Below are positions 1 through 64,000 of a stretch of DNA of 64,000 nt, piece by piece. Positions within the stretch are counted from its first letter, which is position 1. Each line of letters opens with the position of its first letter. Source of the DNA: Azolla caroliniana (lineage: Eukaryota; Plantae; Polypodiophyta); the NCBI GenBank assembly GCA_043228905.1, contig JBHGNT010000007.1, forward strand, positions 5,270,001-5,334,000, written 5' to 3'. The translations under genes and the position numbers were made by a program. The notes under the pieces are model-generated. The model searched no databases. It saw only the letters and a list, made by a program, of their open reading frames with translations, and was not told the DNA's origin.

Positions 1-3000
1 ATCAAATGAAAGAACTTGGACACCTTGCCATAGTTGTGGTAAATCTGGAGCAAAGTAGATGTGTCCATGTTTGGCCTGGACCTCAATTTCAAGGGTCTCA
101 TCGATATTGGGGCTTATAATTTCCAAGCCTTTGATGCCCCTGCAATCCATATCCATATACATTAATTGTAATTATTTGAAAATGATGCTGCCAATGTAAT
201 TATTTTGAAAATACACAATCAGCCATAAAAATAACTCTAGCCCCTGAAAAATGATTGAGCAAATGAAATGATATTCCAATAAGACAATCATCCTACAAGA
301 ATAAAACTATTATAATAACCATGAATTGCCTACCTCTGGCTTGGAATCGACTGATCCTCCAATCCTATTAACACTTGAGGATTAGATACAAACTGTGGAA
401 CATATGCAAACACAGTAATGCTAACATCTCCATAGGCTATTTGATTCTTGAAGTCCATAATAGTATATATGAGGTTATCAATTCCCGTGAAGTTTACTTG
501 GGGAGTATAAACCAAAGAGCTTCCAACCACTTCGGCTTTTCCATAAAATGGGCCCTGTTTCACAGAATTATGGGGTCAAGCACAATGCATCACAAATACT
601 AGAACGAATTAGGGCATTACCAGATACTTTATTTTCTTGAATATGAATATAGCCTGAGTTCATATTATCCCATCAAACTGCTATCAGTGAGAGGTTGAAA
701 AATGGACGAATCTTTTGGTGGGATGTTCAAGTTCACTGATCCAAACTATTCAGTTTGGAAGTCTAAAATGAGGGACATGCTAGTGTGTAAAGATCTGTGG
801 TTGCCGGTGCAATATGGCAAGGACAGACCTGACAAGATAGATGCCCTCACTTGGGAATCCATGCATCTAAATGTAGCCGCATACATACTTCAATGATGAG
901 ACCGAAGTAGATGTATTGTGGAAGAAGATAGGAGGTATGTTTGAGACAAACAACACTTTGAATAGAGTTTCCGTCTTTAGGAAGATAGTGAGGTTGAGAT
1001 ATCAGGATGGCTCAAGCATGGCTGAGCACCTAAATGCCTTTCAAGGGTTGATTAATAAAACCATCTCTCTAGAAATACCTCTAGCTGATGAGGTATTAGT
1101 CTTGCTGTTGCTAGGCTCTCTTCCAGACAACTGGGAGACACTTGTGGTGACTTTAGGTAACTCAACACCTCAAGGCAAACAACTGACCCTAGACATGTTG
1201 AAGCCGAGTTTGCTGAATGAAGAAGCTCGATGAAAGGACAAAGAGTCCAACTTTGACCATAAGGACTTAATCATAGAAAGTGACTCTAGTAGAGGAAGGG
1301 GCAAGTAGAAAGGTCCCCAAAACAGGGACAAGTCCAGATCTAGGTCGACGTCCAAAGGAAGGCTCTTCCAGAAGAACCAGGGCACTTCCAGAAGAACTAC
1401 CGACACTATAGAAAGGACAAAGGGGGAGCTAAGGGTGTTGAGCCGAAAAAGATTTTGGACAACAAGAACACCTTAGACATTGCTGTGAGTGAGGAGGACA
1501 TGTTGTTCGTTAGTGAACAGAATTGTGTAAACCTTGCATATGGTGAGTCCACTTGGGCAGTTGACTCAGGTGCATCATTCCATCTGACTCCCAAGAGAGA
1601 ATGTTGCTCATCCTACATAGCTGGAGACTACGGATATGTGAAGATGGGAAATAAGCATGCTTGCAAAATCGTTGGAATTGGTAATGTGTGTTTGCTGACA
1701 TCTACAGGTTGCAGAATGTATGCCATGTTCCGGATATCAGACTGAATCTGATATCAGCCAGATGGCTAGACGATGAAGGATATAATGGTAGTTTTTAGAG
1801 GGGCATGTGAAAATTCTGCAAAGGTAATCTGATAGTGGCTCATGCCCAAAAGCAAAATACACTTACGTGATGCATGCACAACTGTGCCGGAATGAGGCAA
1901 ATGTAGCAACCGAAACAGCCGGTGAGTTTTGGCACAAGAGGCTCAGCCATATGAGTCAAAGGCGAATGCAGATGCTGGCTGAAAAGGAACTCCTGCCGGA
2001 GGTAAGAAATATGCATCTAGATAAATGTATTGTCTTCCTGGCCAACCAGCAAAACAGGGTTGCCTTTCACCCTAGGCCTCCGATGAGGAGGAAAGTTGCT
2101 TTGGAATTGGTGCACACAAATGTATGTTATGTTGATGCAAAGTCACATGCTGGTGCACAATACTTTGTAACGTTTATAAATGATTACAGCCGAAAGTTGT
2201 GGGCTTTTGACCAAGTGCTGTCCGTCTTCAAGCAATTCCAAGCAAGAGCAAAAAGGGAGTCTGGACAAAAGTTGACAGCTGTCCACACAGACAATGGGGG
2301 CGAGTACAGAGGGCAGCTAGAGGAGTACTGCCGATGCGAGGTGATTAAAATTGAGTATGCAAAACCCAAAACTCTTGAGCTAAATGGTATGGCCGAAAGG
2401 ATGAATAGAACAATCATGGAAAAGGTCCGATGTATGCAGTCACATGCCAAGCTTGGAAAGACCTATTGGGCTGAGGCGTTGATGAAGGCTATTTACATTA
2501 TAAACAAGTCTCCCTCAGTGCCACTTGATGGTGATGTCCCACAGAGGACATGGACAGGAAAAGATGTGTCCTACCGAAGATGTACATATGTCTAGCATAT
2601 GTACATGTGGCAAAGGACCAAAGATCAAAATTGGACAGCAAGTTCCGACCATGTATATTCTTGGGGTACTGTGAGGACTAATTTGGCTATAGATTATGGG
2701 ACCTAATACACAAGAAGGTCATCAGGAGCTGGGACATAGTCTTTATGGAGGATAAGACCATTGTTGACTGGGAAATGCAAAGACCAGGGTCATCCCACCA
2801 GCCGACCGACATATGGAAGCCAGCTGAAGCAGCCGAATCTGGATTGACTCATACAAGCTGAACAGAATACCAGCCGATCGACAACTGGCAGCCGGCTGAT
2901 GAGTATTGGGAGCCGGCTCATGTACATATTGAGCTGGCCGGCAGAAGGCAGCTGGCTGATGCACTGGAGGTGGCCGCCTCCGATGAAGCTGAATCAGATC

Positions 3001-6000
3001 CAGATGAAGGGCCGCCTATGGCAATTGAGCCAGAGCCAGCCTTTGATAGAAGAAGGTACCCCCTAAGGAGGAGAGCCCCTTGCCAATATCCAACCAGAGA
3101 GTATGTGTTGCTGACTGATGAAGGGGAGCCGGAATGCTTTGAGAAAGCAATGATTGATGCCCACAGAAAGGAGTGGTATTATGCCATGCAAGACAAAATG
3201 GATTCCTTGCATGAGACCCACACATATGAGCTGACTGAGCTGCTGAAAGGAAAAAAGGTACAGAGAAATAAGTGGGTACACAAATTGAAACTTAAAGAGA
3301 ACAGAAATCCACCTAGATACAAAGCCCGCATTGAGGTGAAGGGTTTCCAGCATAAAAAAGGTGTAGATTTCGATGCAATATTTGCTTTAGTGGTTAAGAT
3401 GACATCCATTAGAACTGTGCTAAACATTGCAGCCAACATGAACTTGGAGATAGAGTAGGTGGATGTCAAGATTGCTTTCTTGCATGGTGATCTAGAAGAA
3501 GAGATCTACATGCAACAACCTGAAGGATTTGAAGAAAGAAAGAAAGAAAGATATATTAACGTCTTTTAAGAGGCCAAAATGGCCTATAAGACCGAGTAAG
3601 AGATTACATCTTAAATGTTTTCTCGTCTTTGAGAACAAATCAAAATAAAGTAAATATTACACAGTAAATATAAAAGTAAATAAGATGAAAAGAAAAGAGA
3701 CGAGAGAATCTGGTTTTTGGCACATGCGAGATTCTCAAGTTAGGTGTATTGTAGCTTTTGTCTCCGAAAGATCTCTATCATAGGTCAATCCAGAATGGAA
3801 ATGTCTCCGAAGCGAGGGAAGCACCTACGATGGCGGGAGATAATGGCTTTTATTTGTCGATGACAAGGGTGTCGAGGTCGTGGTCCATGGCGCTGGGGCC
3901 TACGTGCACGGCAAATTGCCATTGCCCGATCAATCGTAACCCCTTTGTTATATCCTGGTCTGGATCCCATTTCTGTATCCTGGGGTTGACTTCTAGCATT
4001 AGGAGTGATGGAGCTAAAGAAAGTTGTGATTGTTCTTTGTGGATGAGCTTGTGTGGCTGTATTCTTCAACAACTTTTCCCGATGTCTCTTGAGCTCGAGC
4101 AAGAAAAGTCCTAGGCATCTTTGGTCCTCATATTCCATTACCTTGCGTAGTGGGCCAAAGCCTTGTTTAAAGAGGCAATGGTATCTCCCTTTGATTTCAT
4201 AAAAGACACCACAATGACAAACATAGTGTTCTTCAGATTCCACTCCTTGATGACACAATTGGCAAATTCTCTCTTCTAGAGGTAGTCGTGTATATCTGCC
4301 CACCTCAATCTGTAGCTGATGTGATGAGGTTCGCAGCTACCCTATCACACTACGCAGCGCATAGGATACATGTATGTCCATATAAGGTGGCCTTATGACA
4401 AATCCATCCTCCGATGTATGTAAGAAGTGTGTCTTATAGTGGGCCATCTTTGTACCAAGTGCTATTTTGGGGCTGATCCATGTTATCTTGTTTTCTAAGT
4501 TAATAATATCAGTTTGGATCACTCTATTCTTTTCCACTTTGGTCATATTGAGATGGGGACAATCCAAGCTATATTGGAACGGGGGTAGTGCATTTATACT
4601 CATGCCATGTGACTCGAACCATTGCTGCATTTCAGCATACCAACAGTGAGTGTCTCCATTTTCAGCCAATTGTCTTGATGACATAATTGCCAACCTTGGG
4701 TACCTTCGTTTAGGGAGCTCCCAAAGACGTTGGATAAATGTCACTGATCGGAACAATGCCTCGGTTATTATAGGTGCTGCTCCCATCTCTGCCCGGATTA
4801 TATCGTGGGGCACCGATGCTTTGCTCCTTATCATGCGAGCAATCATTGACACTAAAGGTCTCTCTAAATCTTTCCAATGATTTGCCTTGTTAAGACTCGG
4901 TTCCCATGTCTCTACTCCATAGAGAAGAGTTGGTGTGACAAGTGTATCAAATAACCACAGCTTAGTCCGTGGCTCTTGGAACTGCAAATGTGCACATTGT
5001 CTTTCGAGAGCACCCAGGGCTGCATATCCACAAGAAAGTCGGGCACAAGCGGCCTCTTGTAAGGAGAACCTAGGTCCTGTAAATGTTATTCCTAGGTATG
5101 TGTAGGAGCGTGTGTATTCCACCTTTTCCTCTCCCAAGAAGAATTCTGGTTCTGATCTTGTTACCCATGCTTGGGTGGTGTTAAACACCATCACTTTAGT
5201 TTTATTCATGTTGATTGACAAACCTTTGTCCGTACAAAATAGTTTTAAGGCATTTAGATGTCTTTGTAGTCCCTCCGGAGAGTCAGAGATCAGCACAATA
5301 TCATCAGCATATAGTAATATCTGTATAGCTATACCTGCTAGGTGTGCTCCGGAACCACCAAATCTCTCTATGTACTGTGATACCTCATCTATATAGAGAC
5401 CGAAGAGTGTGGGGGATAGTGGGCATCCTTGCTTCACGCCAATTGTGCTGGCCACCGCCTCTGACAATCCCTTAGGAGTGCATAGATACCCCATTGCATA
5501 TCTATAGGAACACCAATGGCCTCTAGCCACTGCATAAGCCGAGCACGTGGCACAGTGTCAAAGGCTTTTCGAAAATCCACAAAGCAGCAATAAATCCTCT
5601 TATTGTGGGCTCTGCCCTCCTCAATAAGGGCCCGGAGGGTGAATATGTGATCCAAAGTTGTGAAACCCTTCCGAAAGCCTGCCTGTCCAATTGAACGGCA
5701 GCCATTTTGCTCTGCCCATATACTCAATTCTGATTCCAGAATCGAGCCATATAGTTTAGCCAAGTAATGGCCAATCATGATTGTCCTATAGTTGCTTGGC
5801 ATCATGGGGTCTCCACTCTTAAGGATTGGCACAATGGTATGCTGAGTCCATCTAGTAGGAAAACCTTCGCACATGGCTCTATTAAAGATGCGTGCTAGCA
5901 ATGGGAGCAAGGTGTCACGGGCATAGATAAAGTGTTCACCCACCAAGCCATCATGATCTTGGGCCTTCCCGAATTGTAGCCTATCAATGGCATTTCTTAC

Positions 6001-9000
6001 ATTTTGTGGTGTAAAGAAGGTTGATTCATGTGGGCGTGAGGCATTCGGGTGGGGAAGAGGAGGTTGCCCCGGGGTATCATCTAGGACCTTTGCATATTCG
6101 TGCCACACCTGAGGTGAGGTCAGTTGTGTGGTGGGTTGCCTCTCATTAAACATTTTCCATGCTCTTTTACTCTCTCGTCCTAGAAACAAGCGATACAAAT
6201 GATCTTCAAATTTAGCCAAATACAATCTCTTCTTCCTCCTTACGAGGCGTTGGAAGGTTGCTCTCGCTTGGTTGTATGTATAAGTTATATCACGTTGCAA
6301 GCATCTCCTTGTATCACGACATTCATCATCATACCAACTATTTTGTATTACTCTACTGAGTTTGGGGGGGTTAGCCGTTGTGTGAGGGAAGGCTTTTGTG
6401 GCTGCTTTATGCAATGATTTGGATAAACCTTGGGTAAGTTCTTCAAGGGGTGCAAAAGGATCCAAATCTAGCATGCCATTGTATACACCACAACTATAGA
6501 CATCAATTGTCTCGCGAGTGAATAGATACCTAGCCAGCCCACTCTCCTTAGCATATACATTGTGCATCCATCCTTTACCTCAAAGCGTAGATATGCATGA
6601 TCAGCTGCCAAGCCAATAGGTCTTCCCGATATAGTGAACACTTTTATTTCAGGTATAAGAGATGGAGATCCCATTAGATAATCGACTGTGCTTGAGCCCC
6701 CTTTTGGGTTCCAACATGTCAAAGCATCTGATCCAGGCCATTGTGACAAGCCATTATATATCACAAGTCCATGCGCGCTTCCCAAGGCTAGAAAGTGTTT
6801 TCCATATTCAGTTATAGCACTCATATCTTGAGCTTTTCTCTTTAGACCAACCTCTTCCACCATAACTTCTCCATAGACAGCCTCGTCAGTGTTAAATATA
6901 GTTGTTTGTTCATCCTTGGTTCGTGCATTAAAATCTCCTAATAGTATTATATCCCCCATAGTAGCAAATCTTATGATATCATCATATAGTGGTAGATATG
7001 GTGATTCACCTAGAGGTGCAAACCTTGAATAGGCAGGTGGAAAGTAGCAAATTGCAATATATAGCTCCCTAAGATCCCCTCTTTTTATGCATATCCACAT
7101 GTAGCGTGCATCCACATCCTTATGTACAACATGCACTCTACCATGGAGCTCCTCTTTGTATAGCATAGCCACTCCTCCCGAACCTCTAGTGCTTCCTTGT
7201 GTCCGAGGTTGGGGGCGACATATTGACTCCTATCTGTATCCTTGGACCTCGGGGAGTTTGCTAGCCATACATTGGTGAGTCTCTATATACATAGCAATAT
7301 CTGTGTTTTTCAATGTATCTTCAAAATATCCGACATCTGTCCGTAGAGAGCCGTTGCAATTCTATATGGTCATGCGTAGGGTCTCATAGGCCATATATCG
7401 TCATGCGGTTCTCTTCTCTGTAATAATGACCTTGCCGTCTCTATATACGGCCCATTTACCTTCCTTTCTTGCATCAAGCACTCGTGGCATGTTTTCTTTG
7501 CGGTGTGCCACTTGGGCTGGAGTGAGATCGTCATCTAAGTATATCTTTTCACCCTTGAGTGCCTTTCGTTTAGAGAGGAAAGCTTTTTTCTTGTCAATAT
7601 CCATGAAGCGGATGATAAGGGCTTTAGCTCTAGACTCATCTCTTCCCACTCTCCACGCCGAAGAAAATGGAATATCCGATGCTCCAATCTTGGTTGCGAG
7701 ATTCTTGGCATCTTCTTGTGGACTTCCCTTTTCGGCCCAACCAACCACTCGTACATGCAATGCACGAGCTTTCCTCTTTGCTTCTTCTTCTAAAGTAGCA
7801 TTCATCATTGCCATCCTATCCATGGATGTTCCTTTTTGCTTTTTTACTACCTCTATCCAAGGAGCATTTGCTTTAATTTTGTTTTGGGCGTGCTCGGCTT
7901 GAGCTTTGGCATCTTTGGCGATGTTTGCCCATGTTTGCATTTCCTTCGTGACATTGGCTTTCACTGTAGAGATGCATCTTTCCACTGCTTCTTGTCCTTT
8001 TTCGAAATCCACTTTTATAGCTCCTAACTCAACCTTACTTGAGGATATTTCATCCTTAAGGTATTGTGTCATGTCATCCTTGAGCTCTAAGTGTGATTTC
8101 TCCACATGGCTTATAATGTCTTTCCGCATCTCTTCTAATAACTCAGCCTTGATAGAGGCGTACAATTCTTATTTCTGTTTCTCTATCTCCTTTTTCATTT
8201 CTTCCTTTAGTGCTATTTCGATATCTTCTCTAATACGGTTGATCTCTTGCGCAATCAAATGGCGTAAAAGATCATGTTTCCCATTTTCGACATCGAATGG
8301 AATGTCGGATGGGGCTTGCGTTCTAGGTTCCTTATGCGCCCTTCTGACACTATTCAGGTCCCGTCCTTTTCGTCTATGATAACTTCTTGTGGTCTTCAAT
8401 AGATCTAGACCCTCGTCATGCGTGTTAAGATCCATCTTTTCAGTGTTTGTCCCTTCGGACTCCATGGTGTGTTGAGGGCAAAAAGAATGGAAGTTACTAC
8501 GGGGCAGAAAGAATACAGGAACAGAGTTGGCAGAAGATACAGGAAATCAGATTAGGAAGAGAACGCACAAGATCAGGCATTGCAGAAAACACAGAGGACA
8601 GACATTTCAGAAAAGACAGACAGAGCCAAAACCCTAAACGCAAAGCATAAACCCTACAGAAAGAAAGAAAGAAAGAAAGAAAGATATATTAATGTTTTTT
8701 TAGAGGCCAAAATGGCCTATAAGACCGAATAAGAGAAAGAGAGCAGAAGGAAAAGAAAACCTGGTATGCCGGTTGAGAAAGAGCTTGTATGGGCTGAAGC
8801 AAGCTCCCCGGCAATGATATAAAAGTTCGAATCCTTCAAGGTAGATCATGGATTCCACAAAACACAAGCCGGCCATTGTGTTTTTGTGAAGAGATATGAT
8901 AGAAGAGATTTTATGATTCTCCTATTATATGCTGACGACATGCTTGTTGACGAATAGGATGTAAAGAAGATTGCAAGTTTGGAAAAGGCTTTGAGTAAGT

Positions 9001-10146
9001 CCTTTGCAATGAAAGATTTAGGTCCAGCAAAGCAGATATTGGGGATGCACATAGTTCGAGACAAGACAAAGAACATGTTATGGCTGTCATAGGAAAAGTA
9101 CATGACAAAGGTGCCCCAAAGATTCAACATGCAGAATGCCAAGCCAATCAGCTCGACATTGCCAACAATTGTAAGCTGAATGCAATCAATGTATAAAGAC
9201 CAAAAAGGATAAAGCTGAGACGAGGAAGATACCATATGTCTCAAATGTGGGAAGCCCGATGTATGCTATGGTGTGTACCAGGCCAGACATTGCATACGCT
9301 GTTGGAACTATAAGAAAGTACATGAGCAATCCCGGAAAGGAACATTGGGCTACAATAACGTGGGTACTCAGATACCTGAGAGGCACCTTGAGTGTTTGCC
9401 TCAGATACGGCTTAGGGAAACCTGTGCTTGAAGGGTGTACAGACTTTGATATGACGACTGATGCTGATTCCAGCCGATCTACATCTGGGTGACCTATGTA
9501 GGGGGGACCGTATCATGGCAAAATCTAGGTTGCAAAAGTCTATGGCTTTGTCAACCATAGAAGTTGAGTACATGGCGGCTGTAGAAGCCAATATGGAACT
9601 AATATGGATGAGAGATTTCATGAGTGAGTTAGGATTGAGGCAAGATCAGTTCCTACTTCACTGTGATGATCAAAGTGTGATCCACCTTGCTAAGAATGCT
9701 ACCTACCACTCTCGAACAAAACATATCCAGAGGAGATATCATTGGTTACGAGAAAGTGTGATCCACCTTGCTAAGAATGCTACCTCCCACTCTCGAACAA
9801 AACATATCCAGAGGAGATATCATTGGTAACGAGAGAGAATAGAAGAAAAGGAATTTACCCTTGTAAAGATCCATACAAATGATAATGGATCAAATATGCT
9901 GACGAAAGTTTTGTCTATGGATCAAATAGGCATGGTCGACTCTCCCATACAAGAGTGAAGGGGGAGTTTATTATGAAATGTTGTCCCTCCTTATGGGAGA
10001 AGAGCCGATTCGACTAGAGATCGATTCGGCTAAGAGCCGGCCGAGTATATGTGCCGGCCTGAGAGCCAGATAAAGGATTGAGAACCGACTATCTAGTTGA
10101 GGGCCAGCTAAGAGTTGGCTATCTGGCTAAGGACAAAAATGTAAAT

Positions 10147-10199
<53 letters not shown>

Positions 10200-13100
10200 T
10201 GTATAACCCTAGGCGTGTGAATCAGTGAGACAGAGATACATAATAGAGTAGAACTGAATAGAATAAGTGTGAGAGTGAGAGTGAGAACGATACAGTGAAA
10301 AAGGAGTGTGGACAGTGGTGTTAATCTGTCTGCTGAGACAAAGGCCTGTTCAAGGTTGTGGCCTTGACGGAACTGCCCTTTCCCTAGTCGGCTAGGAAAG
10401 CTGAGAATATATTTTGTACACACTTTGATAGTGATTTTGTTCTGGAGACAGTGGGGTCCCGTGGTTTTTTCCGATTAGGGTTTCCACATTAAATCTCTGT
10501 GCATTGTTTTTCTTGCCTTGTTGTTTTTCATTCCTGTTTGCTAGTCGGCTGAGTCTGAGTCCATATTATCCCGTGATTAATTACCACAGAGGTTGATTGA
10601 TAGATAATGACCCCTCTGAACACAACCAACAACTTTTATTCTACCACAAGCAACTATAACCAACACATTATGATTCCTATACCTTGCATAATGAAAGAAA
10701 ATTAAACTCAGGCAATCCAACTGAGGCGGACAATTGGAACAAGGCGGATATAATGGACAGGAGATAGAAGGGGCATCTGGCACATATCACAGTGCTAAAA
10801 TGACATTTCCTGAAACGGTCATATGACATGAGCTGGTACCAATTTGTACAACATAATACCCACACTGACTAACAGAAATCAAAATTTGATTGGAGATATA
10901 ACTCTCTGTCACCCTCCAGGCACTGGCCAAAATGAGCTCAACAAAGTTCTTCTGCCTTACTCCCTATCCTTCACCACATCAATGCCTCCCATCTGCCAAT
11001 TCTGCTTGCCCTCGAGCCTGCCTCACCCCTTATCTTCTGGTAGGGCGGTAAATCTCTTTAATACAGTCAACATATTTTCATTCTATGTGCCTTTGCAGAG
11101 GTTTTGCAGCAAGTAGATGTTCAGTATGTTGCGTTTCTGCAATAAGTGTTAAAGCTATATAATGTGCTTTACTTTCTATGCCAGCTTCTAAGATCATAAT
11201 AACAAAACTTTCATTTACTATTCGATCATGTATCTTTTAACATACAAATGTTCTAGGTTGGGTTATATACTTTGTTCATTCCATCAATTTCTTTATGAGG
11301 AAAGAACCTAAATAAGAAGAGCTTAATCAAAACCCCCTTAGTCACGTTCTAGGGGTAGAGTACAAGAGGATACCTTGCATACTCCTCCTAACTTCGGCGA
11401 GCCATATGAAACATAATCGTTTAATAAAGGATTGAATGAGACAAACTTGTTAATCCAAGACCAAACTTCATCCTTCATGGCAATCGGTTTATTCGAAACT
11501 GCCAACCATAATACAATTTAGGTAAGAGTTTCCATAATGGGTGTACACTAACAGAGCAAGCTGATAATAGAATGAGAGTATCAACAAAAAGAAAGCACCA
11601 GATTATAGAGACGAGGTGCATTTACACGGAGATAAAGTTTTCTTCCACATTCATCAATGTTTTATGAAAGACCCCAACTAGGTTCTGTCATCAATAAAAA
11701 TCCAAAAACAGATCGGGACTGCAAATAATGCATACCACTTACCATAAAAGGAAAGATCAAAGTTGAAGGTTGACTTCCCTTGATACAGGATAAGTTGAAC
11801 AGCCAGCCGAACATCAGTGGCAACATCGATATATGGAGTCTCACATTTTAGCGTCTCTTGTGATGTATTGAAGCTTCCTAAACGTGTCTCAATGTCACCA
11901 AAATTACAAGAGAAAGATATTATTTGCATCAGATTTTCCCCATATAAAGTTATTGTTGTATGTTCTTTTGCAGGTAGAAGCGTAGGTATCACATGGCTGA
12001 TTGAGACCGCTTCAGTACTACCTATTAAAAAAATAGTAAACATTTTATATGCAAGAAAATTTAAGAAGTTCATGTAGCATTTTGTTTCTCTCTTCTTTTC
12101 CAAGGATATCACATTATTTAAATGTGCAAATTACACAAAATACACAACTAGCATGAAACCTGGACCAGAGTAAAAGCACTTTAGAACCAACAAAAATGTG
12201 GGAAATAATAGGCATCACAGGAGGCCCTAAAATTGGCAGTGTAGTGAGGTTTACCACCATTAGGTTATGGAAATCATGTTTGCTGAGATTTGATGGCATA
12301 ATTTCAGGAAAAACAAACACAGGGCAAGATTCAGAGAAATTATAATAAATGGGGTAGGAGACGTTGGAAATCAGAAATGTTGTTTACCTGTTTCGCACAT
12401 TGTATTCCCAAGGTAGAGAGGTATAGAGCTCAATTTTCACATAGGAGACACTCAATCAAAAGGGTAGCTGGCTCTAAGCAGCTGTCTTTTTCATTGAGGA
12501 GCTTCGACCTCTCAAAGAGAACAGTACTATTCTAGACAGAGTTTGCAAATGTTGTGGATACTCTTAGGGAATTAACATGATATTTTTGTCTTCCTTCCTT
12601 TCTCCTCAAGGCACCTAGTGTCATAAGATTGTTGAAAACTTCGTACAAGCAACACAGAAAACTCTAATCATTTAAGGAAATACGAAGTTCCCAGCCTCTA
12701 ACCTTTGTTTTAAATATGCGAGATTACATTATAAGGAGCCAAATGATAATATAACAAGAAAACAGAACAAAACAAGTTCCGATTCACAATGTGCATCATT
12801 ATACCTTTCAAAACAACAAATTGATTTTGGCCAAAAATGTTGATGCCTTTATATGTTATGTTTATATTGTAAGTTCCATCTGTTTCCAACCGGAAAGGAA
12901 ACAAATATTTTCCATTATCCCCATCAAACGGGACCCCTGAATATATAAAAGAAGCCTTTGTGTTTATCAAGTCAACAGCAAACCCCTCTCCACCAGAAGT
13001 TCGATTATTTCCAAAAGAATCTTTAGCTTGAATGGTAAAAACTCCAGAAGTTCCAATTAGTACCCTGTCACTTGTACTGATGGTATACGTGCATTTCAAT

Positions 13101-16100
13101 GGATCTACATCATCTGCCAGAATTTAAACAATCTCAACCTTAAAAAATATTCAAAGCATACATTTGTTAGAAATATTGAGAATCGATTAGATAGGTATAT
13201 GAAAACAAAACTTCTATTACATATGAGAGTAGCTAACAATGGTAGTTCACCCATGCACTCACACTTTAGAGCTTAGATGGGGACTGATGATCAATCCAAC
13301 CATTGCGTAAGAAAGTGGATTATATTCTATGTTTGGTCTGAGTATAACATTAAATGTGCAAGTCAGTTAATAGTAGTGGAGATATTCCTTTTTTGTCAAC
13401 TGACTTGACATTTAATATGACCCAAGTCCCTAGATACAGGCTAGTGCTAGATAGTACTTATCTTGAAGTCAATGACACATACTTCAAGACTAAGTACATC
13501 GTAACTTGCCCACAAAATATTCTAGTTGATTTGATTAGCCTATTTCACTCTTTCCTATTACCTATTTCACTCTTTCCTAAATCCATTGTGTCCTACCACA
13601 TCTACGGTTTCCTAGATTAACACCTTATCGACCCATATGGTCAAGTTGCACACTAGCCGCTCCTCATTTGGGGCGCTATCACAGAACGTGCACTCTAAGA
13701 GCACATATGGGGATAGATTTACAACTTGGGGCTGATCATTGATTATATCTAACAACTGCACAGAAATGTACAATCATATTATTATATTATAGACATGTCA
13801 ATACATTAAAAGAGTGACAAACATGTAGATAATCTAGGGGGAGCATCATGTTTACCCTCCATGTAATAAGGTCAAAAATCACATAAAAGCAAAGAACCAC
13901 CTAAAATAAATCAGTTCATCTAATTCGTATCATGTTCCATGATCATCTGGCAGCAGTTGAAATTACATGGAAAACAAAAGAAACTTCAAATTTTCATTAA
14001 CACGGATTTTAATTCTAAAATTAGCATCATCTTACAATATTTTCATGCAAAAAATATATTATTCTTCAAAGACAGTATTGGAAAGCATATATTCTAGATT
14101 TCTCATACAATCTTATTAGATTAGTAAGGACTGTGATCGCTTTCCTGAATATTATTATTATTATATAAACCAATGCTTACTTGGTAGCACATTGATCACC
14201 ATTGACTTTGTCATGATAGATTGTCCACCGTATTTTATAGAAAAATTATAGTTTCCTACTGTGTTCTGAGACAGATTAACACCGTATATGCCATTTCCAA
14301 TGTAGGATAGATTGAAAACTTCTATTTTTGATCCAATGACATCAACCATAAAATGGGCATCTTGTATTCCCAAGTCTGTACCATTTACTGTATTTCCCAG
14401 CTTGTCTCTAGCTTCAACTTCGATACTTATTGCACCTCCTACCTTAACGTTACTTAAATCTGAAGTGTTTATTATACAATGTTGTGGAGAAATTGGACCT
14501 GCATGTCTTCCACAAATCCACAAATCCATATTACTTTACAAAAAGTAAAAACAGAATCTTTCTTGATCACTGTACACACCATTTTTCAATTGTTCAAGAC
14601 ATCACTTGTTTCTTTATATCTTTCTTGTTCACTATATCTTGTTTCACATATACCAATCAACACAATGCAAGATAAATAATGTTATTATGGCACCAACTAT
14701 GATAATAAACAAATGAATGAGTTTTCAAACAATCAAATTCACCTAGAGAGCCTCATTCAAAAGTTCATCCTTCTGATGGAGCCCTCGCCGTGGTCATCAA
14801 GGAGAGGGGATGGGGGCCCAATACAGAATGAAGAGAAAACTTGGAGGAAAGCAAGGGATGGTAAGAGGATAAAGAAGAAAGAAAGATATATTAACGTCTT
14901 CTAAGAGGCCATAATAGCCTATAAGACAAACAAGAGATTAAATCTTGAGAACAATAAACCAAGGAATCATGTTAACTATCAAGTATAACATTCTCAAATC
15001 AAATAGATTGTAATTTTTGTTTTCGAAATATCTCGAACATACATCCAATTTGATAATGTCAGTTCCGATCACTCTATTTTTTCCAGTTTGGTCATGTTCA
15101 AATGGGGCAGGCAATCCAAACTAAATTGGAATGGAAGTGGTGCATTTATACTTTTGCCACATGACTCAAACTGTTATGTTTCAGCATACCAACAATTATA
15201 AAAAACGATACAAAGCTTTCAAATTGTTATGTAATAGTACACAGGTGTGCAACTTTATTTAGGCATGTATCTTCTAGGTAGGTTTCAGGTAATTGCAGAA
15301 AGTGAGCTAAATAAATAAAAACACTGGAAACTGGGGTGTCATAATTGCAAAAAATATCAATAAATAAAATTTTAGCTTGGAAACTGAAGGTTGATCGTTA
15401 CTTTTCCACCAGGACAAAAAATCCTCACGCTCAGAGCCAAAGCTCAACTACATCTGCATGTGAGGCTTTAAATGTTGTAGGGCATTCAGACCATTGAGGG
15501 AGTACATAGTTTGTACTTGGCATTATCATCCTGCACACGCCAAGGGTATATGGATTACAGCACTCAAATTCATCTACATGAGTATATGAACCTCCAGAAT
15601 CCAGAGCACATGAATGCCACATTACATATGAATGATCACTAGACAGCCAGCCTATGGCAAGAAATCCAGTAGGCAGACACGCTGTCGTGATGTTGTGTGT
15701 CCAATGGGAGAAATTGTGAAATAGTGTGTGGTTCCACGCACATTACACAAACAATTATAAATATGAAAATTAGCCTAGGGTCTAGTGGCATTCGAGTGCA
15801 TATAGAGGGGTGCAAGCAAGATCTGAACCTTGCACCTCCAAGTACTACCAAGTATTTTAAATGTTTTGTATTTCTTTTCATATTCAAAAGGCATAGGAAA
15901 CAACCGTACAAAACCGTCTGCACAAAACCATGTTCCAAGCCCATGGTTTTGTGCATGCCACAAGAAAAACCGTGTGCCCAAAAATCATGGGTTCAAGCCC
16001 ATGGTTTTGTGCATGTTAGAACCATGGATAGACCTATAAAAACCCTTGTAAGTCTTGTGTAAGGGGGGGGCTCAATATGTGATATCACCATCACCACCAC

Positions 16101-19100
16101 CATCAATACAATACTCTCATTTATCTTTTTTCAAATTAATAATTTTCTCTCAAGTGGACATTGTCCTCCTCAACTCAAATATCCACATCATTGTCTTTTA
16201 ACTTCGCGAACGTCCTCCTCAGTCCGAGACCCCGGTGGTCCCGCTCAAGTGGCACATGCACGCGAGCATTTTCGCAACACTAGACTTCCCCCCAGAGTAA
16301 GTGTGCCAATTGCACGCTAAGGTGGCAGAACATAGGTAAAGATATCATATCCCATTCATGGACATCCAAATGTGAATTATTAACCATAAAGAGATGGTAG
16401 ACAGATGTGACTGAGTCATTATTCAGTCTCTGAGGGAAACAGGAGAGCCTCCAAGGACCATAAGACTCTATATTGAAGATAACCAAACTCTACACTCTAC
16501 ACAAATGTGGCAGAGTCCTTGTTCATACTCTATGAGGGAAGCAGGAGAGACTTCAAGGAATTTAAGTCTGTTTCATGACTGCATATGGAAACGAATGAAT
16601 GGGCATTGACTGTTCTGGAGAGGATTCTTTGTGACCTCGTATATACTCTTTTAGGAAAATAGGAGGACAGCGTCCAGCCAGGGCCTTCATCTCCCTTCTG
16701 GACGAGGATCCTTTTGTGTATAGTTACCTGTCATAATTATACCGCAACCACGTAATACAGGTTGGTTTTTCATTGAGCCTCCTATCAGGATAATCCCATG
16801 ACTATTTATTATGCCTCTTGGAGGCTGGATAATACAAATAACTGGCATTAACATACTGAGCATGAGAAAATCTACCATAATGCCCATCTTCATTGGTTCA
16901 ATGACTGTGAATAGGTTTGATACCCTGAAACTCTTTATTATGGAGAAAGGCGAAGATTGCCAAGGAATTTCATCAAATACATTAGACCAATGCTCACTGC
17001 TTTTCTCTTAGACATCACCTTATTCCACTTACTTGATGGGATGGTTGAGGGATTACCTATAGCTGATCTCCTCATGGTCTATGAGACTGGTTGTTGGCTG
17101 ACAAGGAGTTAGAAAAGACATCTCAATCTAAGTAACACTAAACGTACTTTCATGTGTTTTGACATTTCACAACCTATCATCTGATCATATAATTCAAGAA
17201 TATCTGCACAATGCATGTGCTACATATATTCATTTAATATCAGTTGTGAACGCTCGTGTCTGTGGACCTGGTTGATAATAATATTCCTATGCACTAGCAA
17301 AAAATGTGAGCTATTGATAAGAGCTATACCAGGTACAACCTCGATAACGTAGAAACTTCCATTGATGTGAGATCCATAAGCAGTGATTTCCACCTTGTAA
17401 GTGCCAGTTGTTTTGATGCTGAAGTTAGCAAAATATAGTCCTTGACTTGCATTATAAATTTCGGTATTCACAGATTTAGGGAGAGCAATCCCAACTGGTA
17501 ATGGCGTAACTGAGAAGTTCACTGCTTGGGTTGTGTATGATACACTATTACCTTGTGGATCTTGTGCCATGACATACACATATATTATCTCTCCTGCAAT
17601 AACTATGTTTGAGGGCTTGAAAGTTGCTGTGCAGAACCTTGCTTGGATCCAGCCTGCGTACAGTTTCAACAATAGCAACAGACTTCCATTGGTAAGAAAT
17701 CAAATGCTCATACATTATATAAACAGTGGACTTATGAGAAGTAGCAACCTTCCCCAACAGCAATATTCGATGGACTTGTTTCAAGTGTCGATCCATTAAA
17801 AGAAATAGAAATATAATAAAGCCCAGCAATATCTGGCCTATATGCAGCTCGATAACCACCTCCAAAATGTGGTTTGAAGTCATCAATTCTTACAGTGCTT
17901 TCAGTTACATTCGAGCTAAGCAATGTATTAGTTATTGGAATAATATTGTAGGCCTCCATTCCTATATTGATTCCGTCAAATACATCCAAACTAAGTGATA
18001 TATTACTTACGGGAATGATATTGTTATATACATCTCGAATGTACACTATAACATCGTTCCAAAAGTTGATTGATGCTAATGGAGACAATCCTTCCCCTAC
18101 AATCTCAGTATTAACAGCTGCAGGGGAGCCTGTTGGATGCAGGAAATCAGCAATAGGATTATTTTACTTCAGATGTATATAATTCAGCAGATGTGGTTTA
18201 AGAATAGTTGTCAATATATGTACCTGGAATGCAGGAGAATAGATACGGAGAACCTGCTATATCTAATGATGCATTTCCAATATACAAGCTGAAATTTCCA
18301 GTTACTTTCAATGTGATATTCACAAGCATGTACTCGGTCTTGTTCTTGAACAAGGGCTTCAAAAACTCACCAGACATTGTGACAGGCAGCTTGGAATCAC
18401 TTTCCACAACCTTAACCATGAAAGGATAGGGATCATACACAGCATTTCCATAGATATCACTTTGTCTGATCACTAAGGATATATCAGTCCCAACTTCAAA
18501 TGTATTTATTCCTGTCATCCATTTACCTCTACAGTGCTTCATACTGATCGAACCTAAACGAAAAATATCAGAACATAATCATAATGATGACATTTCAGAC
18601 TGCACACTGCACAATAGAAAATTAATTGAACGACAGCAGAGTGGATGATACATTAATATCTCTACTTTTGGTATGGTTTCACATAGATTAGCTACCATTA
18701 TAGATGCAAAGGAGCTCCAGCCCTAATGACAAAGTACAAGCGGTTCATAGAGACATAGGGCACAGCACATGTGGATTTATCATGCAGAAATGGACTTAAA
18801 AGTGTATATAAGTTCCCACTTTCTATCAGTGCAAGTACAGTTACTCTATGGCAGTAAATGTTCCTCTACACCACTATCACGCACTTTCTTTGACATCATT
18901 CCAAGCTAAACATGATGGGATACTAATTTTAGACTTCTACATCTTCCAAATTCCATGACTTGACGACCTTCACAACTGAGAAAGATATATTTCATATTTA
19001 TAGACTTTAGAACACATGATAAGCATTCACAACGAAAACTCCTTCAATATATGCAAACCTTGTAATTTCCTGTTATCAATCATCTTAAAAAATGCCCAAT

Positions 19101-22100
19101 TATACCCATGTAGTGTTCATCATTGTAGACCTTGTACCTTCAGGTTCTCAATCGTCATATTTCTACAGCACATTCGTTTGCAGCAAGCTAACATGTGCAC
19201 GGCACCTCCATTAACTCCAGAGAAATCTTGTGCACCGGTTCCCCCACGATGTTGTCAGTGGTAGTTGCCCTCTCAGATAGCCACACAACACATTACATTG
19301 CCAAGGAGGGAGTTGTATCTAAGAAAGGAAATGCATCACCTTGTGCTACACATGAATGGCTTGTTCCTGTATGGGCACAAGTCACAGGTGTTGTATATAT
19401 TGTGGTTTAAATGATTTAGATTTCCATCAAGCTCAGTCATTTTGCTTGATTTTCTAGTGGAAGCAAAGTTTTTTGTTTTGCTACTTTTGTCCTCTACATT
19501 TGGTGTGCTTGCTTTCTACAGTAGTTGCTGCTTTTATGGTCGCTAGTTTTGTTTCAGCATTAAGTATTAACCCATTGTGTAAGGCAATCTCTTCTGTGAT
19601 TGTGAGTTTGAATCTATGCTTTTTTTATAGTAATTAATACAGAACTGTATCTTTCAGCATAAGAAATGTAATACACACCTTGCTTAACAGTAAATTTGAA
19701 AGGTGAACCCGTCAACCTCTTTTTTACCACATTCTGCACTGACAGCAGAAATGTTCCACTTTTGTGAAGTGAAAACCGTAATAATTGAGATCCCATGCTT
19801 TCTGTTACCATTTTCTCAATGCTCATATCAGGAGTTCGCACGACAGAGTTATCCCTCACGAAGGCCTGGAATTTTAGTGGGTTGAAGTTGTAGGTCGTAA
19901 CTGATACATCCTGTGTACAATATATAAGAAATTTTGCAGTTTCTCCAACCAAAAAAGAATGAACTCCATCCTGCCACTCTCCAGAGCATTCTGGCAGTGC
20001 CACTAGTCCTATTTTTTTCACATTAAACATCAGTCAAGATTGGATCTTAGCAGCCAATACAATAGCCAGATATTGTGACTAATAGAAAATTTTCATACTC
20101 AAAACTAGAAACTTGGTAATGACAGTATATGGAGTAATAAAATCGACATACATTTCATCATAAATAAGAAGGTAATATCTGCCTCTAAGCTTAAAAACGC
20201 ATCGTTTAGTACCGATTGCTTCCATCTATTTTAACTATATTTAGTCTCTAAATATCCATCTGCCACCATCCTCTAATCAGTGAATATATGCCCACTTTGT
20301 GTCTATGTATGTATTTTTCCTCCTTAGAGAAAGTCTAAAATTGTTGCACCAAACCAAAGATGAGGTTAAACACAGTTTTTTAACTAATTACAGACCTTCT
20401 AAGAAGAGCATAGCACATGCCGCATTCCATTGTGATGAAGTAAGAGGGGAGGGATATTCTGAGGCATCTTATCTCTATTTCTGACGCAATAGATATGGGC
20501 AGAGATTTATGCTTCACAACTTGTCATACAATAATGAAAGGTATCTCGTGTCTTTGCAAAAGAAAAAAATGTTATATTCACTTTATATTTTTAAATGGGA
20601 TAGGTTATTCACAAATTTGGTTTGAAATTTGGAGCACGTCATATTCAGAACAAAAAGCTTAATATTACCATGGGAACAGGTGAATGGAAATGGAGACCCA
20701 TAAATGTTTTCTCCTTCACTTTCAATTTGAAGCAAATGGCTTCCTTCTTCCCATATTTGAAAGATAAGAACTTGATTTTTTGTTGGACTATCACCCAATA
20801 GCTGGAGAGACATGACTGAGGTAAAAATAGGTTGTCTATCACTTTCTTTCAACACTTGTGCCGTAAAAGGAACTGCGTCGGATGCGTTTCTAGAGAATAC
20901 CCCATTTCCATACATATCTCGCTGAGTGATAATAAACCTTGCTAATTTTCCTGCCTCCACATTTACAATATTGTTCTCCCACTTTCCTGTGCAATTAACA
21001 GCTGATGCAGCACCTATAAAAATGTGAAGAATCTGATATCAAGGGATGAAGCACTCACACATTTAGTATATTGCAAATGCTCTAAATCTGAAAAAAAACA
21101 TTCAGTAAAACATATATTTTTGTTTTGTTTTGCGAGCAAGAATCAGGAGAACTTTATGTACCCATTCTCGATCAAACTTAGAAGTTCAGACTAGAAACCA
21201 AGAAGTAGATCAGCCCACCTCTCACACCCCAGAAACCCTCCAACTCAAAATGCAGACAGTTTTGTCGCTAAGCTTAAGCATTTGCTTAACTTCTTTGGAA
21301 AGAATCCCCAAGTCTCTTCCTCTTCGTCTCTTCCTAAGGCAGTTGTTATATGCTGCAAATCAGATCTAAAGATCTACTTATGGCACAATTGAAGGAAATG
21401 CACATCACAAAGGATCTACCAACGAATCCAGAGATAGCATCACTGCCCAGTGACAATCAACAGTACAGCAGAATGAGACCAATCAATAAAAAATCTATAA
21501 GAACATGTATTGACAGCCATAACTTTTATTGAAACTTGTTGTACTAATAATGTTCTTGCACTCTCCCCTCAAGTTTGAGGGATCACATGGACACATGTAC
21601 ATGTCCCAGAAGGACAAATGCCTCTGACTGTTGACATCACAATTCACCCTTTTTAAAAAGAGGGATAATGAATCTGGTCAGTACCCAGCTCAAAGGCTTT
21701 TTTGTTTAAAATGTTTCATTATTACTCGGTTGTCTTCTACCTTCAAGGAAGCATAAGTTTTGCATTATTAAAAGATATCCAAGAAAGAATGGCGTAGATT
21801 GTCTATATTCTCTGCCTTATCACCAACTGGCATAAACAACATTAAATCTAATTTATCGTTGCCAAGTTCAAAAGAAAATAACCATTTTCTCATATTTTTA
21901 CCTGGATTCACTGTCATGTAGTGGGCTTCACCAACTTGTACCCCTAACCACCTTGTCATAATGACATAAGCTCCGGCAATAATGGGCATATATGTAACAT
22001 TGAAGACTCCACGACTGTTAGGAACAGCGGTTATATTTGGTTTTATTTGTATCATTTTGTTAAATTCTAATATTTCAACATTCAATGAGCCTAAATGCGA

Positions 22101-25100
22101 TCCTTTTGGTGCGCCTTTGTCATCACGAAGTGTCATTACATAGTACGTAGGCTTGCCACTTGCTGAAACATCAAGTCCAGGACCCTCGAATGTACTTAAA
22201 GAGCTGCTAACAGGTCCTGTTAAAACATCAAACTGCAAATTAAAAACATGAGAAAGAGAACATTTCAAGGACAGATAAATCTAGAAACATTTCACAATGT
22301 TCTTAATTTATAAAGTATGCATATCTACTCCATTATTCCCAAACCTGCATCAGTAATACTTTATTCTACACCTGCCCTATCCATGACAAACCCATTCGCT
22401 AACATCTTAAATTTTCAATAATAACTTATGCTGCATATATCTCATCAATATACTATGATGTAAATTACATTGCAAATCTCCCATTGATAACTGCAAAGCA
22501 ATGATTGCTCGATACTCAACTCTTGAGAGCACCATAGAAAAAGTAGCAACACCACAATATGTTTTCTTGTCTATGAGAACAAAAAACAAAGTACGACTAA
22601 TATATGGTACTGAAGAATCTACCAATCTAAGAACTTGATTCTAAACTTAGATAGACTGAAACTTCTGTCTTGAGAAAATATCCAAGATGGAAAGATCTCT
22701 GAAGCAAGGGGAGCACATTCAGTGCCAGGTGATAATGACCTTTAATTGTACAGAAAGACAGACAGATACATTAACTTCTTTTAAAGGCCAAAATGGCCTA
22801 TCAGACTGAAAGAGAGATTATATCTCATAATGTTATCTCATCTTAGTGAACAAAAACCAAAGAAATATATGCAAATTAAAATAACTACCTAAGGTACCAG
22901 AGAATCTTATCAGCTATGCACTTATCATTCTGAACTTAGATGGACTGAAACTTCTGCCTTCGAGAGATCTCCAGCATGAGAAAATGAAACCAATACCTGC
23001 CCCTTGCAATATGATTCCATATAATGCATCATTTACTATGTTCTATTAGATTGTTACATATTCAATTCCCACATATACCTTCAACAACATTAAATGGATA
23101 TGGAGATCCGTATATGCTTTGATTTCCACTTTTTATCTCAAGGCGATATTGGCCAAGATTATATAGTAATACTGGAAAGGTGAGCAGCTGGCCACATAGA
23201 ATATCATCACTTTTCCCAACGAGTGCCTTAAATTCTAGACCTGATACATACGCTTTCTCAATACCCATAATTCGCGCGTGAAACACCGACTGCTTTTCTC
23301 CTCTTGATATATTCCTGCAGAGCACATTACCAAATGCATCCCGTTCTTTTATAATAAATTCTGCCAGTGATCCTTCCTCAACAGTCTGTGTGTTATTCTG
23401 CCACTGTCCTGAACAATTCTTGATAGCAACAGGACCTATAGGGATTATCATAAAAAACAAGTTTTACTGGACTATATTGTTTGTGTCAATACAAGACTGC
23501 AAAATTTTTAATTTATTAACTACGTCACGGGCATCCTATTTCAAGAATATGGCAAATTAAAATGAGATTTCCTATGGATGGAATAAGGTAGTCAATAATG
23601 GATAAGTTGGACAAATACAAAATGGATAGAAAAATGAAAGGATGAAACCTACCTCAGAAATTTGTCAGAATAGTAATTGCAGGTCTAAATGATGTACTTT
23701 GCTAAAATGACTTTTTCACAAACTCATCCAGAGTACCAATTGCCTTCTTAAATGTGATTTGCTTTTATATTTAATTGCTCAACTATGAGCATATGCATGC
23801 CAACATAAAACGGAGACTGAAATATTAATGATCTTAACCTTAATTTCTCTACCTGGAACTACAGAAAATAAATATGGCGAGGCACTGATGGATGCTCCAT
23901 ATATGTCTGTAATTGAAAGCTGGAAGTTTCCAGACTGTTTAGTGAGAAATGAAAGTCTTACAGCATTCTCCTCAATCCCAGTGAGTATGTTAGCATCAAT
24001 TAAATTCATCGTCTCAGAAGTAAGCGTTCGATAAATTGTAACATGCAACATCATCAGCTCATTTTGTGTTACAATCACAGAGTTATTGAAACGATCCTTC
24101 AAGAAAAGCTTTGCTACAACTTGATCACCAGCAACATATGAACTGTTACTACGCCAAGAAAAAGCACAAGCACCTGGCATAATTAAATCTGCAAGATAAA
24201 AGAACTCAGAAATCGCATTGAGTACAGATAGGTTTACATGTATAGACACTGTGGGTCTGTATGCAGACTTTAACGATGCAGATAATGTCAAAACACAGAA
24301 TTCACAAGTGCACAGGAATATCTGAACCTGATCAAGAGATGTCAAAAAGCATTTGCCATAATCATACTTGAAATTAAGAACCTGGCATTTTGTTGCCATG
24401 CAGATATGAATATAAGCAAATAATTGAGGTCCATTAATACAGACAAAAGATGGACCTATGCGAGAAAGTTTTTATAGAGACATTGAAAGCAAAATCATCA
24501 GTAGGTCAATAAACAAGAAGCATGAGTAATGTATCAAATGAGAGAACCTATGGGTGCACAATACTACCATCTTATCATAATGCTGAGTGCTTAAAATCAA
24601 CACGAAAAGTTGCTCCAGCAAGCCTTAGTAGAAGTTCATTATCCCCAACCTGTTAGTTTAGCTTATTCTCCAAGAATAGACCACAAAAAACGATTATCCG
24701 CAGCCTGTGTCAATAAAAACATCAGATTCTACCGTGGCTTATTCTTCAGGAACAGGACTAGAGGCTACAATTCTGATTGCCATGTTTTAGTCATGACAAA
24801 GATTGATTGCATATCTCATCCATAAATGCAGAGAGTTGTACTTCTCACGTGTAGCAAATGCAAAGCCCCTTTAACCCTCATTGAACTCAGACAAATAGGC
24901 AGAACATTTCTAGCATATTATATAATAGATTTCAAACCTGTGAACTATGGTATAGACAATAAAAGCTACTGAACTATTCTTCTAATACAATTGGCCATAG
25001 CGCCTGAATTTACATTATAGATACCAGTATTGTGATTTCAACCAGGTAGCATATCTGTAAATATTGACTAGTATATAAGTCATGTTTATTGTATGTATAG

Positions 25101-28100
25101 GCATAATCGAAGAAATCGAAGAGGGAGATGATAATGAAAGCAAAAAACTTATCAAATTACTTCTTCCAAAATGATGCAATAAAATTACCAGGATTCACTT
25201 TGAAAAAAAATGGTGAGTTCCCCAAAGCCATCATTTTCCCTGATGAAGAAGCTAGGATATGGAGGTAATACTCTCCTGCAGTAGTGATATTTAAATAGAT
25301 GTTTACAACTCCTAATGCAGACATAGTAACTATTTTCATGTCAATATTGTTTAGTCCGATAATTGAGTCTTTAGACAGGCTAATATTAGCCATCATGGAG
25401 ATTGTCTCTTCGCTGCCTGTTGCCATGCTGACATTATTTCCAAAAGAATCCATGTATATCACAGTAAATTGTGCTAAAGATCCTGCCTTTACAGTTTTTG
25501 AAACCCAATAGCCAATACACGCTGAGATAGTTAAGGCACCTACAACCATATTTAATCGGTGTTAAAAATAGAAGTAATGTATGCTTATGAGATATTTAAA
25601 GCGACTAAACCCATAATATTTAATGTTAACACAATACTTTCAGTGTGTGCTATAAGTTTGGGCACGTGTGAATGATTGAATACTAGTCTACAAAGCCATC
25701 TAAATGTATGTCAAGGAGATGCAAAAAACTGAAAGTAGCATGCTCGAAAGTCTGTAAAAGTTGGGATGGAAACTCTTTGTGAAGCCAGAAAGACTGTCCA
25801 AGTTGTTGAACTTACATTCTGCAGAGATTCCATAAACGTTATTTATTAGAGAGCTCAAACCATTCCCACTATACTCTAAAACTTCTTGACAAAGAAAAAA
25901 ATAAAGATATTTTAATGTCTTTTGAGATGCGAAAATGGCCTATAAGACCAAACAAGAGATTACATTTTAAAATGGTGTCTTGTCTTTGAGAATGGTAAAG
26001 CTAAATAAATGTAAACTACATAAAAAGTAAAGAAAAATGTGTCAAAAGAATCTCATTAAGATGCATTTACATATTTTAAGAGGCCAAAATGGCCTATCAG
26101 ACAAAACATGAGATTATACATCTCTAAACGTTTTCTTTGAGAACAAACCTAAATAAATAAATACAACTAAACACACAGTACCAAATAGTTTCATAAGCAA
26201 AGCCCTTAGAATTCTGAGCTTAGATAGACTTACATTTCTGCCTTCAAAAGATCTTTATGATGGCCTGATCCAAGATGTAAGCATCTCCAAACAGGGCAAG
26301 CATCTTAGTACATGGTGATAATGGCCTTTATCTTTTGATGGCCTAGGTAATGTTTGTGGTCCTAATGACCAAGTCCTGAATGCATGACAAACTGCTAGCG
26401 CCCAATCTATTTCAACCCCTTTCAAGGTTCATTGTTGAGAGCCCACTTGTGTAGCCGTTGATTGACTTATAGAATGAGAAGGAGATGAAGCTAAAGAAAG
26501 TTGTGATCATTCTTTGTTGACGAGCTGTTGTTGTATTGTCGGCCTTCAACAACTTCTCTCTATGTCCCTTGGATTCTAGCAAGAGCAGTCCCAAGCACCA
26601 TTCATATTTGCATTCCATCACCTTGCATAGGTAGTTAAGCATTGTTTGGAGATGCAATGGTATATGTTATAGGCATCACCATTGGGACCAATTTTAAATG
26701 CTAATTTCAATGGTTTAAGGGCAGGATGAGTGGGAAGCCAGATATTCTAGGACTTGGAACAAACCCATGAGGACTTGTGCCACATGGGAGTAGGTCCCAA
26801 ATGAGAGTACAAGACTTGTGCCAAATGAGAGTATAGGATGTTGGGGTAAAGGCCCTAAATGACCCCCTTATAGTGTGTACATGTGTATAGGCCTATTTAT
26901 AAAGGACAAAAGTCACTAACCACTTTTTCGTTATTTTTGGGCCAAGTTCAGTGTGAACTTGGCCAACCCTAAATGGGTCATATAAACCATAAGTTAAAAA
27001 CTTTTGGATCTCACTTCAAAGGTGATCTCCTCCAAATACTTCTCTCTCTCTATCTTTTCTACCATAGCTCCACTATTGCATCTAAAGGGCCTATACTAGG
27101 GTGAATCCTGAGTATTCCTTAGCCCAATTGACATCATTCCTAACCCTTACAACTAGTATCAGATCAGATTTAGGGTTTCTGAACTTCTGCACAGTTGTTG
27201 TACAGCAAAGAACAGGTGTTCAGACCTCTTTATTGTGAGCTATGGTGTCATCCTCCTCAGATGTGAAGAATCTTTTTGAGATTCAACAATTTGAGGGAAC
27301 AGGTTTCAACTTGTGGAAGGAAAGAATGCAAGGAATTCTTTTTTTGAAGGATTGTGAGAGGTTGTTGGAGGCAGAAAAACCAGAGAACATGTCAGAAGAT
27401 GCATGGCCGATTTTAAACAAAAAGGTTGTCATATATATTATGATGGTTGTTTCTGATGAGATCTTGGTAGATCTCAAAAGGTTGGTATCTGCTTCTTAAA
27501 TATGGGCAAAGCTAAAGGCTAACAGTACACCTAATGCGAAAGCTTGTTGGCATGCAATTAGATGAGTCCAAGAGTGCAGTTGAACACTTGTCCTTGTTTA
27601 CAGATACCTTATCACAGCTGCAGGACTCAGGAATCGCACCTTTTGATGATAAGCTCAAAGCCATTTTCCTGCTAATGACACTACCTGACTCATGGGAGAC
27701 ATTGGTAGTCTCATTGTCTAATAGCCCCAACTTAACCATTGATGGTGTTAGGGGCTCCATACTCAATGGAATCAAGAGAAAAGCAAGTGGAGAAGGTAGC
27801 AGCTCAGCCAACATGGTTAGAGGTAGGACAAATAAGAGAAGTAACTATGCACATAGGAACAAAAGTAAAAGCCAAGAAAGGGGAAATAGCAACAAAGTTA
27901 AAAGCAATGACGTAACATGCTATCAGTGTGGCAAGAAAGGCCACATGAAACCTGATTGCCGCTATTACAAAGCAGAACTTGAAAGAAAAAAGATTACAGT
28001 TAGCATATATGTTCTTCAATAGTGCGTAGTGAGTTGTGGTACCACTCAATAGTGCATAGTGAGCAAAAGCTTTTTTGAAGAGACAATTGTATCTCCCTCT

Positions 28101-31100
28101 TATTTCATAAAAAACCGCACTATGGTAACATAGTGTTCTTCTGGTTCCACCCCCAATATTATAGTTAGCATATATGTTCTTCAATAGATTTGCACATATA
28201 ACAGAACTCATGAGATAGGTGTGATCCATATGAGAAGACCTTATAATAAATCATTAATGCCAACATGTGTAGAAGAAACATGTTTTAACATCTTTTAAGA
28301 GAAAAAATAAATGAGACTGAATGAGAGATTAAATCTTCAAATGGTGTCCAAAATAAATATAAGTAAATTTGAGGAGCTACCTAAGGTACTAGAGAATCTT
28401 GTTAGCTAAGCACTTCACATTCTAAACATAGATGGATTGAAACTTCTAGCTTCGAAAGATCTCCAACAATTATCAATCCTACATGGGGAGGCCTCCAAAG
28501 CGAGGGAAGAACTTTCAATGTAGGGTAATAATGGCCTTCATTTATCGATGACAAGGATGACAATATCATAGTCCATATGGGCAAGGCCTATGCACCCAAC
28601 AAATTGTAAGCCTAGATGGACTGGAACTTTTGCCTTTGAAAGATTTCCAGCATAGCCTTATTCAAGATGGAGAAGTCTCTGAAGCGCACAAAGCATCATC
28701 ATTGTTGGGTGTAATGGCCTTCATTTGACGATAACAAGTGTGACAAGCATTGTAGTTCAGATGGACATGACCTACATGCCTAAACGTCATCTTTACAAAG
28801 TAATATTAACTTTGCTTTCTCCATACAAGCGTGGGCTGCCTGCTCTATAAAGACATGGAATATTCCTTTTTCTCCATGCTTTCCCACTCTTGAAAGAGGC
28901 AAATTTTCATAGGAGGTGGTGTTGTGTCTTCTATCTTCTAGAAGCATTTAGAGATTACAACATGATCTTCCAAAACTATGAGTTATTTCGACCTGTAAGA
29001 TATGTTTTGATGACAAAATATCTTTGACCTGAAAAAGGTTGAAATCTCAATAGGAAATTATGATTGTCTATCTACAGTAGCTCACTGAAAAAATATGATT
29101 CTTTGTCCATCCATGAAGGTTATTCCATTTTGTGCATAAGACAGGATCTCTAGCATACTGGTGTTTCACTTAGATTCTATTTTTAAAACAAAGAACGTAC
29201 TTTCAAAAACTCTTATTATTCCTCTTTGATTTGCTGTTATAGGCATACCAGCTTTGATTCTGATAGGAAATGGAGATCCAGATATATTTTCCGCTGTGCT
29301 ACCAATCTCAAGGTAGGAATTTCCAGCCCTTGATAAAATAATAGTCAGGAACTGTAAACCCAGTTTTGCATCATAGGATGCTGAAACCTGAGGCACTACA
29401 AAACTACGTCCTCCCTTAGTAATTTGAAAAGCTGTCACACGAAAATTATACTTGGTTTCAGAGGAAAATGTATTTCCATAAACATCCTTCTGCTGCACCG
29501 TCAACGATATTGGAGAACCAGCAATTGCATTCATGAAATCGGTATGACTAATTACTGTGCTACGAGCCACCGAAAATGGACCTGTCCAATGTAAAGCTTT
29601 AGAATGTCATAACACTCTTACTTTTTGTGCAGATATATAGCAGCGTCTGAAAAAACACTAGTTAACGACTAAGAGGCTGTATGTTAATCTGCATAACATT
29701 GCATAATGAAAATTTACCACTTGCTCTTTTCTGCTGAACTGACAAAGCAATGCAAAACAAAATATTCTTTCAATTCACAAATTTACTTATGGATAAAATC
29801 TTATGAACTGGAATGTAAGCATGCTAGAATTTTGTATGAAAACAACACTGGCTGCTGAGAAATCCAACAACTGAAGCCCTTACGCTTTGTTGGGAATAAA
29901 GGGCCATCGTGCCTTTTATTAGTGCACGAGTGTGAACGCACTCGTAGCACACTTTTGAGTTGTATATACATAATATCTAAAAACCAAAAAAGGGGTACAC
30001 TCTTTTGTACCCAAGACAGCGTGCATCTCTCTCTCTCACTCAGACTCTCTCCCTCTCTGTTTTTGACCTAAACCCTAATCCTCGTGCTGCCTTCAAACTA
30101 GTATCAGAGCCAAGGTTTAGGATTTTATGCAGAGAAAAGTTTAGGGTTTTCTGCAGGCAGAGTTTAAGGTTTTCTGCAGAGCAGAGTTTAGGGTTTTCTG
30201 CAGAGCAGAGATTAGGGTTTTCTGCATAGCAGAGATTAGGGTTTCTGCAGAGCAGGTCACGTTTTCTGCAGTGCAGGTTTGGTCCTCCATTTGGGCTAAA
30301 ATCATGACTAACAGCAGTGAAAGTAGCCACCTTATGCACATCAAGAAGCTTGAGGGTGCACATAACTTTGCGGTTTGGAAAAAGCAGTGCTACAACATCT
30401 TGCTGCAAAAGAAGCATGCAAAGCCTATAAAAGTCAAAGGGGTAAAGCCTATAGATATGGATGAAGATGATTGGCAAGAGTTGAATGAGCTTGCACGCTC
30501 GACTATTGAGTTGTCGATTTCTGATGCCTTGCTTTTTAATATCGAAGGTTTGGACTCCGCCTATTCTATATGGATTAGACTAGAGGAACTGTATGCCCAA
30601 AAGACGGCAGCTAGCAAATTTTATTGGCTTAAGAAACTTATGGATTTGCGTATGACAAAGGGCACACCCATGTCAACTCACCTGAGTGAGTTCAATTCCA
30701 TTTTCAGCTAGTTGATTGCCTTGAAATTCATCATTGATGATGAGTTTAAGGCTACGTTTTTACTTTGCACCTTGCCAGAAAGTTGGGATACTTTCAGGAC
30801 TACTATGAGTAATTCAAATGCGATGCTTCTTTACGCCGATGTAGAGAGTTCTCTACTCATGGAAGAGATGAGTTGGCAAAATAATGCATCCAATAAGTCC
30901 TCTAGTGCGTTGCATATGAGGGGTAGGTCACAACAAAGAGGCAAATCTGATAGTTATGGCCGTAGTAAATCACGTGGTAAAGATGTAGAATGCCATCACT
31001 GTGGCAAAAAGGGTCACTTTAAACGTGATTGTTTCAAATGGAAGAAAGAGAAAGGAAAGGGCAAGAAGATAGATGATTTCATAGAAGAAAAGAGAGACAT

Positions 31101-34100
31101 TCAACCGAGGAAAGGCAATACTAAAAGTGAAGAGGTAAATGTAGTCACTCATGATAGTGATAATGGAAATGATGTACTCTTTGTTTCATCATGCCATAGA
31201 GAACATGCTTTACTTGCAGATACGGATGGTGACATGCACACTTGGATACTCGATTCCGGTGCTTCTTTTCACATCACCCCTCATCGTGAGTGGTTTTCAG
31301 ATTACATAGGGGGTCGACATGGTGTTGTCCATCTTGGGGACAACTATGCATGTGAAATTGCAGGTATTGGCACTGTGCAATTACAGTTTCAGCATGGTTC
31401 TGCTTTCACACTTCAGCATGTATGGCATGTACCTCAGCTCAAGAAGAGCTTGATTAGCACAGGACAGCTAGATGATGATGGATTTCACACAACCTTTGGT
31501 GATGGGAAATGGAAGATTTGTAAGGGATCTAGAGTTATTGCCAAGGGTAGTAAAAGTGATACTTTGTATCCTCTCCATGTATCTAGTGTGAGTGACCATG
31601 TTGTTGCCATAACCGAGCAGCCTAGTGTTTCTTTGTGGCATGGCCGGTTGGGACACATGAGTGAAATTAGTATGAAAGTACTTTCTCGTTTGAGTTACTT
31701 GCCGTGTCTTCGTTATGCTGATTTTGAACATTGTGATCATTGCATTTATGGCAAACATGTACAAACATCTCATAAAAAGCCTCTTTCGCTGAAGTCGTCC
31801 CCGCTTGAGTTAGTACATTCAGATGTATGTGAGATGCCAGGGCTATCATTAGGGGGAAAGAAATACTTAGTCACGTTAGTCCATGATGCTACACGGAAGG
31901 CATGGGTTTACCCTATTCGTAGCAAGGATGAAGTGCTCGACCAATTTCGAACATTTTTGGCATTAGTTGAGAATCAAATTGATAAGACACGTAAGTGTCT
32001 TCGCTCTGACAATGGTGGGGAATATGTGTCCAAGGTTTTTCAAGCATTTTGTGACAGCAAAGGGATAAAGAGGGAACTCACTGCCCCTTATAATACACCC
32101 CAAAATGGAGTTGCAGGGCGTATGAATCGGACTATTCAAGATAAGGTCCGTACTATGCTGTCTCATGCTGCGTTACCCCATGGTTTTTGGGCAGAGGCTG
32201 TTATGACAGCTGTTCACTTGATTAATCGGTCACCTAACAGGTCTTTGGGAGGGGGAATACCCCAAGAAGTGTGGCCGGGCAAGCCACCTTCATATGCTCA
32301 CTTGAGAGTGTTTGGCTGTGAGGCTTTTGTGCACATTCGTAAAGAACAACGCAACAAACTTGAGCCAAAGTCCTGCAAATGTATTTTCCTAGGATACGGT
32401 GACAAGGGTGAAATGGGGTATAGATTGTGGGATCCCGAGAAAAGAAAAATAGTACGCAGCAATGATGTTATCTTCCGGGAAAATCGCATGCATAAACAAC
32501 CCGAAAAGACTGAGGAAGTACATAGGGTTGTATTCCGAGAAGAAATACCTTTAAGACAGGAAAATGTGCCCGCTGTACAGCAGCAAACACCTGCTGTAAA
32601 ATTACCTGCAAATGCAGAAAATGAGGTTGGAAATGATCATCCAGTCTTTGCCAATAATGATGAGCCACCAAATGTGCAGGAACAGCTAGAACAGCAAGCT
32701 GTGAATGCTGATTTGCAGGCTGAAATGCCTGGACTGCAAATTGAAAATGATGATTTGCAGGCTCAACAGCTACCAAACAATGAGCATTGGGTTAGGAGAT
32801 CATCTAGAGTTACTAGACAGCCTGACAGATTTGTTCCTGATGCAAACAATGTGGCTGATTATGTCATGGTAACTGATTGTGGCGAACCGACTTGCTTCAA
32901 GGAAGCAATGGACAGACAGGACAATAAGAAATGGTATAAAGCCATGTTGTCAGAGATGGAATCTCTTGAGAAAAATGATACTTGGGATTTGGTGCAATTG
33001 CCTAAAGGGCAGAAAACACTTCCATGCAAATGGATTTATAAAATGAAGGTCATTTCTGATTCCTCGCCAACGTACAAAGCAAGATTGGTTGCAAAAGGAT
33101 ACAAGCAGGAATATGGAGTTGATTTTGATGAGATCTTCTCGCCTGTAGTCAAGATGACTACATTAAGAATCATTTTGGGCTTAGTTGCAGCTGAAGATAT
33201 GGAGCTCATACAGATGGATGTGAAGACCGCCTTTTTACATGGCGATCTGCATGAAGACATATATATGCAACAGCCTGAAGGTTTTGTCACTAAAGGCAAA
33301 GAGAAGATGGTTTGTAAGCTCAAAAGGAGTTTGTATGGGTTGAAACAAGCACCAAGAGAATGGTATCATAAATTTGATGCATTTATGCAGTCTCAAGGTT
33401 TTCGTAGAAGTCAAGTGGACCATTGCTTGTACACCAAGAAGGCAGGAGATGGCAGCCTGATTATCTTGGTTTTGTATGTTGATGATATGTTGATTGTTGG
33501 CAAGGATGGTCATGCCTTGAATTCATTGAAGCAAAGCCTTCATGGCAGCTTTGATATCAAGGATCTTGGTGATGCAAATCACATCCTTGGCATGCGAATA
33601 CTCCGAAACCGATTGAAAGGGGCACTCTTTCTATCTCAGCAGGAGTATATCTCTAAGGTTTTGTAGCGTTTCAATATGGAGGGGGGGAAAACAATTGGGG
33701 TTCCATTGCCTCCATATTTGAAACTCAGTGCAGAAGACAGCCCTACATCTGATGATGAGAAGGCTGAAATGGCTAAGGTTCCATATGCTTCTGCCGTTGG
33801 CAGTTTGATATATGCGATGGTTGCTACACGCCCTGATATTGCCTTTGCAGTGGGAGTGGTTAGTAGGTATATGGCAAATCCCGGCAAAAAGCATTGGGAA
33901 GCGGTAAAAGGTATTATGAGATACCTCAAAGGCACAAAGGACTTGTGTATTTGCTTTGGAAAGCAAAAGGCATCTGTCGTTGGTTTTACGGATGCGGACT
34001 ATGCTGGTCACGTAGACTGCAGGAAGTCTACTTCTGGTTATGTGTTTACTTTCACAGGAGGAGCGGTCTCTTGGATCTCCAGACTACAGAAGTTTGTCTA

Positions 34101-37100
34101 CTACAGAGGCAGAGTATGTTGCTGCCACTGAGGCATGCAAAGAAGCTTTATGGCTTTCATATCTAGTGAGAGATCTTGGCATTACAGAGTTACCTATTCT
34201 TCATTGTGACAGCCAGAGTGCTATCATGCTAGCTCGAAATCTCGTCTTTCATGCAAAGACGAAGCACATAGAGGTGAAGTATCACTTCATCAGAGATGTA
34301 CTTGACAGCAAGAACATTGAGCTTGTCAAAGTACATACAAATAATAATCCTGCAGATCTTCTCACGAAGGGTCTTCCAGCTGAGCGATTTGCTCATTGCC
34401 GACAGATGATGGGAGTTGGATAGATGTATGTATGCAGTTCAGCTTTGTACATACTTGGACTTAGCTGACTTTTTTTTTGTTTTTTTTTTCTCACGGCACA
34501 TTGCCTTTAGGTGGGAGGTTGTTGGGAATAAAGGGCCATCGTGCCTTTTATTAGTGCACGAGTGTGAACGCACTCGTAGCACACTTTTCAGTTGTATATA
34601 CATAATATCTAAAAACCAAAAAAGAGGTACACTCTTTTGTACCCAAGACGGCGTGCATCTCTCTCTCTCACTCAGACTCTCTCCCTCTCTGTTTTTGACC
34701 TAAACCCTAATCCTCGTGCTGCCTTCACGCTTTGGGTCCCAGTTATGGTACCAACGCCTGCCTGACCCAGCTGTTTCTAAAGAGGTGAATGTTGATAATA
34801 CAAATATCCATGAAGATGTGGATATTACTTTCAGAAGACCCTCATATGATACAACTCCTGATGGACAGGTGCAGTTCTTATTCCTCAGTTGATTAGTTTG
34901 CATAAACATTTGCAACTACAAAATGAAATTGTCCATATCATACGACAAAAATGTACTCGCTCACAATTATAGCATATCAAGTTGTGATCTGAGCTGTGTC
35001 ATGTATCCATCAGAATATGGCAATTAGAGTATCCATTTCTACCATCCAAAAAACCTGGAAGAATTCCTTTAACAAAACCCAGACTATCTACATTACGCTT
35101 TTACCTATGCAAATGCAGTTCATAAATTGTTTGCTCTCTTGGTGATCATGTTTAACAGAATTGGCATGCGTTCTTGAATAAACATCAGTTCAAGCTGTTC
35201 TGATTCTCAGATCATTCCATCATAAGCATTTCAGTGATCATTTAAAATGCACAAGTGAAATGGGACCTGACATTTATTACTGTTTTCACACATTTTGGGT
35301 CTTTTTGCCATTTTGTGCATGGTCATGTATATATTTTTGGAAGAGAAGGAATACTGTGTGAGAAAAAATGACAAAAAGCTACTTTTTGCACGATACGTTT
35401 CTAAATGAATGATGCTCAATGAATTGTAGTTAAGATATGTTTTGAAACTTCCAAGTAATTTCCAATAACTAAGTAATGATCCAAAGGACATAACCTCAGA
35501 AGGTCACCTCAGATACAAGGAGATGATACCAGCACAGAGAAAGAATGAAAGAATTGTTAGCATCTTTTAAGAGGCCAAAATGGCCTACAAGATGAACAAG
35601 ATATTACATCTTCAAATGTCGTCTCATTTTTTAGAACAATAAACCAAACTAAATTAGCTAGGTAAAAAAGTAAATAGAAACAGAATAAACTGTGACAAAG
35701 GAATTGTCATCTACACATGTGAGATTCACAAGTCAAATATATTGTAAATTTCGTCTTCGATAGATCTCTAGCATTGGTCAATCCAAAATGGAGAGGTTTC
35801 TAAAACGAGGGAAGCACCTACCATGCTGTGAGATAATGGCCTTTATTTGTCAACGACAAGGGTAGTGAGATCGTGGTTCGTGAGACTAGGGCCTACGTGC
35901 AAGACAAGTTTCTATTGCCCAATTTACTGTAACATTTTGCAATGTCTTAATCAGGAGCCCATTGAAGTAGCCCTTGATTGACTTGTAGCATGAGTTCAAG
36001 TGATGGGCTAAAGAGAGAAAGAAAAATATATTAAAATCTTTTAAGAGGCCAAAACGGCCTATATGACCAAACAAGAGATTGCATCTTAAGTGTTGTCTCA
36101 CCTTTGAGAACCACAAACCAAAATAAATGTTAGTAAGTAAAAAAAAGTAAATAAGATAAAAAGTGACTAAAGAAAGTTGTGATTGTTCTTCATTAATGAC
36201 ATTGTGTGGTTGTATCGTTGTCCTTCAACAACTTCTCACTATGTCTCTTGAGTTCTAGCAAGAAAAGCCCCCAATAGCATTGGTCCTCATATTCCATTAC
36301 CTTGTGTAGTGAGCCCAAGCCTTGTTTAAAGAGCCAATGGTATTTCTCTCATCTCATAAAAAACAATACAAAGACAAACATAGTGCTCTCCACAAAATTG
36401 GCAAATTCTTTCTACTAGAAGTATTTGTGCATATCTACCATCCTCAATATCTAATTGATGTGAAGAAGTTTGCAGCTGCCCCATCACACAGCACAGTGCA
36501 TAGGACAGATGTATGTCCATATAAGAGAGACTGATGATGAATCCATTGTCTAATGTGTCAGAAGTGTGTATTATAGTGGGCCATCTTCCTACTAAGAGAC
36601 GTTGCGGGGCTGATCCACGTTATTTTGTTTTCCAAGTCGATAAGATCAGTTTGGATTACTATTCTTTTCCACTTTGATTATGTTTAGAGAGAAAATTAGA
36701 TCTTATCTTATCCCTCCACAGACAACAGGTTCCTTGATTCATCCTCAAAATTTATTGTTTTACTTTATTTTCTTTTAACTTTACACATTCAGCATAGACA
36801 CCATATATATATAGCAATAAAAACCTGAATAATATCAAGAATCACTAAATAAAATTAACATACCTGGCAGCACGGTAAAATAAAATGGAGAATTTGATAT
36901 ATATTCTCGTCTATAACCGACACTCATAGAATATTTTCCAGACAAAGTGGGATAAAAGGAAATTGCTTGATATCCTGTTGATGTTTCCCCACCTTTAACT
37001 ATTGTTGGAGATGTAAATTCCCTGTCAAATAATCTAATAGTTACTGAAAACTCCACATAACTCAGTCTTTTGAGAAGGTTCTGAGAAGGATCAAATAATG

Positions 37101-40100
37101 TGATATTCAAGATAACCACAGAACCTGCCTTGAGTATATCCGGTGTTAGCCTGCCTACACAATGAGGAATCGATACTTGTCCTGAATAAATGACAAGTTA
37201 TTAATAATATTCATGAAGATCTGAATGTATTCCACATAAGATATCTAATGAAGGATCTAAGTGTTTACCAACAAAAACATCATATGCAAAAGGTGATCCT
37301 GGCACATAAAATGTATTGTTTCCAATAAAAACATAGTGACGCCCTGCCTTAGCAGTCCTAAATTCAATAAGGACAAATCCAGGTTCAGCTTCATTCTGTG
37401 CATTTAATTGTGGATGCAAGTCCATATTCCCAGCTTCATCATAAATTCTGATTGAATACAGCAAGGAATTTGAAGTTCCTAATGGTGAGTTGAACTTATC
37501 AACAACTTTCAGTCTAAACTTAGCTATGGTGCCCGAAATAAATGTATGTTTATCGTCCACCCAATTTCCTTGGCACAGAGGTAGGTATAATGAGCCTGAA
37601 ATAAATCAATTTTCCAGATGTCACGGGTGACAGAAAGAAAGATGCTTCATACAAAATATTGTGAGGTTGAAAAACCTTGCCAAATCATGTTGGAGGAAAG
37701 AAAACTTAGTTGATGACTGATATACAGAACAATTAGGTCTCCAAGAATGAGCATGCTTTTTAATATAGACTATTCTCTTTAGAAAATGGATATTATAAAG
37801 AAAACATGATGTTCGGGCAATTGATATAAACGAACCAGTAATGACAGTAAATGTTAGTGAAGAACGACCAAAAATCTTTCCGTTGCTAGAAATGTATACT
37901 TTTTGAGGTCCAAGTTGATCTGCCACAAACGTCAGATTATGGTATCCATTGCGGTCAATAAAGACATCAAAGTTAGGATAAGTTGTTGCATTTTTTCCAA
38001 GATTTACAACTGTCACATTCCATGGATAGCTAAGGTCTGTTCTTCCAGTCTTTTCTGAAACAACATTGCCAAACTGATCACGAGGTGACACACAGAGCCT
38101 TATCCTATCCCCTGGGTAATATATATTCGACGTGTCAGCCCAAAAAATTGAAGACGCGTCTGGATCTACCTCACCTACATGCAAACTTCATTATATGTTT
38201 TTGAAACTTTTTGCATATTTGGATATTAAAAGAAATTTTGAACCATGATTATTACCTGCGGCAACCATAATGGTTGCCCCTAAGCCTATCATAGCAAACA
38301 AGTCAGCTGAAGAGCCAAGATCATTAGGCTTTGTGCTATCGAAGACTACGACACGCAAAAGATACTGATAAACATTGCTTGCATATCTGTTCTTGATCAC
38401 ACATGAAACTGGGTATGACCCACGTACCAAAGCAGTAGGGGTGCTCCCAATGCTGCAACTAGAGCCAGGTGCCCTAACATGAATGTCTGATAGTAACCAT
38501 ATACCAACTTGAATCCTGTCCGGAGAAAATGGGCCCTTGTACATACTGCAAGATTTGCAATTTGGACTTGTATCACAAACAAGCTCTCGGCCATAGTAAG
38601 TCTTGCAACTAGGATTATCACAGTCAACAATATAAGGTTGCAGGAAAAAATTGAAAGGCTTTCCCTCAATAACTGTAACTCTCCTTCCTTTCAGACTTAT
38701 CTTCGTGCAATCTTTGCTTAGCATGTACGCAGATTCCACCAGTGTAGCTGTAATATATAGCAAATTTGATGAAAATTTCATAAAGTTGACGGGCAAACGA
38801 GGTGGGAAACAAATAAGTCTATAAATAATATTTTATTTTAAACTCAAAAATTACCAATACCACTTTCTTACATGATTCCTACGAGCACTATGTAGTGGGA
38901 TATTTGTACATCCTAGAGGGTGGATCCATTTAAGTAATGAATTGGGCATGGAAACTGTATATGTGTAGACCATAACTTTCCTGACTACTATATTGCAGAT
39001 GACCATAAGGCCACCTTAATGCCTTATCTCTAAACTTAATTTGAGAACTAATTTCAAGTCAATGTGTAAAGTCTTGCCATCCCAGCTCGTTTAGCCACCG
39101 TATTATGCCATAGAGCAGTGAGATGAGAACGACTATTACCTATCTGTAAGGCTAGGTGATTGTAAGGCCTCCCAAATCCCCATGCCCCTTTATTTGACTT
39201 CTGACTTCATAATTTTGTGTGTGTAACTAACAACTAGGAATAGAGTGTTGTCAACTTCGCCCTTTTAAACACCATATAGTAGCAAACTAGTAGGGATTTG
39301 GGAAGCTAAAATTGGTTTGTGGAACTTCCAGTGAGCCGTGTAACACCAACTGCACCACCAATCTAGCTAAAATTGCATAGCAATGAAACACGTAGAAGTT
39401 CTGTTAAACTCCATACCCTTTCACTGCAGTTTTCTATTATGCATGCATGAAAATGAATCCCATGCCATGTTATAAGAAAATTCTCCCAAAATTTTGCAAG
39501 ACCAAAGTATGGGGCAAAATCCAAATGGAATATATGTGTATACAAAACCTGCCGAATTCCCATATAAATTTTTGGTATATTGTCTCAAATTTCTGCTTGA
39601 AAAGGAGAAATATATAGATTTTTTCGCTGCTGATTTCATATACAAATATTTTGTGGGACATTTTCTCACAATTTCGGTATTATTTTATGCCCCAAAAGAG
39701 TAAAAAAAATATTATCCTGCTAATGGAGAAAGAACAAATGTAGGGATGAAATATTTGAAAAAAATACAGGAATCTGTTTCAGCTGAATTCCTTCTGCGAG
39801 CTTGCATATTTTGTCACAATTTTTCCTAGTATTTCGCGAGTGGTTAAAAGGAAAAAATCATCAAGTGGGAAAGAAAATTATAGAGATATAGAGATAGATA
39901 GATGGATATAGTATTTTGTGAAGAAAAATCATCCCGGCAATAAAGAAAGGGGGAAAAAACAAATTTTCCTGCGAAAACCTGACCAGAAAAACTAGCCCGT
40001 GCATTGTATGAGAAACCATTACCTGAAAGGAGAGATTGAAGTAAGAGGATGATGACATGAGACAAAGGAGCTTTGTAGTCATAATGTGAGAACTTTCCTC

Positions 40101-40131
40101 CTCTTTGCTTTTTCGAACTCCTTACATCCAT
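1..40131 (-). CDS. GEX2: Giant GEX2-like secreted/membrane filamin-Ig repeat protein, 21 exons in window, 3' end outside window
   Basis: GT-AG exons in continuous frame (5'->3' on minus): 40131-40023, 38747-38256, 38174-37836, 37595-37269, 37181-36864, 29581-29249, 25539-25189, 24188-23853, 23435-23079, 22216-21902, 21013-20669, 20008-19679, 18553-18224, 18129-17749, 17653-17330, 14498-14181, 13113-12805, 12021-11743, 11498-11374, 554-334, 139-<1. Exons 1+2 give a signal-peptide-like [19 protein letters not shown]. Exons 3-17 carry filamin-type motifs (G..F.I..xDx(Y/F)GN ... G.Y.L.I ... I.GSPF.F.V). The last exons read [16 protein letters not shown] / [30 protein letters not shown] / [16 protein letters not shown], which match from memory the conserved C-terminal region of angiosperm GEX2. 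About 2,126 codons in window. Orthology versus paralogy not established. Confidence 0.85.
3785..7394 (-). pseudogene. LINE ORF2: AP endonuclease + reverse transcriptase + C-terminal CCHC region (disrupted)
   Basis: [16 protein letters not shown] start; [19 protein letters not shown] and ADHAYL (APE); [43 protein letters not shown] and LLYADD (RT); [24 protein letters not shown] at the C-terminus. Stops at 7362, 7230 and 4337; frameshifts near 6500 and 5520. Confidence 0.92.
7401..8465 (-). pseudogene. LINE ORF1 (coiled-coil + RRM-like domain), one premature stop
   Basis: ORFs 8169..8465 and 7401..8165 are in the same frame, separated only by TAA GAA. Heptad-rich N-terminal half, then [32 protein letters not shown] typical of LINE ORF1 proteins. 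Ends 6 nt before the ORF2 ATG. Confidence 0.82.
8659..8736 (-). mobile_element. Short 3'-terminal fragment of the same LINE, directly abutting the 5' end of the full-length copy
   Basis: (gaaa)n gatatattaatgttttttagaggccaaaatggcctataagaccgaataagaga is nearly identical to 3535-3603. Confidence 0.9.
9969..10576 (+). repeat. 3' LTR of copia-1, containing a (CA)n microsatellite at ~10151-10194
   Basis: Follows the PPT; its 3' end matches the remnant at 651-675. Termini are degenerate (TA...GA instead of TG...CA). Confidence 0.75.
13175..13755 (-). repeat. Dispersed ~600-bp non-coding repeat (inverted copy of ~40885-41515)
   Basis: caccttatcgacccatatg (13621) is the reverse complement of catatgggtcgataaggtg (~41008); tcaatgacacatacttcaag matches cttgaagtatgtgccattga; catatgagagtagct matches agctactctcatatg. 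Confidence 0.8.
14871..15195 (-). mobile_element. RTE-X-like LINE fragments (3' end + internal ORF2 piece)
   Basis: gaaagatatattaacgtcttctaagaggccataatagcctataagac matches the 3' end; ~15045-15195 is homologous to ~4495-4645. Confidence 0.8.
21131..21573 (-). mobile_element. Possible orphan 3' LTR with adjacent copia-type PPT
   Basis: Termini tgcgag...cttgca (imperfect inverted repeat). Adjacent ctctcccctcaag reads as PPT cttgaggggagag on minus. No internal domain or TSD seen. Confidence 0.4.
22635..22980 (-). mobile_element. Clustered RTE-X-like LINE 3' fragments
   Basis: ORF2 C-terminal remnant (tccaagatggaaagatctctgaagc) followed by the terminal motif ttttaaaggccaaaatggcctatcagac at ~22780. 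Confidence 0.75.
25892..26664 (-). mobile_element. Two tandem RTE-X-like LINE 3' fragments
   Basis: Terminal motifs at ~25905 and ~26075. ORF 26412..26657 ([27 protein letters not shown]) is homologous to [27 protein letters not shown] of the full copy. Confidence 0.85.
26665..27995 (+). mobile_element. 3'-truncated Ty1/copia (copia-2): 5' LTR + PBS + gag only
   Basis: LTR tgtta...ttaca at 26665-27151; PBS tagtatcaga at ~27154; gag from 27242 ([28 protein letters not shown], zinc knuckle [14 protein letters not shown]). Sequence switches back to LINE remnants after ~27995. Confidence 0.85.
28050..28790 (-). mobile_element. Clustered, rearranged RTE-X-like LINE fragments
   Basis: [19 protein letters not shown] is homologous to [18 protein letters not shown]. 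Degenerate terminal motif at ~28275; two ORF2 C-terminal remnants at ~28430 and ~28615. Confidence 0.75.
30115..30256 (+). repeat. ~24-bp tandem repeat (about 6 units) in the copia-3 leader, units carrying a TTTAGGG-like motif
   Basis: Unit (t/a)ttagggttttctgcagagcagag is directly visible. Confidence 0.9.
30304..34423 (+). pseudogene. copia-3 gag-pol polyprotein (two premature TAG, one frameshift)
   Basis: [57 protein letters not shown] and [13 protein letters not shown]. Stops at 30709 and 33664; frameshift at ~34095. Confidence 0.95.
35537..36685 (-). mobile_element. 5'-truncated RTE-X-like LINE with a second short 3' fragment inserted at ~36015-36166
   Basis: Terminal motifs at ~35565 and ~36035. 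[30 protein letters not shown] is homologous to the full copy. The inner insertion is flanked by a duplicated ctaaaga (36008-36014 / 36167-36173). Confidence 0.88.
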
Positions 40132-40180
40132 ATCCCTCCACCGTGTCTCCACTTTCTTCTGACTTCATCTTACTTTCATC

Positions 40181-40185
<5 letters not shown>

Positions 40186-40221
<36 letters not shown>
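40186..40221. repeat. (CT)n/(GA)n microsatellite just upstream of the GEX2-like ATG
   Basis: Directly visible, ~55 bp 5' of the ATG at 40131. Confidence 0.95.
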
Positions 40222-40225
<4 letters not shown>

Positions 40226-40564
40226 TATAGTTCGATTCAATTCATGGCTAGGGTTCGTCCATCAAGAGATCACGCCTGATTCACTCTGATAAGCTGATGA
40301 GAAATGGAGATTGATCGATCAAATCGTCGACGATGCTTCCTTCTGCATGTCTGTGGAGACTAGGGTTAGGAATGCGGGGGTGGTGAGGCCGTTATGAGAC
40401 ACAGTGACACATCTTCTCTCTCTTCTTCTTCTTCTTCGTCTTCTTCTTCGTGGTCTAGGACTGTCGGTTTCACACCTGCTCCCTACAGAATGTATTGATT
40501 TTGGTCGTTCCGTCTGTCCGGACACACTCGCCACACAAAGAGATCAGTACATCTTCCTTCAGTT

Positions 40565-40878
40565 TAGGCTTAACCGGTTTGGTTTGGACAAGGACAAACC
40601 GGTTACGCCGAAACCGAACCGTTGCTGATTCCTCTCTAATATTACACACACGCCCGCGACAAGGAAACGATTTAGACTAACCGGTTTGGCCAAACTGGTT
40701 AAGTCTAAACCGATTTAGCCAAGCCAATTAAGCCTTAAACTACTTGGTAACCGGTCCGGCAATCTCAAACCGGTTAAGGAAGCTCAAGCCAAAACTGAAC
40801 CGAACTGAACCGCCAAACCGTTTAATAATTGTTTGATGTTTCAATTTAGGCTTGAGTCGAGTCGTTGTCGATTCCTAA
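40565..40878. mobile_element. Degenerate AACCG-rich hAT-MITE-like remnants
   Basis: aaccgaaccgttgctgatt (~40612) resembles the right TIR of the MITE at 49940-50510; many AACCG/CGGTT motifs. Confidence 0.55.
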
Positions 40879-40884
40879 TTAGAG

Positions 40885-41710
40885 TGTATTTTGATATAAC
40901 CAATGATCAACCCTCAAGTTGTCAATTTATCCCTGCATGTATTATTAGAGTGCACATTTTGTGATAGTGCCCCAAATGAGGAGTAGATATGTATTGTGGA
41001 ACCTGAACATATGGGTCGATAAGGTGTTAATGTAAGAAACCATAGATGAGTAGAATGAGAATGTATTTAGGAAAGATGGGAGTAGGGTAATAGGATTGAC
41101 TAGGTTGGTCAACTAGAAGAATACTATGTGGACAAGTTAAAATGTACTTAGCCTTGAAGTATGTGCCATTGACTTTAAGATAAGCAATATCTAGCATTAG
41201 CTTGTATCAAGAGACTTGCACATTTAATGAGACACTAAGACCAAACAAACAATATACATAGTTCACACACACTATTTGTCTATCTCTTACACAATGGTTG
41301 TGAGTCGTGACTATTATCTATCCCCAGTAATTTTGTAATTGACCAATCCAGACTCCAGATCCCATCGAAACCCATCAAAGCTCTAAGGTGTGAGCACATG
41401 GGTAGATTACCATTATGAGCTACTCTCATATGTGGTAGAAAGTTTGTTTTTCAAACATACATCATTGTGATTGTAAATATGTGTGCCTATCTAATCGTTT
41501 CTCGATCTTTCTAGCGATATACTTATCTATCCCCACTAATTTTGTAATAGATCAATCCAAATCCCATCAAAGCTCGTCCAAGCTCTAAGGTGTGAGCACA
41601 TGGGTGGATTACCGTTGTGAGCTACTCTCATATGCAACAAAAAGTTTGTTTTTCAAGCATATGTCTCTATGATTGTAACTATATAAGCCTATCCAATTGA
41701 TTCTCAATCT
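40885..41710 (+). repeat. Dispersed repeat (partner of 13175-13755) with an internal ~210-bp tandem duplication
   Basis: tatctatcccca..aagctctaaggtgtgagcacatgggt..gagctactctcatatg occurs at ~41315-41480 and ~41524-41690. Confidence 0.78.
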
Positions 41711-42215
41711 TTATGGTAATATACGCGATACGCATTGTTGTGCGCCTCCTCTCCATCATGATTGGATATTGAACCCTATAAAAGGTTGTAGAGTTGTGAG
41801 GGAAGAGAAAGGAATAGAGCAAGGATTGTGAAGAGAGAGACAATAGCAAATTTGTGAAGGAGCCATGTTTCATGTTAGCAATGTGTGAGGTTTTAACATT
41901 GTCGCGAGGTCTTCTATCAACATTGGAGTTGACAACATGACACATGATGATTTAATGGAGTAAGATGTAAAACTTGGTATAGAAAGACACAAGAGTCAAG
42001 ACAAGTCGAGTAGTTGAGAGAGAGCAATGAGTTTGAGTAAATTTAAACTTAACGAGGTTTCAAATGTGGCTCGACAAGTAGAAATTTCGTAGAACCACAA
42101 AATGCTACTTCACGAGAGAGCATATGTGAAAAAACGTTGTCCCAACGCACGTGCTCATACCATGGGTCAATATTAGTCTTGGTTTTTAGTTTATTGTTGA
42201 TTTTCATTACATTGG

Positions 42216-42218
<3 letters not shown>

Positions 42219-42264
<46 letters not shown>
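42219..42264. repeat. (AT)n microsatellite
   Basis: Directly visible. Confidence 0.95.
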
Positions 42265-42266
<2 letters not shown>

Positions 42267-42614
42267 ATCAAAGTATAACGAATGAGTGTTAGCTCAAGTT
42301 TTCATTATTATACAAAACAGCTTCCATGAGGCGCTATACGAGTGTTCGAGCCATGTCCTGAGCATGCAACATTTTGTTAACTAATGATTTGCCTTTCCTT
42401 TTCTTCATGTTCTCCCCGCCCCCCCCCCCCCCAAAAAAAAATAATGAAAATGCAGGGGCATTTAGGGAAGTCAACAAAAACCCAGATTCGAGAGTCTTTT
42501 TCATGGAGAGAATAACATCAAATAGAGCAGAACAATGGTAAACAAGAGAGAGCAGGAAAATAAACAGATCAAGATCCGGTTGCCATCATCTCATCATTAG
42601 GATCGTTCAATGAT

Positions 42615-42829
42615 TGTGCCTTGTAGAGGGATGTAAAACAGAGCAAAATCATATGGCTTTCTATACAATTGTTTTAAGGATCATGTTGTGCCTTGTAGAG
42701 GGATGTAAAACAGAGCAAAATCATATGGCTTTCTATACAATTGTTTTAAGGATCATGTTGTGCCTTGTAGAGGGATGTAAAACAGAGAAAAACCATATGG
42801 CTCTCTATAAAATTGTTTAAGGATCATGT
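42615..42829 (+). repeat. 72-bp tandem repeat x3 upstream of the PPR gene
   Basis: tgtgccttgtagagggatgtaaaacagag... starts at 42615, 42687 and 42759. Confidence 0.95.
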
Positions 42830-43012
42830 GAAGTAAAAGTATGGAAAACAGAGCAGATTGCTAGTGAATTTCTAGACGATTGTTCTAGGTTTCTGCTGAC
42901 CAGAAGAATGGAGAACGGAGCAAAATCCAATGACCATCATCAGTTAGAATTGCTTAAGGATGCCAAGTAGAAGAATGGCAAAGAATAAGAGTAAAAAACA
43001 GAAATACATCCC

Positions 43013-45568
43013 ATGGTTTTTATAGAATTGCTTAAAGATTGTGGTAAGAAGAAAGACCTATGCAAAGGGATTAGAATCCACCAAGAAATTCTCAAAAGAG
43101 GATTACTTCAACAATGCCCTCATATCGGAAACACTCTTATAAGCATGTATGCGAAATGTGGGGCACTTTCAAAAGCTCGAAATGTACTCAATGAGCTTCC
43201 TAATCGGAATATAATCTCTTGGAATGCATTAATCTCAGGTTATACCCAACAAAAACAAGGTATTGAAGCCATTCGTTGCTTCAAAATCATGCATAATGAT
43301 GGGCTGTCTCCCAATGAAGTCACTTATATTTGCATTTTGAAGGCTTGTGGCAACATAGGGGCAATTGAGGAGGGTAGAAGAATTCACGAAGAGGTTGTGT
43401 GTAAAGGTTTGGTTTGTAAACATATCATGTTAGGAAGTGCATTGGTGGATATGTATGCAAAATGTGGTTTTCTTGTGAAAGCACAACAGGTTCTGGATGA
43501 GCTTCCTATTCGGAATGTAGTATCTTGGTCTTCACTCATTGCCGGATATGTCCAGCATGGTCTTGGTAATGATGCAATAGATTGTTTCCAAAGGATGCAA
43601 AATGAGGGTCTTTCTCCAGATGCCATCACTTTTACTTGCATCTTAAAAGCATGTGGGAGCACTAGGGCAGTTGAAAAGGGTAGGCAAATACATGATGAAA
43701 TTAGTAGCCGAGGTTTTTTGCATGATGATGTTGTGATTGGTAATGCTTTGGTTGATATGTATTCTAAATGTGGCTTGGTCAAGAAAGCACAACAAGTGCT
43801 TAGTGAACTTCATGTTCGGGATGTAGTCTCTTGGAATACATTGATTGGAGGATATGCTCATGAAGGGAAATTTAATGAAGCTATGGATTGTTTCCAACGG
43901 ATGCAAAATGAGGGCTTCTCTCCAAACAGTATAACCTTCATTAGCATCTTGAAGGCTTGTGTGAGTAATCGGGCAATTGAGAAGGGAATACTAATGCATG
44001 GTGAGATTATCAATAGGGGTTTCTTATATAAAGATGTTCTTCTGGGCAATGCTTTAGTAGATATGTACGCAAAGTGTGGCCTCCTTCAAAAAGCTGAACA
44101 AGTGCTGGATGGACTCATTGAATGTGATATAGTCTCTTGGAATGCGCTTCTGGCTGGGTATGTTGAGCAAGGAGAGGGTGAGGGTGCATTTAACTGTTTC
44201 CAAAGGATGCAAAGCAAGGGTTTCTTTCCAGATGAAGTCTCCTTCCTTTGCTTATTGAAGGCTTGTGGTGACAAAAAGGAGGTTGAGAAAGGCCAACAAA
44301 TTCATGACGAGCTAAAAAGTAGGGGCTTGCTTCATAAGAACATCATGCTTGGTACTGCCTTGGTAGAAATGTATGCTAAATGTGGTATGCTAGCCGTAGC
44401 AAAAGAGATATTGTATAATCTTCCTGTTCGAGATGTGGTCTCATGGTCGGCATTGATCATAGGCTGTATCCAACTAGGACATGGTGATAAAGCAATAGAA
44501 TATTATGAACAAATGCAAAGCGAGGGTTTCTCTCCAGATGCGATCACATTTGCCTGCATTTTGCAAGCTTGCGGTAGTGTCAATGCGATTGAGAAGGGTA
44601 AACAAATTCATGATGAGATTGTTAATAGAAACTTGTTGGGTCATGACATTGTGCTTGCAAACGCTTTGGTCGATATGTATGTCAAATTTGGCATTCTTCC
44701 AAAAGCACAGGAAGTGTTTGATGGTCTTCTTATTCGGAATGTGGTCACTTGGAATGCACTAATTTCAGGTTATGCTCAGGAGGGGCATAGTCAAGAAGCT
44801 TTCAAATGTTTCCAAAAGATGAAAAGGGAAGGTGTTTCTCCAGATGCAGTCACATATATATGTATTCTAAAAGCTTGTGGTGGCTCTGGGATGATTGAGA
44901 AGGGTGAACAAATCCATGATGAAATTGTTGATAGAGGCTTGTTGCATGAAAACGTAGTGCTTACCACTGCTCTGGTGGATCTATATGCGAAATGTGGTGC
45001 ACTTGAGAAGGCACAAGAAGTGCTCGAAAGCCTCGTTTCTCAAGATGTAGTCTCTTGGAATGCATTAATATCTGGGTATGCCCAGTGGGGCAAAGGCATC
45101 GATGCAGTAAAATGTTTCCAAAAGATGGAAAGTATGGGTACTAGACCAGATGCCATAACCTTCCTTTCTCTATTGAATGCATGTAGTCGATCAGGGCTTT
45201 TTGAAGAAGCTCAATCATATTTTGAAGATATGAGTAAAAAATATGACATTAAACCAACCATAGAACATCGTTCTTGCATGGTAGATGTTTTTGGACACAT
45301 GGGCTACCTGGATAAGGCCATGTGTGAAATTGAGAAGATGCTGCCTTCGGATTCATGTACTGTGGCTTGGCGTACACTATTGGATGCTTGTAGAAAATGG
45401 GGCAATGTGGACATTGGGAAATTAGCTTTTGACCAAGTAGTAAAACTCGATAGTTGCGATGCTTCAGCTTATGTTCTTATGGCAAATATTTATGCAGCAG
45501 CCAACATGAATGAGGAGTCACGGAAAGTTGAAGCCATGAGAATGAAAAAAATGCCAACTTGGGTTTGA
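43013..45568 (+). CDS. PLS-class pentatricopeptide repeat protein, E subclass (putative organellar RNA editing factor), 851 aa, intronless
   Basis: Seven ~101-aa L-S-P triplets (ALVDMYAKCG / VVSWNALI.GY / ITF..ILKACG), then L2-S2 and E1/E2 motifs (WRTLLDACRKWGN, AYVLMANIYA). No in-frame DYW. Confidence 0.95.
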   Translation: MVFIELLKDCGKKKDLCKGIRIHQEILKRGLLQQCPHIGNTLISMYAKCGALSKARNVLNELPNRNIISWNALISGYTQQKQGIEAIRCFKIMHNDGLSPNEVTYICILKACGNIGAIEEGRRIHEEVVCKGLVCKHIMLGSALVDMYAKCGFLVKAQQVLDELPIRNVVSWSSLIAGYVQHGLGNDAIDCFQRMQNEGLSPDAITFTCILKACGSTRAVEKGRQIHDEISSRGFLHDDVVIGNALVDMYSKCGLVKKAQQVLSELHVRDVVSWNTLIGGYAHEGKFNEAMDCFQRMQNEGFSPNSITFISILKACVSNRAIEKGILMHGEIINRGFLYKDVLLGNALVDMYAKCGLLQKAEQVLDGLIECDIVSWNALLAGYVEQGEGEGAFNCFQRMQSKGFFPDEVSFLCLLKACGDKKEVEKGQQIHDELKSRGLLHKNIMLGTALVEMYAKCGMLAVAKEILYNLPVRDVVSWSALIIGCIQLGHGDKAIEYYEQMQSEGFSPDAITFACILQACGSVNAIEKGKQIHDEIVNRNLLGHDIVLANALVDMYVKFGILPKAQEVFDGLLIRNVVTWNALISGYAQEGHSQEAFKCFQKMKREGVSPDAVTYICILKACGGSGMIEKGEQIHDEIVDRGLLHENVVLTTALVDLYAKCGALEKAQEVLESLVSQDVVSWNALISGYAQWGKGIDAVKCFQKMESMGTRPDAITFLSLLNACSRSGLFEEAQSYFEDMSKKYDIKPTIEHRSCMVDVFGHMGYLDKAMCEIEKMLPSDSCTVAWRTLLDACRKWGNVDIGKLAFDQVVKLDSCDASAYVLMANIYAAANMNEESRKVEAMRMKKMPTWV

Positions 45569-48454
45569 TGGCATGAATGAGAATGTGCATTCATTTTGTG
45601 TTGAACACTCAAAACACACAAAGAAAAGAGACTCTTAGTAAAACTTAAAGCTTTTTTCCTTAGACTTTCTAATGAAGGTTGTGTTTGTGGTACAAAGATG
45701 ATATTAGTGTCAGCCGAAGGGTGTCACTCAAAGCTTTTTTCCTTCGGAGTGTGGACGTAGTGTAAGGCACACCCTTTGTATTTGACACTATGTGGACGTA
45801 GTGTCAGGCCAAGTTTTTGCATCACTCACAGTAAGGCTAGGTTGAGACTAAGTGGCTGCACATTGTCCTCAATGTATTTGGGACATATTATTCATTGGCG
45901 ATAGCAAAAATGGAATGGACAAGTTTTCATCTGGTGGACAAAGTACAGAGCTAGCATTCATGTTCTGGATATATGCCATGTGGGCAAGTACAACTTGTGC
46001 CCCATCATATTCTCTATGATAACCTCTTGCCGTGGATAGAGAGTAATGTGACTTCTTTTCTCAACGATAATAATGGGTGGCTGTTTGAACCGGCCCCTAG
46101 GTATCAGGGATAGTAAAGCACACATTTGGCAAGTTTTCGAGTTGCGATGAACTATTTCTACCTAAATGTGGCTATTAGAAATATAGAAACTCTGACCCAT
46201 CAACCCGTCAAACAAGTAAAGATGCGTGGAGAAAGTGAGAAGAAATGCTTTATTGGCAAAATGCTTTCCCTTATATTTGGAGATGCAATGATGCTATAAT
46301 TTATGTTTGGAGAGAATTGAGGGTGCATTGGGTTTGTGAGTTGGTAATATCTATACGAAAGACTACTATTTGTAAGGCTGTCAAGAACTGGCCAAGTTAA
46401 GTACACATTTGGCAAATATTGTCAAATGGGCAAAAACCTGTGAAAGTATTTATTGCAAATATGGATAGTCTGGGGGAGTTGACCTAGTGGTTAGGCCCTT
46501 GCCAAGTAAGCGTAAAAAATTCAGAACTCATGAGTTCCATTCTCACTACATAGTACTTCTTATCTCAAGTTACAAAATGTTCCTCGATTGTAAAAGAAAA
46601 GATCGGGCCCTGCTTGCAGTTCTCCAACGCTTTGTGGCTCCCTCTGCCTGGATCTCCCCTTGAATATCTGGCATAAGTTGTATAGTTTTTAATGTTGGAG
46701 GGTTCCATTACTGAGAGGATTGAGTGCCATTGTCGGTTTGGCATTTGCTTGGCAAGGTTCAACTTTTTGACGTGTATGAATAGATTGCATCATTCTTCTG
46801 CTGTGCTACCTGGTGGTTATCATTCAGGGCTGAACGTGAATGCATTTGTTCAAGTGTGATCACGAATAATGGTATATCGTGCAACACAATTGACATGCTT
46901 TATTTTCGTTTCGCTTGGAAGCCTTTATATTGAGAGCGATGATTGGAATCTCACCCCTAGACACCACCTTAACCAGGTGAGGACTAACAATTGGTGCTCG
47001 CTTCCGCATGTGGTCTGATTGCTCATAAGATTTTCGGACTATATCTTCGAGATTTGGCAGATCATTTGAGGTAGTCAATTGACACCTCGAAGGTGTGAGT
47101 ATTTCCTCAATGTAAATAGGTTGAGTGGACAAGCCCAAAATGAAGGTCAGTTTTATCTTTTTGATGCATCAAGCATCAGACAACATAATGCAAAAATGTG
47201 TGATGCCTAAGCTTGATGATTGGTATGGAGTTAATGTACATAATCCTGAAAGTTGAAGGGAATACCAAAACATCGCCACATTAGGGGTGTTGTTGCAATA
47301 GCTTAAGCAATCAAGCTAATTTTCCATTTGAATTTTATTTTGGATGGATGAAATTAAACAAGTCTGCACAAAATTCTAGTATTTCTCGTATAGGTACATG
47401 GCTTTCAAAAAGAAGGCTCTTCATTGCAATAAAATTTCCCATATTTTTTTATTGCTTAAAGTTTATCAAGGTTAGTACTTGTTTTCCACCCAATCAAACT
47501 AACTCATTGCTAAATACATGAGCAATATATCCATTCTTGTTAAAATCCTTATTAGTCTGGAAATTTATCTTAGTGACGATTTCTTGATAATAATTTCAGT
47601 AACTCTATTGTTATGTTGTCAAAGAAGGGTAGATTTATCATTTCTATACTTAGTTTATTTGTGTACCTTTCAACACAAAAGTATATTCAAATTCTCTTCC
47701 AAAGTTCAAGGGTTTATTAGCAACGTTTGGTGAAATAATGAAACATAAGAGTCATTTGGGGGGAGGGTTGGGTATTTTGGAGTTCTTACTTATATTTGGG
47801 CATATAGACATGCATGAATACAAAATAAATATCCAACTATATGTGCATGTTATCAATAAATCAACACCATTCATGAGAAGGCCAAGGATCGACTTGGCCG
47901 GAATCATTAAAGGGGAAATGTTAGTTGCCATTCATCGAGATTATTATTATTATGTTAAACAACTTTAATAACTATTTGTCCATCGCTTAGGCTTGTTTTA
48001 ATTTGTTTGTGGCTACGTGGATGTATTTGGTATACTTCAAAACATTTGAGTCCATCACTTTAAGGATACTTTACACCATCGCTCATGTAGAATACTTTTT
48101 TGCTCATTCTTGTCTACTTGTTTATTCTTTGAGTGATATATACTCACGCATGCACATATAGGTTCCATATTGAAGGTAAGGCAAGGACTACGTCTACTAT
48201 ATTCTTGAGGCATGTACACTCAAAGATGCACATACAATTGTTATAGGAAAAGTCATAATAGATTTGTTCTAGATTTTTTCGTCCTATTCACTGCCATTCA
48301 AACTTGCACATGTGCATAGTGATGGTAATGGGATATGTATGGTTCACATATGAATGCATTCATTTCGCGCTTCATAAGGACACTCTATAAAGAGGAATGT
48401 TGAAGCCATGGAACAAGAGCATCATAAATAATAGGTAAACTAGGGAGACGAAGT

Positions 48455-51400
48455 ATGAGAAATGTTGGGGTAGCTATTGATTTCTCACCGAATAGCAAAA
48501 ATGCTTTGCATTGGGCTATAGAAAACTTAATTAGAGATGGTGATAGTGTAATTATCATAATAGTGCAACCAAAGGGTGTTGAGCCAGCCATCCATTTGAA
48601 GACTTTATGGGTAGATCGCGGTTCACGTAAGTAATATGCTAAATTGTTGCTTTATATTTTTGTAGATACATATCATGTTTCCAAATCAGTTGATTATAGA
48701 TTTTGTATCCACAGCACTTATTCCATTTGCTGAGTTCAAAGATCCAAAGACTCAAAAGGACTATGCAATTACTATAGACAACCAAGTCATTACGCACCTT
48801 GATAATCTCAATCTCCACAAGGATGTAAGATGTGACTTAAGACTCAAATAAGTTTTGTTTTGGGCAAGCAATCTGCTATTAGATACAAAGTTGTGTATAT
48901 TACATATTCGTGAGAAATCATAAACATTTAGCTTTTACAAACCATGGTTCACCCTAGCATACAAAAGGGTGAAGAGAGATTATCCATATACATGGCACAT
49001 GGATACAACATTCAAAATTAAATAAACCAATAGGAACAATAAATATGTATATGGAAAATGAAATGTATCCCCGATTCCCTTAATATATTTGAGCAAAATT
49101 TTGCACTTGATGTGTATAAGGGCTACACTTCATACATAGGTGTCATCATGTTTAGCACGTGTGTGTGTGGGGTGTTTGCATGCATGACATTAGACAGTAA
49201 ACAATGACCAACAAAGTTGAAAGTGATTTATCACCCAATTTATGTTATTCGAGTTTTATAGATTTTTAGACTTGACAACCAAGCTAGAACAAGTTTTTTT
49301 AGCATATAGAACTTGCACACATTAGTGTGTCGTCATTATCATTTTGTTTCTCTATAAGCAATCATTTTCTAAAGGTAATTTGTCTTTTTATAAGGTGATC
49401 ATTCACGTGAAAATTTATTGGGGTGATCCATCTGAAAAGATATGTGAAGCAACAAACAAAATACCTCTACATACCTTAGTAATGGGTAGTAGAGGACAAG
49501 GAACTATTAAAAGGTAAACGTCTAAGTAGACTATTCATGTATAATCCCACGTGCCTTGGATTTTTTAATGGAGGAATATGGGTAGACTCAAGATTTTGTC
49601 TCAATATGATCATCAATAATATCTTTAATCCATGTGTCAACATTCTCATGTGTCATTTCATATAAGAGTTAAATAGCTAATTAGGCACATTGTCTATGAT
49701 TTTGTCTCAATAGCAGGACACTCGATTAAGTATAAAATCAATGTCTTCACTCATGAGTCGTGATTGATTACATATTCAAACATTTACCTTATCATAGTTC
49801 TAGCATTTAGATATACAAACATGGTGATGTAGTGATCAAGATTTTGCTTTGCAACATTTATTTGACATGTTTTCTAAAAAATATATAAAGACTGAATTTT
49901 CGATATAAAGATTGAAAACAATAGCATTGTGCTTATAAGTAACAATCGGCAACGGTTCGGTTCGGTTCGGTTCGGTTTGAGAGGGTCCAAACCGAACCGG
50001 TTTGGAACCGAACCATTAAAAAATGTTGAAACCTGAACCGAACCGAACCGAACCGCGAAACCTTTAAACCGAACCGTTAAACATTTTTCAAACCGTTAAA
50101 CCATTAAACCGTAAAAACCGCGGTTTCGTGGTTCGGTTTCGGTTTTCAACATAGGTCAAATTTATTTTATTTTATTTTTAAATTTATAATATTTCACTAT
50201 TTAGAATTTTTAAAATTTTTAAGATGTTCCTAAAATGTGAGAATAAGAGTAAAAATGAAAAGATTGTTTAAAAACAATTTTTAAAATTTTTTAGAATTTT
50301 TTTCAAAATTTTTAAAAAATAAAAAAAAATAAAAAATAAAAACCGTTTAAACCGCGGTTTTTGACTGCTGAAACCAAACCGAAACCGAACCGAACCGTTA
50401 AAAAAAACCTAAACTTGAACCGAACCGAACCGAACCGTTGAAACCGTTAAGCCGTTAAACCGCGGTTTCGCGGTTCAGTTCGGTTCAAACCGAACCGTTG
50501 CCGATTGTTACTTATAAGGGAATGCTAACAAATAAATAATGAATAAACAAGAGATTTGAATATATTTTGTTGAATGCGATGCCTCTCTTTAAGCACGACA
50601 AGAGAATAGAAACATATGAGTACTAAGTATGACCACATGTGAGATATGTTATTGTTACGTATAACTCATTTCACTCAATGATTTGGGAAAGAGATTCTTT
50701 AGACTTCGAAAGGTATTATGAATACCCGCCCAAAAAGACCTCTGCAATCTTTAAGATATAAACACATAACACATATTCTATATGTGTATCAAGGAAAGGC
50801 ATACCTCGCAAATTTTAGTTTTACTTTGGGAATTAGTTCTTAAATATATGAAGGTGCCAAATTTTTATAGTTGTTACGCATACAACCATAACTGATCGTG
50901 AGATAGGTTTTCTGTAGTTTGTCCTAATCTTATAATGAGTATGTGCCGGTTAATTATGAAAGGAACGAGGATATGAATTGTAATATTCATTTCTACGGTG
51001 TGGGACCACTATTAAGTGTGTTATCAATAGACCACTTCAAATAAAGCAATCAAGTGTGAACACACTAGGACCTAGGGTTTTTGCATATATAAGGAGGCTA
51101 CTTCTAGCTACCTTCCTATCAAGGAGGCTTGACTTGTGTTGAGACAATGATAATGTGGCTATGGCTCTTGTTAGCTAAGCACATGCGATCCTTGCAGAAT
51201 CCAAGGTACGACTCGCATCAATCCTCAATGGTATGGGACATTAGGTTCGTGTTTGTCTCATGCCATCGTTAGTGATCGGGTGGTTTGGCACCCTTCTTTT
51301 ATTTCTTGGTCAATAAATTCTTTATGTTTTGCTTAATTAATTAGTGGACTCTAACGATTGTGGATTAAACCTTGTGAGGGAGTACTACAATGACACTTCA

Positions 51401-51534
51401 ATATATGGTTCAAGGATGTTTCGTGAAAACTTTAATGACCTTATACATGTTTTGTCAATTGCAGAGTTCTTCTCGGAAGCGTGAGCAATTATGTTGTCCA
51501 TCATGCTCCGTGCCCAGTCATTGTTGTGAAGTAG
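48455..51534 (+). CDS. Universal stress protein A-like (USP) protein, 156 aa, 4 exons
   Basis: Exons 48455-48626, 48715-48824, 49395-49513 and 51465-51534 (GT-AG, frame consistent): [79 protein letters not shown], including the G-2x-G-9x-GS ATP-binding motif. Absent from the ORF track. Confidence 0.93.
49940..50510. mobile_element. hAT-type MITE (571 bp) in USP intron 3
   Basis: Perfect 23-bp TIR TAACAATCGGCAACGGTTCGGTT; 8-bp flanking duplication CTTATAAG (49932-49939 / 50511-50518); subterminal (AACCG)n arrays; AT-rich core. Confidence 0.92.
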
Positions 51535-52504
51535 CAAATTTATGGCCAAAACACCCTTATTAAGACCAATATCTAAAAAAAATTTGTTGTTAGACTTTTT
51601 ATGGCGAAATTTCTATGGTCTTTTTGTAGTTCCTACGTTTCTACTTTTATTGTAGTTTATATACAATAAATGTGTATTTTGCCTTAATGTCCATTACATA
51701 GGTAATGCCATATAAGTGGTTCCTATTTGGTATATATGATGAATGTGTATGGCCTTGGGGGTTCTTATGTGAGGATCTTTTTGTATTTCAAGGCACACAA
51801 TTTTTTTCTTCGTTACCTTTACCTATAAAGATTGCCTAGGATCGTTTGGCATGACTTTACAACATTGATTGTAATATTAGACTACTTTGTATATTGCCTT
51901 TGGCCACTTTACTTTTAATACCAATGGAGGATGTTTTTTCATGAAAAAAAAGACACAAATTTTTTTGCCAAGTTGTTTGGACAATGAAACAATTTCCATG
52001 ACATGAACAAATCTTTTATATGTTCACTTCCACGTCTTCTTATGGTCATGGGCGTTCCCATCGGGGAACAAATTCCTCAACGTAAAAGAATCTTTACCAT
52101 CATAAGATATAAAGATTTAATTCACGGTTAATCACATATTCAGAAAAACACGTGGACCATAAAAGAATAGCCACAAAAGAACAAAAGCATGCACGCCATG
52201 AGAAGTAGTTGACAGAATGGAAGCTTAAATTTCTCGTACGATCCAATACGAAAATTGCAAAGTTCTTTGGAAACAAGGCAAGGGGCAGAATTCCGATGGT
52301 CAAGTGTATAATCGGATCGTAAACAATCCAATGCGATAACCACCAACAATACAAAAATCAAACATAGGAAAACAATGCAAGTGCGTCTCGCATTGCCACA
52401 CCATAATATACGAAACCAACATACAACTGTTGGTTACGGTTTATACACGTACATTGTCACACATCACATGAAGACATGGAAGTACCACCATACCTTGCTA
52501 GTAT

Positions 52505-52745
52505 AAACATACATGCACATGCACATGCACACACACACACACATATAAATATATATAGCTCACTAGGATAAGCATACAACATACACATATAAATATATAT
52601 AGCTTTAGCTTGCTAGGATAAGCATACATATATACACATGCACACACATATAAATATATATAGTTTGCTAGGGTATGCATATAGATATAATCATATATAT
52701 ACATACATATGCACACACACATATATAGTACATATATATATATGC
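52505..52745. repeat. Compound (CA)/(TA) low-complexity repeat with an internal ~50-60 bp periodicity
   Basis: acacatataaatatatatag...ctaggataagcatac occurs about three times. Confidence 0.8.
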
Positions 52746-52837
52746 AAATCTTCAAAAGAGAAGAGGCAAAAAAATGAAAAGCGAAAAAATGAGGAATACT
52801 ACTAGTAAGATAAATTTATTGGTAATTCAACAGATTC

Positions 52838-52909
52838 AGGTCCCGCCGGGATTCGAACCCAGGTTATTGGATTCAAAGTCCAATGTGCTAACCACTACAC
52901 TACGGAACC
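52838..52909 (-). tRNA. trnQ-UUG: tRNA-Gln (anticodon UUG)
   Basis: GGTTCCGTAGTGTAGTGGTTAGCACATTGGACTTTGAATCCAATAACCTGGGTTCGAATCCCGGCGGGACCT: 72 nt cloverleaf, A box, B box GGTTCGAATCC. T-runs downstream (~52783 and ~52768) could act as the Pol III terminator. Confidence 0.96.
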
Positions 52910-53033
52910 ATTGATATTAAATAGTTCCAATATAATATTATCCATACTTAATCCATTCTTGTTTCTTAAACCGCAAAATCGACACAGCCTTATAAATCTT
53001 GAATGGAAGAATCCGCATAAGGTCCAACCCAAT

Positions 53034-56000
53034 ATGGTGTTTCGAAGAGAGATTCGCTGTGCCATGTCAAGGAATCTGCAGACAAGAATAGGTTACTTCT
53101 TTAGTACCTCCATTCATCCTTCAGCCATAATACACAAAGACGCTTCCATCTCTGAGGTAAGAAAACAGAGAAAATCCCGCCCTTTTAATGTTGATTGATT
53201 GTGTGTGTGTGTGTGTGTGTGTATCTTCTTTGAGGGTTTAATTTTCCTTTGGTTAAAACCCCGAGCTTAGTCTATATGATCATTTTGTGCTTCTCTTCCT
53301 GGGTTCAACGTGTCTCTTTTTCTTTCTTGGTTCATTGTTTTGGTTTTTACTCTTATTTTCATTGTTTATTTTATTTTTCTGGGTTCACCTTTTTTCTTCC
53401 AGTTAATGGTTTTTGGTTTTGAAATTTATTGGGTCAAATTTATGGGCGCTATTAAAAATTTTGGTTCAATATTTAAGTTTTAGTCTTTTTGTTGGGCTTT
53501 AATTCTTTATGGACCTTTATCTTTTTGGTTTAGTTTTCTTTGTTTAAATCTTTCTTGATTCCAATATTTTTGGGTTGATTTATTTCTCTTGAATGAATGC
53601 TATTGAGTTAAAAATTCCTTGGTTTAAATGTCTTATTGTTTTTGTTCTTTGCTTTGGATTTTAATTGATCTCGTTTTGATTTTTCAGGATGTAACTATTG
53701 GACCTTTTTGCACAGTTGGGTCTCAAGTGAAATTGGGGAAAGGCTGTGTATTGCATCAGAATAGCCACATTCATGGCAGAAGTGAGTTGGGCGAAAAATG
53801 CATCCTCTACAAGTAAGGGTGTTGGTGTTTGGAAATGGTTTCAAATTCATAAGAAGTTCTTTGAGATGTATTTTCTAATGTGAAACAAAAGAATCCACTC
53901 TCTCCTTCATGTTTCCTACAATGTTTTTGACATTCTTAGCTTATTTAGGTAACTTGGATCAACATATCTAGCTAGTTGCAACAAAGGGCAAAGGGGGCCA
54001 TCAATCAGGAGGTAGAAGAGGAAACGTCAATCACCATTTTTATGGTTTCTTAGGGAAAAAAAACTCTGAAATACCCGAGTTTTTCTTCATGTACCCAAAT
54101 GCCCCTAGGTTTCATTATTTCTTCAGATGCCTCTAAGATTTTGTTATTTCCTTGATTGGTCCAAATTTCCATAATTTTTTGTTATATCCCCAAAAGCCCT
54201 TGAAAATCCCCTCCTTGGTTCAATTATGAGTTTTGTTTAAGCAATCATATAGTCAAATTATATGTATTATCAGGAATTATATGGTCACGGACATTTGGGG
54301 GGAATAACAAGATTTTAGGGGCAATTGGGGAAAATAAAGAAAACAAAAGTAATATTTTAGATTCTTGTTAATAATTAGGTAATTAACTATGGGTTAATTG
54401 GTGTCTAATTATGTAAGTAGTTGATCACGTATGTGATTATGCAGCGGAAGATTATGTGATATGTGTGTGTATTTGTGTGAGAGAAGGAGAGAGAGGAAGT
54501 TACACTTATGAACAATAAGATGCACAGGGGATGATTAACAAGAGTGTAGCTAGATAACCTTTTTCTATATTAATAAACATTATCAAATATAAGAATACCC
54601 AGAATGAGTTATATATAGATCTCATGTGCAAGGGTGCACATGTGTGAGGAGAATATAGGTGTACTGGGAGTGGAGGATCTAGAATGTATCCCACTTAAGT
54701 ACAAGGTCCTATTTAAGGCTCTAAGGTAAACAAACAAACTAGATTCTATCTAGGTAACTACTAAGTTACGTGGTTAACTAAATGGCTAAACTTAATTGAG
54801 CTTGATATCTCAACATGCCCCCTCAAGCTCAAGTGTGAGGCGTCCGGCGTTGTCCGGCTTTCGGTGTCGGCATTTCCATGGCAGTTTTGGTTCCTCCCGC
54901 TCAAGCCTATGACGAAGGCTTGTAGTGGTAAATGACTGAAGGCCGAATGCTTGCATCTCGTCAACCATGGCTTCCATCGCTTAGGGGTCATGAGCCACTT
55001 CTGTAAAGCTTTTGAGCTCTTGTTCGGCCCCCACCTTCATCGTGAAGGCATAATGATGGGCCATATACTTGTTGTAGCTGAACCGAGTGATTGGGTTCTT
55101 CTCTCAAGATGAGTGTTAGAGTTTTTTGTTTGTCAACGTGAGCGCTTTCTTTACTCCAAGTGTCTGCATAATGGGTACACCAAACTCACTATCTAATGAG
55201 TGAACCGACACATCCAAATCACTTTCTCGGGATGATCAACTTCATACTTGGGCATCTTACCTTTGCCTTTGTCCGATCCGGCCCATGGTCGAGATGTGCT
55301 TGGAATGCTTGAGGGCTCGTGTGGTCCAGTTAGCTCGGTAGAGCTTGGATTGTCCTTTGGTAAAGGACTTGGCCGAATATCATCATCCGAGTTGACGTCC
55401 AACTCTTCCTCAGTCGGACCGGATGGAGTTGAATAGGGTTCATACCATGATGTTGATTCGTCGAAAACTACGTCCCGACTCACCTGAACCGCTTGGGTCG
55501 AAGGGTTGAAGCACTTGTATCACTTTTTCTCGGATGAGTATCCTACGAGGATACATTTCTCTGACTTCACGTTGAGCTTCTGTTGTTTTTTGTTCGGGAT
55601 GCGTACATCCGCAATGCTTTTGAACACTTTGAGGTGCGAAAGGATTGACTTCCTTCCAACAAAGATTCTCGTATGGAGTTAGCTCATGTACTCCATTAGT
55701 GGTGCACCGATTCATGAGATAGACGGTTGTGGATGCCACTTCGGCCCAATAGAAATTCGGCATGTGCTTCTCATGCATCATGGCGCGTGCTACCTCAAGT
55801 ATGTGCCAATTCTTTCTTTCGGCTACTCCATTTTGTTGGGCTGTGTGTTGGCACAAAAATTCTCTCTGAATGCCTTCACCTTGGAGGTAGGAGATGAATT
55901 CGTTGGAGAAGTACTCCTTGCCTCCATCTGATCATAGGCATCGAATGTGTCGACCGGTTTCTTTTTCGAATTGGCTCTTGAGCTTTTGGAAGTGTGAGAG

Positions 56001-59000
56001 CGCTTCACTCTTCTTCTTCATCGGGAAGATCCACGTGTAGCGGGAGTAATCGTCGATGAAGGTGACGTAATATCGACATCCGTCGATCGTCGACGTTTGA
56101 GCCAGTTCCCATACATCTGAGTGGATTATGTCAAGGAGGCCTAGGTTACGTAGCTCTCCTTTGGGAATGGGAGTCGATGTTTGCCGAGTTGACATGCTTC
56201 ACACACTCGGTCGACTCGTTTCAAATCAAAGGCCAGAAGTCCGATGACGACTCCCTTTGATTGCATCACTCGAAACCGTTGGAGATTGATGTGGCCGATT
56301 CTCTTGTGCCACAACTCGATGTTTGTCTCGGTTTTGAGACCTTTGGCATACATGGCCGATTTTACCTCGTCCGAATCGAGAATAAACATTCGGCCTTCTT
56401 TTCTTCCTCTAGCTATGAGTCGGCCATTCTTTTCTATAAAGCATCCTCCTTCGTTGAAACGGACTTGCATGCCTTGCTCCACGATTTGGCCAACTGAGAC
56501 CAAATTCTTTGTTATTGTAGGAATGCGCAAGACATTTTTGATGCAATTGTTTTTGCCGTCTTTGTTGAATGGAACATTGCCAATGTGTCGAATGGGATGT
56601 GTGGTGTCGTCTCTCGTCTCTATGTAGCTAGGCTGATCCAGCGCTCTTAAGTCACGAAACCATTCTTGGTGTGACGTCATATGATTTGAGGCGTCGTAGT
56701 CAACGAACCACACGTCTTCTGAATTGGAGGTGCTAGTGGAGTCAGATGCCGACATAGAGTTAGCCTTATGTCGCATGACGAACAATCCACCGTAGTCTTC
56801 AAATTCGGAGTTGGTGGCGTAGTTTGTGAGTTGCCGGCTTGTGGAACTGACTTGCTTCTTTTCTTTCAACACTTCTCTTCGCGGTGGCCAATCTTCTCAC
56901 AATAGTTGTAGGTAAGCGGCATGGTTTGCTGACCTTGTTCGGCATGGAAGCTCCCCCTTCTTTAGAAGGTTCCTCGATGGTTTCCGTCTTCTTGTCGAAG
57001 GTTTGAGTTCCCTTGGTGAGATGGGCCGGATTGAAATCTTCTACCGCCGTGACCTCGTCCTCGGCCACCATCTAAATTCGAGAAGAACATTTGGCCTTCC
57101 GACGTGTTACTCTTGGTTCGGACGTGGTTCTCTTCAACCGACAACATTGATTGAAGGTCGAAGAACGAAGGAGGATTTCCTCTCGCTAAGATTGCTGTCC
57201 TTATTGGTTCGAACCGTTGTGCGAGGCCGCCAAGCACACTTCCACCATTTCGTCCTCTTCAATGTTTATGTTGATAGAGCTAAGTGAGTCGTAGATGCTC
57301 TTGATCTTGACGGTGTAGTTTGACACAGACATATCCTTTTGTCGTATGTTGTTCAACTCTTGCCGGAGTTGAAGCTTGTGGGCGGTTGTGTTGGTGGTGA
57401 AGGTTTTCTTCAAGTTTTCCCACGCTTCTTTAGACGTCTCGGCGTCTCGAATGTGGCTAAGCATGTGATCATGGACACATGCTGCCAAACAATACATTAT
57501 CCGACTTGCTCCTTGCTCCCATGTTGGGTAGTTAGCGTTTGTGATGTCGGGTTTGTTTTTGAGTGCACCATTGATGTAGCTCCAATACCCTTGGCCGACT
57601 AGGTATTGGTTCATCTTTTACTCCCAAGATGAAAAATTAGTCCAGTCTAGAGCTACCCATTTGTGTGTTAATGTTGATGTAGTGTCTTCCTTTTTGGCTT
57701 TTCTTCCTTTGGTCATGCACACATGCTATGTAGCAACAATAAAGTAGCGGATAGCCGGATTTGTCGTCGGCGTATCGAACACACAATCACAATGAATCGG
57801 GTGGGGTTAGTAGATATGCTAAACCACACGCTCTGATACCAGGTTAATAATTAGGTAATTAACTATGGGTTAATTAGTGGCTAATTATGTAAGTAGTTGA
57901 TCACATATGTGATTAGGCAATGGAAGATTATGTGATGTGTGTGTGTGTGTGAGAGAAGGAGAGAGAGGAAGTTACACTTATGAACAACAAGACGCATGGG
58001 GGATGATTAACAAGAGTGTAGCTAGATAACCTTTCTCTATATTAATAACTATTATCAAATACAAAAATACCCACAATGAGTTATATATAAATCTCATGTG
58101 CAAGGGTGCACATGTGTGAGGAGAATATAGGTACAAAGGTGTAAGTCCTATATTAAATGTACTTGGGAGTGGAGGATCTAGAATGTGTCCCACTTAAGTA
58201 CAAGGTCCTATTTAAGGCTTTAAGGTAAACAAACAAACTAGATTCTATCTAGGTAACTACTAAGTTACGTGGCTAACTAAATGGCTAAACTTAGTTGAGC
58301 TTGATATCTCAACAATTCTTAAATGTGATTTGCGTAGGTGTGCAAAAATGAGGTTCATTATGTAGCCCTTAAATTTGTGAGGTGTCCTAGTCCACAATGT
58401 GGGATTTGGTAAAGAGAAAAATTATGACACTTTTCTTTTTTATATAAAATTAGCCACAAGAATGCTCCATACCAATACATATGTAATGTGGGAATCATGT
58501 TGGACCAAAACATACTTTTTTTCTGGTGTTCTTGACCTTCTCAGTATTGTTTAGAAAACTTACTCTTGTGTGAGAGATAGTCCAAAACGTATTGCATTTT
58601 CCATTTACTTTGTTTCTTATTTATTTTGATCATGTTTCTATTTTGGTGGGGAACAGTGGTGCTATAGTGGGTTCCGACTTGCCAGGATGTACTGTAATAG
58701 GCAACGAGAATTCAATCGGTCACTATGCTGTTGTTGGTGTTAGATGCCAAGACTTGAAGTACAAGGTGTATAAAAGGTCCTTTGATGTCATCTAGCCTCC
58801 TCATTATTTTATTAAACATTCAAAGCATTTTCATTTTGTATTGTTTCTTGATAAAATCTCTTGCACTATTAATGGTGGTGCTTGTGTCATGTTGTGTTCT
58901 GTGGAAAAATATGCACAAAAAATTACGAGCAAAATTCGTTCTTTGTCGACTGTTCTAAAATGTGTCAAATTAGTAACTATTTGATTGTGGTGAAACCAAT

Positions 59001-61224
59001 AAGAGAAAATTTGAACATAACATGGAAAAAGGTGCAGGACGGAGATGATTGCTATCTGTATATAGGTGATAACAATGATATCCGTGAATACGTGAGCATC
59101 CATTTATCTTCCAAATGCAATGATCAAACGGTATATGTCTCCTCACATTTCCTTATAGCTCTAAAAGAAAAAAACAAAAACTCCCAATAAAATATGATAT
59201 CTTAAAAATGATGATGAACTGTAGAATTTTAGTGATTTGCGCACAGATAATCGGGAATGGAAACCTTATCATGGGGTCATGCCACATTGCTCATGATTGC
59301 AAACTTGGTAACAACAACATTTTGGCTAATGGTACTTTATTAGGCGGTCACGTAGTATTAAAGGTAATCATAACGGAAAACCATCCACATCTTGTATATG
59401 GAAATCCATATAGACTTCGAAAAAAGAAAAGCTTATCTTTGATGTTGATGATTAGGATCATGTTCACACTGGAGGAGGTGTAGCTGTCCATCAGCGATGT
59501 CATATCGATTCATATGCCTTCATATCTGGAGGATCAATGGTGCTAATTTTTATCATCATCTTCTGCTTGCTAGTTATCTGTTTTATTTGGGAGAATTACT
59601 TATAATACCACTGTAGTTATTGGGATTTACTAATAAAGCCATCCTGTGTTTCTGAAAATGACTGCATCACCATTCCCTTTTCACAAAGCTATTAATGAAA
59701 TCAAAATATGGTTAAAAGCATCATGACATCATTTCAAGACTAATTTATAACGAAATTAGCATAATCGAACACATATTAATGCACAATGACTTGCATTAAA
59801 GACATAATTAAGAACAAAGTTAACCACTAATTTATCAAGCAATTGTGGATGGATTGGTGGTAAAATATGCTAATCAAATTATTAAATATTTGTTGTGAGG
59901 AGCATATATTGATTGGTACTTAATTATTGCTAATTGATTGTGATTATCTTTCTGAAAGAAAACGGTGATTTGGTAAATCTTAAATCTGGATTCTATTTTG
60001 GAAATTTTGATAATTATAACAGTGATATATTGGTAAATTTTGCCCTTATGTGCGTAGAAATGTGTTTGTGCAATGGGAAATTTTATTATTTTGGAAAATC
60101 AAAGGAATTGTGGACTTTTAGATTACTCGGGATGTTCCCTTGTATATGATGGTGTCTGGAGTTCGAGCTGAACTTTGTGGACTCAACTTGGAAGGATTGA
60201 GAAGGCAAGGGTTCTCTCCTGAAGAGGTAAAGCTGCTTTTTCCAGAAGAGTAGAAAAAAACATAAGAGAGATTATTGATAACAAGAAAAGGAGTTACCAT
60301 ACATACTATTGAAGAGAAAAGGAAGATTAACAAACTATCGAAGTCTTATGTAATGAGTAACTAACTACTCTTTGTATGTATATATGTATGTATGTATAGT
60401 TGGATGTCTATATGCATGTAATATAAGTCTGGATGCATGTTATGCATTTACATAACGTATGCATGGTATGTATTTATGTTACATATATTTGTATGGATTC
60501 ACTTTTGTTTGTTCTTGATAAATAGAGGACATGAATGCTTGTACATGTTGTATTATATGCAGGTATTGGCATTGAATAGACATATACACATCTGGATCTA
60601 TCAATATGTGTATATATATAGTGATTAGTTCTTTCATCAGCTGATTTTCCTTGTTGTCAAACCTGCATTATGCATTTTTTAATGTTAATTTCATCTTGTT
60701 GATGTTCTTCTCAGATGAGAAGCATTAAGAATGCTTACCGGAAGCTTTTCATGAGCACCGATCCAGAAGTGGGAAGTCTCGATGAAAGATTAATGAAAAT
60801 GGTATGAAGTCTGTGTATGTTCAATTTTGAAAGGCCTAATCCCTTGGCCAAATACCCAATATTTTCATTATTTCCCCAAATGCCCCTAACTTTTCATTGT
60901 TTTTATGAATGCCCTTGGTCACTCACTACCTTTGAGCAAATTATATAATGCAATTCATGCACGTTTTTCTTTATTAACTGGGCTATTTCAGCAATTATAT
61001 GGTCAATTCATCACTTTTTTCTTCTTATTGGGTGTTAACCAACAGGGGTATATCAGAGTTTTTTATTATTATCTGGAAGATACTAACAACATTTATCCTC
61101 TTAGGAGTCATGTGAGGAAATGATGGAAGTTGATGCAGTTGTCCGTCTGCTAAGCTCAATTAGAAGTTGTTTCAATGAAAACAGAAGAGGATTGTGCAAG
61201 TTTGGGCGTTGGAAATCCAAGTAA
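53034..61224 (+). CDS. LPXA: UDP-N-acetylglucosamine O-acyltransferase (LpxA), probably mitochondrial, 320 aa, 9 exons
   Basis: Exons 53034-53156, 53688-53812, 58657-58765, 59038-59130, 59247-59363, 59456-59539, 60122-60226, 60715-60801 and 61105-61224. Motifs IHPSAII, IGPFC, CQDLKY, IGDNNDIREYVSIH, CHIAHDC, LGGHV, VHQ, DVP, GLNLEGLRRQGF. Arg/Ser-rich N-terminus resembles a presequence. Confidence 0.94.
54366..58314 (-). mobile_element. Internally deleted Ty1/copia (copia-4; gag-PR-IN, no RT/RNase H) in LpxA intron 2
   Basis: LTRs at 54366-54815 and 57842-58314; TSD ATTCT (54361-54365 / 58315-58319); PBS tggtatcagagc on minus at 57830-57841; PPT gcttgagggggca at ~54816-54828. gag (LQLRQELNNIRQ), PR (WFVDYDASNHM), IN (LWHKRIGH, VTFIDDYSRYTW, QQNGVAERKN). 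Confidence 0.95.
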
Positions 61225-64000
61225 TGACAATAGGGAAATGCTGCTTTGTGATGGATTTTGAAGCTAGTTCAATTATTGTGATTGTTTTGGCGTGGATTGA
61301 TGTGGCACACACGCTATATGGCAAAAAGCATTGTTTGCAATCAATGGAGTTATGTGTAATGTTATACAATGTTTGGATTGCTAGGATTGCCCACATGATT
61401 GAATTCAATGATGGTGTCAAGATTGTATTCATCAGAATACTAAGGACAATATCTTGCTGAGGACATGTTCAAGATGTATCATGAAAGTTTCTCAATTTGG
61501 TTTGTTATGAAATGCATCAATATTTGACATGATTTTAGCGACATAATGCGTAGATATCCAATCCATGAGATGCTATTGTGGAGTGGAAATTGAGGCTTGG
61601 AAATCACTCAAGTATATTTCATTTGTAAAATTGCCCAAAAGTCAAAACCTCGAATGATCTCTCTCATCAATGTTGTTCCTCTTTCAATATTGTTACGTAA
61701 CAACAATACCTGGTTTGCAATATAACGTTGGCCTTTTTGTATGACCAGAGTGATGTATGCTTATTGCTTTTGGTCTCACAATTGTCAACAAATGTAAAGC
61801 ATGGCCCAATCTTGAAGGCCATTGGCTCATTAAAATTTAGGTTCTTTGTATCCTTGGAATGAAAGAAACCATTTCTTGAAAAGTATGCATATGAAATAAA
61901 ACATTGCTTGTTGAGGAAATCAATGACAAGACACTTGATGGTTCACAATGGAAGGTGGTAAAAGATGTGAGGTGCTTGCATGTCAACCCAAGTAGTGGGT
62001 TGCTATCTTATGGATACTTTTGGCCATATTTGGTATTCATCGACGATTTTCAAGGACAAATGTGATATGCATGGTGCTAGTGTAATTCATTTCATTCTTC
62101 TGCCACCAAATCTTCATGCTCCTTGACATGGTAAAGGACTATTATGAGTTGTACACACATTGAGGGATTGACTTGGTTGAGTCAAAACATAGTTCATCTT
62201 GCTCATACACAACTATGGTATTTTAATGGTTATGTCCTAGCTAATTGGATGATTAAATATTGGCTTATGAAGTTGTTTCTTACTGCAATTTACTTGATCA
62301 TTGAACCTCTAATAGAAGTCTCACAACAACATACAAGACAATATGAACAAAGACATGATGGGAATCACGTAAGAGAAACCTCAATTTGATCTTGGAAATA
62401 TTTCCTTACAACTATGTACTTTAAAACTAAATGAACGATAGTGTAATGGCAAACTTTATGCACTATATTTTGGGAACTTTTAGATTGTTAGTTTAATAAG
62501 TCTGGTGCAATTGCACATGATTTTGTGCTCCTAAAATATTCTTTACAAAGTTTAGTTTGGACTTTGCCTTCATATATATAATCTTCCTTCATTCACATTT
62601 CTCCTTGTTTCATAGTCTTATAAAATGTCTTAGTCAGAGATCATGCATGCCATATGGTTTCTTCCTAAAAGTCGACTTTCTGATGTAACTTTCCACAACT
62701 TAATGCGGTGAAAATGGCAAAATACATGGTAAAGCAGATTGTGTGATCCATATAGAAACCTATAACAGAAAAGAACACATCATATACATTTTGTGCTTTA
62801 AAAAGTATCAACCATTATATTTCAAGCTCGAATTGGCGAGCTATTATAAAATTGTTGCTTTATAAGCAATTAACTATAGAAGCTTGTGGATGGAATTCAA
62901 ATTTCTCTCTTGGTTCCTTTTTAACAAATGTTAAAGAAAAGGCGACCCCAAGAAATTGAGCATGCAATTGCTAGTTTTCAATATATTCATTTTCACTTGG
63001 AGATCATCCCCTTATCGTGTCTTAGATTAGTCAAGAGTATATTCCATGTCCGTGTTTTATTAACTTAAACTTTCACAAGGTTACTAGACAAAAACACATC
63101 TGGTGATTATGAAAATAAGCAAGCATATTGTTAAAAGTTTCTAATACATATATCAATATTTTTTTACTCCCTTTCCCCTTCATTACTTACATATAGATAA
63201 ACATAGATTGAGAAACCCAAAAAAGAAACCTACGAATCCTGGGCAAACGAAAAATTTGATTTAGATATGAAAGACTAGGGTGTGGGTATGTTATCGGGAA
63301 CATGCACATTCCATATGAACAATTATTCTTGGATGTGAATACGTGTCATGAGAGTCTGAGACAATAGAGGCTAAACCAAATACTTGATAACGGAAATCGA
63401 TATATCAAGGGAATATTAAAATTTCATTATATGTTTGATTAGGAAGAATTTGCAAGTCATTATCTACAGCCCTTGAGATGTATATTTAGTTTTTCGACAT
63501 AATGATCATGCATACCACTTTGGTTTAGAATATCGCAAACTAATGGGTGCGATTGACTTTTACAATTGAACACATCTAAGTTTCCCTTTATTTCCTCCAA
63601 ATTGGCCCTACTCAATTGAGAATATAGGCTGATAAAGTAGATTACATAATTTAATTCTTCTAGAGAGGGGTCCAACTGACGACATGTAGAAAAAAGGAAA
63701 CGTGGGGAGTGTATGGGGATATAACAAAAAAATCAAAGAACTATAATGAAAACATTTACTTATTTGAGTCATAAAAAATAAAAAGGTCAGTTTGCAAACA
63801 TATATGGCAATGAATGTGGTTCGAGATTTGATAGTCATGGGTTGAAGAACATATCTTGCAATGCACTTGCTCTAAGATATCATATTCATGTTCACAACTT
63901 CTTCATTGTAACTAATATATCTTCGTCATGATTTCCTTTTAAGAAAACATTGAGACCGTTTTGACACACATTTAATGGGACATTAAATTCCATGCTATTC

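Follow-up and report, generated by a model that had tools for sequence, protein, structure and literature searches.

The window analysed here is the whole 64,000-nucleotide stretch of Azolla caroliniana contig JBHGNT010000007.1 (positions 5,270,001 to 5,334,000). Every candidate exon found in it lies on the minus strand, and the interval 1-40131 resolves into 21 exons and 20 GT-AG introns, with splice sites set by hand and then rechecked and with the exons analysed singly. The features are as follows.

Exon 1: 40023-40131, minus strand; begins with the ATG at 40131 and encodes a basic N-region, then a hydrophobic, signal-like segment; its donor is CAG/GTAATG, phase 1
Exon 2: 38256-38747, minus strand; N-terminal domain of 163 aa, rich in Cys (8 residues) and predicted to be all-beta
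Exon 3: 37836-38174, minus strand; Ig module 1, GEX2_N type (Ig_GEX2_N 33.9 bits)
Exon 4: 37269-37595, minus strand; Ig module 2, GEX2_N type (Ig_GEX2_N 56.9 bits, E 2.5e-15)
Exon 5: 36864-37181, minus strand; Ig module 3, GEX2_N type (Ig_GEX2_N 40.6 bits)
Exon 6: 29249-29581, minus strand; Ig module 4, GEX2_N type (Ig_GEX2_N 42.6 bits)
Exon 7: 25189-25539, minus strand; Ig module 5, GEX2_N type (Ig_GEX2_N 46.9 bits)
Exon 8: 23853-24188, minus strand; Ig module 6, GEX2_N type (Ig_GEX2_N 40.8 bits)
Exon 9: 23079-23435, minus strand; Ig module 7, GEX2_N type (Ig_GEX2_N 40.0 bits); nearest paralogue exon 11 in the module matrix
Exon 10: 21902-22216, minus strand; Ig module 8, distinct Filamin-like type (Filamin 25.0 bits)
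Exon 11: 20669-21013, minus strand; Ig module 9, GEX2_N type (Ig_GEX2_N 40.7 bits)
Exon 12: 19679-20008, minus strand; Ig module 10, GEX2_N type (Ig_GEX2_N 40.9 bits)
Exon 13: 18224-18553, minus strand; Ig module 11, GEX2_N type (Ig_GEX2_N 45.7 bits)
Exon 14: 17749-18096, minus strand; Ig module 12, a divergent copy carrying a long insert (Filamin 19.6 bits; own-profile 43 bits)
Exon 15: 17330-17653, minus strand; Ig module 13, Filamin type (Filamin 27.3 bits, Invasin_D3 23.4 bits)
Exon 16: 14181-14498, minus strand; Ig module 14, Filamin type (Filamin 28.0 bits)
Exon 17: 12805-13113, minus strand; Ig module 15, Filamin type (Filamin 26.2 bits)
Exon 18: 11743-12021, minus strand; TIG/IPT-type E-set module, phase 1-1, strong splice sites
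Exon 19: 11374-11498, minus strand; Big_9 first half, phase 1 in and phase 0 out
Exon 20: 334-554, minus strand; Big_9 second half (Big_9 22.3-22.9 bits)
Exon 21, truncated at the window edge: 1-139, minus strand; conserved GEX2 C-terminal region
Putative promoter: 40132-41131, minus strand; four DUO1-type MYB sites (RRCSGTT) at -691, -683, -492 and -262, and a (GA)n tract

The exons sum to 6,345 nt, or 2,115 codons, with no in-frame stop and with a sense codon at every splice junction; the chance of so long a stop-free run, given the local base composition, is negligible. A preliminary description of this DNA had given at least about 2,126 codons in 21 exons, of which the exon number stands and the codon count is 2,115 with the hand-placed splice sites. 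Introns 1-18 are all in phase 1, and 14 of these 18 junction codons encode Gly. The donors of exons 3 (GTTCGT), 14 (GTTGCT) and 4 (GTAAAC) are weak. As that description had also held, the large introns are occupied by transposable elements (TEs); these are limited to the introns and include young insertions with LTRs 99% identical. The C-terminal region continues past the left window edge, and the 3′ end, transmembrane (TM) helix and stop codon fall outside the window. A PPR protein is encoded in the neighbourhood of the gene.

The DUO1-type motif in the putative promoter was taken from PMC6290024, and four copies occur where 0.55 would be expected, a surplus with P about 0.002 by first-order Markov simulation. 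These sites offer a lead, and only a lead, towards gamete-specific expression. The hint is weakened because GEX2 of Marchantia lies outside DUO1 control (PMC6290024).

An array of Ig-like domains

Each Ig module occupies one symmetric exon of phase 1-1. A profile built from the modules themselves recovered 15 Ig modules across the window as a whole; each of them lies on the minus strand and within the gene model, and the same scan revealed no extra modules in the introns. Sixteen one-exon modules had been claimed earlier; the arrangement of one module per exon is borne out, the count is 15, and the sixteenth was presumably exon 2. In 10 exons the Pfam family Ig_GEX2_N (PF23616) passes its 27-bit cut-off, with scores of 33.9-56.9 bits, and it outscores Filamin wherever both match (e.g. 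56.9 vs 16.5 bits). Filamin itself passes its cut-off in two exons and falls slightly under it in two more. The 15 modules form a consecutive array with the TIG and Big_9 domains, leaving exon 2 as the sole domain without assignment. In order, the exons encode a signal-like segment, the Cys-rich N-domain, a run of seven GEX2_N-type modules, the odd module of exon 10, another three of GEX2_N type, four of filamin type, the TIG-type module, Big_9 and the C-terminal region. The gene has about 18 predicted Ig-like domains, compared with 7-8 in Arabidopsis.

Pairwise identity among the modules is 13-32%, with module pairs scoring far over shuffled controls. Such values mark the modules as old, so the length of the gene is better ascribed to ancient module duplication and insertion than to recent amplification. 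The origin of the array in one clean block duplication is not borne out by the module matrix, in which exons 9, 11 and 13 are mutually closest and the pairs at lag 4 show just a moderate rise. Against solved structures, the module profile matched filamin repeats, the Dictyostelium gelation factor, FUS1p (9qs0, E 1.4e-10) and FdeC, with the top PDB sequence matches being 2j3s (E 1.1e-20) and 1wlh (E 2.3e-14). Pinello et al. have named the Dictyostelium gelation factor, filamin and FdeC as templates for GEX2/FUS1.

At the N-terminus, exon 1 encodes a 24-residue basic N-region followed by a hydrophobic stretch, with Kyte-Doolittle peaks of 2.2-2.5 in an 11-residue window. Exon 2 has no Pfam match, and no calponin-homology domain was found in exons 1-2. 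The single-sequence AF2 model of exon 2 (pLDDT 39) is too poor for use; comparison of this exon with the Atlas gave a lead (0.76) to an Ig-domain cluster, and it weakly matches residues 100-121 of the Selaginella protein P0012.

The extra TIG-like domain of the preliminary description was recovered in exon 18, where Pfam TIG (PF01833) scores 26.7 bits vs a cut-off of 20.9. An AF2 model of this exon is an all-beta sandwich (pLDDT 75). Foldseek found no significant match to it in the PDB, where no sequence match was found either, so the E-set/TIG fold subtype is assigned from the Pfam sequence match alone. No TIG-type counterpart occurs in P0019, P0106 or P0121, three relatives that have the C-terminal region in common with the Azolla gene. 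The Big_9 half-domain, at 22.3-22.9 bits, lies slightly under its 23.6 cut-off because the domain is divided between two exons that were scored separately.

Relatives in ferns, lycophytes and beyond

The predicted protein is a long member of the GEX2/FUS1 family, as judged from its Ig_GEX2_N matches and from a Big_9/C-terminal region collinear with that of GEX2-family proteins; on both grounds the kinship with GEX2 proposed earlier holds. By phmmer, exon 19 matches P0121 residues 537-568 (E 1.6e-4) and P0106 residues 850-893 (E 0.008), exon 20 matches P0019 residues 1934-2006 (E 3.7e-9) and P0106 residues 890-966 (E 2.6e-6), and exon 21 matches P0106 residues 971-1007 (E 1.8e-5). Exons 19-21 are accordingly collinear with P0106 850-1007, P0121 537-653 and P0019 1934-2006. 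Within the array, exon 10 can be anchored on residues 1007-1100 of P0012 and residues 1663-1791 of P0019. Identity to the GEX2-family relatives is 25-35%, and the GEX2_N-type modules lack one-to-one pairing, for which reasons the kinship is placed at the level of the family, not of orthology with a functionally studied GEX2.

Most of the best 150 profile-search matches are protist and archaeal filamin-repeat giants, and seven are plant GEX2-family proteins, with the plant matches among those listed coming from ferns and lycophytes only. Word-index homologue searches returned Ceratopteris P0019, animal filamins and bacterial or unnamed Big_9-type proteins, and no seed-plant GEX2. Among the matches listed from a 1.84-billion-protein library, no protein was at least 50% identical over at least three modules; the gene therefore seems to be unannotated or fragmented, and the fragmentation by gene predictors that had been anticipated is likely.

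Arabidopsis GEX2 is presented in accounts of Mori et al. 2014 (via PMC13601591; PMC13589550) as a sperm gamete-attachment protein. Its ectodomain, like the one predicted here, is built from filamin-like Ig domains in tandem, and it has a signal peptide where the Azolla product has a signal-like segment; Pfam Ig_GEX2_N was defined on its family. For the GEX2 subfamily, Big_9 is on record together with a TM helix (PMC9777546). It differs in having ~1,090 aa and 7-8 Ig-like domains, as against at least 2,115 codons and 15 Ig modules plus N-domain, TIG and Big_9, and no TIG-type module is on record for it. The predicted protein is thus about twice the size of Arabidopsis GEX2 with its 7-8 domains (bioRxiv 10.1101/2021.09.03.458930; PMC13589550), in keeping with the doubling first suggested.

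Repeat number as such does not set the gene apart. Similar counts occur in Ceratopteris KAH7281701.1 (16-17) and in Selaginella EFJ32173.1 (15) and XP_024527230.1 (11), so that comparable repeat numbers elsewhere, which the preliminary description had itself named as telling against its claim, are found in part, in public predicted proteins of a fern and a lycophyte. We found no published description of these long fern and lycophyte forms in the literature consulted. The Ceratopteris richardii protein (KAH7281701.1 / A0A8T2QEU6, our P0019; 2,408 aa), annotated as a 'GEX2 N-terminal Ig-like domain-containing protein', resembles the Azolla product in its N-terminal region, Ig modules, Big_9, conserved C-terminal region and one TM helix, which is followed by an 83-aa tail. 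Module by module, however, the identity is only ~25-32%, the order of the modules pairs at just a few anchors, and no TIG-type module separates Big_9 from the last of the filamin modules; the gene model, which covers 430 kb, may be chimeric or unreliable.

The Selaginella and Diphasiastrum proteins (EFJ04876.1, 1,365 aa; EFJ32173.1, 1,810 aa; XP_024527230.1, 1,445 aa; KAJ7541186.1, 1,051 aa) likewise carry GEX2_N-type and then filamin-type modules, 5-15 in number, and in EFJ04876.1 and KAJ7541186.1 these are followed by the collinear Big_9/C-terminal region with a TM helix. Unlike the Azolla protein, all are shorter and none has a TIG match; some lack Big_9 or the TM helix and are hence probably partial models.

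Chlamydomonas FUS1, a plus-gamete adhesion protein (9qs0, PMC13601591), is matched by the Azolla module profile as given above, but it has seven Ig-like domains in ~800 aa, is borne on the gamete without HAP2, and has a receptor, MAR1, that is confined to green algae. Animal filamins and the Dictyostelium gelation factor have the same repeat fold, with filamins forming rod-like chains of up to 24 repeats; unlike the Azolla product, they cross-link actin in the cytoplasm and carry calponin-homology domains at the N-terminus, whereas the gene described here has a signal-like N-terminus, 39 N-x-S/T N-glycosylation sequons and no such domain.

A putative gamete-surface tether and its alternatives

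The GEX2/FUS1 family consists of type-I membrane proteins in which filamin-like Ig domains, joined in a chain, make up the ectodomain. The interval 1-40131 is probably most of one intact long-form gene of this family, encoding, by homology, a gamete-surface tether. To the left of the window would lie ~360 further residues, among them one TM helix and a short tail on the cytoplasmic side, for a total of ~2,470 aa; the Ceratopteris, Selaginella and Diphasiastrum relatives each have one C-terminal TM helix, which lies 260-300 aa beyond the part matching exon 21. Homology to Arabidopsis GEX2 and to Chlamydomonas FUS1 would place the predicted protein on the gamete surface, probably that of the spermatozoid, where it would tether the gamete to its partner membrane ahead of HAP2-driven fusion. 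Scaled from filamin, in which 24 repeats measure about 80 nm, the extended chain may reach ~60-80 nm.

It is conceivable, though unlikely, that the locus is transcribed and that the full 21-exon form is not its main product, the main products being shorter isoforms or transcripts from internal promoters. Exons 2-18 are all of phase 1-1, so that skipping any of them preserves the frame, and the weak donors noted above are compatible with such skipping. Moreover, Arabidopsis gex2 is still rescued by GEX2 versions from which as many as four N-terminal Ig domains have been removed (PMC13589550), so shorter forms can work. Against this, no exon of signal-peptide, TM or terminal type turned up inside the gene model, in which the single signal/N-domain exon and the single Big_9/C-terminal block stand at opposite ends, and all 15 modules remain open with the conserved Gly/Asp positions of the GEX2 family, which argues that each is used.

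The GEX2 family is multi-copy in Selaginella and Ceratopteris, and the present copy could be silent or serve another role. A silent or recently dead paralogue, its frame open merely because too little time has elapsed, is quite improbable: the young intronic insertions and the lack of a corresponding annotated protein among the matches listed would suit it, but the stop-free frame, the 20 intact GT-AG pairs and the confinement of TEs to introns speak against it, as do modules that are not near-identical to any known protein and so do not mark a fresh copy of an annotated gene. Least probable of all is an expressed paralogue acting outside gamete attachment (e.g. in cell-surface adhesion or wall contact), with another copy as the true sperm adhesin, for although the multi-copy family, the low identity to all retrieved members and a TIG insertion missing from the three relatives could point that way, the full GEX2-type layout is retained through Big_9 and the C-terminal region, DUO1-type sites lie upstream, and the literature consulted records no non-gamete function for any GEX2-family member.

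Meaning for the GEX2/FUS1 family

GEX2/FUS1 is the sole gamete-adhesion family common to algae and land plants, and functional and structural work to date has dealt only with the 7-8-domain forms of Arabidopsis and Chlamydomonas. To our knowledge, GEX2 has no known female-side partner in land plants. The hand-curated exon model should be useful to annotation, as public protein sets seem either to lack the gene or to carry it in fragments. A wider and more doubtful proposal is that ferns, whose sperm swim, maintain a small family of GEX2 adhesins of extra length whose size and modules diverge between copies, with the TIG domain gained here. Since skipping or shuffling of symmetric phase-1 exons leaves the frame intact, such copies could conceivably serve as species-specific, long-range tethers, tunable in length or specificity. 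If the reading of the locus as a long gamete tether is correct, it would provide concrete candidates for knockout and binding work in a transformable fern, and the occurrence of 2,400-aa forms alongside free-swimming sperm would show that the length and module content of the ectodomain are evolvable.

Exon structure of the gene

An ORF scan revealed a row of minus-strand open segments within window positions 1-40152 that carry the ending typical of filamin repeats (GSPF..V.PG). With GT and AG sites scored and phase consistency demanded, the resulting gene model comprises 21 exons and 20 GT-AG introns, and was checked exon by exon. The exonic total of 6,345 bases amounts to exactly 2,115 codons, with no in-frame stop in any of the 21 exons and a sense codon at every split, which confirms the open, multi-exon gene of the preliminary description. 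Introns 1-18 are in phase 1, intron 19 is in phase 0 and intron 20 in phase 2; at 14 of the 18 phase-1 introns, the split codon is the conserved glycine that ends a module.

Features of the GEX2-like gene and its large introns (window coordinates; exons numbered from the 5′ end of the gene)
Exon 1, 40131-40023, minus strand: sole ATG of the open segment; basic stretch, then a hydrophobic, signal-like segment
Exon 2, minus strand: 163-aa Cys-rich domain with eight cysteines
Exons 3-9 and 11-13, minus strand: GEX2_N-type modules
Exon 10, minus strand: distinct module with counterparts in GEX2-family proteins of Selaginella (P0012) and Ceratopteris (P0019)
Exon 14, minus strand: divergent module
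Exons 15-17, minus strand: filamin-type modules
Exon 18, minus strand: TIG-type, placed after the last filamin-type module and before Big_9
Exons 19-20, minus strand: jointly encode one Big_9 domain
Exon 21, minus strand: extends past the window edge
29887-34727, plus strand: young Ty1/copia element within intron 5, antisense to the gene
916-3458 and 9247-9829, plus strand: copia remnant in intron 19 (10.8 kb)
3785-8465, minus strand: endonuclease/RT ORFs of a LINE-type element splitting the intron 19 copia remnant

That the 21 exons form one gene is suggested indirectly by a lone signal/N-domain exon and a lone Big_9/C-terminal block at opposite ends, and, again indirectly, by the uniform strand and phase and the intactness of all modules. 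Judged from its sequence, the gene is a real, intact-looking, long-form member of the GEX2 family. Introns 5 and 19 owe their large size to transposable elements, as had been proposed, with copia in the former and copia plus LINE in the latter. The intron 5 element has 209-nt LTRs that are 99% identical and a 984-aa gag-pol ORF at 30712-33666. An 81-nt tandem duplication was also seen in intron 19 (9672-9833), and more copia-type gag/integrase ORF fragments occur far upstream of the gene (55440-57614, minus strand).

Domain content and family relationships

When the gene was scanned segment by segment with Pfam, ten segments exceeded the gathering score for Ig_GEX2_N (PF23616), with 33.9-56.9 bits, and another five reached or approached the cut-off for Filamin (PF00630). 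One segment matched TIG (PF01833; 26.7 bits, cut-off 20.9), and one matched the latter half of the Big_9 domain (PF17963). A profile made from an alignment of the gene's Ig modules (A1) recovered 15 modules and none beyond those when both strands of the full 64 kb were scanned, so the large introns are free of hidden or decayed modules. Sixteen Ig modules had been claimed; the profile detects 15, and the sixteenth was presumably exon 2, for which the Pfam scan gave no match and AlphaFold, run on the single sequence, gave an unreliable all-beta model (pLDDT 39). The array must be old, since its modules are just 13-32% identical in pairwise comparison (exons 9, 11 and 13 being the closest set); both recent amplification and an assembly artefact as its source are ruled out by the same values. 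The exon 10 module matches residues 1007-1100 of Selaginella P0012 (E 1.9e-13) and also has a clear counterpart at residues 1663-1791 of the Ceratopteris richardii protein P0019 (KAH7281701.1, UniProt A0A8T2QEU6).

The extra TIG-like exon reported earlier is upheld by its Pfam match. AlphaFold models the exon as a beta sandwich (pLDDT 75), for which Foldseek found no significant PDB match, so the assignment to the TIG subtype is taken solely from the Pfam score. A TIG match was absent from all six relatives scanned; in P0019 and in the Selaginella and Diphasiastrum proteins P0106 and P0121 (EFJ04876.1, KAJ7541186.1), the gap from the last filamin-type module to Big_9 is 10-18 residues. As far as these sequences indicate, the TIG-type module is lineage-specific and particular to the Azolla copy. 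The C-terminal region is well conserved among these three proteins, of seven plant relatives (mutual E 1e-57 to 1e-124), and is matched by exons 19, 20 and 21 in the same order. All three carry one TM helix, which lies 260-300 residues beyond the part matching exon 21 and is followed by a tail of 83-116 residues. From this spacing, some 360 residues of the gene, including the TM helix, would lie to the left of the window, and we infer a full-length protein of about 2,470 aa.

In a search of solved structures, the module profile matched Chlamydomonas FUS1p (9qs0, E 1.4e-10) as well as filamin repeats, E. coli FdeC and the Dictyostelium gelation factor. The last three are also among the templates that Pinello et al. 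reported for GEX2 and FUS1 (bioRxiv 10.1101/2021.09.03.458930). A profile search of 1.84 billion representative proteins yielded 582 matches at E 1e-30 or better, and the best 150 of these were mainly giant filamin-repeat proteins from protists and archaea. A name look-up placed seven plant proteins among those 150 (from Ceratopteris, Adiantum, Selaginella and Diphasiastrum), most of them labelled "GEX2 N-terminal Ig-like domain-containing protein" in UniProt. Such fern and lycophyte proteins, the nearest relatives among these matches, agree with a fern source for the DNA. Seed-plant GEX2 was not recovered by word-index protein searches. The proposed GEX2 relationship holds at the family level, through Ig_GEX2_N and the collinear C-terminal exons, and the overall interpretation is partly supported.

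Among the matches listed, identity to any exon is at most about 40% by local BLAST and at most about 35% over module-length alignments. Modules score 77-120 bits each against their own profile (43 for exon 14) and the listing threshold was 211 bits, so a protein holding at least three of the modules, or a 50%-identical relative, would be listed. Fragmentation by gene predictors had been anticipated, and no close protein is among the matches listed from the 1.84-billion library; the gene seems to be unannotated or broken up in public protein sets.

Upstream region and possible function

Filamin dimensions imply a reach of tens of nanometres for an extended chain, and by that measure the extended Azolla protein would likewise reach tens of nanometres. 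Its most likely role, to which we give an even chance, would be gamete attachment ahead of HAP2 fusion. Family membership, together with DUO1-type sites, hints indirectly at use in the male germline. Four candidate sites of the DUO1-type MYB motif RRCSGTT (PMC6290024) lie less than 700 bp from the ATG, within 40132-41131 (expected 0.55, P about 0.002). These are a lead only, since Marchantia GEX2 is not under DUO1 control (PMC6290024). A (GA)n tract with GAA-rich repeats occurs upstream of the ATG at about 40180-40480. Head-to-head with the gene, 2.9 kb from its ATG, is an intronless 851-aa PPR (PLS-type) ORF (43013-45568, plus strand), whose protein had no exact match in a 15-billion-sequence collection.

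Gene length among relatives

Compared with Arabidopsis GEX2 and Chlamydomonas FUS1, which have 7-8 Ig-like domains (bioRxiv 10.1101/2021.09.03.458930; PMC13589550; PMC13601591), the Azolla gene is unusually long with its 15 modules. Among publicly available protein predictions from non-seed vascular plants, however, its length is not unusual. With the same module profile, Ceratopteris KAH7281701.1 (2,408 aa) has 16-17 modules, then Big_9, and Selaginella EFJ32173.1 and XP_024527230.1 have 15 and 11, respectively. Beside these comparable predicted proteins, the high repeat number of the preliminary description is not supported as a novelty. The Ceratopteris long-form model KP509_36G059100 (GCA_020310875.1, 2,408 aa) covers about 430 kb, a stretch in which TE and PPR genes are also predicted, and because it encloses other genes the model may be partly chimeric. 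Long fern GEX2 forms are undescribed in the literature found; comparable long forms are already present, unremarked, in public predicted proteomes.
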